In this document: positions 1 to 64,000 of the stretch, piece after piece
How the letters are laid out: every line of letters begins with the position of its first letter
How positions within the stretch are numbered: the first letter of the stretch is position 1
Assembly: GCF_000143415.4 (NCBI RefSeq)
Contig: NW_003314308.1
Span: 1,034,654-1,098,653, forward strand
Origin: Selaginella moellendorffii
Taxonomy: Eukaryota > Plantae > Lycopodiophyta
Direction of reading: 5' to 3'
Length of the DNA stretch: 64,000 nt
Made by a program: the position numbers and the translations under genes
Notes under the pieces: model-generated
What the model was told of the DNA's origin: nothing
Seen by the model: only the letters and a program-made list of their open reading frames with translations
Databases searched by the model: none

Positions 1-760
1 TAGTTTGGATACGATCTCATTATGCTCACTGTTTTGTTGTCCATCCCCACCTACAAATCAAACATGGAGTGAGGAAAACAAAACGAAAACAAAGCTTGTA
101 AACAAGAGAAGTTTATACCAGTAAGATATCTCTAGTGAATAAAACACCCCTCTCTTGAGCTCCATGAGACCAGTGGAGGATTTGAGCACCAGCAAAATGG
201 CCACCTAAATGTAAAAGCGTGAGTCCCTCCCATAGCTGGAATGTTTTGCCCTTCCAGAACTTAACGTTTTCGTGCTGGTAAACCACCCATTTCTTATCCC
301 TGCCGAAGTATCTACAGAGAGATCGAAATGAAAGAGAGAAACAAAGGTAGACAGTACCAATATACCGGGACACCTCCGATGTGGCATCATCTAGAAATGA
401 GATGCAGTTCCACAGTATGTTTCCCTCTATCAAAAACATAAAAACCATTAAAAAAAAATGCACAACTGCCAGAGTCTGGATGAGAAACGCACGCTGTCCA
501 ATTCCAAACTTTGGAAAGGTTATGATCTCGAAGACCTGCGGCTCATGCTTCTTGAAACCATTGCGAAACTGCAATCTCATCTTGCTCATGGACGTCCACT
601 AAATCTAGAAGTCAGAAAAACTCGAGGGCAAAAATCTTAGATGGGCATACCTGGAACGAACTGGCGATCATTGGAGCAGATAATACAGGACGAAGGCGGG
701 CCTTGGCAGGATGTTGGAGGGAACTCCACCCCACAAGTATTACAAATATGACCCAATTTT
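1..760 (-). pseudogene. Degraded metallo-beta-lactamase-fold hydrolase gene with N-terminal CxxC..CxxC motif (bacterial/fungal-type family); runs off the window
   Basis: Minus-strand exon pieces read HICNTCGVEFPPTSCQGPPSSCIICSNDRQFVP, PKFGIGQRAFLIQT, GNILWNCISFLDD, WKGKTFQLWEGLTLLHLGGHFAGAQILHW..GVLFTRDIL and TVSIMRSYPN. The central HxH metal-binding exon is missing and there are frame/splice defects. Confidence 0.65.
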
Positions 761-918
761 GTTACAATACCGCTAAATACCTCGAGGATTTCCGACCCAG
801 ACGAATGGAGCGTTTGCCTCCATAAGTTTGAAATCCGAGAGTGTTAACAGGATTTTCATGGTATCGTTGTAGAAAGCAACAACGTCGTGCATTGCTTAGA
901 AACATTAAGAGATAACTA

Positions 919-1146
<228 letters not shown>

Positions 1147-2119
1147 CTATGGTCACCTGCGCGAGAATTTCACTCGTTTAGGTCTAAATGACTTTTCTTG
1201 GTCTTAGGACAGTCGTTTGATACGTAGATCGTATAGTAGATGTGCATTTCATGTAAGACAGTGCTGTGCTTTTGGAAAGGGCTGGTTTGTCCGATCATCA
1301 ACATAACCGAAAACACTTTTTGCTGTGAAACAACTGGAAAAGAAAAAGCAAGAAGAGAGCAAACGGACAAAGAGCTTACCGGATAGTCTGCCGCTGAGAC
1401 GCTCAGATGATATCTATCGCCCAATAAACCAGCCTGCTCTCTGGGAAAGTTGTGTCCAGGATGACGAGTTTGGCTCCGGGACTACACAAAGACAAGATGA
1501 TAGAGCTGTCAATTCATGAGCTCGCTGAACATACCGAGTTCTAAACCAATGCAAACACAGAAAGAACAAGAACCCACACTACGCAAGTGATGGAGTAGAA
1601 TTTTGTATGTGCATGTTCTTCCTGCTTTAATAACATCAGTCCAATTCACAGCAATTCTTATTTGTCACGCTCAAACTCCATCAAACCCGGAGGATCCACT
1701 CCCAGATGCTGTACGGTGGCTACTCCATCTTCAATCTCCTCCTAGTATCTGTGAGATCTTCTAACGAATGGCAACAACTTTCAGATGAGATTTCCTAGGG
1801 CAGCTCCGAGCAGTAGGCCAGCGATGCGCGTTCTCCGTGATCGCCCCAATCTATTGTCATCGAAGCCGAAACGGGCATCTGGATCAAGCTCAATATGCCG
1901 TCCTTGATCAGTGAATCACTTGGACCGGGATGATAAATAGCATTTGCCTCGAACGGGAATCTGGATATCTGTTTCTCTTTGGGTTATGACTACGCTTCAA
2001 AGACTTATCAACATAAGAACATTTATTTTAATTTGATGGTGACCTGTTTTAAGAAGAAGCGGGTGCTCAACCGGCTGCTGGCACAAGAACCGTCTTGGGC
2101 AGGGTCGGGAATAACTGCG

Positions 2120-2284
2120 TGAAGAGAAGAAGAGCGGAAGCTACGATGGTGGATGACTCCAAGGATAATCATATATCAAAGATATATATACATGATGAAG
2201 AGACACGCCTCTAGCCTACACCTGGATCAGTGAAGTGGCACTCCTGCCATCTAGGATCATGTCATAGAGAGTGTATACTCAACA
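2120..2284 (-). repeat. Copia 3' LTR
   Basis: About 97.6% identical to 9094-9258. Confidence 0.93.
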
Positions 2285-2744
2285 TGACATGAATGACGAC
2301 ATGAATCGCCAAGCATTCACAGCTGTGCTGATCTCAGCCACTATATATATATGCCGCACTGAAGAGAGCCACGATAGCTCTCTATGTGGATGACTGCATC
2401 CTTTTCTCAAGTGAAGGTGCTACCATGAAGCAGTTGAAGCTGGATTTGGGGTGCCGATTCAAGATGGTTGACATGGGACCTCTTCACTACTGCCTTGGCA
2501 TTCAGATCTTCCGAGACAGGAGGAAGGGAGTGATTCAAATGTCTCAGAAGAGTTACATTCTGGACGTGCTTCAGAGGTTTCAACTCAGTGAGCTGAACCC
2601 AGCAACCACACCTATGGAGGAACATATGAAGTGGATCCCATATAGGCAGATGGTGGCAGCATCACACCAAAAGAAATTTGGCATGCCTGCATCTTGCAAG
2701 ATCGCTCGTGCCATCTCCACAAGAGTTCGGTTCATCCTCTCAGC

Positions 2745-5546
2745 CTTCCATTTCGCTCAGGTGTAAGTGAAAGAGGGAAGGATGTCCTGGAGCTGGTACA
2801 CTCTGATCTATGTGGCCCAATGCAGACCATGTCAAGGACAAAGAAGAAATACTTTGTCACATTCATCGACGATTTTTCAAGGATGGTAGCAGTGAAGTTT
2901 TTGCTGCACAAGTCAGAGGCCTTTGAAGCTTTCAAGGTCTACAAGCTGCAAGCAGAGCTTGAGACAAGCAGAAAAATCAAGATGCTGAGAAGTGATGGTG
3001 GTGGAGAGTTCACCTCTAACGCCTTTAAGGAGTTCTGTGAGCAAGCTGGAATTAAGCGGCAACTTTCAGTGCCTTCAACTCCTGAGCAAAATGGCGTGGC
3101 TGAGAGGATGAACCGAACTCTTGTGGAGATGGCACGAGCGATCTTGCAAGATGCAGGCATGCCAAATTTCTTTTGGTGTGATGCTGTGAAGACAGCAGCC
3201 TACTTGAGGAATAGGCTGATTACTTCTGCTGTCAAGAGACGAACACCTTATGAGGTGTGGTATGGGAAGGCACCAGACGTGAGCCATCTCAGGATCTTTG
3301 GGTGTGTAGCTTATGCACTCAAGGACGAGCCCAAGAAGCTGGACAGTAGAAGTGAGAAGTGCATTCTCCTTGGCTATGCAAGCAAGATGAAGGGTTACAA
3401 GCTCTTCAACCTGAACACCAGGAAGGTGATCACGAGCAGGAATGTCATCTTCGACGAGTCTAAGATGTACAACACCAAGAACCAGCTAGCAACCACCTCG
3501 CAGCAGATGCCGTTACTCATTAGTGGTAAGCAAACCCTAATTGAGGATAGCGACAGCGAGGAAGAAGATGCCTCTCGACGGCAGCGTGCACACTCAGGCG
3601 GAGCAGCTACAGGTGGAGGTGGAGTCGTGGCTCAAGTTCCTCCCAGGGCAGGCCGAACTCTTCCAAGGAGTGTCTCAGATCTCTCACCTTCTCTCAATTT
3701 CGAGGAAGGCAGCTCTAGTGAGAGCGGCCAGCAGCAGGAAGCAGCAGCACCTCGTAGATCCAGTCGTGTTCGTGTCTTGACTGAACAAGGACAGCAGTAC
3801 AGAGAGGATGTGGCATTAAAGCAGGCTCTTGAGGCTTCTAGAGTTGAAGCCAGAGCAGCTCGTGATCGCAGTGCATCTGAGCCACCTCCAGTAACCTCAG
3901 CAGCATTTTATTATGCTGCAAGCTCATCGTCCCAGCAGCAGGAGGAAGTTCCTTCTGAGGACATGGAACTCGACTTTCTAGCACTCTTTCACCAAGCAGA
4001 AGCCACAGTACCCAAGACCCTGCAAGAAGCCTTGGCTGGTCCAAATGCAGCAGAGTGGCAGCATGCAATTTTCCTAGAGTATCAATCTCTGATGGAAAAT
4101 GAAACGTGGGACTTGGTGGAGCTTCCTACAGGCAGAAGAATCGTGAGTACAAAGTGGCTGTTCCAGATCAAGTATAAGCCAGATGGCTCTATTGATCGTT
4201 ACAAGGCCAGATTTGTAGCTCGAGGATTTTCTCAAGTAGGAGTGGACTTTGCAGAAACATTTTCACCAGTGGTGAAACATGCATCGATCAGGATGTTGCT
4301 GAACATTGCTGCTCAAGAAAACTTGGAAGTCGAGCAGATGGACGTCACCACAGCTTTTCTGAATGGAGATCTACATGAGGAGGTCTTTATCTCGCAACCA
4401 GAGGGCTTTGTTGTTCCAGGGAAGGAACATTTAGTGTGCCGGTTGAAGAAGGCTTTATATGGCCTTAAACAAGCACCCAGGGCCTGTAACGTGTACTTGA
4501 AGCGAGTGGGAGAATTTCGAGCCATGATAGCTCTCTATGTGGATGACTGCATCCTTTTCTCAAGTGAAGGTGCTACCATGAAGCAGTTGAAGCTGGATTT
4601 GGGGTGCCGATTCAAGATGGTTGACATGGGACCTCTTCACTACTGCCTTGGCATTCAGATCTTCCGAGACAGGAGGAAGGGAGTGATTCAGATGTCTCAG
4701 AAGAAGTACATTCTGGACGTGCTTCAGAGGTTTCAACTCAGTGAGCTGAACCCAGCAACCACACCTATGGAGGTTGGTCTAAAACTCTCACAGGATATGT
4801 CACCGACAACACCATCTGAACAGGAACATATGAAGTGGATCCCATATAGGCAGATGGTGGGAAGCTTAGTGTACCTGATGGTGTGTACGAGGCCAGACAT
4901 AGCCTATGCAGTGGGAGCAGTTTCACAGCACTTGGAAAATCCTGGCTACCAGCACTGGTTAGCAGTAAAGCGGATTTTCAGATACTTGAAGGGGACTGCC
5001 AACTATGGTCTTGTTTACAAGCAGCAACCTAGGGGTATTCAGCTCGTTGGATACTCAGATGCTGATTGGGCTGGTGAAGTTGACAAGAGGAAGTCCACTT
5101 CAGGCTATATGTTCAGCCTTGGTAGTGGAGCAGTTACTTGGTGCAGTAAAAGGCAGCCAATAATTGCACTATCAAGCACCGAAGCTGAGTACGTGGCCAC
5201 TACCTTAGCAGCCAAAGAGTGTGTTTGGCTGAGGCAACTATTGAGTGGAGTATATTATCCACAGAAGACTCCAACGATTATCTTCTGTGATAATCAGGGA
5301 GCAATTGCCTTGACGAAGAACCCGAAGTATCACGGACGTACCAAGCACATACAGGTACAGTTTCATTTTATTCGTGAGCAGGTTGCCATGGAGACAATGG
5401 AGCTAGTGTATTGTGGGACGGGAGATCAAGATGTTTTCACAAAAGCTCTGCCCCTAGCTGTATTCTCCAAGCATGTCCAAGCTCTTGGTGTGCAATTGCT
5501 CGAGGCTGATCCCAGCTTAGCTCGAGTGGGAGTGTTGAGGACTTAA
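2745..5546 (+). pseudogene. Inverted copia pol copy (integrase, RT, RNase H) with an internal RT deletion
   Basis: ORF 2694..5546 has VHSDLCGP, LRSDGGGEF, QNGVAERMNRTL, QMDVTTAFLNG, LYVDD, GYSDADWAG and LSSTEAEY. It reads APRA|CNVYLK, lacking the WYEKMDAYLLGLGFSKTSADS present in the minus copy. Confidence 0.9.
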
Positions 5547-5716
5547 GCCGCAATCTCAAGCTGGGATGCCACGTCAGCAGAAGGGACACATCCGTTTAGG
5601 TTCTGTAGGTGATCACGCCCGACACATTCTGTTCTTGATCCGTCTTCCGCAATAAAGGTGGACCCAGCATGGAGCGCTGCTGCGCTCACAAGGCTGGGTG
5701 TCCCCATTTCATAACA
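5533..5716 (+). repeat. Second, unrelated LTR-like sequence following a PPT
   Basis: GAGTGGGAG purine tract (5524-5532), then TGTTGAGG...AATAAA...TCATAACA. The sequence differs from the flanking LTRs. Confidence 0.6.
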
Positions 5717-7788
5717 TAGAGAGCTATCATGGCTCGAAATTCTCCCACTCGCTTCAAGTACACGTTACTGTCAGCTGAAGTCTTGGAGAACCCCAAACCC
5801 AAGAGATAAGCGTCCATTTTCTCGTACCAGGCCCTGGGTGCTTGTTTAAGGCCATATAAAGCCTTCTTCAACCGGCACACTAAATGTTCCTTCCCTGGAA
5901 CAACAAAGCCCTCTGGTTGCGAGATAAAGACCTCCTCATGTAGATCTCCATTCAGAAAAGCTGTGGTGACGTCCATCTGCTCGACTTCCAAGTTTTCTTG
6001 AGCAGCAATGTTCAGCAACATCCTGATCGATGCATGTTTCACCACTGGTGAAAATGTTTCTGCAAAGTCCACTCCTACTTGAGAAAATCCTCGAGCTACA
6101 AATCTGGCCTTGTAACGATCAATAGAGCCATCTGGCTTATACTTGATCCGGAACAGCCACTTTGTACTCACGATTCTTCTGCCTGTAGGAAGCTCCACCA
6201 AGTCCCACGTTTCATTTTCCATCAGAGATTGATACTCTAGGAAAATTGCATGCTGCCACTCTGCTGCATTTGGACCAGCCAAGGCTTCTTGCAGGGTCTT
6301 GGGTACTGTGGCTTCTGCTTGGTGAAAGAGTGAAAGTCGAGTTCCATGTCCTCAGAAGGAACTTCCTCCTGCTGCTGGGACGGTGAGCTTGCAGCATAAT
6401 AAAATGCTGCTGAGGTTACTGGAGGTGGCTCAGATGCACTGCGATCACGAGCTGCTCTGGCTTCAACTCTAGAAGCCTCAAGAGCTTGCTTTAATGCCAC
6501 ATCCTCTCTGTACTGCTGTCCTTGTTCAGTCAAGACACGAACACGACTGGATCTAGGAGGTGCTGCTCCTTCCTGCTGCTGGCTGCTTTCCTGCTGCTGG
6601 CTGCTCTCACTAGAGCTGCCTTCCTCGAAATTGAGAGAAGGTGAGAGATCTGAGACACTCCTTGGAAGAGTTCGGCCTGCCCTGGGAGGAACTTGAGCCA
6701 CGACTCCACCTCCACCTGTAGCTGCTCCGCCTGAGTGTGCACGTTGCCGTCGAGAGGCATCTTCCTCCTCGCTGTCACTATCCTCAATTAGGGTTTGCTT
6801 ACCACTAATGAGTAACGGCATCTGCTGCGAGGTGGTTGCTAGCTGGTTCTTGGTGTTGTACATCTTAGACTCGTCGAAGATGACATTCCTGCTCGTGATA
6901 ACCTTCCTGGTGTTCAGGTTGAAGAGCTTGTAACCCTTCATCTTGCTTGCATAGCCAAGGAGAATGCACTTCTCACTTCTACTGTCCAGCTTCTTGGGCT
7001 CGTCCTTGAGTGCATAAACTACACACCCAAAGATCCTGAGATGGCTCACGTCTGGTGCCTTCCCATACCACACCTCATAAGGTGTTCGTCCCTTGACAGC
7101 AGAAGTAATCAGCCTATTCCTCAAGTAGGCTGCTGTCTTCACAGCATCACACCAAAAGAAATTTGGCATGCCTGCATCTTGCAAGATCGCTCGTGCCATC
7201 TCCACAAGAGTTCGGTTCATCCTCTCAGCCACGCCATTTTGCTCAGGAGTTGAAGGCACTGAAAGTTGCCGCTTAATTCCAGCTTGCTCACAGAACTCCT
7301 TAAAGGCGTTAGAGGTGAACTCTCCACCACCATCACTTCTCAGCATCTTGATTTTTTCTGCTTGTCTCAAGCTCCGCTTGCAGCTTGTAGACCTTGAAAG
7401 CTTCAAAGGCCTCTGACTTGTGCAGCAAAAACTTCACTGCTACCATCCTTGAAAAATCGTCGATGAATGTGACAAAGTATTTCTTCTTTGTCCTTGACAT
7501 GGTCTGCATTGGGCCACATAGATCAGAGTGTACCAGCTCCAGGACATCCTTCCCTCTTTCACTTACACCTGAGCGAAATGGAAGGCGATGCTGCTTACTG
7601 AGGACACAAGGCTCACAAAATCCAGCTGATGATGGAGCAATGTTCAGTCCTCGGACAAGTTGTCCTCTTGCTAGCTGCTGTACTCTCTTGATGGAAGAGT
7701 GGCCTAATCTCCTGTGCCAAGTGTCTAGTATAGCTGGTTTGTCTTCCACGCTGCTACTGAGCATTAACCTCTCAGGATACACCAGCAT
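5717..7788 (-). pseudogene. Copia pol (GAG-pre-integrase, integrase, 5' part of RT), frameshifted and truncated at LYV
   Basis: Consecutive ORFs 7333..7788 (WHRRLGH, CEPC), 6237..7406 and 5686..6282 in shifting frames. Confidence 0.9.
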
Positions 7789-9058
7789 TCAGGCAATAGA
7801 GCCCTGCATGTCGGCGTCCCGATGCTAGCTCATAGCCTTCTCGTGAGATGGTGCATCTTTTCTCGTTAAAGTCAATCTTGCAGCCTGCGTCTGCTATCTT
7901 CCCCACTGAGAAAAGAGTCTTCTTGACACCAGGCACATAGTAGACATTGCTCACGTCCACTTTCTGACCATTGGCAAGTTTCACCTTGATTGTCCCAACT
8001 CCTTGCACACTGTGCGAGTAATCGTCACCAAGGTAAATCCTCTTGTCGTCTGGAACTGGTCTCAGCTTGCCAAACAGCTCTCTGATGTATGTCATGTGCC
8101 TGTTTGCTCCTGAGTCCACCCAGATTACTTCTGCTTTCAACAGACCATGTTTTGTCACCTGCTGATCCTCTAACGAAGCCATGAACAGACTGCCATGCTC
8201 GTCATCGGAATCAGCTGCTGCAAAGTTAGCCACTTGCTTGCCTTTGTCTCGCTTTCTAGCTTCCTTGGCTTTCTTTGCTTCTTCATTGGTGCAGTCTCTT
8301 GCCCAATGACCAGGTTTCTTGCAAATGTTGCAAAGGCCGTCGTTTTTCTTCTTCTTCTTCTTGGACTTGCTCCCACTGGTTCCATCAGTCCCTGGAGAAT
8401 TCACTGGGCCCAACCTGTCCCACACTGTTGCAGATCGCTTGCCCTTTGAAGATTGACCAGCAAATAGCGCTTGATCTTGACATCCAACTCCCTCATTGGT
8501 CTCCATCAAGTTCTCTGCTGACTTCAACTGAAGGACCATTTCGTCAAATTTCTTTGACGAGTGAGTAGTCGCTGTTGTCAGAAGATACTTCGCCACGCCT
8601 TTGATGACAACCGACTTGAGCTTCGGTTCACTCACTGGTGTCTTCGTGATGCGTGCGATCTGGCTTGCTACCTTCCTCAACCTTCCAACAAAGGCTTGAA
8701 TGGACTCACCTTCATGCTGTCTTACAGAACCTAGTTCTGTCTTTAAGTCCAGCAATGTGGTCTCATTCTCCTTTCCGAGGGTTGCTTTCAGGTTTTCCCA
8801 GTTCTCGTGCGCAGTCTTTGTGATGTCGAGATGGCAACTGAACACCTTGCCCAGGCCTCTGCCTAGAATGCCCAAGGCCTTGATGTTCTTTCCATCCCAC
8901 TCTTTGCGGTCAGCCTTGTCCGTTGTGGGAGGGCGCGTCCAGGAACCGTCGACCACTGGCCACAGCTCCTTCTGCATAAAGTAGTACTCGAGTTGCTCCT
9001 GCCATCCGCTGAAATCCTTGCCATCAAAGATCTCTATGGCGTCGCGCACACTCCCCAT
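7772..9058 (-). CDS. Copia Gag plus aspartic protease
   Basis: CCHC knuckle CNICKKPGHWARDC and protease motif WVDSGANRHM. Confidence 0.9.
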   Translation of the reverse strand: MGSVRDAIEIFDGKDFSGWQEQLEYYFMQKELWPVVDGSWTRPPTTDKADRKEWDGKNIKALGILGRGLGKVFSCHLDITKTAHENWENLKATLGKENETTLLDLKTELGSVRQHEGESIQAFVGRLRKVASQIARITKTPVSEPKLKSVVIKGVAKYLLTTATTHSSKKFDEMVLQLKSAENLMETNEGVGCQDQALFAGQSSKGKRSATVWDRLGPVNSPGTDGTSGSKSKKKKKKNDGLCNICKKPGHWARDCTNEEAKKAKEARKRDKGKQVANFAAADSDDEHGSLFMASLEDQQVTKHGLLKAEVIWVDSGANRHMTYIRELFGKLRPVPDDKRIYLGDDYSHSVQGVGTIKVKLANGQKVDVSNVYYVPGVKKTLFSVGKIADAGCKIDFNEKRCTISREGYELASGRRHAGLYCLNAGVS

Positions 9059-9080
9059 CTTCAGGATCGTTCTTCACACG

Positions 9081-9093
9081 GGCTCTGATACCA
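9081..9093 (-). promoter_or_regulatory. Primer binding site (tRNA-iMet)
   Basis: TGGTATCAGAGCC directly after the LTR end on the minus strand. Confidence 0.9.
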
Positions 9094-9258
9094 TGAAGAG
9101 AAGAAGAGCGGAAGCTACAATGGTGGATGACTCCAAGGATAATCATATATCAAAGATATATATACATGATGAAGAGACATGCCTCTAGCCTACACCTGGA
9201 TCAGTGAAGTGGCACTCCTGCCTTCTAGGATCATGTCATAGAGAGCGTATACTCAACA
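9094..9258 (-). repeat. Copia 5' LTR
   Basis: Adjacent to the PBS; matches 2120-2284. Confidence 0.93.
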
Positions 9259-10111
9259 CTGCGAAAGGAGAGGGACCAGAATTACCTGAACTAGAACCAG
9301 TTTGTACTCCTTCAGGTAAACTCTTCCAAAGCTGTGGAATCTACTTAACGCAATATTTGCAGATTCCATCCCGAAAAGTGACTCAAATGTAGTGGATGCT
9401 ACTGTATTCACGAGATACTACAGACTTTTAGCAAGAATCTAGACCAGATCTTGGGGCGTGAACTCCAGCACCGGGAAAAATAATAGCAGTAGCAGCAAAT
9501 CACTTCTGCATCACCAATTGCCAGCAAGAACAAGTTGAAATGGAAAAAGACAAGTCAAACTTCCATCAAATAAATAAATAAATAATAATTATGTAGAATC
9601 ACTATTAAAGGTCACCATTTAACTTCCACCAACTTTCACCTACTGTGGTATGGGCAGAGAGGAATGATGTCCCCAAGTCGACACCATTGCGTTTCGGAAT
9701 TTCGAGAACCGGTTAGCTTCTCATCTTTGTCTCGTTCTCGTTCTTCAAGGCCCGAAGGCTGGCGTCCTTGGGGGCCTTTTCTATTGCTTGATCGCACAAG
9801 CTCAATCCTTCACGAAGCTTCTCCAGTTCAAGTGCAGCTTTTGCACCTCGAAACATTGCCTGGAGGTACTAACCGCTGAATCAATGTAAATGCTAGGATC
9901 AAGGGACGTTACCTTGGCATTGGACGAATTACTACGCAGTCCACGCCGAGCGTCTTCAAAGGCGTGCCTGTAATTGGCCATTCTGAGATGAACTGGTGCT
10001 CCGTTTGAGAGCAGCACCGATTTCTCCTGCTCCAGATTGGTCTGCGCAATTGTCCGAGTGTACCGATCCAGCGCACTCTCGTATTCTCCCCGATCATAGA
10101 ATGTCTTACCT

Positions 10112-10944
10112 TCAGCCCAGAAACAAGAAAGACACCCTCGGAAACAACTCAGGGAGATTATCTGTCACCTGCAATTCTGATACACTGGGTTCCATTCCCA
10201 TGGCCTCCTCGCCCGCACACATGAGCGCCATGAGAGCTCGGAATCCACCGCCAACCTTGTTACGCTTCCAGACATTCAACAGATGAACAGTGCTTTCAAC
10301 CGGGAAAAGAGATCCTGCCACGAACTTAAAAATCTCAAACTCTCCCCACGTTGCAACGGCCCCAAGCGCAAACTTCCTGGTGGGATGCATCTCGAAGACG
10401 CGATCTTGCATCGCATACATGAGCCCCCCAAGCGCATCCTGATAGTCTTTGTCGTTATGATCTCCCAGGGCGCAGACGTGCATGATACACACCACATTCC
10501 CTTCAGCGGAGCGATCATAGAAGACGAAGGTGTGGTAACGGAAATCGGTGTTGTCCTCTTTCTTGAAGTGGGACTTGACAGGCGCAGACGATGACACGAT
10601 GGCATCCAGCATCCCCTCATAGAGCAAAGCTTCACTTGGAATTTCTATCGAGTAGAACTCGCGCCTGAACTCCGGTACAGTTCTCATCTCCAACGTCCAC
10701 CTTGGAGAAGTAGAGACTCAGATCCCTGCTGGGTCTCGGCCTCGATGCCATCTGGTTGTACTGGCGTGCTGCAGCAATGTTCCGCTTGAGATCCGCTGCA
10801 AACCATTTCGAGAAATCTTAGTGGGCATTTTCTTACCTGGAGCGAGAAGACCTCTAGCTTTGAAGGCGTCGCTCGCTTTCTCCGAAGATCCTCATACGTC
10901 CACTGTTTCAGAGTCACGTCACTGTAGATATTAAGCGCCACCAC
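10112..10944 (-). pseudogene. Possible Crinkler-type/REase-like or FunK1-associated domain remnant
   Basis: DALGGLMYAMQDRVFEMHPTRKFALGAVATWGEFEIFKF resembles the Q/G-L..Y..R.F..P.R.F..G pattern of these domains. ORFs are broken. Confidence 0.35.
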
Positions 10945-11863
10945 TTCCCCACGAAAACTTTATTCACGCTCAAGAACCCTAACTTCGCTAGCAGTTTGGT
11001 AGGAAGAATGATTTTGTGACTTTGGATGATGGTGAACCGAGATCAAACAGTGATGGGGCACTTTACGAGGAGGTTGTGGGCCAGTTTGTAGGGCGAGTTA
11101 GATGCAGCACCAATCCATCATCTGTGCGGCTGGAGGAGAGGGTGGTTCCAACGAGGAATGTTGACTAAGTGACCATCTAGTCTACTAGTCTTATGCGTTT
11201 GAACTTGGACCATCGTCATTGAATGGCTCTTGTCTCCCGTGGCTGGACTGATGTGGGAGAGCCAGCATCGTCAATTCCTTTACATGAAATTGGAGTAACT
11301 GCCATACAGCGAAGTTTGCAAGCGTTAACTCTCTGGAGTATGCTCCTGTGGGAGACAAGGAGACGGGACCCAATGACCCAGAACTGACTCAGTAATAGTA
11401 TGTTTTATTCGCTTATTTACGTTGTCGTGATCCATCCTTTGGCACCACTGAGACGCTGCTTGAAACATTGGTGGCCACATGGAGCTGCTTGGACGTGAAA
11501 TGAGCTAGCTTGCCACTAGCAAAGTTGTTGCTCTTACTCTTGCCGACTCTCTTGTTCTTGAGAATTCTTATGGCCAACACAGAACTCCAATAGCACTTTC
11601 AAGTTCTTGGAATAAGTGGTACACCCTTTGAGTTTTGCCCAAACTCTCTCCCACCTTGATCTCCCCTGGAATGCGCTAAAGGCATTACCCATGGCACTGT
11701 TGGGCAGGATCACCGGGGTTTCACGTAAAAATTGAAATTTTTACAATGTTATATTGTCACCACACACAAAACACACATGTGTTTTTTTAATTGTGTCGGG
11801 ATTGGGTAATTTGTGCGTTTGTTGCCTTCCTTAACTAGCAAGTTTGTTGGATTCTCTACCACT

Positions 11864-12391
11864 TGGAACAATGTAGGTAAAGGAAATCAACAAAATGGAT
11901 TTATAACTTTAGGAAAAAGATTGGCTCTGGTTGGGCTTAGGGGTCTAGACCTTCTAGGCTGCTGGCAGTCAGCCTGAGCTACCTGTGCAGCGAGGGCAAG
12001 CCCCCGTGAGAAAACTTGGTGATGGATGTATGCCCCTCCCCGTGGGGGCATTCCCTAGGCATCAAACAATTAGCTCAAAACTGGAATGGACAAAGGGAAT
12101 CCAATTGTTTAATTAAAATAAAGCATTGCAATGGTTCTTATAGATGTTGACACAATGTGATTTTTACCTAGTTCTCTGAATGTAAAAGTGAAGAAATTCA
12201 ACCAAATGCAGGGAGTAACTATAACTCTTTTACAAATGCCTCATCATTTAATTAGTGATGTGCATGAATAAATTAATAAGATTCCCATTGTCCCTATCTA
12301 CTATTTAATGAAACCACAGCCAAGAGAACAAGCTTGGAAAAATCAGTGGGGAAAGAAGACCCTATTGAGCTTAACTCTAGTGTGACTTTGT
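11864..12391 (+). pseudogene. Decayed 25S/26S (LSU) rRNA fragment
   Basis: Recognisable LSU blocks (GGAACAATGTAGGTAA.., TGTTTAATTAAAA..AGCATTGC, GTGAAGAAATTCAACCAA, GATTCCCA.TGTCCCTA.CTACTAT, GGGGAAAGAAGACCCT.TTGAGCTT.ACTCTAG) with many C>T/G>A changes. Confidence 0.92.
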
Positions 12392-12811
12392 CAATGGGGT
12401 TTTTATTCTTAGCCTTTATAAAACCATAGAGTTTAGTTTTGACATGCTTGAAATTGAGAAAGAGCATTTCAAGAGTAGGGGGAGGGGGTGATGAAGGTAA
12501 AGCCAAATTGAAACTTAAGTCTGTGTCCATTGTAATCCAGGTGGTGGTCAAAGTCCTCGATGAGGAGCCCATAGACTTATGTTTCGTCATTCTTGGACAA
12601 ATGTTACCAAAGCCATAATGGTGGTTTCCATGTCTATATTATCTTCACCAACCTCGCATTCATGTCTAAAGAAGGGCCATAAAGCTCTTTCTTTGGCAAT
12701 TTTTTATTCACCTCCTTTTTTAATAATTGTGTTAGGTACGGTTGCTAACAAGATGATTATGATAGTATATCCAAATCTTATCCCATAATCACATGTGCTA
12801 CAACATGTATC

Positions 12812-13486
12812 TGTAAGCAACCAAAGGGAACGACTCGAGAGACGATCCATGAGGTTCAAATATAGAGGGAAAGGGCCCATGAACAAGAGTGCACCCCCTT
12901 TTTCAATCGGTTAAGGGTCTTGGGATATTTGGGGTTAAGCGTCCTTGGGTTTGAATAGTACTATGTTGGGTGACCTCCCGGGAAGACCAAACTCAGGAGC
13001 TTACATTTGGTATCAGAGGGGTCTCGGGTCCGACTCTGTTGGTTGGTTAGGGGAATCGCACCACATGTTGATTGACATCTGGCTGGTCCAGTTTGCTCCC
13101 GCTGGGCTCAACCCGAGGGGTAGGGTGTCAAGAGAGCGAGGCTCTCAGCTTCCGTTCACGAGGGCGTGAACTTGTAGGGAAGCTGGTCCAGTTTGCTCCC
13201 GCTGGGCTCGACCCGAGGGGTAGGGTGTCAAGAGAGCGAGGCTTTCAGCTTCCGTTCACGAGGGCGTGAACTTGCAGAGAAGCGTGGTGGATTGTAAGCA
13301 ACCAAAGGGAACGACTCAAGAGACGATCCATGGGGTTCAAATATAGAGGGAAAGGGCCCATGAACAAGAGTGCACCCCCTTTTCCAATCGGTTAAGGGTC
13401 TTGGGATATTTGGGGTTAAGCGTCCTTGGGTTTGAATAGTACTGGGCTGGGTGACCTCCCGGGAAGACCAAACTCAGGAGCTTACA
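12812..13486 (+). mobile_element. Cassandra-type TRIM (non-autonomous LTR element carrying 5S rRNA promoter boxes)
   Basis: 194-bp LTRs at 12812-13005 and 13293-13486 (TG..CA, ~6 differences), TSD GTATC, PBS TGGTATCAGAG (13008-13018), purine-rich tract, non-coding interior. The LTR contains GTTAAGCGT.CTTGGG....A.TAGTACT.....TGGGTGACCTCCCGGGAAG, matching 5S A box/IE/C box. Confidence 0.92.
13082..13281 (+). repeat. Two tandem ~100-bp repeats in the TRIM interior
   Basis: GCTGGTCCAG...GTTCACGAGGGCGTGAACTTG starts at 13082 and again at 13182. Confidence 0.9.
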
Positions 13487-14409
13487 GTATCCCACTTTAT
13501 TAGGTCCCATTCTAGTTTATCCATTGTTTATTGTCAAAACTAATAATTATCCATTTCTCTGGTATAGCTAGACCTATGTTTATTGTCTTCTCCATTTGGA
13601 TAACACAAATTGGCTTAACATGATACAGATCTAAGAGTTCCTTGTATTTGGGGGTGACGATGGGGAATAACCTTCTAGCATATCCTGCCTTGAAAATTTG
13701 TTTAGAAGCCATGTTGGGGAGGGCATAAAAGATATTGCCATCTAGCTTCCACCACCAATGGAAAAGGGTTTTAGGTAGCTACAATGCCTCCAAGCATGAT
13801 TGATGAGGTGGAAGATGTTTTGAAATTTTCATATCGAAATATCCAAACTATAAAAGGTTTTTTATCCAATCATAGTTGTTGGTTGTCTGGTTTTCTTAGA
13901 TCATAATACGAAAGTGTATAATCCCACCTTGTGTAGGTCCCAGAAAGTCTATTCTAGGCTGCACTTTTCTGATTCTTTGAGCATTTTCCCATTTACCTAG
14001 ACCAGCCTTTGCAGACAACAAACCACCTATTAACCATAATTGAACAGCATTTTCTCATTTACTTAGAACCACCTATTAACTACAGTTGGATAGCATTTTC
14101 TTGTTTACCTAGAACTAGTTATTCAGTCAAGGCTGGTCCAGCTATTCTCTGAAGTGGGGCTATTTTCCCACCAACTTGCATTTGAATTGACTTTAGACTT
14201 TGAAAAGTTTTCTCAAAAAAGTGGTATACAAGTGGTTCTAGATAAATGGGAAAAGTGGTTAATAAATAGTTCTAGATAAACAACAAAATGGGAAAACCTC
14301 TTATTAATCATAGCTGAACAACATTTTCCTGTTTACCTAGACTAATCTAGCTATTCTTTGGAGTGGGGCCATTTTCATACTAGCTTGTATTTGAATTGAC
14401 TCTACTCCT

Positions 14410-14780
14410 AAAGAAGAATCAAATTTACAAATGGACTCAAGAATGTCAAAAAGCTTTCAGCACGCTCAAGAATTTATTAATAAGAGCTCTAATACTTGCT
14501 CAACCAAATTGGAGCAAAGACTTCAACATTCAAGTTAATGCCTCTGACTATGCAATAGGAGCCATTCTTTGACGGATGATTTTTTAAAGTTTTTCCGGGA
14601 CGGATGGAGAGGAATAACTGTGTATAAAAGCCATTAATGAAGCTGGGGTATCTCCAAGTGTTCATTCATAACAATAAGAAGACCTCAAAAATTGACCAAT
14701 CTACTATATCAATTGAAGACTTAATTCAACTAAGATGAACTACACCACTACAGAAAAGGAAGCTTTTGGAGCATAGGAGT
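14410..14780 (+). pseudogene. Ty3/gypsy RT-RNase H remnant
   Basis: Translates to PNWSKDFNIQVNASDYAIGAIL and NYTTTEKEAFGA, with stops. Confidence 0.7.
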
Positions 14781-16905
14781 CCACAACTTAATATTAACTA
14801 TTAGACTCCATTAAATTTGCAGAAGACTGAGGTAAAGCATAGTCCTCAACAACCCATAAGCTACAGTAATTTCACTGAGAAATAATGGAAAGGTTAATGC
14901 TCAACTAAACTTACATTCCAAGAATAATGATGTTCCATGGAGCATAGGAAATTAACCTTACATTTAGAAACATCATTTGAGTCTTGAAACTCCAACCTTG
15001 AGACTCAAGGACATGAAGAAGTGGCAATTACCACCACATAGGACTAGTTAAGGGAATGACTTAGCACTCAAACCTTATCCCTATCTTTTTTGTACTCTAG
15101 CCTTCCATTACCAATGCATGTCCACATGCTCAAGATTCAAAATACACAAGCAATCCTAAGTTTATTGTTGCTCACAACCTCTTTTTAGAGATCAAAAAAC
15201 TCAAATTACCCTTCTCTCTCATTCTTTATATGATTGTTTGTATCTAGCTAAAACAAAGCACAAGATCAAGTAAACAAATGCAATAGTAAACATCCACTCC
15301 ATTCTTCCCTTCTTTTCTCTTTCTCTTTTATCTTTTGTTTCTTTCTTTCTTGGTTTTTAGGCACATAAAAACAACAAAGTATTCATTCTATCAATCATAG
15401 GAAAAATTATAAATAGCATGCACTCTTTCTCATATTTGGAATCTCATTCCAAATTGAGGATAATTTAGTCTTTCTTTAAAATACACTTTAGAGGGGACAT
15501 TAATGAGTTGCATTACTAGTGGGATTTGTGATGTAATGTATGTATAGACATTTACCATAAAATATCATATATAGTTTTTCCAAAAAATGATATTAAAAAC
15601 TATACAAGGACTATACTATAAACTAAATAATATTATAAAACTATTTAAAACATTAGATAGTAAAATTATATATCAAATTAGATAATTTAATTTTGTCCTA
15701 TATAGTTTTCTCATATTCAAAGTCCTATTTGTCTCACTTATATAACTAAAGTTTGTAAAAATACATCATTTAGCTTGTTATGTTATTTGTAAGAGTTGAA
15801 GGACTATCAAGTATTTTACTTAGTTGTTAAGGTAAAAGTTTGGAGTGTTTAGAATAATCAATTTATTTGTTTCTTTAGTAGCTATAACTCTATGTTAAGC
15901 TCTTAGAGATTACTACCTTAAAAACAATAGGTATAGACATTTAAAGACTCCAAGCATATCCCACTTGCAATTAGATAGTTATATTAACAACAATTATAGT
16001 GAATATTACAATGTTTTGGATCACATAAAATATATAAATTCCAAATTTATCTTTTATATCATAGAAATTCTTTATAAAAGTGACATTTTATGAAACTAAA
16101 CTTCTTTGTAAGTACTTCACCATGTTGGGTTGAATATGTAATATATCATGAAAATGGTTGTTATTAAACTCTTGAAATTAGTCATAAAATTGGCAGTTCA
16201 AATTGAAGCATTGAAAGAATCTAGCATAATTATTTTGTTGTACTTTTTAAGCAAATTAATTTGCTATGCCATAAACTTTACCCAAATGTGCCCATCAAAC
16301 TCTTATTGCACTCCCTCCATCTAATTTTTAAAAGGTGAAAAACCAAGTCTTAATCATACTCTGTGAGAAGTTTTAAATGGCTCACAAAAGTTCTTGCATT
16401 GATATTTTGAATCTATATACTTGTAATTAGTATACTCTTTCAAATATAAACCCATTGCTCTCATATTTGTTGTATTTGAATGTTTTGTTGAGTTATTCAT
16501 TGAAAAGTTTACCATTGTCAAGGATCCTTGTTGAAATGAAAACCTTTCCACTCTAGATAGATGTAGCATTAAATTTATTATAAACTCCTCTAGCTAAACT
16601 TCTACTTCTATTATTGGATTTGGTGCAAAATATTTTTTTTTGCTATACAGAGCTCTGTAGTAGTAACCAAAACAATCCCATATCTAAAACCCTTTACAAC
16701 ATTTATTGCTCACAATTGAAAGCTTAACAAAAGCATATATGAATCCTTTCTCTATCAATAAATCTATCTTTTAATTTCAAGTGAGGTGCACAAGTATGCT
16801 AAGATGGCATATGGGCATATTGTTTTAGATTTACAAAAGGGTGTTCTTATCTAAATTGGCAAATTTGAACAACATTATAATGCACTTGGAAACCAACTCC
16901 AAAAA

Positions 16906-17025
16906 TGCAATCAAAGAAAATGGATTAAAAAATAGTCTATTAGAGTTTAAATATAAAGGGAAAGGTCACATGAATAAAAGTACACTCTATTTTTTAATTA
17001 ATTAAAGATTTTGGGATATATGGAG
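16906..17025 (+). repeat. Old, AT-drifted fragment of the same Cassandra LTR family
   Basis: GTTTAAATATAAAGGGAAAGGTCACATGAATAAAAGTACAC..TTGGGATATATGG aligns to the LTR's GTTCAAATATAGAGGGAAAGGGCCCATGAACAAGAGTGCAC..TTGGGATATTTGG. Confidence 0.65.
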
Positions 17026-19797
17026 TGTCGCCAGCACTAATGATCAAAGATTGTAAAGCACTGTGATATTTTGCCACTACAGAGCAATCTATGAAGGATC
17101 ACCATGGAAATCATCCTTAGGGTTCTGGTTCTTTAAATCTCTGGTGGCAAGGTTGTTTGGATTTTGGAATGCTTTCTTCCAGTGCCAAATAATAACTTAA
17201 GTCAATAAATGTATTGTCTGAGGAATTAATATTTAGGTACTATGATCATAGATGGTGGAACTATTTTATTTTGCAAAAGCTCATGACACTATGCACCTCA
17301 CTTCACTTGGATGAGGGCCAAGAGAGGTTTCATGGTTTGAATAATATTGGGAACCTCTTAGGAAGTCTGAATTTATGAATTTACATTTGGCATTAAAGAA
17401 TTCTCAAGCTTAACTTAGTTGGTTAGTTATGGGAATCAGAACACATATTGAGATTCATATCAACACAATTTTATAATAGATTTGGAAACTAGCTCATGGG
17501 TATATAGGCTTGTCAATATGCTTAGATGCAGCGAGATCTCACCATAATTAAAACCCTAGAGTTAACCTCTATTTTTATAGGTATGATAGTTTGTCTAAAT
17601 TTGGCCAATTGTTTTTTATCATAAGGCTATCCATTTTAAATAAAAGCTTTTTATAATTTTCTCATCTACTACTATAAGAAGTGATCACCAAACTTTATGG
17701 GCATCCAGATTTGGCCAATTAATAGTGTCAAATGCAAGGTAAACTAGTAAATATTGTGTTTTTATATTATGTCCTTTCTAAAAATGTAAGGTTTAGATAA
17801 CCAATCAATGTGCAACATGGTCTGGGCTGGGGGAGCAAGCGGGTGTGACACTTGTTTTCTTCCTGTGCTCCCTCCTTTTACTATAGCTCCTCCTCTACCC
17901 TTGCAGCCACAATGCTTTTCACCTCAATTTGCCTTTCGAAAGGAAATTTTCTTAACCACAGCTCCTCCTCATCGGTGAAGTTTCCTAGTACCAAGGTTTC
18001 CTCCTTGCTCCAGGTTTCTCTCTGCTAGCATTCCTCAAAAGAGTCAAGTAGTTGCTGGTTTGACATTCACTGAAACTGTCTAATAGGTGACAACTTGGCT
18101 CTTGCATGCATATGTGTGCCCATAAGCAATGTTTGATTCTTCCTCACCAGTTCTCAATAGAAATGCAGGGAAAGGTATTTCTCATTGTTGTGGGCATATG
18201 CCATGATTATCAGGCAATTGTTGTGGCATGGAATCAAAGATGATCCCACTCAGCTAGAGCACCAAGGTTTAAGAATTCAAGTCCTGGGCTTTAGGGTGTG
18301 CATATATCTCCCATGGCAATGCAAGTGCAGATGGGAGTAGCTCTTCCATATAAGTATCTGCAAGCAGTGGTTTGCTGGGGTGTTCACAGAGCACAGGTTG
18401 AAGTTAACTGGAGCATCTTGTAAAGCAGGTGTCCCCACCCTGGCCATCTGTAAAAACAAGTTGTTCAAGAACTTTTCCATGTTTCTAAAAGTTGGGACAT
18501 GTGATGCAGCTTGCATTAATATCTCTCAACCTTCTTCTTCCACACTTGGCTATATGGATGGTGACTAGAAATTTTGTTGTTCTTTTTCTTTCTTTTAGGG
18601 TTCCAATCTCCCAACACAAACACATCACTTCAATGCAGCTTGCTCTATATTGTTCTTTTGCTTTGGATGAGCGTGGTCAGCCAAAGAGTTGCTTCATATG
18701 GAGTTGGTCAATGTTGTTATACATAAAAGAGTTGTGCATAGTTTGGATTAGTCAAGGCTGGGTTTGCTTTGTTTTATTTATATATTCTTTGGCAAATGGA
18801 ACTTCTTTTAAAGATGATTAACTATATAGAAGTATCTAGGGTATTCTATTTCAGGCAGCCTCGGCTTCCAAAGGTTTCATGGTCCTAATAATTTTCTTCT
18901 CCCTCTTGCTCAATGGATAGCATGTGAAGTTCATATGTCAAGCTGTCCCTCTTGCTCATGCAAAGTTCCTATGTCAGGTCATCACTACTAGGTTCTTAAG
19001 CATGATAACTTTTTGTGTATTTTGTAAGCAATTGCTTATGTAACTATTAGTTAGCAGTAGCAGCACAGCTTAGTTAAATTGAATTAAGTGATACTGGGTT
19101 TGGCATTCTATTAATTTGCCAAACTAAACTAAACTAAATACTTAATTTATATTATTAATAATTATTTTTAGTTATTACTTTACTTTGTTTGTCTAGTGTT
19201 CTAAAGGTATTTATATTCCCAACACCTATATTAATAAAAGTTTTCTTAGTAATTCTTCTTTTACTTTGTCTGAGTAGTAATTAGGATTAAAGATGAGAGA
19301 TAATATAAATAAGATCTAAACAAGATCCATCTGTTGAGAAATACAATATGGCAATTGAAATTATCCTAGCCATGAGTTGCAAAAAGATATTGCATTAAAT
19401 TCTAGATATTTGTATGCACCTAGCATTTACTGAGAAATATTAATCTAAACTAGAAGACAATCAATCTGACAATGATAGCTACTAATGAAGCAAAAATAAT
19501 TTCTTTGGTCGCATTGGCCACAATCCTCACACGAAGCTCTTTGGAGCAAGGCGATGCCCTCAGCGTGTAGCAAGTGGGGCTTCTGGATCGCCTTCTTTAA
19601 AATCCCTTTCCAACTCCGTGGCGACTCGATCCAGACTCCTCCAAATCGTGTGGTGCTTCAGTATCCAGCCTAAAGTCGCGGCAGTGGCCCAAAAAAGTGT
19701 GATTCTCTCGCTGCACCAAACGAGCGATTAAGTCAATGCAAGTACTGCGCCCCATATCACCCATGCTTTGTATTACAGATTGGGCTTCACAGGAATC

Positions 19798-21554
19798 TTA
19801 GAGAAGCACGCTTGATTTCTCTGGCAACAGCACGCAACTCTCCGACCTCTCAAACTCCTTGAAGGATCGGTCACCAGTGATGTAGAACACAAAGGCGGGC
19901 GGGGACTTGTCAAGGATGTACGTCACTGCTCCAAGAGGGAGGCAGAGCATGGAGACGTGTACCACAGCGAGTGCTGCCACTAGCCAAGCGAAAAGAAAGC
20001 CGTAGCTCGGGTAAAGCGTCCAGGCCTTCCCGAATATTGGGAGTGCCATTGCGAAGACCGAGTCGGAGACACCTTCCCTGCCAAAGAAACAAAGGAATAT
20101 TAGAGATCTTTGATTGATCAAAACTGTCACACCTGTAATCGAACGTCTGGAGATATGGATCTACAACCGCTGAAACGCCTCCCGTGGAGCATCGGAACCA
20201 ACTAAAGCCATTCTCCACGACACGGAAAGTATCGGCCTCTTTCACCCGGGGACCGATTGGTCCCCAAGTCGCCGCTGGTTGGAGCATGATATCAATCCTG
20301 CCAAAGCACAACCAAGAACTTAGAACTCTAGCATACTGAAAGTTTGCTCTACCTCTTTTTCCCGGCTTGGCGCATCAGGTCTGGAAACTGGAAATCGTAG
20401 CAAATAGCTCCTCCAATTCGGCCGAGCTCTGTCTTGATGGCAGGAAGAATGGGATTCCCCGGAGTTCCATATGACTCCACGAATGGAACCAAGTGGGCTT
20501 TCCTGTAGCTAAATCCAATGGAGCCATCGGGAAGAACGAGGTCGAAATAGTTCCCGACTCTTCCAGTGCTCGCATCCTTGTACTCGTAAGTGATGCCAAC
20601 GTAGGCGCCGTGCTGGGAAGCGATCTGCCCGGCTCTGAATTGGAGAGAGCCCCTGTCCTGTTTGAGGTGGAGTTTCACCGCAGCCTCGGACCAGAGCACC
20701 AATCGATCGCCGGCTCGGAGGCGCTGGTTCGTCCTGTTGAGCATCACATCCATGTCCTCGTAGGAGAGGAGCTTGCCCAGGACGCAAGAGACCGGCACTG
20801 TTTTCTTCATCGTGAGGGCGATGTCCTTCTGGAAGAAATCGCCCGAGAAAATGGAGATCCTGGCGCTGCTGTAGAACAAAATGGAGATGGCAATGGTCCC
20901 AAACGCCAGGGAGTGGCCGCGATGCATCTGCATGGCACGCTTCTTGTCGGATTTCTCCATCTTGAGAAGATTCTCGTCGAGAACGGCGCTGTCGTGGAGA
21001 ATCGCCGAGAACCACGCCATGAGGAATGCGATCCCATCGATCCCCCACACGCCGGCGCTCATCACTAGCGGCAAGATTGTAACCTGCGAAACTGCGGGAT
21101 GGAGGAAGGAGCCAACGCCGCCGAATCGGTTCCACAACAACCACACCGTGGTCCAGATCGACGCGAATACCAGCGGCTGGGACGTTCTTGCTCGATCAAA
21201 ACGCTTCCTGTAGCTGATGCTTGCAAGAAATGGGAGGAGAAGAAACATCCACAGCGCCAGTGCCCAGATTATTCCCACAATTGGCGCGCTGCTGGCCTTC
21301 GAGTTGTCCGGGCTCACCTTTCCCGGGAAGAATGTCAGGAACGCCAGGTTCGCGGCAGTGGTGTGGAGGATGAGCGCCAGGAGAATTGTGAGCGCCGCGG
21401 AGCTCCACGAGCAAGAATTGCGCGAAATCCCTGATTTGTGGAAGAAATGCAGGAGGAAAAATGGTTGGAGCCAAGAACAAATTGCAACTGATTGGAAACC
21501 GGAGAAGAATGTGCATGCCGTCGAGAGAATGGCAAGGAGTGCCGCCTTCGTCAT
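19798..21554 (-). CDS. Apolipoprotein N-acyltransferase (Lnt)-like membrane CN-hydrolase; exons 21554-20353, 20297-20133, 20077-19798
   Basis: Multi-TM N-terminus, then nitrilase triad motifs VLWSEAA, YRKAHLVPFVE and GAICYDF, then R..ENG..RCS.GG.SAVVDP and C-terminal TLYP.YG.LFAW plus a TM helix. Two GT-AG introns restore the frame. Confidence 0.85.
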
Positions 21555-24500
21555 GTCTCTCGCCGTTTGTTTCAATGTAGTGGTAATTTATATTCCTGGG
21601 ATAACAATTTATTTTTACTTAAATGAATCAAATAAAAAATTAATGTGAATTTTATATGGGTATTTATAAAGTGTAAGGAACATACTATTAATATCCAAGT
21701 AAATTCGAGGATATACTTCAATCTAACGGTTTTGATTTTTTCAGTTTTACTTCAATGCTTATTTTAAATATAAACCATTTTTGATTTGCTTATAATACTC
21801 AACAAAATATCTTTTTAGCATATCCATTCACAAATATCCTCCATTCGTTCTTTTTTCATTATAAAACATTTAAAGTTATAACACAATTACATTTGCTTGA
21901 GTTGCCACTTTGGTTTTAAAAGTTGTAACCAAGTGGTTATGGAAGTGGGTTTTTTCTTCGCAATCATTGAATGATCATTACTTCCTAATTCACTATTACT
22001 AAAGAACTTGAGCTCTTAGATTCCTATAATTCTTGGATATATTGGAGTGCAAAGTTTTGGATTTTCACACAAAGTCAATGTGAAGGTGCGATAATATATT
22101 ATGTTATTTAGATAGGGATAAAGTTCCCACAATAATCTTAATAATAAGAAATTTGTATTTCCAACTTTATCTTATTAAATTTGGTAATAAACTCCCTTTG
22201 AGAGAATTTAGAGTTGAATCATAACTATATTAATATTTTAAGAGCATATTTTTTAGAGACTTGATAATTGTCACAGCAAAACTTTGCCACTAACACAATT
22301 TAGATTATAAGGATGTATTTTAAGTTATATATGATTGCTCTAGCCTTCAAGTATTTCATGCTTTATTTCAACAAATTCTATAACTTGGTCAAATTAATGA
22401 CTTTTGCTTTTTAGACGAATTTAGAGCTAGAAGACTGAGTGAGTATAGAGTGAAATAAATTATATCAAAATTTGTGGTAACAAATTTTAGGAATAACAAC
22501 CAAAATACTCAAATAATCTATACAAAAACTAAGAAATAAAATAGACTAGTTCCTTTTATGCAAAATAAATCTTCTAATTCATGTTCTGAAGAGGATATTG
22601 TAGATTCAAACACAACCAAGACTTTTTTCCATATAAATAAGTAAGTATTGCTATGATAAATTTGAAATTTAACATATAAAAAGCATAGGACTAAAGGATT
22701 TAAATAAGTTACTTATATGATTACTTTTGCTATGTGGTCTAACCACTAGAGCAAAGCAATGCCAAAAATCTTTGCTTTTCAAAAACAAATTATAGTGCCC
22801 TTCATCTCCACTAATGTGATTGAAGTTGGAAATAAATTGCCTTTAGAAGCTGGAGACATTATCTCTATCAACATAAAGACTAAAGAGGATCTATCCTCAC
22901 GAAGTATATAAGTGCTATTGACAGTTGGTACAACTTTTATTTTTTAGCATTCTCACACATATCATGAATATCAAGATTAAAGGATTGGCATAATTTGATT
23001 GTCAGATGAAAGAAAAATATCAAGCACTAGGGAATAGAGCTCCATTTATAAATGTGAAGTTAATTAATCTTCAAGAAAGAGGCATTAAGGAGTAAAAGGT
23101 TAAGGTCATGGAATCTTTTAACAAGATAACATCTAAGAAGTGTAACTTAAAACTTCCATGCTTGATTGGAAACATGTATTAAGAATTCCCCTAAAAACAA
23201 ATAACCAACCATCTTACTTTTTTGCCATGTGTTCACATCTCTTCTGATGAAACATAAAGACTATGTATAAATGATTCTTTTATGCATAAAATCACAACTA
23301 AATTTGTTTCGTTTGAGGCCTTTTTAAACCAAAGTATCATAAATATTCATTTCATGTTAGAAGGTGTTATATTAGATATTACCTATGTCCTTACATGGGG
23401 GAACTCAAGGAAAACATATAGTGGAGACTATAAAAAGTTGTGTCACTAGGCCCAAGTGACTTTACATAACAACTAGATTGTCTAGATAGCAAATCAAGGA
23501 CATAACATATTTAGATCACCCTAGACTAAAGATAGTTATAATTGTGGTTGTTTACAAAGCCTTTAACACACTTCTTTGTAAGTAAATGAAGCTCAACTAG
23601 CTTCACTAAAACATTTGAATAGAAAGAAATATATACAAAGTGTTTATGAATGACATGATAATCCTCTAGATTCTAGCATAACAAACAAGAACACATTGAC
23701 ATTAAATAGGAGAAAAGAAACAAAATATAAACCTACTCACTGATTTCCTAGTGACTGATGCCCAACTCTTATAGAATTGTTGATGCAATCAATTTAAATA
23801 ATTAAAACCTCTAAAAGCATGATGATATAAATACTATGAGCTTTGAAAGAGGAAAAATACCTTTTCCAACCAACCACTCCTTAGTTCTTGCAAAGATCCA
23901 TCAATTTATACTTCACTTGAGAGGCAGGAAAAAATTATTTATATTTATAAACCTTAACAATCTTTTGCCTATCACCCTTGAGCCAAGGCTCATATGGCAC
24001 TCTGCCCATATTTGCTCCATCCATATCCAACACCCAGCTCATAGATCAAGAGAACAAATCAGGAAGATCAATTATCAACTAATATGAACATGGGAAATAA
24101 TGTCTTGAATTGATTTAAAGATGGATTCAGAGTTATCCTATCCCAGAAGGAAATATGTTAAAATTGTTACAATGTGAATGCTCTAGTTTCCCTCAGTTCA
24201 CATAGGTCTTCTCAATCCAGCTTCAAACCCTTGAAGGAGGCCTTGGACCCAACACTAATTTGACAATCAACCATATTAGTGATCATCGTTAATGGCAAAT
24301 ATCAATAAAATTTTTCTCATAAAAAAGATTTTAAAAAACATAATTTGAAAAGTATCAATTATCTTTTTTATTAGGAAAATTGAATAATTATATTATGTAT
24401 TAAATACTTAATATAATTTGTAAGAACCTAAATAATATATATATTATTACCAATGTGAACGTTGTCAGCTACCAAAGCTGAGGGTTTCATTATAAGAGTA

Positions 24501-25967
24501 TGAACATGAAATGAAGCAAATCTTAGCACAAACACCAAGCTACCTAAATTGGAGCACTTAGCATGAAGCAACAACAGATTTACATATGGATTGAACCAAA
24601 ACAAGAGGTTGCACACTAAATGGAATGAAGATAGAGACCTGGCAATGAAAGAACAAAAAAAAAAAAAAACAAAAAAACAAAAACAAAACTTGTAAGAGAA
24701 AGTAAATATTTTTTTATCACTTTGAGAGCAAGTTATTGTGCTTAAGGCCCCAAGACACTTCTCTTAAATGTCAAGAGTTGTTTATTTCTTAATAAAAAGA
24801 CTTTAGTCTAGCAATGAGAAAAACTAAAAGGTTTCCCTACACATGACTATCCTTTATGTTGCAGTGACTTATCTCTAAAACAAAGCATAAAATTTGGTCT
24901 ACTTAAATCAACTAAACCAACTTAAAAGACAGTGAAACTCCCTTATTATAATAATTTACTTGTAGCAATGTTTGGTTTGCTTAATAATAGTGTCATTTTT
25001 ATTTAGTATTTTTGAATAAATCAATTGATCGATAATTATAAATATGTTTATAATTTATAAATCAAGATTGATCTTATTACATATCAACCATCAGAATAAA
25101 TAAGAATATACTAGAAAGTGTATAAAATATAAAAATGTTTATAAATTATAAATATAAAATAATCTAAATAAATAACAACAGTTAAATGATAAAATATCTA
25201 AGTATATTCTAAGTATATTCACTACCTTTTAAGCAAACCAAAAAGCGTTTCGATTAGCTCGCACTCAATCCACTCCACATTTGCCATCGATCTGTACACC
25301 AAGCGTAGCCATCTGGAGACACAAAACACTGTCTCTTGGATCGCCTGCTAAACTGTTCTCCCATGGCTGTCTCAAAAAACCAGGGGAGAGTGAAGCAGCG
25401 AGGCTGGCAATGAAAGAGAAGACAAGGATTGAAAGGCATGGTCACTAAGTCAAGACCCCTAGGTGAACCCATCCCTACAGCCATCACTGAGGAGGAGCAT
25501 CCACAGAAAGAAAAGAAAGAATGAATCCAGGATTTCCACCTGATGCTCACCAAATGGGCAAAGAAGCCATGCACGGGAGAATGCTGTCCTAGAAGGAACA
25601 CTCGCAACCTAACTGCCCAAAAGATTTACGGCAAGGGGCTGCCTTGTTCACAATTCTCGAGGAGCAGCGGCATGAAACTTCACGACAGAGGAGGAGCTGT
25701 GGTTAAAAAGAAGATTTATCCCTCGCAAGTTTTCCAGGAGCAAAGGGAAAAATCGGCCACGCCCAAACATCACAAAAAAATTTCCAAGAGCACACAAAGG
25801 AAAACAATTTTTACCCAGTTCCCTCCCATCCAATTGGCCAGCCCAAGCTGTGCTGCCCTCAAACATCGTAATCCGAAGCTCCCCCAGGCCTGAGATCGGA
25901 CGGCTGCGGCAGGTTGGGAAACTGCTTCTGGATGGATAATTACTTTACTAATTGATTTAACTGGTTA

Positions 25968-28900
25968 TTAGCTCCTGTGGAGCTTGGCGATCAAAGCATA
26001 AGCAAAAGCATCGTCCTGGCCTTTAGCCACGAGCCTCTCAAACACCACATCTCCCACTTCCACATTCTTCCATCTCTCACAACCAGCAAGAAGGATCCTC
26101 CAAGTGATTGCATCGCCATCCTCACTCAAAGCCAACGAGCTCGCAAGCTCCACAGCAGCCTCCATCGCCTCGGAGTCGGCCCTCGCCAACATATCAATCA
26201 CGCAGTGGACGTGCTCCACGCCCCAGCAGCTCATGGAATCGAAGAACCTCTTGCCTTGCTCCACACGGCCACAGTGATTGTAGGCCGTCAAGAGGCACAG
26301 GCAAGTGATTCCATCGGCTGGGAATCCCTCCTCCCGCATCTTTCCAAAGCTTTCAAGCACCTGTCCGATCTCTCCCACCCGGCTGTAAGCTCCCAGCAGC
26401 GAGTTCCAAGCCGCAGTGCTCCTGGCCGCCATGGAATCAAAGACGTGCTGGCTGCTGGAGGAGCTCCCGCATTTACCATACATGTCCACCAGCGAGCTCG
26501 TCACGGCACCATCGCTCTCCAGCCCGGCTCTACACGCCTGGGAGTGAGCTCTCCTTCCAAGCTCCACGTCCACCAGGCTCCCACACGACTTGAGCGCTGC
26601 TGTGAGGCTTGCGGCGTCCACTGCGAATCCACCGCGAGCAAACAGCTCCAGAGCCAGCGCCTCGTCGCCATTCTCGGAGCACCCCAGTATCAGCGACGTC
26701 CACGACACGACGCTGTGGCGAGCCATCCTGTCGAAAGCTTGCCGAGAATCCACCAGGCTTCCACACTTTGCGTACATGTCCACCAGACTGTTGCCGAGTG
26801 AAAGCTCCCGGTCCCACGAAACCCCGTCGGCGATCATACGAGCGTGAACCGCCATGCCACCTTCCAGAGCCTCGGCCTTGATCACTCTCCTTCCATTCAC
26901 CACTCTCGGCTCTCCCTTGATCGCTAGCCTCGTGGAAGCCTTCAAAGCCGCTAGATACGTGAGACAGTCGAGGCTGGCTTGCGCTGGGAGTTGCTTGAAC
27001 AGCTCCAAGGCCGAGTCTGGCTTGTCGTTTTCCGTGTAGCCGAGCATCAGCGCGTTGCAAAGTCCAGCGTCGAAGCAAGGCACCCTGTCAAAGATCTGCT
27101 GAGCGTCCTCCGTGCTGCCACACTTGGAGTAAAACTCCACCAGCGTGCCCGCCAAGTAGATATCACCGAGCTTCTTCCCTGTCTGCCGGTGTAAGGCTCT
27201 GCCTTTTTCTAGCGAGCTCGTCTTCAACCCCTCTGGATTCTTCTCTTCGTTCGCAGCAAGGCGAGACCAGGCCTTGAGCGCAGCAACGTAGCTCTGAGCA
27301 TCGGGTGTGAAGCCACCTTGCGTTTGCATGCGAGCAAACACGTCCAGAGTCAGGTCCGCCTCTCGGTTGGCGACACACCCGAGCATGAGCTTGTTCCAGG
27401 ACTGTAGATTGCGAGCAGGAATCACTTCAAACACCCTGTGTGCGCTGGCCAAGCTCCCGCACTTCGAGTACATATCGATCAGGCCGTTTGCCACCAAAGT
27501 ATCCTGGTCGCATCCACTGGCTTTCGCCAGGGAATGGATGGCAACTCCCATATCCAAAGCCCCGACTTTCACGACCGCTCCATCTGATTCAACTGCCTCC
27601 TCCTTTGCTGCTAGAGCACAGCATGCGTTGAGCGCCTGTATAAAAGCTGGAGAGTTTCTCCTGCCTCGTTCTTCTCCTCCTTGCTGCATCCGGAAAAACA
27701 TTGCCAGCGCCGCTTCTGCCTCCCCGTTTTCAACGTGAGCAGATAACAGTCCAGTCCACGAGACGATATCCGGGGACTGCATCCTCTCAAAAACCTTGCG
27801 AGAATCCACCGGGCTCCCACACTTGCCATACATGGTAATGAGGACGCTGGCCACGAAAACATCGGTGTCACATCCACTTCTCGCGGCCCTGGAGTGAACA
27901 GCCATTCCCTTGTCGAGTGCACGTAGCTTGACAAGCTTCCCAGAGACGTCCACGCCTTGCTCCTTCACTGCCAAGCCTGTGCAAGCCTTTGCTGCCGCAG
28001 CATAAGTCTGTGCGTCCGGCTCGATTTCCATGCGAGAGAGAAGCTCCAGCGCTCGTCCTTCCTGTCCACTTTCGGTATAGGCCATCAGCAACGCTGTCCA
28101 AGACACGATATCACGGGCTGGCATGCTGTCGAAGACCCCCTGGGCGTCTTCCACACTCCCACACTTCGCGTACATATCAACCAGAGCGTTCAAGGCGAAG
28201 TCGTCAAGCTCGCAAGCCCGTGTTACCGCTTCCAAGTGAAGAGCCCTGCCTTTCTCCAGAGTCAACCACCTTCCACTAAGAGAGTCTCCATTCTTCACTG
28301 CCAGACTACCGCAAGCCTTGAACACTGCTCCGAAAGTCCGTGCCTCTGGCTTGCAACTTCCAGTCTCGATCATCCACTGGAACAAGTCTAGAGCTTGATC
28401 TTGGTCGCCAACTTCCACGTATCCCAGCAGCAGTGAGTTCCAGGACACGATGCTGTGGCAAGGCATCCTCTCGAAAACCCGTCGTGCATCGGGCATGCTC
28501 CCACACCTCGCATAGGAATCCACCAGAGTGTTGAAGACGATGACGTTGAGAGAGCAGTAGGCACCTAGAAGAGCCTTGGAGTGGACGCTCTTCACATTTT
28601 CTAGAGCTCTCGCCTTGACGAACTTGCCATTTCCATGGATGCTTGGAGTGGACTCTTCCCTGGCGGCGATGCTGGAGCATGCCTTGAGCGCAGCTACAAA
28701 GGACCGGCCATCGAAAGCGCGGCCCTGGCCATGGAGCCGCGAGAAGAAATCGTCGAGAACCAGCTCACCTTGCCCATTCTCGGCATAGCCGAGCATCAAG
28801 GAATTCCAGGACGCGGTGTCGTGGCAGGGCAGCCTGTCGAAGACGGATCGAGCGTCGGCCGTGCTCCCACACCTCGCGTACATCGTGATGAGGCTGCTCG

Positions 28901-29216
28901 CCACGAAAATGTCGAGCGCCTGGCCGCTCTCGACGGCCGCAGCGTGGATCTTCTTCCCGGCACTCAAATCTCTCGCGGCGCCGCATTCTTTCAGCGCGGC
29001 AAGGAATCTTTGTCGCGACAGCGCTGGATGAAGAACCCTAAAATCTGGCAAGATTTGTCGATGAGGTTCTAGGGCTCCTCGATGGCTCTCGTCGCTCGAA
29101 GAGCCTTGCGATTGCGCAGCTATTCCAGATCCTTGTCTCGTCTCGCAGCGCCCGCGTTGGAGCAGCATTGCGAGCAATCTCGCAGAGCGACGATTGCCGG
29201 GAATTCCTGGCGGCAT
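25968..29216 (-). CDS. PLS-class PPR protein with truncated E domain (no DYW); start codon uncertain
   Basis: Repeated MYAKCGS..A..VF..M...VSW motifs in P-L-S triplets; C-terminal HVHCVIDMLARA..W..LL.GC. Confidence 0.9.
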   Translation of the reverse strand: MPPGIPGNRRSARLLAMLLQRGRCETRQGSGIAAQSQGSSSDESHRGALEPHRQILPDFRVLHPALSRQRFLAALKECGAARDLSAGKKIHAAAVESGQALDIFVASSLITMYARCGSTADARSVFDRLPCHDTASWNSLMLGYAENGQGELVLDDFFSRLHGQGRAFDGRSFVAALKACSSIAAREESTPSIHGNGKFVKARALENVKSVHSKALLGAYCSLNVIVFNTLVDSYARCGSMPDARRVFERMPCHSIVSWNSLLLGYVEVGDQDQALDLFQWMIETGSCKPEARTFGAVFKACGSLAVKNGDSLSGRWLTLEKGRALHLEAVTRACELDDFALNALVDMYAKCGSVEDAQGVFDSMPARDIVSWTALLMAYTESGQEGRALELLSRMEIEPDAQTYAAAAKACTGLAVKEQGVDVSGKLVKLRALDKGMAVHSRAARSGCDTDVFVASVLITMYGKCGSPVDSRKVFERMQSPDIVSWTGLLSAHVENGEAEAALAMFFRMQQGGEERGRRNSPAFIQALNACCALAAKEEAVESDGAVVKVGALDMGVAIHSLAKASGCDQDTLVANGLIDMYSKCGSLASAHRVFEVIPARNLQSWNKLMLGCVANREADLTLDVFARMQTQGGFTPDAQSYVAALKAWSRLAANEEKNPEGLKTSSLEKGRALHRQTGKKLGDIYLAGTLVEFYSKCGSTEDAQQIFDRVPCFDAGLCNALMLGYTENDKPDSALELFKQLPAQASLDCLTYLAALKASTRLAIKGEPRVVNGRRVIKAEALEGGMAVHARMIADGVSWDRELSLGNSLVDMYAKCGSLVDSRQAFDRMARHSVVSWTSLILGCSENGDEALALELFARGGFAVDAASLTAALKSCGSLVDVELGRRAHSQACRAGLESDGAVTSSLVDMYGKCGSSSSSQHVFDSMAARSTAAWNSLLGAYSRVGEIGQVLESFGKMREEGFPADGITCLCLLTAYNHCGRVEQGKRFFDSMSCWGVEHVHCVIDMLARADSEAMEAAVELASSLALSEDGDAITWRILLAGCERWKNVEVGDVVFERLVAKGQDDAFAYALIAKLHRS

Positions 29217-30771
29217 TCCGAGAGGAGAGCTCTTCTTCTTCTTCCCCCTTTCCCTTCCAGAGGATTCAGGCGTGTGAGATTTCGGCTCGTGAAGGCCGAC
29301 AAGGACGATCCGGAAGAGGAGGAACCGGATGGGATTGCGGAGGAGGATGATTTCGCGGATACCATCGATCTCACGCTCGTCCAGAAGCGCCAGGCCGAGA
29401 GGCTTTGGAACGAGCTTCTGCCACTCACGATTCCCAGCGTTGGACCCGTGGTGAAGCTCACGATTGGAGAGGACCGGAAGATCGGGCTTCCAGGAATCTT
29501 ATACGTCGTTGGAAAGCTTCGAACGTTCCGACGTTCTAAGCAAGCACTCTCGGTAAGTTCGCTTCTATCTTTCCTTCCATCTTTTCTTCTAATGCGATCG
29601 ATGGTTTCTTTCTTCGATCGATCGGCAGATTCTCGACTGGCTCGCGGAAGAAAAACCATTCGGGGAATTCGACGAGAGTCTCTACAAGCTGCACATATCG
29701 ATCGCGTTCGAGGTGAACTCAGTCCACAAAGCCGAGAAGATTTTCGAGAGCGTACCGAAAGAGCTCCAGCTCCAGGAGAAGTTGCTTGGTGCCATGGCCG
29801 CTGGCTATGCCTCCGCGCACAGGATGGACAAGGTGGAAGAGATCTTGCTCCAGTGCAATCTCTCCGCCATGGAACCTTACACTGCACTGATCAAACTCTA
29901 CTTTAGAGTCGCTCTCTACGACAAAGCAGCGAGTCTCTACAAACGGATCAAAGCGGCAAAGCTCGAGCCAGACCTGGCAGCCTTCGCGGCACTGCTGCGA
30001 GAGAAGTCCAGCTTGGAGAGCTTGAAGCCGAGAGAGCTGGAAGAGGACGCCGAGGTGGCTCTCCACCATGCAGGAGCTTACGAGGAGGAATTGACGATCA
30101 AAGCCCCGGTTGCAAGCCAAGCGATGGTGGTCTCTGGCTACCTTGGAAAAGCGGCACAAGTTAGCAAGTTGTGGAAACATATCAAGCAAGAGAAGAGCTC
30201 GTCCATACCAGCGGTGTGCTACTTGAACGCGATCGAAGCGTTTGGAGCAGCAGGCAAGGTCCGATCGGCTGAGAAGGTGGCCGACGAGATGGAGATGGCG
30301 AAGTCCAAGTACGTAGAGCTCTCGGCAGCTATGATCCGCGTCTACTCGAGGAACCAAATGGCGGACAAGGCCGAGGCCGTCATCGATGACTTGCGTGCCA
30401 ACGGCGTGTGGAACTTGTTCCGGCCTCACGCCGAGCTCATCACCGGTTACCTCGACAGCAACCAGCCCGACCAAGCGATGAAAGCTCTCAAGGTGGCACT
30501 TCTCGTCAAGCTGATGAAGCCAACGTACGCCGTGATCCTGAAAATGCTGCCCGTCTTTGAGAGGCTTCGCGATGCCGAGGGTGCCGAGGACATGGTGATG
30601 AGGTACAAAGGCGCCACGGACCTCCGGATGTACAAGGGATTGCTCAGGATCTACGTGAGTGCCAAGGTGAAGCCCCTGGAAGAGATAGAAGCCCGGCTCA
30701 TGCTGAAGAAGATCCCTCTCGACGAGGAGACTCGCGAGCTGCTGACGAAGCTGAGAGGAGTCATCGGTTGA
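29082..30771 (+). CDS. P-class PPR protein (intron 29553-29628)
   Basis: Arg/Ser-rich transit peptide, acidic tract, QALS|ILDW splice, then degenerate P repeats. Confidence 0.85.
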
Positions 30772-30773
30772 GA

Positions 30774-32050
30774 TTCACTGCGCAGCAGCCTCGGCTCGGA
30801 ACGAGCGAAAACATCAGACAACGAGCAAGCCCGACTGCTTCCGGTAGCTCTCTTAAGCCTGGTGAGCCGCTCGCTCTCCACTAGCTGACTCTGGACTCTC
30901 CCAGGTGGCTTCACACCCGATGCTTAAAGCTACGTCGCTGCGCTCAAGGCCTGGTCTCGCCTAGCTGCGAATGAACAGAAGCATCGGGTGTGAAGGCGAG
31001 CTCACTAGAGAACGGCAGAGCTTTACACGGGCAGGCAGGGAAGAAACTCGGTGATATCTACTTGGCGGGCACGCTGGTGAATTTTTACTCCAAGTGTGGC
31101 AGGGTGCCTTGCTTCGACGCTGGACTTTGCAACACGCTGCTACTCGGCTACACAGAGAACGACAAGCCAGACTCGGCCTTGGAACTGTTCAAGCAACCCC
31201 CAGCGCAAGCCAGCCTCGACTGCCTCACTTATCTAGCTGCTGTGACGGCTTCCAGGAGGATAGCGGAGCCGAGAGTGGTGAATGGAAGAAGACCACTCAA
31301 GGCCCGACGCTCGCCGACGGGGTTTCATGGGACCGGGACGTGTGGAAGCCCGGTGGATTCTCGGCAAGCTTTCGGCAGGATGGCTCGGCACAGCGTCATG
31401 TCGTGGACGTCGCTGATGCTGCGATGCTCCGAGAATGGCGACGCGGAGCTGGCTCTGGAGCTGTTTTCTCGCGGTGGATTCACAGTGGACGCTGCAAGCC
31501 TCACCGCGGCTTAGATGCGCATTAGATACAGCTTCTACGTGGTTTATAAGGTTACCGTTTTCGACGTCTCTAGAGTTTCGACGTGAAACTGGCACGTCCC
31601 ACAGAGGCATGACAAATTTGACCAGCAAAGCGCTCGTTGAGTGCCATCTTCGGATTTGCGGACTTCACCAAATGGTGATAGCTGAGACTATCACGGTCAC
31701 GCTGATTACGTAGCGGCTTACAACAGTTTACTCGAGGCGCCTCAGGTCCTCTTCCAGTCCTCTCACCATTTGTGTTGCTGATTTGTTTGTAGAGGCTTGC
31801 AGAGTTTGATATCGCAAGCAACCAGCACGATATCAAACTAGAGCGATGAAAGCTCTCAAGGTGGCACAAGCCAACTTATGCAACGATCCTGAAAATGCTG
31901 CTCGTCTTGGAGAGGCTTCGCGAATGGGGATGGCGTCACGGACCTCCCAATGTACAAGGGACTGCTCAGGATCAACGTGAGCAGCAGGTTCTCGACGAGG
32001 AGACTCGCGAGCTGCTGACGAAGCTGAGGGGAGTCAGGTGGTCGAGTCGA
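30774..32050. pseudogene. Chimeric patchwork of fragments copied from four neighbouring PPR genes
   Basis: 30774-30880 resembles 32051-32150; 30880-31515 is an inverted, deleted copy of ~27340-26590; 31640-31740 has pieces of 34070-34127 and (inverted) 33889-33918; 31842-32040 resembles 30475-30768. Confidence 0.8.
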
Positions 32051-32051
32051 T

Positions 32052-33695
32052 TCACCGCGCAGCAGCTTCGGAACGAGCGAAAACGTCAGACAGGAGCACG
32101 AGCAAGCCCGACTGCTTCCGGTATCTCTCGTAAGCCTGGTGAGCTGCTCGAGTTCCACGCTCGGCATCGGCCTGGTTCCTGCAAGCTCCTAGCAAGGCCA
32201 GCCATCCAAGCGGCTCTCGTTCGGCTGGAATGCTGTGAACCAAGTCCTCTGCTTCGAAAACTCGGCCGGCCCGTCCCAGCAAATCCACCATGCAGACGTA
32301 GTGCTCCGCTGCCGGTTCTATGCCGTAGTCCGGGAGCATCGAAGTGAAAGAGGTCCAACCTTGGTCGAGGAGGCCTCCATAGCTACAGGCAACGAGTATG
32401 CAGCCGAAAGTCACCGAGTTTGGCAGCACACCGTCCAAGTCCATCTTCCGGGACAGCTCCAGAGCTTCCATGGAGTGCCCCTGCTGTGCGTACGCTGCTA
32501 CCAGCGTCGTCCACGTTATCACGCTCTTGAACTTCATCTCCTCGAACACGCTCCTGGCTTCCTCGAGTCGTCCACACTTGCCGTAGAGGTTCAAGAGCGT
32601 GTTTTGGACGACGAAGTCGGGCTTCCTGATACGAGAGTGAATCGCCCTGCCCTGCGCGAGCATCCCTTCGTTGGAGCACGCCGTGATGACAGTGGCGAAG
32701 GTGACGTTGTTTGGCACCACGCCTTCCAAGTCCATCTTCCGGAACAGAAGCACGGCTTGTCTCCCTTCGTCGTGCTGTGTATACGCCGAGATCATGGCTG
32801 TCCATGAGATCACGTTTCTTCTTTGCATCCGTTCGAAAACTTCCTTGGCCTCGACCAACCTGTGGCATCTGGTATACATGTCGATCAGCGCATTCTGGAT
32901 AGCATTGTTGTTGGAGTGAGTACCTGACGAGACGATCGCCTTGTGAATCTCTCTCCCTTCTTCGTAGCTGGAACAGGCACTGAGAACGCTCGAGAAGGTG
33001 TACTCGTCCGGCTTCACCCCTTCCGGCTCCATTCTGTGATATAGTTCCAGAGCCAAGCGCCTCTCACCACGCTGAGCGTACGCAGATACCATAGAGTTCC
33101 ACGACACCACGTCCTTCCGCGGCATAGCATCAAACGCAGCTCGAGCATCGTTCAAGCTCCCACACTTGGCATACATGTTGACGACAGCGTTGTGGAGGCA
33201 AACGTCGTCTCCAAGCTCCGCGGCCGCTGCTAAGATCTGTGAGTGGATCACTCGGCCATCGGAGAGAGCTTTGAGCTCCGAGCACGCGCCCAAGATCACC
33301 AAGTACGTGTATCTGCTCGGCTTCACGTCCATCGCTCTGAAAGCACCAAGTGCCTGCCTGGAATGCCCGTTCTGGGCATACGCCGCTATCAGGACAGTCC
33401 ACGAGAAGGCATTTTTTCTGACCAGGCCATCAAACACGAGCCTTGCCTTGTCGATGCCCCCGTGCTTGCCATACGCCTGGACCAGGACGTCCCCAAGAAC
33501 CACACTCTGTCCATAGCCATCTCTCACGATCTCGGCGTGCCTGTCGCATACCTCTTTGAGGCTTCCGGACCTTCTCAGCGATGAAGCATAGCTTTCCTCC
33601 TGGATTTTTCTCTCCACCACCGTAGCCACGTCGTGATGGCGATGCCGGACCAGAGATCTCCCGAGAGCAAAGCTCCGGTTCTTCACGAAGAACAT
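32052..33695 (-). CDS. PLS-E class PPR protein
   Basis: PLS triplets ending in HYVCMVDLLGRAGR..W.ALLGACR. First in-frame ATG is at 33695. Confidence 0.9.
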   Translation of the reverse strand: MFFVKNRSFALGRSLVRHRHHDVATVVERKIQEESYASSLRRSGSLKEVCDRHAEIVRDGYGQSVVLGDVLVQAYGKHGGIDKARLVFDGLVRKNAFSWTVLIAAYAQNGHSRQALGAFRAMDVKPSRYTYLVILGACSELKALSDGRVIHSQILAAAAELGDDVCLHNAVVNMYAKCGSLNDARAAFDAMPRKDVVSWNSMVSAYAQRGERRLALELYHRMEPEGVKPDEYTFSSVLSACSSYEEGREIHKAIVSSGTHSNNNAIQNALIDMYTRCHRLVEAKEVFERMQRRNVISWTAMISAYTQHDEGRQAVLLFRKMDLEGVVPNNVTFATVITACSNEGMLAQGRAIHSRIRKPDFVVQNTLLNLYGKCGRLEEARSVFEEMKFKSVITWTTLVAAYAQQGHSMEALELSRKMDLDGVLPNSVTFGCILVACSYGGLLDQGWTSFTSMLPDYGIEPAAEHYVCMVDLLGRAGRVFEAEDLVHSIPAEREPLGWLALLGACRNQADAERGTRAAHQAYERYRKQSGLLVLLSDVFARSEAAAR

Positions 33696-33728
33696 CACCA
33701 CAGCCGATCCATCGCGACGAACTTTCTG

Positions 33729-35553
33729 CTAAGCTGGTCGATTGGAAGGAATGAGCTGGTTGTCCGCGCATAGCTTGGGAATCGGCCTCATCTTGTTGAG
33801 AAGCTCGAACGTTCTCGCATTCGGTGCCACTTTGTCTGTTGCCATGCGCTGCAAGAACCGGTACGCATGCTTGCCGGCGTTCACGTATGCCTCGAGCAAA
33901 CTGTTGTAAGCCGCTACGTTCTTGTTGTATGATTCCCTCCTCATGTCCTGGAAGAGAAGCTCCGCGCTGCTCACGTCGGCGTTTTTCGCGTGTTCTTTCA
34001 GGATGAGCATCACGGTGTCGAAGCACGGCGGGACGCGCTCCTCGAACATCCTGTTGAGTGTCTCGGCTGCCATCTTCGGATTTCCAGACTTCATGTATCC
34101 CGCAACCAAATGGTGATAGCTGAGATTGTTGATATGCCCGTTTCCATGCCGGATTCTCTCGAGCAGCTTCTCGGCCTTTCCCATCTCACCACCTTCGCAG
34201 TACGCACGAAACAATGGGACGTAGTGCGCCGGTCTCAACAGAGTTCTCTTCTCGGTCAGCTCCGCAAACACCTTCTCGGCCCTGTCGATCCGTCCCACTT
34301 TCTCGTAAGCTGCTATAGTAGCAACATAGCTGTTTGCCGAGACCACTGGAAACCTTCGCGTGAATCTCCATATCCTGTCGATCATATCGGCTCTTCCCAT
34401 TGCAGCGTAGAGTGCTATCACCTTATCGTGAACTCTCCGGCTCTCTTGAAACTCCTCGCTGGCCACCGCCTCTTTCAAGTATGCCATAGCTTTCTCGTGA
34501 TCACCAGCGTTCACGTATCCCGACGCGAGCGTGCAAAGTATCTCGCAGTTTGGAGTTCCATCTCCATCGCACTTCATTTTGCTGAAGAGTCTTTCCATGC
34601 CTTCGGTGTCGCCCTTCTTGGCCTTTATCCCGATGAGGATGTTGTAAGTCTCGACGTTTGGAGAGATGCGCATGTCTCTCATCTCCCTGAGAATCACTGG
34701 AATGCCGTCCTCTTTCTTCTTGTTGGCATAGAGATGGAAGAGCTTGTTAAACGCCGTGGCGGTGGTGAGGAGGTTCTTCTCCTTCATCAGCTTGAGCACC
34801 AGCCTTGCCTTTGAAAGGAGCGAGTGAATCACGTAGTTCTCGAACATGGTGATGAGAGCAGCCTCAGATTTGGCATAGACGCGCGGCATTTTGGTAAGGA
34901 GGAAGTTCTTCGCAGCGTTCATGTTGACGACCCGTCCGGTAAGGTCCAAATGGTTGATGAAATGGAACTTTTGAAGCTCCAAACTTCTCTCTTTGATCAC
35001 CCAGTCCGAGATCTGGAAGAACTCTATGTTAGAACTCTACTCGATCTTTCAAAGACAAAGAAGAGCTCTCTATCTACTCAAACTTCCCAAGAACAAAGCA
35101 GAGCTCTCTAAGATATAGAATGAAACATACCTCGTAAGCTTGCTTGAATCTTCCAAGCCATTTTAGACGCTTCATAGCAGCAATGATCTCCCCGTGGCTC
35201 TCCCGGCCTTCCGCGATCCACTGATGCAAAATGTGTAGCACAGGTCCTCCTTTATCATCTTCGAGCCTTGCGACGAGAGAATTCGGGTCCACATTGTCCT
35301 CGTCGTCGCTCGGGGTGACTCTACTGGCATCGTAACGCAAATCATTCTCCTCAGTGCCCCAGTAGCGATCATGCTCGTCGCTCTTCCTGTTCCTCACAAT
35401 ATCCTGTTTGGGCCTTCCTCTCAAATCCCTCGAGAAACTCAAGCTCCTCGCAAAATCCAGCACCTGCGCGATTCTCCTTCCAGGAGCCACGGAATAGCCT
35501 AGAAGATCCTTTCCTTGCAGCGCATTCCTGGAGACGATCATCCATGCTCGCAT
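33729..35553 (-). CDS. P-class PPR protein (intron 35130-35013)
   Basis: Presequence-like N-terminus, QAYE|ISDW splice, P repeats (SPNVETYNILI etc.). Confidence 0.88.
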
Positions 35554-35763
35554 TGCGCGGAGAATTCAGCGCCAGGAATCCATTTCCTTGCTTGCTCACA
35601 AACCCTAATAAAAACCTAGCCAACGGTCAGATATGGGGCTTACGAAATCAACGGCTGGGATCGAAGATGGGAAGGGGCCAAAAGTTTTGCCCAAAACCCT
35701 TCGAAATATTTTGGGGCGGGACGGATGGGAAGAGGAGCTGGGAATCGCAATCTCAAATCGGCG

Positions 35764-36782
35764 ATGCCCGGGGCGCTCGATCTCCCGGAGTCGATCATCG
35801 CGTCGATCCTCTCTCACACTTCTCCAGGTGATGTAGCAAGGCTAGCGCTCGTGAATCGAGCTTTCAGGGATGCCGGGCGCACGGACATCGTGTGGGAGCG
35901 AATGCTGCCGGTCGGCTACCACAGATTTCTCAAGCTCGCCATTTCTTCCATCGGCGGCGGTGGCAGTTCTTCCAAGCGGGAGCTGTACGAGCAGCTGTGT
36001 GGACACATTCTCATCGGAGACGGATCAGAGGTTCTTTCTCTTGGGAAAAATATTTGATCTAAGCAAGAATCCTAGTAAGAAGCGCTTTCTTTAGGTGATC
36101 CTCTCTGGCTCATAAATTTTTTTCTCGCTTTCTCCAGGGCTTATGGATCGATCGAGCTACTGCGGCTGTTTGCCACAGCTTTTCTTCGAGATCTTTGGCT
36201 GTGACTTGGGGAAGCACCGCGGAATACTGGGAATGGTCCTCAAAGCATGGCGCCAGGTACTTAAGTTCCATTCACGAAGAGTTTCTCTTCTCATGGATTT
36301 TTCTTGCTTCGCTACCACAAAGATTTGGCGAGGTGGCGCACCTCAAGATGGTTTGCTGGCTAGAGCTCTCTGGGAACTGGAAGTTGAGCCTAGCTCCAGG
36401 AACTTACACCGTCTCTTGGAGACTCCAGCTCGATTCCGACGCCTTTGGGTGGGATAAGGAACCAGTGAGATTCAGCTTGGCAACTCTAGACGGAAGGGTG
36501 ACGAACTCTTCGTGCTACCTGGTGGACTCCGAGGGGCTGGATCGAAGCAGCAGTGACGAGTCGGAAGAAGACGACGAGCCTGTCAGCATGGTTGCTCGAG
36601 CTCGGACGGTGGCGGACAATTGGGTGGAGTATGATGTGGGACAGATTGTCGTGGAGGACGAGGATGAATTGGGTGAAGTGGAGCTTTTCTTCTCGCTACA
36701 GGAGATCGTCAGTGGCACTTGGAAAGGTGGACTTTTTATTGACGGGGTCATTGTCCAGCCCAGTCACCTCATTGTGGAGTAG
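35764..36782 (+). CDS. F-box protein with phloem protein 2 (PP2/Nictaba-like) domain; introns ~36031-36138 and ~36258-36321
   Basis: LDLPESIIASILSHTSPGDVARLALV (F-box); VTWG...YWEW, FGEVAHL.MVCWLE and WKGGLFIDGV (PP2). Confidence 0.9.
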
Positions 36783-36875
36783 GGTTCTTGAGGGCGCTTC
36801 CATTCCAGGTTTGGGAACTTCTGTTCGTGGGTCTTTGGTCTTGAATTGTTCTGTGTCTTTCAAGGATCCAGCGCC

Positions 36876-38723
36876 ATGGATAGCGGAGTTGCCGAAGGTG
36901 CGTGAATCTTCTTGTTTTTCCTGGAGCTAAGTGTTCTTACATGAGTGCTTCCAGGTGCTGGGAAAGTGTACATTGATGGCAACATGCTTGCCGTCAAGGC
37001 TCTTGCAGCAGCAGGAGTGGAGACCATGTACGGCGTCGTTGGCATTCCGGTGACCTCTCTCGCGACTTACGCCATGAAGGTTGGGATAAAGTTCATCGCT
37101 TTCCGGAATGAGCAATCAGCGGGATATGCAGCGTCAGCAGCTGGTTTTCTGACTGGTAAACCGGGAGTTTTGCTCACAGTCTCGGGACCAGGTTGCGTGC
37201 ACGGGCTTGCGGGTCTGAGCAATGCAATGATCAATACGTGGCCCCTGGTGATGATCTCTGGGTCCTGCACGCAGAAGGATATAGGGAAAGGTGACTTCCA
37301 GGAGCTTGATCAGATGGAAGCTGTGAAACCGTTTGTCAAATACTCGGGCAAGGCTAGCCAGATTTCTGAGGTTCCCGAGGTCGTATCTAAAGCTTTTCAA
37401 GTCGCTCTGGAAGACCAGCCGGGAGGGACATACATCGATCTTCCTTCCGACGTTCTTCATGAGAACATTTCCGTCGAGGAGGCCGAGAAGTTGCTTGCGG
37501 GGGTGAAGGCTGCGAAGCCGATGTTCTCTCGCGAGCTGGAGTGCCACTGTTCCGAGTCAGACATTCAGGAGGCGTTGTCTCTACTCCACAAAGCCGAGAA
37601 GCCGCTGGTGGTTTTCGGGAAAGGTGCAGCTTTAAGCCGTGCGGAAGGTGCGATCAAGCAGTTTGTCGAACGGTCAGGAATACCATTTCTAGCAACACCA
37701 ATGGGCAAGGGAGTCATTTCGGACACGCACCATCTTTCTGCTGGGGCTGCTCGTTCGCTGGCACTCCGTGAGAGTGATGTTGCACTGGTAATTGGAGCTA
37801 GATTAAACTGGCTACTACACTTCGGCGAGCCTCCACAGTGGTCCGATTCCGTTAAGTTCATCTTGGTCAACACTTCTAAAGAGGAAATGGAACTACGACG
37901 CCCGGCTGTGAAACTCGTTGGCGATGCAAGGATGGTTATGACGGACCTAAACAAACAGTGGAAGGACTCTCCTTTCTCTCTAGGCGACAAGCATCCTTGG
38001 GTGGAGAAGTTGAAGAACAAAGCCAGTGACAGCGTCGAGAAGATGGCTGCGAGGCTGAAGCAGGACGTCGTTCCTTTCAACTTTTTGACTCCGTTGAGGA
38101 TTATTCGCGATGCGATCTCGTCTTTAGGCTCGCCAACTCCTATCCTCGTCTCCGAGGGAGCGAACACCATGGATATAGGACGGACTGTCTTTCAACAGCT
38201 AGAGCCTCGAACGAGACTAGACGCTGGTACATGGGGAACGATGGGTATCGGGATGGGCTATGCAATTGCCGCTGCCGTGGAATCACCAGGGCGCTTAGTT
38301 GTTGCTGTCGAGGGAGACTCTGGCTTTGGCTTCAGTGGTTTCGAACTGGAGGTACGTCTTTTTTTTTCTTTACGCTAAGTAGCATGGTTTCTTATGTTTT
38401 GGCTGCAGACAATAGTTCGATACAACCTCCCGATCGTGGTGATCATCTTTAACAACGATGGAGTGTATGGTGGCGATCGGAGGACTCCGGAAGACAAAGA
38501 GGGCCCACTCAAGGACTTCCCGGCACCGACGTCCTTCATTCCGTGCGCTCGCTATGACAAAGTGATGGAAGCGTTCGGTGGCAGTGGCTACTTTGTGAAA
38601 GAGCCCAAGGAGCTGGAGTCTGCAGTGAACGAGGCATTTGCAAGCAAGAAGCCAGCTCTGATCAACGTTAGAATCGATCCATTTGCCGGCTCGGAGAGCG
38701 GCAGAATGCATCACAAGAACTAA
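36876..38723 (+). CDS. HACL: 2-hydroxyacyl-CoA lyase / oxalyl-CoA decarboxylase-like ThDP enzyme; introns 36898-36954 and ~38352-38408
   Basis: MYGVVGIPV, FRNEQSAGYAA, LDAGTWGTMG and ThDP motif GDSGFGFSG..E..IIFNN. Confidence 0.92.
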
Positions 38724-38797
38724 ACCCGGCACAGGTTTGCGTGTCTAGTGTTTTTCACTACTACTCTTTCCATGTAAAATAACAGGTTCCAGGGAAT

Positions 38798-40932
38798 TCA
38801 GAGAGCCTCAGTTGCTTGGGCCTCAGACTTGTCCCCGGACTTCATCTTCCGGAGCTCACTGAAGAGGATATCAGTCTTCGCGTTCGGCCGTGCACCGTCC
38901 TGGAGCATCCTCTCAACGAATCCATACGCCGGTCTCTTGGCATTCACGTAAGCCAGCAGCAGCTTGTTATACACCGCACTGTTCACCCAGTAACCCGCCA
39001 GCTTCCAGTCCTCGAGGATCTGCTCGGCCCTCTCCACGTCCGGGATCGCAGCCAGAGCTCCGAGAACAAGCGTTAGAGAAGCAGGCAGCGGCCTCGACCT
39101 CGGGTTCCTGGTACCAGTCACCTGGGACTCCCTCAACCAAGTGATCGCTTCCTCGGTATTGCCAGCTTTGAGGTACATGTCGACGAGGTGGAAGTAGCAC
39201 CAGGGATCCATCTGGACGCCGAGCTCCTCCTTCATCCTGCGCACCAGCTCTTCGGCCCGAGCAGTTAGCCCGAGGATGGAGTAGACGTACAACATGGCAC
39301 TGAACATCGGGGAGCTGCCAAGTTTTCCCAGGCTCTCGGCGTCCTTGAACAGCCTCTCGGCCCTCTCGACTTCACCGAGCTTCCCCCACGACTTGATGAC
39401 GCAGATGAAGTCCTGGCTGATCGGGTCCCCGAGCTTGAGCAGCTCCTTCCAGGCTCGCTGGACGCCGGCCGGGTTCTTGACGGTGGCGTACATGGTGATG
39501 AGCGTGTTGTAGGCGGTCCGGAGCTTTGGAAACTGGCCGATCTCCATACCGTGCTCGATGGTCTGGAGGACAGCGAGAGCTTTGTCGAAGAGCTCGTCGC
39601 TGGCGTAGCAGCTCGCCATGGTCACGTAGGTGGAGATGTGGGCTTTCTCGTGCCGGCTCGACTTGATGCCTTGGAAGGCTTGCTCCGCGGACTCGATGCC
39701 TTCGACCTTGTACTTGGCGGACAGAAGGATGTTCTCGGAGCACATATCCAGCTGAATCCCGAGCTCCCGAGCTTCGTCCGCAAGATTGAGCACCTTCTCC
39801 TCGAGACCTCTCCGGCGGTAGAGCGTGGCCATCAAGTTGAAGGTGTAAGGGGTGGTGATCATCTTCTCATCCCGGAGCTTTTCGTAGACGACCTCGGCCT
39901 TGCGCAGCATCTTGGACTTGGTGTATGCCAGCAGCAGCGCGTTGTAAGCCTCCTCCTTCTTGTGCTCGTCCGGGAGCTTTTGGAAGATCCTCTCGGCCAT
40001 TTGGTACCAGCCGCAACGGCCATGGAGCTCCACTCTGCGAATGTCGTCCTTGATCTCGTGAGGAACTGGCTTCTTCGCTGCCATCCAGTTCGCGATCTGT
40101 GCAACAAAGAAGAACAAAATGAGTCGACAAGAACTTGGAAGCTCTAAGATGAAGTTGGTATCATCCAGGAGGTAGGAAGTTTCTTCGAGAGGGATGGAAG
40201 CTTGGAGGAACTCGAATGGATCATGGTCTACAAGAACTTGGAAGCTCTTGATCACTATAGAAGCTTGGAAGAACTGGAATGGCGTGCTCAAAGAAAGAGA
40301 AGAAGAGATTCTAAGAACTTCGTATCATCCAGGAGGTAGCAAGACCTTACTCTAGAAGCTTGGAAGAACTCGAATGGAGGAGTGAGCAAAGAAAGAGGAG
40401 AAGAGCTTCTTACCTTGACGGCATGGACGTGGCGATTGCGCTTCTTGAGCTTGCGAATGACGAACAAGAAGGTGTGCTTGGTGGCCAGGTTTCCCTCCTT
40501 GATCCACTTCCTCACCTCGGGGACAACCAGCGAGACCTGTGTGCGCTTGAGCCTGGCGATGTTACTGGCGAGATGCGTCGCCGCCGGGTAATCCACATCG
40601 TCCCAGTAGTCATTCTCCTCGTACTGATCCTCCTCCTCCTGCTCCTCCTCGATGTCGTGAATCGACCGCGTGTCCAGCTCCGAATCGCTGCTCTCCTCCT
40701 GCTCTGCCAGCATCTCCTTGATCATGGATGATTCCGACTGGCAGCGCGCTGTGGCGATCCCGGAGATGGATCTTCTGGAGGGAGAAGAGAGGAGGAGAGG
40801 ATAGAAGTGGCACCTGCTTAAATTCGAGAATGACGGTGGCCTCGCGATGACGTCGAGCGAATACGAGCAAGAAATCGAAGAGAATGCCGCCATAGCTCGG
40901 CACACTCGCAATCCTCCACTGCTCATACCCAT
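38798..40932 (-). CDS. P-class PPR protein, probable plastid transit peptide (intron 40413-40097)
   Basis: Ser-rich N-terminus, acidic tract, HAVK|IANW splice, P repeats. Confidence 0.88.
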
Positions 40933-41031
40933 TTCAAGGTTTGGGGTTTATCTTCCCCAAGAACCCTAATTCACATTAAACAAATAATTCACAAATAAAG
41001 CTTTTATTAACCAAAGTAATTTTCATGGCAT

Positions 41032-41103
41032 GGAGGTATAGCTCAGTGGTAGAGCAATCGGCTGCAGTCCGATAGGTCACCAGTTCGATCCTGGTTGCCT
41101 CCT
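41032..41103 (+). tRNA. tRNA-Cys (GCA)
   Basis: Acceptor stem GGAGGTA/TGCCTCC, D arm TAGCTCAGTGGTAGAGC, anticodon arm ATCGG-CTGCAGT-CCGAT, T loop GTTCGATC, U73 discriminator, downstream T-runs. Confidence 0.95.
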
Positions 41104-41183
41104 AATAGTCTTTTGCGACTTTAAATTTAATTGGACTACTTTTTACTTTTTTACTGCAGGATTTTAGGGATTAGGGTTTTGCG

Positions 41184-43120
41184 ATGAGAGGATGGATGCT
41201 GCTGCGACGGATTTCCCAGGCCGGGCAATGCAGCCTCTTGCGGCGCGATGCGGGCAGCGATCGATCGTTCTCCAGCATTCTTGCCGCCAGAGCGCATTCT
41301 TTCTCTGTTTCTAGCCGGAGCGCGGAGGAGCAGGATGATTTCTCCGATACCGACACCGGTTTTGCGCACAAGCTCGCCAAGCAGGCGGCTAAGATGGAAT
41401 CTCCCAAGCTCGTGGATCTGTGTAACAAGATTGCGGCGCTGCGGCCAAGGGATTCCGGTCACGTAGTGCCGATGTTGAAGGAATGGGAAGAGGAAGGCAA
41501 TGTGCTCGACAAGGAGATGCTTCGAGCGATCATGCTCAAGCTCCGGAAGTGGAAGCGTGGATCTCTCGCCCTCGAGGTACTGTACAAACAATGCGAATTC
41601 TTCCTTTGGTTCCTTCTTTTGTTTTCTCCCTTGTAATGTTGTGCTACCATTTTTTTTCCCGGTGATTCTTTCGTTTCTCGAGTTTTTCTTCTATTATTCA
41701 AGAATTTCACTCCTTTTTTTCCTTGACTTGATCGTTCTCCTCGTTCCTTTCTTGAGAAATTACTTTCTTTCCAATGACGAATGCTCAAAGTTTTTGGTTT
41801 TTCTAACTTTCTCACATTCGAACTCCACAGGTTGCCGATTGGATGTATTACACAAAACAGTTCCCGCAGGATCTGGACGACGTTATCCTCCGAATGGACA
41901 TGGCTGTGCGTGCCAAAAAGATCCGGAGAGCTCAGAAGATTTTCAAGAAGCTTCAGGCTTGGGAAAAGACGACCGACGCGTACAACACGATGTTCTTGAT
42001 CTTCTCCCAGCGCAAGATGATCCTCCATGCCGACGACTTCTACTACAAGTTTAAGGAGGCCAAGCTGAAGCCCAACGATATCACTTTCAGCATACTGGCT
42101 TGCCTCTACCGGCGGTGTGGCCTGCACAACAAGGTGGTGAGGCTCCAGGAAGATATCGAGGCAGCAGGCATGAAGCCGTGCGTTTGCTTCCTGAACAACT
42201 TGATGGTGTCCAAGTACGAGCTTCACGGGATTTCTTCGGCCGAAGAGATTTTCAACCAACTGGTTCCTGCGGGATCTGACCTCAAACGCTCGCACTTGTC
42301 TACGTACTCGATGATGGCTGCCTCGTATTTGTCCGCGGGAATGCACGACAAGGCCCAGAACTTGTTAGAGGTGATCGAGAAAGCCATGGACCAAGGCAGC
42401 TTTCCAAAGCTGCGGAGGACGTATCACATACTTATCTCCATGTACAGCACCATGAAGAACAGGGATGGTATGGAGAGAGTCTGGAAGAAGATCGAAGACT
42501 TGAAAGCGCAGGACTACGTTGCTATGATCGAATCTTGTGGTCGAGCAGACGAGGTTGGTTCCGCCGAGAAGTACTTCAAGGAGGCGGACAGGAAAGGCTT
42601 GCTCAACCAGCCATCCTTGTTTGCGGCACTCTTAGGCGTCTACGCTGGGAAAGGACAGGCAGACAAGGCCGAAAAGCTCTTCAAGAAGATGAAAGAACAG
42701 GATGTTTCCCGGGACGCGCTGTGCTACCACTACATCATTCTTGCTAACCTCAACGCCAGAAACATCGATCGCGCGGTGGAAATCTTGGAGCTAGCAGAGG
42801 CTGCTGGAATGCGGGATGGACGCTCGAGGCCATTCCTAGGAACGTTTTGTGACGTTCTCAAAACGATTGCCAGAGAGACAGGGGATGTAGCTCTGGCCGA
42901 GACATTGCTGGCGGACTGGAGGAAGGGAAAGTATAGAACCGACATCGCGGTCTACAATCATCTTCTTCGGGTCTACTTGAAAGCTGGGAAGCAAGTCCAA
43001 GGCCCCTTCCTCAAGAGACTGGCTGGGAACAACATGAAACCCACACGCGAAACTCACCAGCTGCTCCAGCAGCTCAGTGACGCTGGCGGAGAAGTCGTGA
43101 CTGGCAACTATTATCTCTAG
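41184..43120 (+). CDS. P-class PPR protein, probable mitochondrial presequence (intron 41577-41830)
   Basis: LALE|VADW splice; P repeats. Confidence 0.88.
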
Positions 43121-43197
43121 ATTATCAGGTACATGGTTTACCTTTTCTTTCTTTTGGTGATGTGGGTCATTGTGAGCTGAGTTCTTTCTTGCAGGGA

Positions 43198-45012
43198 ATG
43201 TTGGCTGCTGTCATCGTTGTTCCAGTTGCGACGACCTTCGTTGCAAATCCTTGGAGCAGAAATAGAGCCAGGTGTCCGGCTTTAGTTTCAGCTCCATGGC
43301 TGGCTGGGGCAGCAGCCAGCCGGACAGCTACACAGGTTTTGGGTTCGCAACACATCGCACAACAGGCTAGACAGCAGGAAGAGGAGGACGAAGAGGACTA
43401 CGGTGCACAGAAAGAAGACTATGAGGATGTCGAGGATGAAGAAGATGCGGCCGATGAGCTGGGGAAGATTTACGAAAAGGATGAAGCCCGGCTGGCTGGT
43501 GTAGATTTTAGCGCTGCCCAGCAGCTGTTGGAGGCTATTTGCGAGCTCAAAGACGAGCAATACATTCGCGTCCAGAGAATTGTGAGAGGATGGCTCAGGT
43601 CGAGAGACGTGGAAGTGGGGAAGCACGAGTTTGTATACGTGATGAGGCGACTGAGAAAGCGCAAGAGAGTCAAGCATGCACTAGAGGTACTGAGTGTTTC
43701 TATTTTTTTCCTTTGAAGATGGATTGTTTTCTTTTCTTTTCAGATTGCGGACTGGATGGCTCTCTCGAGACCAAGACCCTTCACTCTAACTACGAAGGAC
43801 AATATTTTTCGAATGGACCTGGCTTCTCGCTGCGGATCTGTTGGCAAGGCCGAGAGGATCTTTGAGCGTCTCGCACCAGAGCACAGGTCCGAAGTTGCTT
43901 ACAACGCTCTTCTTCTCAGCTACACCAAGAAAAAAAAACGGGGACGGGCCGAGAGACTTTTCAAAGAACTCAAAGCCACTGGTACCATCTCGTCATGCTA
44001 CAGCCTGAACCTCCTGGCTTCGATGTATCGCCAGCTCCGCCTAGACGCGGAAGTTCTTATGTTGGCAAAGGAAGCACAGAAGTTGGGAGTTGAGCTCGAT
44101 ATGTGCTTCTACAACCTCCTCCTTCCAGCAAAGTTTAGAGTCCAGGGCCTGGAAGACGTTGAGAAGCTCTACGCTACAATCACTTCTCCCAGGGACAGGA
44201 CACGGTTCTTCACTTGCCTGGCCATGGCAAACATTTACGTCTCGGCTGGGAGGAACGACAAAGTGCTAGAGATGCTGGAGCTAATCGACCAAGGAATGGA
44301 AGCAGGGACGATAGTAAAGCAGCGCAGGAGATACAACGTCCTCATTTCCATGTACGCTTCGCTCGAAGACGGTGCTCGGGTGGAGAGGACGTGGGAGAGG
44401 CTTAAGCAGCAGCGACAGCCAAACACCGAGGACTACTGCTGCATCATCCGAGCCTGGGGGAAGCTTGGACACGTCGTCAGAGCCGAGACGATCTTCCAGG
44501 TAGCCGAAGCCAACGAGAAGAGCCTCAAGTACTCGACGGTGTTTAACGCCATGATGTTCGTCTACTCGGTCGCGGGGATGCGCGAAGAGGCCGAGGGGCT
44601 GGTCCGGAGGATGGAGTACGAGCTGGGTGTGAAGCTGGATCCGTGGTGCTACCACCATCTAGTGCTGCTCTACGCCAAGGCCGGAGACATCGGAAAGATG
44701 CTATCGACTTTGAGAGCTGCTCAAGCCTGTGGGAAGAAAGAGCGGCGATTCACGCCGCTGGCGGCTACTCTGTGGGCTGCTCTCAACACTCTGGCGGATG
44801 CCGGGGACGTGGATACCGCCGAGGAGACGCTGACGAGGTGGAAGAGGTCGGGCTACCGGGTTACCACGGGGTTGTATAACAGGCTACTCAGGGCACACTT
44901 GGTTGCGGCCAGGCCAACGGAGAGATTCGTGGAGAGGATGCTTGCGGATGGAGTCGTGCCCAATGGTGAGACGGAGAAGCTGTTCAATGAGCTCAAGATG
45001 AAACTATCGTAA
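43198..45012 (+). CDS. P-class PPR protein (intron 43687-43743)
   Basis: Transit peptide plus acidic tract, HALE|IADW splice; close paralog of the 38798-40932 gene (shared DPWCY and LDMC blocks). Confidence 0.88.
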
Positions 45013-45268
45013 GCATCGTATCAAGTTTACATGGTGAAGGAGTGATGAACAGAATGTTAGCGAAGAACTTTGGTGGTGGAGATCCAAGTGTTGCAAAGAA
45101 CGCAAAGAATGGAAATACAATTTAGAGAATGAGAGAACAAGGAGGCCTTGTTCTTCATCTCTATATACAAGAACACCTTAAATTCTTCTTCACTGGAATA
45201 TTTAAGCATATTCTACACAAAGGGTTTAGGGTTTATCACTGTAAGAGGAATATTCTCTAAATATCCCC

Positions 45269-47420
45269 CTAGTTGAAAACTTCTAGCTTCTTGAGAAGTT
45301 TGTGAGTAGTCTCGTTGGGCTCCAGCTTGGCCTCCTTGATGCGATTCTCGATCCCCCAAGCCGGCTTCTGGCACCTCCGGTACACCTTGAGCAGCGCATT
45401 GAAGAGCCTGATATCGTAAGGATAGTGCTTCGTCTTGAGCACCTTCTCCACCATCTCCTCGGCTTTCTCCAGCTCCTTCTTCCCGGCGTAGGCCTCCAGC
45501 AGCGTCAGCACCGTGACGAAGAGTGGATTCTTGAAGCCTTTGGCCAGGCCTTTCTCCTCCGCCTCGCTAAACTTCTCCGTGGCCTTGACGAACTGGTGCC
45601 TGTTCACGTAGCCGGACACCAGGTAGTGGTAGCCCTTGAATCCCAGCTTGTACCGCAGCTCCTCCATCTTCTTGGCCGTTCTCTCAGCGTCGTTCATGAG
45701 GCCGTTCATGCAGTAGACTTTGAGCATCGTGAAGCACTGCCTCTCCGAGAGCTTCTGATTCTGAGCTTCCAGTTGCTTGCAAATCTCCTCGAACTGCTTC
45801 ATCTCGCCGTTCATGCCGAAGGACTCGATCGCCGCCAGGAAGTAGGACTCGGGCATGTACTCGGCCACTCGCTTCTGCTCCCTCCAGAGCCTCTCCACGT
45901 CCTTCTTCTTTCCCATGGCGCCGTAGAGCCGGATCAGGTTCCTCCACTCGAAGCCTGTTGGTATCTTGTCCACGTCCAGGAAGAACTCCTCGATCGTGTC
46001 CTCCAGATCGTCCATCCCGAGCGCGTCCCGGCTCTTCAGCAGGTTCAAGTACGTGAAGGCGTCGGGAGCGACGTTGGACTTGTCCTTGAGCTCCGCAAAC
46101 ATCTCCTTGGCCTCGTCGATTAGGCCCATCCGGAGGTACATGGCGATGACGAGGTTGTAAGAGTAGGAATTGGTGATGAGAACCAGCTCCTTCATCTGCT
46201 TCAAGACGTCTAGAGCTCTTTCTTTCCTGTGGGCCGTCGCAAAGGCCTGGAGGAGCAGGACGTAGCACGTCTCAGTCTTGTCCTGGATCCGGTTGAAGCA
46301 AGTCAGCACTTTGTCCACCTTCAGCTCTCGAGTGTGGAAATCCATCCGGACCAAGTGATCGAAGTCCGTCAGCTGGAATGGCTTCTCCACGATGACCCAG
46401 TTCATGAGCTGGAAGGAAAAGAAAAACGTAAGAACGAAGCGAGAAGAAAACAAAGTTGGATCGAGCAAAGAGAGCGGAGAAAACAAAGCTGGATCGAACA
46501 AAGAGAGGAGGAAAGCAAAGTTGGATCAACCAAAGAAAGGGGAGAAAACAAAGTTGGATCGAGCAAAGCGAGCGGAAAGTTGAATAGCGCAAAGAGAGGA
46601 AAAAACAAAGCTGGCTAGAGCAAAGAGAGAGGAGAAACCAAAGTTGGATCAAGCGAAGAGAGGAGAAAGTAAAGTCGGATCGTGCAAAGAGTGGAGATAA
46701 CAAAGACTGAAAAGACTGAAGCAAAGACTGAAAAGAAAACAAAGTTGGATCGAGCAAAGAGAGAGAGGAAAAACCAAAGTTGGATCAAGCGAAGAGAGCG
46801 GATCGTGCAAAGAGAGGAGATAACAAAGTTTGAAGCAAAGACTGAAAAGAAAACAAAGTTGGATCGAGCAAAGAGAGAGAGAGAGAGAGAGAGGAGAAAC
46901 CAAAGTTGGATCGAGCAAGAGAGAGCGAACTTACTTTCATTCCTTGGAAGTAGAACATCCGAGCGTGGAGCCGGATGATGAGCTTGTAGATCACATCCCT
47001 TGTGACGAGATTGCCTTCGCTTTGCCAATCCTTGAGCGCTGCAACGATGTCTCTATAGTTGCTTGGCTCGGCCTTTTTCCAAATCGCGTCTATGTGAGAC
47101 TGCAGTGTACCGCTCGACGGTGGGATGGGAATCAGCGGCATCCGTGGCTCCCGCATTTCGTGTTCCACGAAGAATTTCTCCAGGGAGCGATCGTCCAGGG
47201 GTAGGACATGGAGCGCTCGCGTTCCTGGCGCTAGCACTCGCGCTGCTGGGGAGAAAACCCAGTGCCGGTTCACTGGCACGATCGATCGAGCCGGGACAGC
47301 GATTCTTGCTCCAGAGCTAGACAATGCTGGTTCTGGCGCCGCGATTGCGCTCGCGAAATGCCGCCTGTAGAAGAGAGGAGCTAGAGAGAATGCGAATGCA
47401 AGACGAGGAGGACGTACCAT
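45269..47420 (-). CDS. P-class PPR protein (intron 46934-46409)
   Basis: ATG at 47420 (MVRPPRLAFAFS), QGMK|LMNW splice, P repeats. Confidence 0.85.
46440..46925. repeat. Intronic minisatellite, ~30-35-bp unit AAAACAAAGTTGGATCGAGCAAAGAGAG
   Basis: More than 10 degenerate copies; explains several spurious low-complexity ORFs. Confidence 0.85.
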
Positions 47421-47493
47421 CGCCGCGCTTGGCGTCCCAGCCGATGCATCGCTGATAAACCCTAAACCCGGCCGGATTTTAGGGTTCTTGGGG
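47421..47493. promoter_or_regulatory. Very compact bidirectional promoter with opposed telo-boxes
   Basis: TAAACCCTAAACCC-GGCCGG-ATTTTAGGGTT lies between divergent ATGs at 47420 and 47494. Confidence 0.6.
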
Positions 47494-49173
47494 ATGGGAG
47501 CTGGAAGAGCGACGCTGCGTATCGCCAGGGCTGCGAGGTAAGACACCGATCACTAGTATGAGAGTGTAACTCGCTCACTTGCTCCTCCAGATTTCTTCTC
47601 AGGCCGGCAGCGAGCACGCCTATCGCTCGACCAAGAGCGGCATTCTCGTTTCTTGGCGAAAGGAATGTGGAGACAGTAGCCAGGGGTTGGATGAGCTCTG
47701 GATTCTATCTCCAGCAGCAGCGGCATTACACCGACGATGTGGAGTTCCAGGATGCTGGGGACGATCTCGTGGTTTACGATCCAAGAGCGTCGCGGAGGTC
47801 TCAAGGGAGCGGTGACGCTCTTGAGGACCTGTGGACAAAAGTGGATTACTCACAGGATCCAGTGTTGGGGATCAAACAGTGGGAGAGATCCGGCAACAAG
47901 CTCACGAGATCGATGCTCGCTATGCTTCTTCAAAGAATGAGGTGCCGACGAATGCACACCAAGTCCGTCCAGGTGAGACCTCTCAAGTTACTTGTTCTTC
48001 TCGCTCAAGAGTGATCGATCGGTTTTTTTTTCTTGTGGATAGATTCTTTCATGGCTCGTCGAGAAAAAACCCATCGAGGTGACCGAAGGAGACTACGAGC
48101 AGCTGGTCACCTTGGCTTGCCGCGACTCGGACTATGAGACCGCAGAGAAGTATTTCTATAGTCTCCCGAGTCACTTGAGCAAGTGGCCAGCGTTTTCGGC
48201 GCTCGTCGCCGGCTACGCATCCAGGAACTTGATGGCAAAGGCCGAGAACTTGATGAGAACGGGGACCTCGCCTCTGCCGCAGCCATACTCGGCGATGATT
48301 CTCATGTACATCCGGAGGGCCGAGTACCAGAAGATCGTCAAGATCTACAAGAGTATGAAGGCGGACGGGATAGAGCCCAACGTGATAACTTACGCGGTGC
48401 TGCTGAAGTTCAAGGACAGGATCGGGCCGATCAAAGGACTGGAACAAGACGTTGAGGACGCGCTGGGAAAGATCAAACTCAGTGAGATGTGCGCTGCGAA
48501 GAGGCCAGCGATTGCCGGGAACATGATGCACTGCTACGCGATGCTTGGGAAGCTGGACAAAGTGGAAGAAGTGTGGCAGCAAATGGACCAAGAGCGTCGG
48601 CTCCCAGAAGGTTTCTTCGTCATGGCAATTGAGTCTCTTGCGCTACTGGGACAAGTGACCAAAGCTGAGAAGGTTGCACAGATGAAACCAACCGCGAACG
48701 TCCAGGCTCGGCTCTTACAGGCACTGGCTCGTCACTTCGCCAAGCAAGGAAACATGAAGAGAGTGGAGGAAATGCTGGGCCGTGCCGACAGATACGAGCT
48801 GACACCATCTTTCGGGATTTACAACTATCTCGTCACCGGGTACTTGGCCAGGAAGGACCCCCAGACTGCGGCCTCGAGGATGAGATTGGCGTTGAAAGTG
48901 GTGACCGAAGAGCGAGCAGTGCCATCTTATGCCGCTGTCACGGGATTGCTTCCATATCTAGCAGCGGAGAAAGACGTGACGACTGCCGAGCAAATGGTGC
49001 GGAGGTATAGAGGCTGGACGGATGACAACTTCCACAAGCTGCTCCTTAATGTCTATGTAGAAGCTGGGAAAGGACCGTCTCCGGACATAAAGTCGAGGTT
49101 CAGGCGCCTTCCCTGCGTTGGTCACGTCGAAGCCAGGCGGCTGGCTATCAAGGCCTTCGCGTTAGAACCATAG
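47494..49173 (+). CDS. P-class PPR protein; introns 47538-47590 and 47973-48042
   Basis: Spliced presequence MGAGRATLRIARAAR|FLLRP, KSVQ|ILSW splice, P repeats. Confidence 0.82.
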
Positions 49174-49639
49174 CCATTGCTGCGGTGATACTACGACTAC
49201 TGGTAACTATACCCGTCTCTCTTTAGCCGGCTGGTCCTGACTCTTTTGTTCAAATCCAGGAGTACTTTTCTTCTCTTTGCGATGTCAAACGGACCTCGTA
49301 GCTGCGGTTATGCGCATTACCCATCGACCGAAGTTAGTAACGAAGATCTGACGGCTGCGGATGTTCCTGATTGGATCCGACGGCTCCCGGCGGTGTAATA
49401 AATTGCCATCTGAAATAGACATGACCTAGGGTTACAACAGAGATGGGGAGATGGGGAGACGGTGATGTATGTGCGTACGCCTCGATGTGCGATCATGTTA
49501 TGTAATTAGCGTCTTGTGATTCTGGCAGTCATAAATCATGACGGTGGTTTGGAAGATTTCGATTCAGGTATCAAATTGTGGATTCTCTTAGATCCTGGCC
49601 AAAGGTGTCCTTAGAGGAGGCAGAAAAGAGCGAGGCTGG

Positions 49640-49760
49640 TGGAAAGAGGCCAAGAATCGAGGCGCCAGCGGTAGGCAAGGCTCCAAGAATCGAGGCGCCA
49701 GTGGCAGACAAGGCTCCAAGAATCGAGGCGCCAGCAGAAAAAAGTGTCGAGGCACCAGCA
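49640..49760 (+). repeat. 30-bp coding-like tandem repeat (PRIEAP) in a decayed unknown gene
   Basis: CCAAGAATCGAGGCGCCAG occurs three times at 30-bp spacing. Confidence 0.7.
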
Positions 49761-50272
49761 AACATCGGCAAGCAAGACCCTTGACGAGCAGGTGTTGCTA
49801 CTTTCAGACGGCTCTTTGCATCTATCAGGTCAGATAGTGGATAAGTGGATAAGAAAGCATCTGCGATGCAGCTGATGGATGTGAAGCAGTATATATGGGA
49901 TGCTCTCTAGGGTCTTACCAAGCAACAGCTGCCAGGTCACTTCATAGCACAGCAGGAGGCCGGAGGAAAGTTCCAAAGCCTCGTTGTTTGCCTGGATTCA
50001 CTGCAAAAATAGGTGAATGAGATTCAACCTCGTCTCCAAGTGCTAAATGAGATTCAACCTCATCTCCAAGTGCTAGAGGATTGGATAGGATATTCAAAGC
50101 CTAGACTCTACGAGGTACTGGGGATCAATCAGTTCACTACAGCTGCTGAGATTTGGACGTTGTGGCAAGCTTCTTTTCTTACTTCACAAAGGAAGCCATA
50201 CAGAAGTTCTTGACGAGCTGGTGGATTGCAAGTCTACAGGGCTTAGGAAGTTGAAGCCATACAGCTCCTATG

Positions 50273-50925
50273 ACAAAGCTGCCATAAGCTAGAGTCCACA
50301 CAATGGGGATTTTGGACATTCTTGAATGGGCTTCATCTTCCTTGACTACTGCAACCTTCTCAGTGGATAGATCGAACATACAGTTGAAAAAGATAAGAGA
50401 TGTCAGAGCTCTAGCAGAAGATTCGTGTCTTGTTTGATATTCAGGGTCATGCTCACATTATTCCGGAGTTCAAGTATATCACTGACACTTTCTACCCTTT
50501 GTTTAACTGGTACGCGACGAAGTTGGGGATCAAAGTATTTGAGATCTGTGGCAAGAATAAGTTGGTGGATGAAGATGCAAGTGTCACTTATGAGTTTGTG
50601 GAGGGGAAGTGGACGAAGATTTGTGTTTTCATCCACCAACTTGTTTTTACCGTAGATTTTAAACACTTTGATCCCCAACTTCATTGCGTACTAATTAAAC
50701 AAAAGGTAGAAAGTGTCAGTGATATACTTGAACTCTGGAATAGTGTGAGCATGACTGTGAATCATCGAATAAAACACAAATCTTCTGCTGGAGTTTTGAC
50801 ATTTCCATCTTCTTCAATTGTATGTCCAATCTATCCACTGAAAAACTTGTAGTAATCGAGGAAGAAGAAGTCCATTCAAGAGTGTCCAAGATCCTATTGT
50901 GTGCACTCATGGAGATAGTTTTGTT
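50273..50925. repeat. Long imperfect inverted repeat (~300-bp arms, short loop near 50585-50620)
   Basis: e.g. GAGTTCAAGTATATCACTGACACTTTCTACC / GGTAGAAAGTGTCAGTGATATACTTGAACTC and AAGTTGGGGATCAAAG / CTTTGATCCCCAACTT. Confidence 0.85.
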
Positions 50926-51099
50926 TTTGAATCCTCACAACCTTGTTCATTCATTCTAGGGTTTTGGGAGCCACATGCTCGCTCTTGGTCTCTCCTATCT
51001 TGGTACAGCATGTGGGAGTGAGCGACAGACTGCGTCGACTGAAAGTAAGTACTTGATTCTTGAACGAACATCTGTTGTTCTGACAAGTTTTTTGTGTTG

Positions 51100-51820
51100 T
51101 TGGACAAAGTGGAAGAAGTGTGGCAGCAAATGGACCAAGCTCCCAGAAGGTTTCTTCGTCATGGCAATTGAGTCTCTCGCGCTACTGGGATAAGTGACCA
51201 AAGCTGACCACAAACGTCCAGGCTCGGCTCTTACAAGCACTGGCTCGTCACTTCGCCAAGCAAGGAAACATGAAGAGAGTGGAGGAAATGCTGGGCCTTG
51301 CCGATAGATACGAGCTGACACCATCTTTCGGGATTTACAACTATCTCTTCACCAGGTACTTGGCCAGGAAGGACCCCCAGACGGATGAGATTGGCGTTGA
51401 AAGTGGTGACCGAAGAGCGAGCAGTGCCATCTTATGCCGCTGTCACGGGATTGCTTCCATATCTAGCAGCGGAGAAAGACGTGACGACTGCCGAGCAAAT
51501 GGTGCGGAGGTATAGAGGCTGGACGGATGACAACTTCCACAAGCTGCTCCTTAATGTCTATGTAGAAGCTGGGAAAGGACCGTCTCCGGACATAAAGTCG
51601 AGGTTCAGGCGCCTTCCCTGCGTTGGTCACGTTGAAGCCAGGCGGCTGGCTATCAAGGCCTTCGTGTTAGAACCATAGCGATTGCTGCGGTGATACTACG
51701 ACTACTGGTAACTATATCCGTCTCTCTTTTGCCGGCTGGTCCTGACTCTTTTGTTCAAATCCAGGAGTACTTTTCTTCTCTTAGCGACGTCAAACGGACC
51801 TCCTCGTAGCTGCGGTTATG
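51100..51820 (+). pseudogene. Duplicated 3' part and 3' flank of the 47494-49173 PPR gene, with deletions and stops
   Basis: Near-identical to ~48553-49312. Confidence 0.88.
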
Positions 51821-51946
51821 CAAGTTCTTATTGAGACGAATGGCCGAGGTCTACAAAACCGAGCAAACCAGCTTGCCTTGGCTGAAGTGATCATCATACA
51901 AGCGGCTGCCGATAAGATTTCAAGGAGAAGAGAGCTGTACAGGGAG

Positions 51947-53020
51947 CTAGAGCTGGCCCGTCCCGAGTGGACGTCTGGAGCTGTCCCCCGAGGCCCACGC
52001 ACGGTAGTCCTTTTCAAGCTGCAAGGCATCAAACACAAATGATGTTTTACGAAGATGAGAGAATCTGGACAGCACCTGGCTCAAAAATCGAGGAAGCATG
52101 ACGCGCAGGACTTGGCCGAGCACTTGGTTCCCGGTCGATTCTATCGCTTGGACTGGAATAGCTCGAAAGGCAAAAGGCACCTCTATCGTCACCTGCGAGG
52201 ATATATTATCAAGCCGGGACTTGCAGCGAGCAACTTTACCTCGATGGTTGCATCCGAGATGAGCTTCCGGGACTTCGGTGATCTGCCGCTGTTCTTCCAC
52301 GACACTCTATTCTCCATGGACGCTGGAGCACAGCCGAGAGTTACTGACAGGGCCGGGAAGAAATAACGAAGATGCTACCATCATACCTGAGAACTTTTGG
52401 TTCTGCGCGACTACTATTGGAGAACCTTCGAGCTGATGAGGATCGGGGTGTTTAGAATTCGACCGTGGGGAGCAGCAGAGAGTCTACTTACAGTGCATGA
52501 CAAGAGCTTGATGATGCAACCATCGGGCTGTTCTTCGACGGTGACAACGAGCACCGGACAAACTTCGAAGGCGAAGAACTTGAGCTTGTGGACGTAGCAC
52601 TTGAAGGTATTGTCGTCCACTCTCTCGATACGCTGCGCATCTAACACCGAGTACTGGCTTGCAGGAAGACTCATATACTCGGCTGGGAAGAACGAAGAAC
52701 AAGAAGGAAAGAAAGATGAGAGGCTTGTCAGGCATGGACATTCTTCGCCGAGTACCTAGAGGGCGATGGGTCTCCTCGAGAAGGTAACTCTCGCTCGCTC
52801 GCCCGACTAACCTTGCCCGTGGCTCTGATCTCGCGAGATCGCCAGGGACGTCGACCGCTGCCGCGATTCTCCCGTGCTGCCGCTGCCGCTTCCTCCTCCG
52901 CGATGCAAAGCTTGGAGGACCCAGCTTGAGCGCTTCCAATCCAAGCTTTTCGGGAGAAGACAAGGCAATGTGATGGTGGCTCCGAGACTCCAGGGAGGAG
53001 AAGAGGCTCCAGCACGCCAT
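51947..53020 (-). CDS. DUF1997 family protein, multi-exon, probable plastid targeting
   Basis: Spliced product MSLPASQYSVLDA.RIERVDDNTFKCYV...LEGSPIVVAQNQKFS|ASM.NRVSW..|VTIEVPFAFRAIPV..MLPRFL.Q|LEKDYRAWASGD.SR.PLGTG. Confidence 0.82.
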
Positions 53021-53444
53021 GCCCTTCGTGGATTTGCTGGAGAGTTCGATACCTCTGAGAGTTTTAATGGTAAAAAGTTAAAAGTTAAAAAGTAGAAAGG
53101 CTTAGATGAATCTTTACCTTTTAGCAAAATAGAATTGTCCCTGGAATATTCTTGACGAAAACTGGGCTTATAAACCCTAAAATATATTTGCGCGATTTCT
53201 CCTGAGCTCCAATCGGTGTATCTCAGTGGCTGCGAGTTCACATCGCCGTCCACGACCTTTGCGGCTTGCGCGGCTTCGATCTTAGGGTTTTTGAGAGGCA
53301 AGGATTTCCAGCAGCGATCTTCTCTCGTCAGCGCCTTCATCCGCGGCTTCCACAGCGATCTAGGACGATCCACAAAATGTAGGTGCGAACTAGCAATCTA
53401 GGATGATCCACAGGAGGATGGAGGCAAGGTCGTGGATTCTGGCG

Positions 53445-54984
53445 CTAGTAGACGTGAGAATCTAGCCTTGGACGGGGAATCGCCACCAGAGGTTGAGTCT
53501 TTTGGCACACCAATCCAAAAGTCTCAGCCATATCCATCTTTGCAGGATCTTGGTCGAGCTCCCAGTCAAATCCTTGGACAAGCATCGCCACTCCAATCCG
53601 GACAGTATCAAGGCCGAGCTTGGCGCCGGGGCAGACTCTCCTCCCAGTTCCAAATGGAACGAAGTGGAAGTTTTGGCCAAACACGTCGATGTCCTGCTCG
53701 ATGAATCGCTGTGGCCGGAACTCCAGAGGCTCTTTCCAGAACTTCCCGTCCATCCCGATCGAGTAGCTGCTCAGGTAGACCAAGGCCCCGGCTGGGATCG
53801 TGAAGCCACCGAGCTTGATCGGCCCTCCTTCGACGAGCTTGGGATTGATGAGCGGCGTCACTTGGTGGAGCCTCAGTGTCTCCTTGGCTATGGCCTCCAC
53901 GTATGGAAGCTTGGGCAGGTCCGAGTCCTCCACAAGCCTTTGCGACCCGACAACGTCGTCGATCTCGCGTCGAGCTCTCGAGAGCTCGGCTGGATGGCGG
54001 AGAAGTTCCGCCATGGCCCATTCTACCGAGAGAGCCGAGCTATCAACTGCGCCAAGCAAGATATCCTGCGTGATCTAGCGTCAGGGAGGAGAAATCCAAG
54101 AGGAGGAGAACACTTACGAGCAAAAGCGTGATCTTGGTCGTGTCCGAGAGCTCGTCCATGGAGATGAGCACGTCGATGAACGCCATGGGCTCCTCGTCGG
54201 TGGTGACAACCCGAGGATTCTCTCGCCGGTCTCGCAAGATGGAGAAGAGGTGGCGATTCAGCTTGTCCGTGAGCTGCTTGTACTGCTTCTCCAGGCCCTG
54301 GACGTCCAGCCACCGTAGCCAGGGGATGTAATCGCTCACGTTGAAGATCCCGACCAACCTTATTGTCTCGACGATGGCTCGCACGAATTCCTGGCTGGAT
54401 CCACAGAAGGAGCGCTCGCCGAAGAGCCTGTAAGCTATGATGTTCATGTTGAAGTCGTGGAACTTTTCGCGCAGGAGCACCGGATTTCCCTGCTCGTCGC
54501 GGATGGATCGAGCGAGGCGGTGCTGCTCTTCCCGGCGAATCCCATCGCAGATCCTCAGCCGCGCCGGCGATAGCAAGTGAGTGTTGATGAGTTTCCTGTA
54601 GAGCTTCACCTGTGGAGTGTAGGAACTGAAGATTATGCCGCTGGAATCGTTGCCAAAGTACTTGCTACAGATCAGCGAAGGTTTCGACGAACACTGGAGG
54701 CTGTGGAGCTTGAATATCTCGCTGGCTGCTCGCGCGGAGCTGATGATCACGGCGGAGGCCCTGCCGAGCTTCAGGTGCATGACGTCGCCGTGCTTGCGAG
54801 AGAGCTTTTGAAGGGAGATGTGAGGGAGCGAGCCGAGCCTGTGGAGGCTGCCAATGACGGGGAGATTGAAGGGGCCGGGAGGGAGACGATCTCCATCGCG
54901 TCTTCTTCCTCTTCTAGAGCCAGCGAAGTACAAGAGGGGCATCAAAGCGACCAGCATCAAGGCACACAAAGTTGCAAGATCCAT
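53445..54984 (-). CDS. Cytochrome P450 (CYP71-clan-like), intron ~54117-54067
   Basis: N-terminal anchor, LPPGPFNLPVIG, KETLR, F.PQRF and heme motif PFGTGRRVCPG; single phase-0 intron before the I-helix. Confidence 0.93.
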
Positions 54985-55160
54985 AGCTTGGAAGAACACA
55001 AATTTTTGGTGAATCTGGAAGAACACACTCTAGCTAGAACTGTCCAGAGATATAGATTTCTCACTGGCTTTGCATCATTGGAAAGTACTGTTCCCGAGCA
55101 CACGGTATCAAAAAAAATCTAGAGCTTTGACTAGAACAGTCAACTCTAGTCCAATAGTGG

Positions 55161-56831
55161 TCAACGTAAGTTATCGCACGGTCTGGATGATTCTCGCAGC
55201 TCCCGAGATCGTGGAAACTTGCTGTGGAACACCCAGCTACCACTCGAGAACAAGTGTACGTAAGCTCCAGCATCCTTGGAGCTGCGCAGCTCAAACAGCT
55301 TCTCGATCGCGAGCGATGCCAGATCCCTGTTCTTGTGAGCCTTGCAAGCAGCGGCCGCCAAGCACGTCCACTCCATCGCGTCTGGCTCGAAAGGCATGCT
55401 CTCGATCAGCTCCGCGGCATCGCCCAGGAACCCGGCTCGAGCGATGAGATCGACCAAGCAGCAGTAGTGGAACTTGGTAGCATCCAGACCGTGGTCGACT
55501 CGCATCGAACGAAACAGGGATCGGCCAGTGTAAGCGTCTCCACCATAGCTGCAAGCCACCAGGACACTGACGAAGGTCGTCTCGTCGGGAGAGCACTGCC
55601 AGCAGCACCTCATCCATCCAAAACTCTCGAGTGCTCGATCGGGATGCCCGTTCTGGGCGTAGGAAGCGAGAACAACGTTCCACGAGACCAAGTCGTGCTC
55701 TTCGGCCGTGTCAAACAGGCTCCTCACTCGCTCGAGATGCCCGTTCTTGGCATAAGCGACGAGCATAGAGTTCCAAGACACCATGTTTCTCTCTGGCATC
55801 GTTTCAAAAACCTGTCTTGCTTCGTCAACATAGCCGTCGAGAGCGTAAGCGCAGAGAATCGCTGTCCAGGAGACGAGATCCTTCCTCTCCATCCCATCAA
55901 AGAACTCTTTTGCGAGCTCCAACCTTCCGTGACGAACATACGCGGAGAGAAGAACGTTCCAGGAGAAGAGATCCCACTCTGGAAACCGATCCAACAGGAT
56001 CCTTGCCTGCTCGAGATCTCCCTTGGAAGCATAGGCCGAGAGCAGCGACGTCCAGGAAACGATGTTGGTCTCTTCCATCTCATCGAAGACGGTTCTCGCG
56101 TCGTTGAGTCGGCCGTGCCGGACGTAGCCCGATAGCATCGTCGAGCACGAAACGATATCTCTTTCCGGAACACCGTGAAACAGCTTCTCTGCTTCTTCCA
56201 GATATTCGTTCTCGGTGTTTGCAGCGAGCATCGCCGACCAGGAAACTAAATCTCGCTCCGGCATCTGGATGAAGCAAGCTCTAGCTTCGTCGATGCAGTT
56301 CTTCTTCGCGTAAGTCACCACCATGCTCGTCCAGGAAATCAAGTTCCTCTCTGGCATTGAATCGAAGATGTTCTTGGCCTCGTCGACAAGTCCCCGCTGA
56401 GCATAAGCCGCGAGAATGGCGTTCCAGGAAACCATGTTTCTCTCTTGCATGGAATCAAACACTTGCTTTGCTTCGTCCAGATGCCCGTTGCGAGAATAAG
56501 CTGTGAGCATTGCCGTCCAGGCATACAAGTCCCACTGTTCCATGGCGTCAAAGATCTGCTTCGCTTGTAGCAGCTGCCCCGTCTGGGCATAAGTCGACAG
56601 CATCACCACCCAAGAGCAAACGTCCTTGCAAGTGATCGTTTGGAAGAACTCCCAGGCTTGTTCAATGCTGCCGAGCTTGGCATATTTCTGGAGGAGCTTG
56701 TTCGAAAGGTGCGTGTCACTGCTTAGAAGGTGGCGTAATCGAGAGCGAGCCTGGCGTGTCATCGAAAGGCTTGTGCACGAATCTATCAACGCGACGGGAT
56801 TGATCAACGCCAAGTTGGCAGCGTTCATCAT
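55161..56831 (-). CDS. PLS-class PPR protein with a long SS-motif run and E domain
   Basis: ~31-aa repeats (ERN.VSWN..L.AYA..G...A...F..M); HYCCLVDLIARAG; no DYW. Confidence 0.9.
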   Translation of the reverse strand: MMNAANLALINPVALIDSCTSLSMTRQARSRLRHLLSSDTHLSNKLLQKYAKLGSIEQAWEFFQTITCKDVCSWVVMLSTYAQTGQLLQAKQIFDAMEQWDLYAWTAMLTAYSRNGHLDEAKQVFDSMQERNMVSWNAILAAYAQRGLVDEAKNIFDSMPERNLISWTSMVVTYAKKNCIDEARACFIQMPERDLVSWSAMLAANTENEYLEEAEKLFHGVPERDIVSCSTMLSGYVRHGRLNDARTVFDEMEETNIVSWTSLLSAYASKGDLEQARILLDRFPEWDLFSWNVLLSAYVRHGRLELAKEFFDGMERKDLVSWTAILCAYALDGYVDEARQVFETMPERNMVSWNSMLVAYAKNGHLERVRSLFDTAEEHDLVSWNVVLASYAQNGHPDRALESFGWMRCCWQCSPDETTFVSVLVACSYGGDAYTGRSLFRSMRVDHGLDATKFHYCCLVDLIARAGFLGDAAELIESMPFEPDAMEWTCLAAAACKAHKNRDLASLAIEKLFELRSSKDAGAYVHLFSSGSWVFHSKFPRSRELRESSRPCDNLR

Positions 56832-56915
56832 CTTCCTGGGTCAAGAAATTAAAAAAAAATTCGTCAGTAAACCATGAGGAGTTTGCTAGTAAAGAACTCC
56901 AACCTTTACGCGTCT

Positions 56916-57743
56916 CTAGCATTTCTTCTTGAGAATGTAAACATCAGCCTCCTCAAAAGCGTAGTCGGGATGGAGCTGGGAACGATCGACTTTTTCGACG
57001 GCGAATCTCTCTGGACAAAGCCTCCAAAACAACTCGTGAGCCTCAGGTGATCTCACCTGGTATCCCAAAAGAATCAAACTGTCCGGCCCAGAGACATCGC
57101 TCATCGTTTGTAGCAAAGGCTCCACTCCATTCTCGATATATACCACATCCGCCGCGATCACCACGTCGAATGGAGGCTTCAAGCTCTCGATTTGTTGCTT
57201 GTTTCCCCAGTTAAGCTGTGCCACCTTCTCAAGAAAAAAGACAACAAAATATGTGTTAGAACGAAGCCACGAGCAAAGACAACGAAAACAAAGAAAAGTA
57301 GAAATGAAAGATCACTAGAGAGAGCGAAGAACGAAGGAAAGAAGTGTGTGATCCATCTAGATTACAAGTGAGAGGAAAAAATGCTATCGATCGATCGCTC
57401 ATACCTTTACTTTCTTCTTGGAGGAGAGCGATGTCGCAAGGACATTCTTCTTCACATTCCTCTTGAGCGTGGAGAGAACCGGCGGCACATCCGTGAGCAG
57501 CACCTGGCCGAGGCCCAGCAACGCCAACGCCAGGCCAGCGCCGCCACACCCAGCCCCGAGCTCAATCCCCCGCTTGCCCTGGATCCTCTCGCGAATCCCG
57601 CCCTGCCGCTCCGCCCATTTCGCCAGCACTAGCGAGCACGGCCACACCGTCGTCCCGACGTGCATCGATCCATTGTCCTGCTCCATGGCGATCTCCTCAT
57701 TGCCGATCGCGAGCTTCACCACTGGCCACGACGAATATTTCAT
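56916..57743 (-). CDS. METTL21-like lysine methyltransferase (Methyltransf_16 type), one intron ~57403-57225
   Basis: GTTVWPCSLVLA, IELGAGCG, LLTD, LNWG and DVVIAADVVY motifs. Confidence 0.9.
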
Positions 57744-57843
57744 CGCATTCTCACAATAGCCCTAATAGTGACGTGTCATCCCATCCAATGTGGCTGCCAC
57801 ATATGCGCCACGTATGAAATAGAATATTCGTACGAAAAAGTAT

Positions 57844-59730
57844 TTAAACTTGTAAAGCATTGGAGAGCATCACATAAGAGGTTGCTTGGGAGGTGTCAAA
57901 CTCGAGAACTTTAGTGGCTGCGCAGCCACCCAAGAGTGAATCGCGTTGGACAGTGGAAGCTCCAAGCATGGCACCCCATGCCTCGAGATTTGGCTTGCAA
58001 GGCATAGAGTGGATCACATCCTTGGCATTTTGGAGCTCCCCGCATCGCCCAATGACATCTACAATGCAGGCATAGTGTTCTTGAGATTGGATCACTCCAA
58101 AGTCGTGGTGCATCGAGGAGAAGAGTTGGATGCTTCGGGTTATGAGACCCAAATGGTTGCAAACCGTGAGAAGGCTCAAAAATGCGACACTGTCTGGGAT
58201 TGCGCCACGCAAGTTGAGCTCGAGAAACACCTCTACAGCTTTTCTTGGGTGGCCATTCTGGGCATATGCTGCGAGCATTGCGTTCCAAGAGACAAGATCA
58301 TGATCAAACATCGTGGCAAATGTTTTTTCTGCTTTTGCCAAGGCACCGGCTTGGACAAAAATTGTCAGCAATACGTTCCATGAAATGGTATCCCTTTCTG
58401 GCATTTCATAGAACATAGAGAGTGCTTCTTCAAAGTTCCCATTGCGTCCCAAACCGGCAACAATGATATTCCATGTCACCAAATCCCACCTTGGCATTTG
58501 GTTAAAGAGCTTTTGAGATTCATTGATGTGCCCACAATGGGCATATGCCGCAATCATGGAATTCCAAGCACCAGTGTCTCTGAAAGGCATCTTTTCAAAC
58601 ATAATTCTTGCTTGCTCTAACAACATATTTCTTGCGTAAGCTTGTAACATTACAGTCCAAGTTACAAATGTTGGATCTTCTATTTGGTCGAAAATAATCT
58701 TTGCTGAATCAAGATCTCCTGCATCGGCATAAGCTTGAATCATGCTTGTACGTGCAACTACATCGGGTTCAGGCATCATGTCAAATATCCCTTTTGCTTT
58801 TCTAATGTTTGAAACTGTGACATAAGACGCTAACATAGCATTCCATGATACATTATTCTTTTCCGGCATACTCTTAAACATCTCTTCTGCAGCATCTAAA
58901 TGCCCTGATTTGGTACTTGCTGTGAGAATTGCGGTCCAAGTTATGACGTTCCAAACTGGTGCACTCTCAAACATTTTTTTTGCTTCAGTAAGGTTTCCAT
59001 TTTGCGCATAGGCGTCAATCATGGCTGTCCAGGTAACCACATCTCTGTATGGCATTGCATAAAAAATAAGCTTTGCCTGTTCCAAATACTTAGTTTCGGC
59101 ATATGCAACAAGCATGGTGGTAAAAGTTAAGATATTTTTTTCTTGCATTTTATCAAACAAAACCTTTGCCTTGTTAAGATGGTCATTAAGTATATAAGCC
59201 TGGATCATTGCGGTGCATGATACCACAGTCACCTCTGCCATCTGCTGAAAGAGATTATTTGCCTTTTCAAAATGCCCAGTTGAGGCATATGCTGTGATGA
59301 TAATCGTCCAGGAGACATCGTTTCTGTTCTTCATTTTTTCAAATATTTCTTGAGCTTGGATCAAATTTCCATTGTCTGCATAGGCAGAAATCATCGAATT
59401 CCAAGCAATTGTGTTTTGAACTGGCATTTGCGTGAAAGTCTCTAGCGCTTGTTGAAGATAGCCATTGCGGGTATACACTTGGATCATGATGTTCCACGAG
59501 AAGAGATTGGGCTGAGGAATTCGATCGAATGCTGCTTTCGAGTCCTCGACACTTCCACATCTCCCATACATCTCCACCACCAGATTCGCCAAATACCTGT
59601 TGTGCCTATGCACACTCTCCAGGATTTGGGCATGAACTCTTCTACCCTCACTCAATTTTTTTGAAGTTCCACACTGCCGGAGGAGTACAGCAAAATGATC
59701 CTGCTCCACTCTATGTGAAGATTCTGACAT
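57844..59730 (-). CDS. PLS-class PPR protein with a long SS-motif run and E domain
   Basis: Tandem 31-aa repeats; HYACIVDVIGRCG..WGAMLGA..YVMLSN. Confidence 0.9.
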   Translation of the reverse strand: MSESSHRVEQDHFAVLLRQCGTSKKLSEGRRVHAQILESVHRHNRYLANLVVEMYGRCGSVEDSKAAFDRIPQPNLFSWNIMIQVYTRNGYLQQALETFTQMPVQNTIAWNSMISAYADNGNLIQAQEIFEKMKNRNDVSWTIIITAYASTGHFEKANNLFQQMAEVTVVSCTAMIQAYILNDHLNKAKVLFDKMQEKNILTFTTMLVAYAETKYLEQAKLIFYAMPYRDVVTWTAMIDAYAQNGNLTEAKKMFESAPVWNVITWTAILTASTKSGHLDAAEEMFKSMPEKNNVSWNAMLASYVTVSNIRKAKGIFDMMPEPDVVARTSMIQAYADAGDLDSAKIIFDQIEDPTFVTWTVMLQAYARNMLLEQARIMFEKMPFRDTGAWNSMIAAYAHCGHINESQKLFNQMPRWDLVTWNIIVAGLGRNGNFEEALSMFYEMPERDTISWNVLLTIFVQAGALAKAEKTFATMFDHDLVSWNAMLAAYAQNGHPRKAVEVFLELNLRGAIPDSVAFLSLLTVCNHLGLITRSIQLFSSMHHDFGVIQSQEHYACIVDVIGRCGELQNAKDVIHSMPCKPNLEAWGAMLGASTVQRDSLLGGCAATKVLEFDTSQATSYVMLSNALQV

Positions 59731-60663
59731 ATTTATACGGGTTAGAAGCGGATTTCTATGACTTCTACATATGTTTAAAAGAGTCGAATCGAAATAAATT
59801 TTAACACATGATCATCATATGATCATAGTGATGGCGCATCAAAATCTTCTCTCCAGACTGTAAAGATCCAATCGTGAGGTATGATTACACATAAGGCAAC
59901 CTTAGAGCCTTGCAATTCGTCTCGATTGTACTTCATAACAGGCTCAGAAGGACTCGGGATACCACCCTACAAAATTAAGCATAAAAAATGGTGCTCATAA
60001 TGAACTACGTACCAGATACTGTAGAATCAGCGGCACGACTTTCTCTGGAATAATCTTGCCAACAATCGCAATAGTAAAGGCAGAAGGATCTTTTAAAACA
60101 AGAATCAAAGAAAGCGCACGCCCTCGGAGGATCAACTTTGCGAAGATCTATTACAGTAATGCAAGGAAATGTCCGTATTTGGAAGACGATGAGCAAACGC
60201 CTTGGTTTGCAAGAGGATGCTTGTTCTTCTCCGCTGCAAATTTGGCACGAACTTCCTGAAATGGGATTTCACTACGCAAGCTATAGCTGAATGGAAAGAG
60301 GCCGTCCTAAAGGATTCGACGATCACAAAAGCCTCTCATGATGACACATTCAAGAAAAAGATTCTTCATGAGCTTACGTCCAATGGTACTATTATCAAAC
60401 CCACAGAAACTCAAGAAACACCTCTGCGAGACAGTATCTCCTACGATCTCCTAGAAGGATAGGCAGCGCTCGGTTTCTGATAGGGAAGAGCGGGAGAGTG
60501 TCCAAAGTCAAAAAATTTGCTATTATCTCTTTTAAAGGCTTATTCTCAAAATACTAGGATCATATCGTATCCAATATAATTAGTTGTAAATCTTTTCTTA
60601 AACCTTATATAACTTGTGGCATTGTTTTAAAAGAGAGCTTGATGTGAGGGTTTTGGTGGAAAA

Positions 60664-63376
60664 ATGACGTCTCTCTTCATCTTATTTGGGTTCCTAGCTT
60701 TGTCAACGGTTATTGCTGTAAGAAATTTCCTTACATGTTCATTATCTTATACATTGATTTGTAGGTTGAGGATAGTCGCGTTTATATCGTACATTTGGGC
60801 CATACTGATGGAACAAAACATCCAGATGCTATTACCGACACACATAATTCATTGCTTGCCACAGTTCTAAACAAGTACGAATTTGTTTATCTTTGTTAGT
60901 AAATTATTTCTTTTTAATTTTTTTACAGACCAAGTTATGAAGCGAGAGATCATATTATTTACAGTTACAAACACACTATTGATGGATTTGCTGTCAGGCT
61001 TACCACCAAGCAAGCAAAACACATGTCTGGTAACAATATCACTTCTATTAAATCTTATATTTTTATTTTGTCTCTTTTAAATGCAGAGCTTCCTGATGTT
61101 GTGTCTATTCATGAAAATCGCGTCCGTAAGCTTCACACTACTCGCTCTTGGGATTACATGGGGGTGAGTGGAAGTACAAATATGCCTCTATTTTCTAGCA
61201 GCAAACCTCTATGGGAACTAGGAGAATATGGAAAAAATGTGATAGTTGGGATATTAGACACAGGGGTTTGGCCAGAATCTCCAAGCTTTAACGACGATGG
61301 TATGGGCGAAATCCCCAGTAAGTGGCGAGGGATATGTCAAGAAGGAGATGCCTTCAACTCTTCACACTGCAACAGGCAAGTATCGTAGTAACAAAGTTTG
61401 CTGATAACAAATCTCTCAAATATATACAGGAAGTTGATTGGAGCACGCTACCATTTGAGAGGGTATTTGGAGGGGTTGTCAAAGAAAGAGAAGAAGGTTC
61501 CAGGAATCTTATCTGCAAGAGATGACGACGGCCATGGGACACACACAGCTTCCACTCTCGCAGGCAGATTGGTCCAAAACGCCACAGTTGTGGGGAGATT
61601 TGCCCAGGGAACTGCTGCAGGAGGAGTTCCAGGGGCGAGGGTTGCAGCATACAAAGCTTGCTGGGGGGGAGACGATGGGTATTGCCATGAGAGTGATTTG
61701 ATTGCTGCGATGGATCAAGCAGTGCACGATGGAGTGGACGTTATATCAATTTCTAATGGAGGTGAGGAATATGCTAATGACGTGGTAGCTCTTGCTGCTC
61801 TTTCCGCGGTCAAGAAAGGTGTCACCGTTGTGGCTTCTGCTGGAAACGAAGGCGTCAAAGGAATGGGCAATAGTGACCCATGGCTCATCACAGTTGGTGC
61901 TAGTAGTATGGATCGATGGGGATCAGCTCGATTATCTTTAGGCAATGGCACGACTTTCACGGTTTGTTTCTCTTTTGTGTCCATGGCTGCTTTGTTTGCT
62001 AACTCTTTCTGTGTCTAGGGTAAATCCAGACTTTCCATTGGTACAGAGAGCTTTCTTCCACTGGTTCCGGGTTATGAAGTAAACGCACCAGAGTCTACCA
62101 CACAAGACAGGTTTGAAAATTTCATTATCAAATTAATCCTGCAAAGTGTTAATAAGTGTCTCTTGTTTCAGCTTGTACTGCATGGATTATTCTTTGGACC
62201 GTGAGAAGGTCCAGGGAAAAATTGTCCTGTGCATGCGAAAGCGTGGTAAAGATACCCTTGCTCAAAGCACTGAGGTGAGGGATGCTGGTGGTGCCGGCAT
62301 GATCTTGTATGAAGATGTTAAAGACGAGCAAGAGCTGATGGATTATTGGCATTACGTGCCCTCTATACACATCTCAGCAAAGGATGCTCTCGCAGTATTT
62401 TCGTATATGAATTCGTCAAGGTTTGATATTAGTACAATTTAAAACTGTGATTTCTAACTTTTATGTTTTTGTTTTCTAGTAATCCACGAGCATATATTTC
62501 TGGATCAGATACAAATTATGGTGCCAAAGATGCTCCCGCCATGCCTGACTTTTCATCTAGAGGCCCTAGCAAGGTTTATCCAGATATTATCAAGGTAATC
62601 AGATATTACTTTTTCTCTAATAATAAAAAAACTGGTGATTTGCAGCCGGACATCACAGCACCTGGTGTTGATATTTTAGCAGCATGGCCTCCAAATGTGG
62701 ATTTGGGTGAAGGCAGAGGACGTGGAAATTTCAACTTCCAGTCTGGAACTTCAATGTCATGCCCTCATGTTGCTGCTGTGGCTGCACTCTTAAAATCATA
62801 CCACCAAGATTGGAGCCCTGCTGCAATTAAATCTGCAATATTAACAACAGGTAAGGTGGTACTTTCAATCAATCACTAAGATAGATTCTTATCATTTTGT
62901 ATATCCCAGCTTATATTGGTAATGGGCTCGTGAATGGAACACCAAATGATTTTGGAAGCGGTCATATCAATCCAAACGCGGCAGCACATCCGGGTCTGAT
63001 CTACGATCTTGACTACAACCAAATCCCAGTGAAAGCTTTTGGCGCCAACAAGATCCTGAGCAACCTCAACTTTCCGTCGGTAGGAGTCTCCCGGTTCCAC
63101 ACGAAGTACACCGTGAAGAGGACTGTGACAAATGTCGGAGACGATCGAGCAACGTATCGCGTGACCATCGATCCTCCTCCGGGGATTGCCGTCACGATTA
63201 CTCCACAAGTTTTGGAGTTCACTCGCAAAGGGCAATCCCAATCGTTTCTAGTGGATCTGAGGCTCAAGACGAAGGTGGCGAAGAGCAAGCTCCATCGCGG
63301 ATATATATTTGGCTCCTTTACATGGAAGGATGAGAGGCACACAGTGAGAAGCCCAATTGCCGTGCGCTACGCATAG
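60664..63376 (+). CDS. Subtilisin-like serine protease (I9, S8, PA, Fn3), multi-exon
   Basis: Signal peptide, LHTTRSW, ILDTG (Asp), GHGTHT (His), SGTSMSCPH (Ser) and C-terminal VRSPI. Confidence 0.93.
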
Positions 63377-63446
63377 TTTATCACAAACAAGATCACAAAA
63401 GCCTGGAGCTTCCAAAAATTTCTTTCCAAATTTCTGTGAGATTCTC

Positions 63447-63802
63447 CTACCTCGATCTTAAATCCTCCAAGTATGCGTGTAGCTTTGCCTGAAACTCCTT
63501 GCTCTTCTCAAAGTTCTTCTTCCGCTTGACGGCTTTCTACCAGAACCAAATTGGAAACCATGGCAGGCCATTCGAGCGTCAAAAAATTAAAGACACAAAC
63601 CTCTTCTTGCAAGCAGCGCACCAGCTCGAGCTTGAGATCGTTGCATTTCCCCCAAAACTTGGCCGCAGGGTGATCCTCGTGGCAGCGCAGGAACAATGTG
63701 ATGATCTGAGGAAGAAAAACCCTATGGGCTGATCGAATCGATTCATGTATCGCTCACCTCGGTGCAGAGCGGATGCTTGTGAAGAACGAGTGGAGGATGC
63801 AT
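63447..63802 (-). CDS. CMC2: COX assembly twin-CX9C protein (Cmc1/CMC2 family), 3 exons
   Basis: Spliced MHPPLVLHKHPLCTE|IITLFLRCHEDHPAAKFWGKCNDLKLELVRCLQEE|KAVKRKKN. Confidence 0.85.
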
Positions 63803-64000
63803 TTGCTCACAAGCCCTAATTCTCCCACACGAAATTAATGTGAGCCGTTGGATGTAAACACAGAATATCCTAGACACTTGGTTTTTTCTCGATGAGCAAG
63901 ATTTAAGGATTGCTAGAGCGATTTGATCAGTGAAAAAAACTACCAGGTAAGAGAGTGTGGATATATGTGCTCCAATTTAGCACGAAGCTTTGGATTCTTG

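What the first reader, a model, noticed from the sequence alone, without database searches (positions are those of the whole stretch)
32052..57743. Recurrent intron-bridged gene pairs: candidate spliced polycistronic (operon-like) mRNAs in a land plant
Seen: four same-strand junctions have stop-to-start gaps of only 33-93 bp. In three, the gap is mostly a canonical 56-68-nt GT-AG intron, the same size class as the coding introns here, leaving 11, 16 and 37 nt after splicing. All three spliced spacers put the downstream ORF out of frame, so these are not readthrough fusions. Each unit begins at a promoter-like spacer. Known: polycistronic nuclear mRNAs occur in green algae but are considered exceptional in land plants. 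Inference: a donor 8-26 nt after a stop codon needs a transcript arriving from within the upstream CDS, and there is no room for a 3'UTR plus a promoter. Candidate units are PPR-P>PPR-PLS, F-box>HACL, PPR-P>PPR-P and METTL21>PPR-PLS(>P450).
Basis: partly seen in the sequence, partly recalled or inferred. Interest (0 to 1): 0.88.

Follow-up and report, generated by a model that had tools for sequence, protein, structure and literature searches.

The report
Spliced read-through gene pairs in spikemoss
In the spikemoss Selaginella moellendorffii, four pairs of neighbouring genes sit so close (11-37 bases apart after splicing) that the first gene's RNA appears to run on into the second; such read-through is known in Arabidopsis as a rare by-product, here it looks built in, but whether one RNA makes both proteins is unproven and the less likely reading.

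Summary
The window is S. moellendorffii scaffold GL377612.1. At the PPR>PPR junction, RNA contigs from two studies run unbroken through both ORFs with the 66-nt post-stop intron removed, and a third shows the same joint. RefSeq's 1138-aa fusion splice is not seen. The other three junctions were not read-tested.

The operon reading is only partly supported. Upstream ORFs carry 13-40 AUGs, which rules out algal-type leaky scanning. Other 78-109-nt gaps in this genome hold their own telo-box, and one overlaps the F-box stop just before HACL. Best reading (0.45): intergenic-splicing read-through as described in Arabidopsis (PMC9768141), with the second gene mainly made from its own embedded start. 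Rivals: both ORFs translated from one mRNA (0.25), or two overlapping monocistronic mRNAs merged by assembly (0.25).

This scan has noted many similar pairs elsewhere in this genome (unchecked AI notes), and I saw three more in other loci. I found no paper on this in Selaginella. Long reads, CAGE and Ribo-seq would decide.

The parts
33729..35553 (-). Unit 1 ORF1: P-type PPR, 568 aa, intron 35013-35130
   Evidence: RefSeq 568 aa; pN/pS 0.15
33696..33728 (-). Junction 1: 33-nt spacer, no intron, in frame; mini-ORF MDRLW (33712-33695) whose TGA overlaps the next ATG
   Evidence: identical in haplotype 2; not tested with reads
32052..33695 (-). Unit 1 ORF2: PLS-type PPR, 547 aa, no intron
   Evidence: pN/pS 0.35
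35600..35608 (.). Telo-box in the divergent spacer shared by units 1 and 2
35725..36782 (+). Unit 2 ORF1: F-box/PP2 protein, 294 aa (281 aa from ATG 35764), introns 36031-36137 and 36257-36322
   Evidence: pN/pS 0.15
36757..36787 (+). Candidate embedded promoter of HACL: site II-like AGCCCA at 36757 and telo-box variant TAGGGTTC at 36780 overlapping the F-box stop
   Evidence: 0 such telo-box motifs in 18,886 nt of other coding sequence; same in haplotype 2; function inferred
36809..36864 (+). Junction 2 intron, 56 nt, leaves 37-nt spacer
   Evidence: used in RefSeq XP_024541758.1 and XP_024543388.1; matrix score 16.7, p 0.0045
36876..38723 (+). Unit 2 ORF2: 2-hydroxyacyl-CoA lyase / oxalyl-CoA decarboxylase, 577 aa, two 57-nt introns
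   Evidence: pN/pS 0.21
41164..41179 (+). Double telo-box just before unit 3; the X1 contig starts at 41185 with adapter
41184..43120 (+). Unit 3 ORF1: P-type PPR, 560 aa, intron 41577-41830
   Evidence: pN/pS 0.08
43129..43194 (+). Junction 3 intron, 66 nt, donor 8 nt after the stop, leaves 11-nt spacer
   Evidence: spliced in contigs of runs X1 and X5, loose end with the joint in X6
43198..45012 (+). Unit 3 ORF2: P-type PPR, 585 aa, own transit-peptide-like N-terminus, intron 43687-43743
   Evidence: pN/pS 0.21
57758..57765 (-). Telo-box variant TTAGGGCT 22 nt before the METTL21 ATG, in a 100-nt same-strand gap
56916..57743 (-). Unit 4 ORF1: lysine methyltransferase (Methyltransf_16, METTL21-like), 216 aa, intron 57228-57404
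   Evidence: separate 215-aa model in haplotype 2
56836..56903 (-). Junction 4 intron, 68 nt (63 in haplotype 2), leaves 16-nt spacer in both
   Evidence: not tested with reads
55161..56831 (-). Unit 4 ORF2: PLS-type PPR, 556 aa, no intron
   Evidence: pN/pS 0.47
53445..54984 (-). Cytochrome P450, 176 nt after unit 4; probably its own unit (not tested)

Best explanation
Genome compaction has pushed gene 2 into the space where gene 1's 3' end would be. Gene 1 starts at its own telo-box promoter, finds no 3' end after its stop, and an intron between the genes removes what spacer there is, so its mRNA continues through ORF2 to the shared poly(A) site. That mRNA has two ORFs but probably only ORF1 is translated from it, ORF2 serving as a 1.7-1.8 kb 3' UTR that may expose it to nonsense-mediated decay. 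ORF2 protein comes mainly from a shorter mRNA with the same 3' end, started at a promoter embedded in the end of ORF1 or in the spacer. Shown: the spliced joint at junction 3, intact ORFs under selection, motif positions. Inferred: single-molecule continuity, the embedded starts, which ORF is translated, NMD.
For: Single 3445-nt and 3357-nt contigs span both PPR ORFs with all three introns removed, and no listed contig covers the spacer intron in X1 or X5. ORF1s hold 13-40 AUGs, 15-23 per kb, like the ORF2s, so scanning cannot reach ORF2. Telo-box variant plus site II-like motif at the F-box end; telo-boxes mostly lie within 50 nt of the start site in plant translation-related genes (PMC3022908). 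In X6 an ORF2 contig begins inside the intron at 43177, and in X15 ORF2 is covered from 43243 with no contig on the junction. Five runs hold 0.49-0.54 of the words of 35500-38900, what HACL alone would give (0.54), against 0.76-0.78 in the deepest runs (0.81 expected for the whole unit); weak, since the part held is unknown. In Arabidopsis 202 of 271 second genes have their own start and 7 of 8 second ORFs were rarely translated (PMC9768141).
Against: Three of four second genes have no telo-box within 150 nt of the ATG while all four first genes do, though many ordinary genes in the sample also lack one. If ORF1's only mRNA were an NMD target, three conserved genes would depend on an unstable message. 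Contigs cannot show a start, an end or a single molecule. The depth step in X15 (4-6 on ORF1, 39-51 on ORF2) fits, but the tool says depth must not be used to rank parts of a gene. Only one junction of four was read-tested.
Confidence: 0.45

Rival explanations
1. True bicistronic mRNAs: one promoter, one poly(A) site, both proteins made from one molecule, ORF2 by reinitiation after ORF1 terminates (or by internal entry). The intron trims the spacer to 11-37 nt to keep the two ORFs coupled, and translating ORF2 shields the message from NMD.
For: Spliced spacers of 11-37 nt match the algal bicistronic range (median 40 nt in Auxenochlorella, PMC11892635), are AUG-free at junctions 2-4, and have the same length in both haplotypes. 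Unbroken spliced contigs. No telo-box at three second genes. Junction 1 has a TGATG stop-start overlap from a mini-ORF. Both ORFs under purifying selection.
Against: ORF1s are 651-1707 nt with many AUGs, unlike algal ORF1s (medians 291-600 nt, AUG-poor). Reinitiation falls with ORF length and was rare in Arabidopsis read-throughs. A calicivirus-type UGGGA motif occurs within 120 nt of ORF2 at only one junction. Embedded telo-box at junction 2; ORF2-only contigs in X6 and X15.
Confidence: 0.25
2. Two ordinary overlapping monocistronic mRNAs. ORF1's mRNA is polyadenylated inside the U-rich spacer intron or a little way into ORF2; ORF2's mRNA starts inside ORF1 and splices the intron as a normal 5' leader intron. 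Short-read assembly merges the two.
For: In Arabidopsis the first gene ends inside the intergenic intron in 106 of 158 loci. UTRs here are very short: contig ends lie at the ATGs (41185, 40931) and about 76 nt after the unit-3 stop. A short poly(A) branch would probably be dropped from contigs (my knowledge of de Bruijn assemblers). Junction 2 has the order telo-box, short exon, intron, ATG seen at an ordinary gene in L006.
Against: No listed contig covers the 5' part of the intron in any of four runs, and no poly(A) loose end is listed there. In X6 and X15 ORF2 coverage starts downstream of the donor, not inside ORF1. Junction 1 has only 33 nt and no intron. No AAUAAA-like signal in the spacers, but none at the normal 3' ends either, so that test says nothing.
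Confidence: 0.25
3. In-frame fusion products: a donor 5' of the stop makes the 1138-aa double PPR that RefSeq annotates; an AUG in another frame of the F-box gives the 640-aa HACL; stop read-through joins the in-frame pair at junction 1.
For: RefSeq has the 1138-aa and 640-aa models in both haplotypes; donor 43094 reproduces 1138 aa exactly; the HACL frame stays open 318 nt upstream after splicing.
Against: No joint from 43094 in four runs; that donor scores -3.6 bits against 6.4 for the post-stop donor; ORF2 has its own transit-peptide-like N-terminus and the family's exon layout; the other plant HACLs whose N-termini I read do not share the 63-aa extension.
Confidence: 0.05

Closest known systems
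Arabidopsis read-through transcripts with intergenic splicing (Kurihara et al. 2022, PMC9768141)
   Same: An intron joins the 3' region of gene 1 to the 5' region of gene 2; organelle-targeted PPR genes are typical; some loci make mainly the read-through form.
   Different: There they are about 0.06% of long reads and most first genes have their own 3' end. Here donors lie 8-26 nt after the stop, spliced spacers are 11-37 nt, four pairs fall in 26 kb, and at junction 3 the spliced path is the only one assembled in two runs.
Exclusively bicistronic genes of green algae (Gallaher 2021, PMC7896298; PMC11892635)
   Same: Two separate, out-of-frame, conserved ORFs with a very short spacer.
   Different: Algal ORF1s are short and AUG-poor and ORF2 is reached by leaky scanning; these ORF1s are long and AUG-rich. 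A single start site and two proteins are proven there, not here.
Polycistronic-like RNAs of cotton (PMC6797763) and poplar (10.1101/2025.07.17.665350); Arabidopsis CDC26-TTM3 (as cited in PMC9768141)
   Same: Land-plant nuclear mRNAs spanning adjacent genes; enriched for organelle genes in poplar.
   Different: In cotton and poplar they coexist with normal monocistronic mRNAs. CDC26-TTM3 has a short first ORF (my knowledge).

Membership tests
Intergenic-splicing read-through loci (Arabidopsis type) | Intron spliced between the 3' region of gene 1 and the 5' region of gene 2 | tested here: met
   Junction 3 in three studies; junction 2 in a RefSeq isoform; junction 4 by sequence only; junction 1 has no intron
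Intergenic-splicing read-through loci (Arabidopsis type) | Single long reads span both ORFs | not testable with these tools
   only assembled contigs were served
Intergenic-splicing read-through loci (Arabidopsis type) | Second gene usually has its own start site | tested here: inconclusive
   telo-box at junction 2 only; ORF2-only contigs in X6, X15
Intergenic-splicing read-through loci (Arabidopsis type) | Degraded by NMD; ORF2 rarely translated | not testable with these tools
   NMD-type features present: 1.7-1.8 kb 3' region, introns 59 and 500 nt after the ORF1 stop in units 2 and 3
Green-algal exclusive bicistrons | Very short inter-ORF spacer, separate start and stop codons | tested here: met
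   11, 16, 33, 37 nt
Green-algal exclusive bicistrons | Short ORF1 with few internal AUGs, allowing leaky scanning | tested here: not met
   651-1707 nt, 13-40 AUGs, no depletion against ORF2s
Green-algal exclusive bicistrons | One start site only (no promoter mark at gene 2) | tested here: inconclusive
   motif proxy only: telo-box absent at three second genes, present at HACL
Green-algal exclusive bicistrons | Both proteins made from the one mRNA | not testable with these tools
   both ORFs are under selection, which does not show which mRNA is translated
Spliced-leader operons (nematode type) | Foreign leader trans-spliced to the acceptor before ORF2 | tested here: not met
   no foreign loose end before 43195 in four runs; the acceptor is joined in cis; contigs can drop rare forms
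In-frame gene fusion (RefSeq 1138-aa model) | Splice that skips the ORF1 stop | tested here: not met
   only the post-stop donor is seen

The most novel reading that the evidence does not exclude
Selaginella uses two-protein nuclear mRNAs genome-wide, with long, AUG-rich first ORFs, so the second ORF must be reached by efficient reinitiation after a full-length ORF (or internal entry) and the messages must escape NMD: a mechanism distinct from algal leaky scanning and not described in a land plant.
Probability: 0.25. Interest if true: 0.87.

Novelty: new variant of a known kind. Interest (0 to 1): 0.6.

Why it matters
Either outcome is useful. If one mRNA makes both proteins, this is a vascular plant with many natural bicistrons and an unexplained way of translating a second ORF, of interest for translation biology and for multigene expression in plants. 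If not, it is a land-plant genome where promoters and 3' ends are written into neighbouring coding sequence, and where a read-through form that Arabidopsis degrades may be the normal message of conserved organelle genes, which raises a testable question about NMD in this lineage. It also shows that the RefSeq annotation of this reference genome fuses or distorts such pairs (1138-aa PPR, 640-aa HACL, chromo-PPR), which affects PPR counts.

Tried and rejected
Read laying allowed one call (5,001 letters used, within the operators' limit); I spent it on junction 3 because RefSeq offered a fusion rival there, so junctions 1, 2 and 4 have no direct read test. No HACL from another Selaginella species turned up among the 42 rows put on a tree, so conservation across the genus is untested; in Diphasiastrum HACL has no annotated neighbour within 10 kb. 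The homologue search with the unit-4 PLS protein gave only distant PPRs, the METTL search of representatives gave nothing on fusions, and P0238 had no contig on record. Leaky scanning was rejected on AUG counts. A shared CATGGTTT word in the junction 3 and 4 introns was dropped because a coding intron of HACL has it too. Poly(A)-signal scanning was uninformative. Five literature searches found no report of this for Selaginella; the library lacks most subscription papers. The tRNA-Cys upstream of unit 3 is not joined to the mRNA contig, so a tRNA-mRNA dicistron has no support.
Full report
Source. The HACL exon matches Selaginella moellendorffii XP_024541758.1 at 100%. The fetched locus L001 (GL377612.1:1,061,284-1,083,376) is identical to window 26631-48723, so the window is GL377612.1:1,034,654-1,098,653. 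The second haplotype is on GL377619.1 (L003, L010).

Observation. The four pairs are a P-type PPR (568 aa) before a PLS PPR (547 aa), an F-box/PP2 protein (294 aa) before HACL (577 aa), two P-type PPRs (560 and 585 aa), and a METTL21-like methyltransferase (216 aa) before a PLS PPR (556 aa). Any 80-nt gap holds many GT..AG pairs (45 at junction 2), so I scored them with a matrix from 22 putative coding introns picked by eye from the window. The three spacer introns score like real introns, beat shuffles (p 0.0045, 0.018, 0.0035) and beat all 138 coding windows and eight ordinary 3' flanks. In the second haplotype the spacers keep their spliced length; at junction 4 the intron interior has diverged but both ends and the 16-nt spacer remain. 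Between haplotypes pN/pS is 0.08-0.47 for the seven ORFs tested, on small counts; METTL21 was not scored but is intact in both. Junction 1 differs: no intron, in frame, with a five-codon out-of-frame ORF whose stop overlaps the PLS start.

Existing annotation. RefSeq treats the junctions inconsistently. Units 1 and 4 are separate genes. HACL has an isoform of 640 aa that uses the spacer intron with an AUG inside the F-box coding sequence, indirect support for that intron. Unit 3 is one 1138-aa protein, which needs a donor at 43094, before the stop.

RNA. I laid contigs of four runs from four studies on 40700-45700. The runs are RNA by guess only, but the clean removal of GT..AG introns shows spliced RNA. 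X1 (3445 nt, 41185-44987) and X5 (3357 nt, 41254-44987) each give one contig through both ORFs with three introns removed, including 43129-43194. X6 shows the same joint as a loose end, plus an ORF2 contig that starts inside the intron at 43177. X15 has ORF1 and ORF2 contigs with a hole at 43045-43242; it also has a hole within ORF1. No joint from 43094 appears, and that donor scores -3.6 bits, so the RefSeq fusion is unsupported. The tool warns that a contig across two genes shows no single transcript and that depth cannot rank parts of a gene. I note only as a hint that X15 has depth 4-6 on ORF1 and 39-51 on ORF2. For unit 2, the share of words held by the deepest runs (0.76-0.78) is near the 0.81 expected if the whole spliced F-box and HACL are present, while five other runs hold 0.49-0.54, near the 0.54 expected for HACL alone. 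This too is a weak hint, since the part held is not shown.

Promoters. Telo-box motifs mark gene starts here: about a dozen sites in 25-60 kb and none in 18.9 kb of coding sequence. All four first genes have one within 125 nt of the ATG. Of the second genes only HACL does, at -96, overlapping the F-box stop, with a site II-like motif 23 nt before it; that pairing is a known plant promoter module (PMC3022908). Same-strand gaps of 78 and 109 nt (L005), 90 nt (L011) and 100 nt (before METTL21) carry a telo-box or variant just before the ATG, and contig ends with adapter lie at the annotated ATGs (41185, 40931). So promoters and UTRs are tiny in this genome and a short gap alone does not imply a shared mRNA. 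About half of the ordinary gene starts sampled have no telo-box, so its absence at three second genes is weak evidence.

Translation. The first ORFs have 13-40 AUGs at the same density as the second ORFs. Algal bicistrons have short, AUG-poor first ORFs and use leaky scanning (PMC11892635), which cannot work here. If ORF2 is made from the long mRNA it must be by reinitiation or internal entry. The short, AUG-free spacers would suit reinitiation, but it is inefficient after long ORFs, and no shared signal was found. A long mRNA translated only in ORF1 would carry a 1.7-1.8 kb 3' region, with downstream introns in units 2 and 3, the classic NMD triggers.

How general. In six further loci (about 140 kb) I saw GeBP before a 570-aa gene (174-nt gap, predicted intron, L004), Hikeshi before a lectin (140-nt gap, predicted 70-nt intron, L007) and a chromodomain gene before a PLS PPR (45-nt gap, fused by RefSeq, L005). 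All six loci were reached through PPR genes and two were chosen for fused models, so this is not an unbiased count, and none was read-tested. Earlier notes of this scan list many more such pairs; they are unchecked AI notes, and their follow-ups disagree: several report spliced contigs through both genes, one (RRP4/OGDH) reports overlapping, unequally expressed genes.

Known systems. The closest is the Arabidopsis class of read-through transcripts with intergenic splicing: 271 loci, 158 with such an intron, 202 second genes with their own start, second ORFs rarely translated, NMD-sensitive, about 0.06% of long reads, PPR and TPR genes typical, and a subtype that makes mainly the read-through form (PMC9768141). 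Cotton and poplar have related reports. The Selaginella pairs work like this class in anatomy; membership is shown only for the splice itself. They differ in the extreme closeness of stop and start, in density, and in that the read-through path is the only one assembled at junction 3 in two runs. They fail the ORF1 test for the algal class.

Verdict. A real feature, confirmed at RNA level at one junction of four. Most likely built-in read-through of gene 1 into gene 2 with a separate embedded start for gene 2 (0.45); true two-protein mRNAs (0.25) and plain overlap (0.25) remain open; fusion is unlikely (0.05). New variant of a known kind; interest 0.6.

Noticed in passing
L002:3445-7797 (Logan SRR33208241, unidentified plant): An AMP-binding enzyme that looks like AAE3 oxalate-CoA ligase (my recognition, Pfam AMP-binding only) lies just upstream of HACL/oxalyl-CoA decarboxylase. 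There is no in-frame ATG between them, and a donor overlapping the first stop spliced to an acceptor near 5963 would give an in-frame fusion of two consecutive oxalate-degradation enzymes. No RNA evidence.
   Followed up: partly
window 41032-41103: tRNA-Cys(GCA) sits inside the 251-nt divergent spacer between two PPR genes, 80 nt before unit 3; contigs do not join it to the mRNA.
   Followed up: partly
window 41185 and 40931: Contig ends with adapter fall on the annotated ATGs of both divergent PPR genes, so the real start codons may be the next ones (41196; 40926 or later) with leaders of about 5-10 nt. Single contig ends only.
   Followed up: no
window 47421-47494: Two PPR genes head to head with about 70 bp between ATGs and two opposed telo-boxes: a minimal bidirectional promoter.
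   Followed up: no
window 29082-49173: Cluster of seven related P-type PPR genes; at least six have a transit-peptide-like N-terminus followed by an intron, at a matching position in the three compared, probably local duplicates.
   Followed up: partly
window 51100-51830 and 31840-32160: Broken partial copies of the 3' ends of neighbouring PPR genes (of 48560-49300 and 30470-30880); the PLS gene of unit 1 ends inside the second copy.
   Followed up: no
window 46430-46930: Intron of the PPR gene at 45269-47421 is made of degenerate purine-rich repeats of about 35-40 nt that differ between haplotypes.
   Followed up: no
window 2300-9400: Two Ty1/copia-type retrotransposon pieces in opposite orientation, the minus-strand one with frameshifts.
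   Followed up: no
L004:20138-22519, L005:10001-12998, L011:2169-9448: RefSeq models that appear to fuse separate genes: Ctr+GeBP, chromo+PPR, BCAS3+MORN; the first and last have a telo-box before the second gene.
   Followed up: partly
window 63376-63870 (L010:1131-1615): A small Cmc1 gene converges on the subtilase and, as annotated in haplotype 2, overlaps its 3' coding end.
   Followed up: no

Follow-up and report, generated by a model that had tools for sequence, protein, structure and literature searches.

Land-plant nuclear genes are taken as monocistronic, and the exceptions known to us are either microprotein-plus-protein pairs or rare read-through isoforms that are targeted by NMD. 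The CDC26-TTM3 type is a conserved bicistronic nuclear mRNA of land plants with two conserved ORFs, the upstream one being a microprotein of uORF size that is compatible with leaky scanning or reinitiation. In Arabidopsis, read-through RNAs have been reported for 271 loci, of which 158 show intergenic splicing and 28 have a PPR/TPR gene in first position; alongside the ordinary monocistronic mRNAs such RNAs make up ~0.06% of transcripts, NMD degrades them, and translation of the second ORF is rare (Kurihara et al. 2022, PMC9768141). Polycistronic nuclear mRNAs have also been described in green algae (Gallaher et al. 2021, PMC7896298; Duenas et al. 2025, PMC11892635), where the upstream ORF is short, with a median of 600 nt in Chlamydomonas, and ribosomes reach the second one by leaky scanning (PMC7896298). 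For Selaginella, a literature search of incomplete coverage found no paper on polycistronic, dicistronic or read-through RNA.

Here we describe two neighbouring PPR genes of Selaginella moellendorffii, termed A and B, whose spacer contains an intron that is spliced out in assembled RNA. All coordinates (Table 1) refer to the window, the whole 64,000-nt stretch of DNA that was analysed.

Table 1. Coordinates of the features in and around the A-B unit
Feature	Position	Strand	Basis
tRNA-Cys (GCA)	41032..41103	+	ARAGORN; Rfam tRNA 66.7 bits
Telo-box TAGGGTTT, 5 nt before the ATG of A	41172..41179	+	Motif scan
Gene A exon 1, 131 codons	41184..41576	+	Translation, N-terminal exon alignment, RNA contig cover
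Gene A intron, 254 nt, phase 0, GT..AG	41577..41830	+	Skipped in 4/4 runs; depth inside zero
Gene A exon 2, 429 codons + TAG, P-class PPR array	41831..43120	+	Pfam, At1g60770 match
8 exonic nt (attatcag) from the stop of A to the 5' splice site	43121..43128	+	Sequence; kept in contigs
Spacer (intergenic) intron, 66 nt, GTACAT...CTGAG...TTGCAG	43129..43194	+	Spliced out in 4 runs from 4 studies
3 exonic nt (gga) from the 3' splice site to the ATG of B	43195..43197	+	Sequence
Gene B exon 1, 163 codons	43198..43686	+	Translation, alignment
Gene B intron, 57 nt, phase 0	43687..43743	+	Skipped in contigs, 4/4 runs
Gene B exon 2, 422 codons + TAA, P-class PPR array	43744..45012	+	Pfam, At1g60770 and P0001 matches
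A-rich 3' UTR of the A-B unit; fragment ends ~45088 and 45177	45013..45177	+	Composition, motifs, adapter letters

A and B are two complete protein genes on the same strand, each having its own start and stop as well as an N-terminal exon homologous to that of the other, and their ORFs comprise 560 codons (1683 nt) and 585 codons, respectively. The TAG of A (43118-43120) is followed by the 77-nt spacer (43121-43197) and the ATG of B (43198-43200), which is the sole in-frame start ahead of the end of B exon 1. The first exon of A encodes an Arg-rich, presequence-like N-terminus, an acidic stretch and a conserved helix ending in ..LALE, and that of B an uncharged hydrophobic N-terminus, a long acidic stretch and a conserved helix ending in ..HALE. 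Both align with the N-terminal exon of P0001, the divergent neighbour of gene A (38798-40932, minus strand), over a presequence-like start, an acidic stretch and a conserved basic helix, and the three genes share their intron position between ..ALE and V/IADWM... The Pfam models PPR, PPR_2 and PPR_3 scored above cut-off in both second exons, and PPR_long in that of A; no Pfam hit to an E or DYW domain was obtained in either. A and B are 31% identical over their full length (E 6e-71).

Both proteins resemble the mL101/rPPR4 (At1g60770) and PPR596 (At1g80270) family, a group of small P-class PPR proteins of mitochondria, in which they align end to end with At1g60770 at E ~1e-26. With the Arabidopsis mitoribosome structures 6XYW and 9EVS as reference (6xyw_AO; 9evs_1t, mL101/rPPR4), residues 14-416 of A match positions 89-488 (E 8.5e-27) and residues 11-418 of B match positions 84-488 (E 2.6e-26). 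Further likenesses to this family are the ..ALE/VxxWM.. junction and an acidic region behind the N-terminal presequence. Differences are the low identity, such that the likeness is one of similarity and implies no claim of orthology, and the arrangement of three paralogs in one 6-kb cluster, two of them joined by a spliced spacer. Judged from their sequences, A and B are complete, old paralogs of a mitochondrial-type P-class PPR family. The first-pass annotation of this DNA had suggested a mitochondrial transit peptide for A and a plastid one for B. The plastid guess is unsupported, given that both proteins match the mitoribosomal At1g60770 end to end and that P0001, the closest paralog (a 605-aa S. 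moellendorffii protein, 46% identical to B exon 2), bears the RefSeq name 'At1g80270, mitochondrial-like'. The N-terminus of B is hydrophobic and then rich in Ser, Thr, Ala and Arg, with no acidic residue among the first 60, and is ambiguous as a predicted targeting signal.

B is a living gene under purifying selection. Among the variant sites within B that distinguish the contigs of four sequencing runs from the window, 11 of 16 are synonymous, against an expected synonymous share of 23-34% (P 1.4e-4 to 4.7e-3). The variant sites of these four runs are very unevenly divided between the two genes, with one in gene A (41253, Gly>Ser) versus the 16 in gene B. A two-allele bubble (44988, 44998, 45025 and +G at 45046) is seen in 4/4 runs, and both haplotypes of the 3' end of B are thus expressed.

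Twenty sequencing runs match this stretch, and 16 of them, from nine studies, contain at least half of the sampled words; the evidence consists of their Logan contigs, and the label 'RNA?' attached to all runs is a guess only. Contigs of four runs (X1, X5, X7 and X8), each from another study, were aligned over 40700-45500. A contig lacking exactly 66 nt with GT..AG borders was found in every one of the four, the joint being reported as 43125>43192; its position is ambiguous by 3-4 nt, and it is equivalent to 43128>43195. One contig each in X1, X7 and X8 (3357-3442 nt) starts at 41191 or 41254, ends at 44987 and skips 254, 66 and 57 nt at GT..AG borders; in X5, a run of lower depth, a single contig from 42652 to 44987 crosses the spacer splice. 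Depth in the bin 43115-43275 equals the share of the spliced contig to the decimal (46.0, 6.5, 35.6 and 14.4 in the four runs), which leaves zero contig cover for the spacer intron, and no contig of the four runs covers any base of 43129-43194. Depth is also zero inside the intron of gene A (41666-41826) in 4/4 runs, and intergenic DNA is uncovered except for the tRNA; the runs therefore behave as RNA and not as DNA. They are independent samples, since SNPs differ between them.

The spacer intron has a 5' site cag/GTACAT (the slash marks the splice site), a CTGAG motif at 43177-43181 followed by a T-rich tract, and a 3' site TTCTTTCTTGCAG/g. Its GC content is 0.41 versus ~0.52 in the exons, and the AG/GTAC 5' site is common to it and the internal introns of A and B. 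Splicing reduces the spacer to 11 nt (attatcag + gga). We are nearly certain that this intron is real, and it is efficiently spliced. The first-pass annotation had predicted it from the letters alone, and did so with coordinates that are correct to the base: the 66-nt interval is spliced out in the contigs of four runs from four studies, the CTGAG motif and the T-rich tract are in place, the spliced spacer is the 11 nt that it gave, and its two full-length P-class PPR ORFs are both complete, RNA-covered two-exon genes with homologous N-terminal exons. Its view of the pair as a dicistronic candidate is consistent with the unbroken contigs that lead from A into B in four studies, although contigs across two genes can also arise by merging of overlapping transcripts.

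Based on these contigs, we propose that the main product of the locus is probably a bicistronic A-B read-through RNA with intergenic splicing, which is the sole form assembled in the four studies. Pol II would start at the telo-box promoter of A (~41170-41190), just behind the tRNA-Cys gene, and transcribe A and the T-rich, A-poor 77-nt spacer, which would provide no usable poly(A) signal. Transcription would run on through B and terminate in the A-rich region past it (~45090-45180). Once the three introns are spliced out, the intergenic one included, the product would be a ~3.5-kb RNA consisting of ORF A, 11 nt and, in another frame, ORF B. Both the single molecules spanning the two ORFs and the start and end positions of the unit are what we infer from the contigs.

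Sequence motifs around the two genes are consistent with such a unit. Two full telo-box matches occur in 40700-45400, at 41172 and at 45227, the latter downstream of B; a telo core also lies directly before the ATG of the paralog P0001 (40963), 31 nt away. A motif scan detected neither a telo box nor a TATA element in the 1.9 kb preceding B. The first base of the gene A contigs lies at 41186-41191, and in X1 adapter letters stand right before it, which implies a very short 5' UTR. The spacer is 16% A and 44% T and holds no AATAAA-like hexamer. The 165 nt past B are 36% A with AATACA at 45114, and adapter letters behind 45088 (X7) and 45177 (X1) mark fragment ends. With no promoter motif before B and no poly(A) signal in the spacer, A seems to have no terminator of its own and B no promoter. 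The contigs of the four runs are free of loose poly(A), adapter or leader letters at 43000-43300, and no contig, branch or loose end marks an RNA start or end there. Assemblers clip short dead-end branches, and the same contigs would be expected from a B-only mRNA starting in the last few hundred nt of A together with A mRNAs ending in or just past the spacer. Mean word depth in X5 is 7.6-8.0 over the 5' part of A versus 11.1 over the 3' end of A plus B, a rise that either 3' bias or some additional B-only RNA could produce.

Compared with the Arabidopsis read-through type, the A-B locus similarly comprises two complete same-strand nuclear genes with an intron that extends from past the first stop to just before the second start. 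Organelle-targeted and PPR proteins are encoded in both cases, PPR genes being over-represented in Arabidopsis as first genes, and in both splicing removes the site where the first gene would otherwise terminate. Unlike that type, the gap measures only 77 nt and a separate terminator or promoter is not recognisable; moreover, spliced read-through is the only assembled form in four studies, whereas in Arabidopsis such forms are rare isoforms. The best reading is that A-B belongs to the intergenic-splicing read-through type, the two complete genes and the intergenic intron being present and single molecules across both ORFs being presumed from the contigs.

The green-algal polycistrons are similar to A-B in their very short inter-ORF distance (11 nt after splicing, based on contigs), in that both ORFs are conserved protein genes, and in the apparent lack of a monocistronic form. 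However, the upstream ORF of A-B is 1683 nt long with 35 ATGs, so that leaky scanning cannot apply, its inter-ORF region is made by splicing, and the lineage is that of a vascular plant. Two conserved ORFs are shared with the CDC26-TTM3 type, from which A-B departs in that A and B both exceed 550 codons. As for operons of the nematode and kinetoplastid type, which are resolved by a common spliced leader joined at the 3' splice site ahead of the downstream ORF, leader letters before 43195 are absent from the contigs of the four runs. A-B is thus distinct from the Arabidopsis and algal kinds in its long ORFs, in a gap made of one intron plus 11 nt, and in that no monocistronic form is visible.

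The exons of A contain 35 ATGs upstream of that of B, in all frames, which excludes leaky scanning; this route was rejected on account of the 560-codon upstream ORF and its ATGs. Reinitiation after an ORF of 560 codons is normally very inefficient or negligible. Since B is under selection as a coding gene, it must be translated from something, and the remaining routes would be termination-reinitiation 11 nt past a long ORF, which would be unusual, or a minor B-only mRNA hidden from the contigs. We regard translation of B from the A-B read-through RNA as rather doubtful; purifying selection on B supports it in an indirect way only. A still stricter version, in which the RNA would be obligately bicistronic and a promoterless B would have its 585-residue protein made from the second position, 11 nt past the 560-codon ORF, seems unlikely, at around one chance in four.

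Lying 8 nt past the stop of A, the spacer intron would place an exon-junction complex within ORF A, from where the terminating ribosome would clear it, and this placement is compatible with functional design. The A-B RNA carries NMD triggers by position, namely an exon junction ~500 nt past the stop of A and a 3' UTR of ~1.9 kb. By these position rules it should be destabilised as an NMD substrate, yet it is the form that is assembled.

The genomic surroundings are densely packed. The tRNA-Cys(GCA) gene occupies part of the 251 nt that separate P0001 from A; it lies 80 nt upstream of the ATG of A, and a TTTT run is present at 41113-41116. RNA contigs over this tRNA continue into other flanks, which indicates a multi-copy gene, and a tRNA-mRNA co-transcript is not seen among the contigs, none of which links tRNA-Cys to gene A. 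An Rfam scan of 40000-46000 (E 0.1) returned this tRNA only; the spacer intron gave no match to a snoRNA or any other known RNA. Upstream of A, a string resembling a 3' splice site (tttttacttttttactgcag/g, 41140-41160) lies 25 nt before the ATG and echoes ttctttcttgcag/gga before the ATG of B; it shows no sign of use, as the RNA contigs start downstream (41186-41191). Plant telomere-like repeats flank the cluster (GGTTTAGGGTTTA at ~45222-45234, GGTTTGGGGTTTA at 40939 and ACCCTA at 40963); the copy at 45227 lies behind the 3' UTR of B, and no gene start is called there.

Further gene pairs in the window are similarly close. The stops of a HACL-like gene (plus strand) and of P0001 (minus strand) converge at 38723/38798, 74 nt apart, and those of B (plus strand) and the next PPR gene (minus strand) at 45012/45269, 256 nt apart; RNA contigs of the latter neighbour reach 45047 and overlap the 3' UTR of B. 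A same-strand PPR-PPR pair at 32052-35553 (minus strand; GenBank calls of 568 aa and 547 aa) has 33 nt between its genes, and these too may be co-transcribed or form overlapping units. At 51101-51437, 26867-27318 and 30717-30873, parts of the PPR cluster occur again with 86-89% identity (blastn against the window), which points to recent local duplications. Two AT-rich blocks (14001-18000 and 22001-26000; GC 0.29-0.36) stand out in a window otherwise at GC 0.45-0.58 and may be transposon or repeat islands.

This compactness is relevant to the strongest alternative to a shared RNA, in which A and B are two overlapping units: B would start inside the 3' coding region of A, the 66-nt intron would be a 5'-UTR intron of B, A mRNAs would be cleaved in or shortly past the spacer, and the shared sequence would merge the contigs. 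Coding regions here lie 33-256 nt apart on both strands, with convergent stops separated by as little as 74 nt, and at such density UTRs and promoters must overlap neighbours anyway. An mRNA of this kind would allow B, so hard to explain as a second ORF, to be translated by ordinary scanning, with one ATG (43034) counted in the last 95 exonic nt before B; this ATG is in the frame of A and would give a 28-codon uORF. Pyrimidine-rich patches at ~42959-42969 and ~43004-43013 could serve a plant core promoter, and the somewhat higher X5 depth on the B-containing contig points in the same direction. Most second genes at the Arabidopsis read-through loci have their own start sites (PMC9768141). The motif scan, however, revealed no recognisable promoter element (telo box or TATA) before B, unlike the situation at both paralogs, and the spacer is without an A-rich poly(A) signal. 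None of the four runs displays an RNA start or end, a branch or a loose end at 43000-43300, and the ATG-free zone before B, at only 95 nt, is not longer than chance would give (P ~0.2, an estimate). Overlapping units are thus a possible explanation that we hold to be clearly less likely than the shared A-B RNA.

A second alternative retains a dicistronic precursor that would be processed into two monocistronic mRNAs, through endonucleolytic cleavage or because a leader is trans-spliced to the 3' splice site at 43194. The layout recalls that of nematode operons, with a gap of ~100 nt and 3 nt between the 3' splice site and the ATG of the second gene, and the problem of how B is translated would be solved. 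Spliced-leader trans-splicing is not known from land plants. Moreover, the cis-spliced form is the one that is assembled, and no contig carries foreign leader letters before 43195, a weak negative given that contigs drop rare forms. We consider this kind of processing very unlikely.

The public annotation offers a third alternative, a single gene for one double-PPR protein. The window comes from GenBank scaffold GL377612.1 (GCA_000143415.2), whose reversed sequence is 100% identical over 18,135 nt to window positions 30798-48932. This record treats exactly 41184-45012 as a single gene whose product has 1138 aa; its makers thus also saw one unit. Given the two RNA-supported internal introns, a product of this length needs a third intron of 101 nt, and the sole 101-nt GT..AG interval spanning the stop of A (43094-43194, gaa/GTCGTG) gives exactly 1138 aa by deleting the last 8 codons of A and its TAG. 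In the RNA contigs, however, the 5' site is 43129 and not 43094 in 4/4 runs, and the stop of A is retained. GTCGTG is also a poor 5' site compared with GTACAT, B has a presequence-like N-terminal exon of its own that is homologous to those of A and P0001, and the 11 nt of the spliced RNA leave B out of frame with A, which likewise ruled out a fusion by stop-codon readthrough. The 1138-aa model is contradicted by RNA and falsely fuses two genes; splicing at 43094 may still yield a minor isoform, and a single fused gene is highly improbable as an account of the locus. Annotation as one 1138-aa product, beyond the searched length range, also explains why A and B are missing as separate proteins: word-index protein searches with their second exons retrieved P0001 only, and an exact look-up of the ATG-started ORF in the second exon of B returned no record.

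That the joint is an artefact (a chance GT..AG, an assembly error or a processed DNA copy) can be dismissed as scarcely credible: although the 'RNA?' labels are guessed and the evidence is made of contigs, the same joint recurs in four independent studies together with two further exact GT..AG joints, introns and intergenic DNA have zero depth, and SNPs that differ by run speak against a single data set.

A false fusion of the kind seen in the public model is likely to affect further intron-bridged pairs, and it distorts gene counts and analyses of the PPR family in the reference lycophyte. At the A-B locus, two full-length, selected protein genes lie 11 nt apart in the only RNA form assembled, so that a shared message is probable, which is rare in land plants. 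If the obligate bicistron were true, it would need termination-reinitiation or another non-scanning mechanism, and we know of no description of such a mechanism for cellular plant mRNAs. The spacing of 11 nt would then be functional, as would the position of the intron 8 nt past the stop, and A-B would exemplify an operon-like organisation of intron-bridged genes that extends across the genome of a vascular plant. Should single molecules confirm the bicistron, Selaginella would become a tractable case in which either the A-B RNA escapes NMD, with ribosomes restarting after a long ORF, or a promoter acts inside the coding sequence of its neighbour.

Follow-up and report, generated by a model that had tools for sequence, protein, structure and literature searches.

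A candidate 68-nt intron occupies most of the short spacer between a methyltransferase gene and a PPR gene in Selaginella moellendorffii

In the spikemoss Selaginella moellendorffii, an 84-nt spacer separates a METTL21A-like methyltransferase (MT) gene from a downstream PPR gene, and in both haplotypes its resemblance to an intron is strong, specific and statistically unusual. The spacer (56832-56915, minus strand) lies in a window of 64 kb, by which we mean the whole stretch of DNA that was analysed (GL377612.1:1,034,654-1,098,653, assembly GCA_000143415.2) and in which positions are numbered here. It contains a candidate U2-type GT-AG intron of 68 nt (56836-56903, minus strand; GL377612.1:1,091,489-1,091,556), and we give a probability of roughly 0.55 to this element being a genuine intron that is spliced out of RNA extending across the MT-PPR boundary. 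From the sequence we infer the splicing itself, the passage of RNA across the gene boundary and the site at which this RNA would start. The MT-PPR intron is thus offered as a well-supported sequence prediction and not as a discovery.

Five genes lie head to tail on the minus strand at this locus, in the order PPR, METTL21A-like MT, PPR, cytochrome P450 and DUF1997. The gaps between the upstream PPR and the MT, the MT and the downstream PPR, and the downstream PPR and the P450 gene are 100, 84 and 173 nt, respectively, and the gene order on the allelic locus (GL377619.1) is that of GL377612.1. The upstream PPR gene (57844-59730, minus strand) is a 628-aa ORF with PPR Pfam matches, for which the GenBank model starts at a later ATG and predicts 575 aa; it encodes an array of S-type PPR repeats that ends within an E1-like motif. 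The downstream PPR gene (55161-56831, minus strand), with its start ATG at 56831, is an intronless ORF of 556 aa that matches PF01535 (E = 8e-87) and PF13041 (E = 2e-71). On GL377619.1 (7691-8282 of locus L004), GenBank calls a 181-aa gene without a Pfam match on the strand opposite the 5′ portion of the P450 gene; this call is probably spurious.

The boundaries of the MT gene determine what can lie in the spacer. Exon 1 (57405-57743, minus strand; 113 codons) matched profile positions 4-98 of PF10294 (Methyltransf_16; E = 8e-15), and exon 2 (56916-57224, minus strand; 102 codons and a TAG stop at 56918-56916) matched positions 103-168, so that together they match the 174-position profile at full length and at adjacent positions. 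The exons were searched separately in the Pfam and homologue searches; the RefSeq counterpart, XP_024541864.1 (P0149; ‘protein N-lysine methyltransferase METTL21A’, 215 aa), was found via a fern homologue. Since 113 and 102 codons add up to the RefSeq length of 215 aa, the MT's own intron is fixed at 57404-57225 (minus strand), a 180-nt ORF-joining intron with the boundaries AAG/GTATGA and CTTGAGAAG/GTG (slashes mark exon-intron junctions). The C-terminus of the protein (…ILKKK) is conserved, and homologues stop at the same point. Therefore, no further MT coding exon is concealed in the spacer. The spikemoss and fern-like copies of the MT gene have an intron at the same position, and an orthologue found in the plant Logan run SRR33208241 (L005, 2119-2790; 63% identical) is intronless.

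The earlier note on this DNA had proposed a check of whether METTL21 orthologues in related species lack a downstream PPR. No PPR was found within 400-900 nt downstream of the MT orthologue in three contigs from other plants, but these contigs say little on the MT-PPR pairing, because they are only 63-72% identical and come from distant plants with less compact genomes.

The candidate intron (43% T, 35% GC) occupies 81% of the gap. Its 5′ splice site (56898-56906, minus strand) reads AAG/GTTGGA, with the GT at 56903-56902 in the context AAAG/GTTGGAG. A branch-point-like TACTGAC is present at 56863-56869 (minus strand), with the branch A at 56864, so placed that 28 nt lie between it and the 3′ splice site, and the T-rich tract and 3′ splice site (56836-56859, minus strand) comprise a run of nine T at 56851-56859 and the acceptor CAG/G, with the AG at 56837-56836 in CCCAG/GAAG. 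The GT and AG termini required of a U2-type GT-AG intron are present in both haplotypes, and the CTRAY branch point expected 18-40 nt before the AG, with U-rich sequence after it, is found as TACTGAC, with its A at 28 nt and the T9 run next to it. The length of 68 nt falls within the 55-76 nt range of ORF-joining introns in the window, and the composition is similar to theirs. With the candidate removed, 12 + 4 = 16 nt would separate the MT stop from the PPR start, and the sole upstream ATG of the spacer (ATGGTTTACTGA) would be lost. All motifs described in the earlier note on the minus strand (TAG, the GTTGGAG donor, TACTGAC, the CAG acceptor and ATG) were recovered at the positions given there, and the 68-nt intron at 56903-56836 and the 16-nt remainder agreed exactly. 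Describing the intron as ‘textbook’, however, overstated the case, as the donor is weak: compared with the consensus AG/GTAAGT, it agrees at -2, -1, +1, +2 and +5 only and departs at +3, +4 and +6, and the other haplotype has GTTCGA in its place.

Splicing of the candidate would not fuse the two proteins. An in-frame stop lies just upstream of the PPR ORF, and an MT-PPR fusion through the candidate intron was rejected on account of the in-frame TAA that would stand 9 nt before the PPR ATG after splicing. Joining the donor of MT exon 1 to the candidate acceptor was also rejected, since the frame stops after 39 codons. With the MT frame already terminated and the TAA ahead of the ATG, no fusion protein can arise, and the intron would separate two complete ORFs. 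Other identities for the spacer were considered and discarded: against a structured RNA, snoRNA or tRNA, the searches gave no tRNA and no Rfam family at E ≤ 1, and folding gave no stable structure (z = +1.1); against a fragment of a repeat or transposon, the sequence is unique within the window.

We scored all GT…AG pairs of 45-150 nt on both strands (2 × 64 kb). Splice-site matrices self-trained on the ORF-joining candidates of the window were tried and abandoned, as false pairs dominated them and a stricter filter left too few introns. The window being too poor in clean introns for matrix training, we used a fixed, ad hoc, consensus-based score with terms for the donor match, the T/C tract and YAG/G, a CTRAY motif 10-50 nt upstream, and T-richness. 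The candidate scored 6.86 on this scale, which was devised after the candidate had been seen, and only five places on both strands of the window, including the candidate, reached that value. The other four were one proven intron of a subtilase gene, two that join long open frames in phase, and one within the intron region of the DUF1997 gene. When the MT-PPR spacer was subjected to dinucleotide shuffling, 3 of 5000 shuffles (0.06%) reached 6.86. The proven subtilase intron (62421-62479, plus strand; 59 nt), which separates the exon for the PA domain from that for Peptidase_S8, has the donor AAG/GTTTGA, indicating that T at +3 is tolerated and that such donors can work in S. moellendorffii. Another spacer, at 43121-43197, scored 5.79, below the MT-PPR candidate.

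The two same-strand spacers that flank the pair gave a different result. The best intron score in the 100-nt spacer that separates the upstream PPR from the MT gene (57744-57843, minus strand) was 3.16, a value reached by 1196 of 2000 shuffles, and that in the 173-nt spacer between the downstream PPR and the P450 gene (54988-55160, minus strand) was 3.85, reached by 1848 of 2000. Neither is intron-like. Intron-likeness is therefore specific to the MT-PPR gap and not a general property of T-rich gaps at this locus. Two ACGT-core motifs (TACGTGGC and GACACGTCAC) are present in the 100-nt spacer, as is a perfect 7-nt palindrome (ATGTGGC A GCCACAT), and the spacer shows 11 gap columns in alignment with the other haplotype; as ACGT-core motifs are typical of promoters, it is probably a very compact MT promoter. 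In the 173-nt spacer, a run of eight T lies 45 nt past the PPR stop and a TATAT motif lies at 55054, about 65 nt ahead of the P450 ATG, a layout that, in contrast to that of the MT-PPR gap, is compatible with a terminator followed by a promoter. The ACGT motifs in the one gap and the T8 and TATAT elements in the other suggest a unit that extends from an MT promoter to a PPR terminator.

In a comparison with the other haplotype (GL377619.1), no segment of the locus proved more diverged than the spacer, in which 7 substitutions and a 5-nt indel were counted, against a divergence of 0.6% in the MT exons and 1.4% in the PPR gene. The allelic spacer is 79 nt long and its element 63 nt. The GT, the TACTGAC and the AG are unchanged, and the donor reads AAG/GTTCGA. 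The 5-nt deletion removes TGACC, so that the acceptor reads TTTCTCAG/G; this puts the pyrimidine tract directly at the CAG and improves the acceptor. The allelic element scored 7.21, a value reached by 1 of 2000 shuffles. Retention of the signals is in itself weak evidence, since by a rough estimate there is a chance of about 40% that some 9 critical bases would escape randomly placed changes.

Analysis of the downstream PPR protein showed eleven S-type repeats at an exact 31-residue spacing, followed by a P2/L2/S2/E1-like end. The earlier note had called the protein an editing-type PPR. This designation was not borne out by the domain searches, in which neither E_motif (PF20431) nor DYW (PF14432) was matched by the full-length protein (E ≤ 0.01) or by its last 179 residues (E ≤ 10), leaving the editing type unproven. 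The nearest relatives are DYW-type PLS proteins (At4g02750-like; 30-42% identity), and ‘PLS-class relative’ appears a fair label. The protein shares with PLS-class E/DYW editing factors the 31-residue S-type motifs and the P2/L2/S2/E1-like C-terminal region, but differs from them in its S-only array and in having no detectable E_motif or DYW domain. We take this array to be the ‘SS’ type described for Selaginella. As the array is S-only, the protein would need a partner in trans for any editing activity. It also has no transit-peptide-like extension and no E2, and its C-terminal tail is odd. A word search with the whole protein returned only paralogues at ≤ 42% identity and no orthologues from other Selaginella species. 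Both PPR proteins of the locus have S-only arrays of exact 31-residue period, stop in or just after the E1-like motif, and are without E2, DYW or an obvious transit-peptide extension. They are just 34% identical, and hence do not derive from a recent tandem duplication. The downstream ORF is intact in both haplotypes, with 24 substitutions, 15 amino acid differences and a pN/pS of 0.47, compared with an allelic pN/pS of 0.12 for the upstream PPR. The downstream PPR is thus probably functional, under weaker constraint than its upstream neighbour.

If the element is an intron, the following course of events may be envisaged. RNA would start at or within the MT gene and continue into the PPR gene, RNA polymerase II passing the 84-nt gap without terminating. 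Splicing would then remove nearly the whole gap, including one upstream AUG, to give a processed RNA in which only 16 nt separate the stop codon of the MT from the start codon of the PPR. The PPR would be translated either by reinitiation 16 nt after the 215-codon ORF or from a shorter transcript that begins inside the MT gene, and it might in this way borrow a promoter. Between them, the MT exons place 15 ATGs before the start codon of the PPR, and the MT AUG itself has a purine at -3. Leaky scanning is consequently unlikely, so that the PPR would need reinitiation or the shorter transcript, and its translation from a two-gene mRNA would be doubtful and inefficient. Junction-dependent decay would not be set off by a stop codon that lies 12 nt before an exon junction, but a 3′ region of 1.7 kb would make the two-gene RNA decay-prone in plants. 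Exact-product look-ups in the assembly index for six proteins (the PPR from each haplotype, the upstream PPR, MT exon 1 and two ORFs of 43121-43197) returned nothing beyond the two genome scaffolds, so that no assembled RNA contig with the PPR, the MT or their exon ORFs was retrieved. Word searches likewise turned up no near-identical fragments, and the MT protein cluster has four members, all of them NCBI entries. As the collection covers the MT-PPR locus thinly, the absence of RNA contigs says nothing either way.

The main rival account, which we hold less probable, is that the spacer is an ordinary, very compact intergenic region. The MT transcript would then be cleaved and polyadenylated either at the T-rich tract or a short way into the PPR gene, the PPR start site would be in or next to the spacer, and the splice motifs would be present by chance. 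U-rich sequence with a YA dinucleotide is characteristic of plant cleavage sites, and the T-rich tract past the stop codon could equally serve as a poly(A)-site element. The weak donor in both alleles, the faster evolution of the spacer than of any other segment of the locus, the lack of an RNA-derived contig showing splicing in look-ups of a collection that is thin here, and the tight packing of a genome in which the neighbouring 100- and 173-nt gaps evidently work without intron-like sequence are all in keeping with this account. Chance, however, accounts poorly for an intron score reached by so few shuffles and, across 128 kb, by no site that is clearly not an intron, or for signals that are all kept in both haplotypes while a deletion betters the acceptor. 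In addition, the spacer carries neither an AATAAA-like, A-rich poly(A)-signal hexamer nor a TATA-like hexamer, and its 84 nt offer hardly any space for a 3′ UTR, poly(A) signal, core promoter and 5′ UTR and are too few for a normal terminator together with a promoter.

Should the intron be real, it could also be a leader intron of an mRNA that encodes the PPR alone and is initiated within the MT gene, either in exon 2 or in the 180-nt intron, so that the two transcription units overlap. We regard this sub-case as somewhat doubtful. Splicing would take out the only AUG of the spacer, which is a usual effect of leader introns, and the AUGs of the MT exons disfavour translation of the PPR from the full two-gene RNA; most second genes of Arabidopsis read-through pairs also have start sites of their own (PMC9768141). 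A TATATAT motif within MT exon 2, near 57136-57142, would fit such a start, but it is in coding sequence and may be meaningless, and a leader from exon 2 would retain in-frame MT AUGs as upstream ORFs. That the PPR is a decaying or silent copy, and that read-through and splicing are transcriptional noise cleared by nonsense-mediated decay, seems to us improbable. The protein does lack a transit-peptide-like extension, E2 and DYW domain, has an odd tail and shows a pN/pS that is relaxed relative to the neighbouring PPR, and Arabidopsis read-through RNAs are targets of nonsense-mediated decay (PMC9768141). Nevertheless, its 556 codons have remained open in both haplotypes despite the 24 substitutions, pN/pS is below 1, and the 31-residue repeat register is perfectly preserved.

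Splicing of the 68-nt element, which remains our preferred reading, has its closest known counterpart in Arabidopsis. The nuclear genes of land plants are, to our knowledge, held to be transcribed one gene per mRNA. In Arabidopsis, Kurihara et al. (2022; PMC9768141) described 271 read-through loci, of which 158 show intergenic splicing. PPR genes often take part in such pairs, and a PPR/TPR gene is the first of the pair in 28 cases; the RNAs amount to about 0.06% of transcripts, are targets of nonsense-mediated decay, and their second ORFs are rarely translated (PMC9768141). As at the MT-PPR locus, adjacent same-strand genes for complete proteins are involved, with an intron located between the end of one gene and the beginning of the next, and splicing has been proposed to delete the termination region of the first gene, as we propose here. 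The Arabidopsis genes, however, are normally spaced, and a promoter and poly(A) site of its own is the rule for each (PMC9768141), whereas the MT-PPR gap measures merely 84 nt, 81% of it intron, the PPR gene is the second of the pair, and the arrangement is known from genomic sequence. The MT-PPR arrangement is likely to represent an extremely compact form of this Arabidopsis-type intergenic splicing and read-through.

Green algae produce polycistronic nuclear mRNAs (Gallaher et al., 2021; PMC7896298), the downstream ORF of which is translated by leaky scanning (PMC11892635). These resemble the predicted spliced RNA in carrying two complete, out-of-frame ORFs a few nt apart (16 nt at MT-PPR after predicted splicing) on a single RNA with a cap and a poly(A) tail. 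Their upstream ORFs are short, though, whereas that of the MT has 215 codons and exons with 15 AUGs, so that leaky scanning does not fit, and the spikemoss is a vascular plant and not a chlorophyte. A third parallel is with the leader introns of plant 5′ UTRs: the candidate is likewise a short, U-rich GT-AG intron that ends 4 nt before a start codon and removes an upstream AUG, but the ‘exon’ before it would consist of the 3′ coding end of a different gene.

Intergenically spliced read-through RNAs of Arabidopsis are known solely as rare products that are degraded. If the prediction is true, an intron that fills the whole gap between two complete genes would leave no space for separate termination and initiation, implying co-transcription that is built into the locus in a vascular plant, and this would bear on the route to expression of the several hundred PPR genes of Selaginella. 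The strongest version of this idea, in which the MT and PPR genes constitutively yield a spliced two-gene mRNA, the PPR is made by reinitiation, and intron-filled spacers are a general, promoterless route to expression for newly inserted Selaginella PPRs, we consider unlikely. The RefSeq model P0008 (L007; GL377572.1, 3001-11053), an 851-aa protein with PPR repeats and a P450 domain, was considered as a comparable tight pair but set aside, as it spans 8 kb at another locus; it may be a merged gene model or a read-through product.
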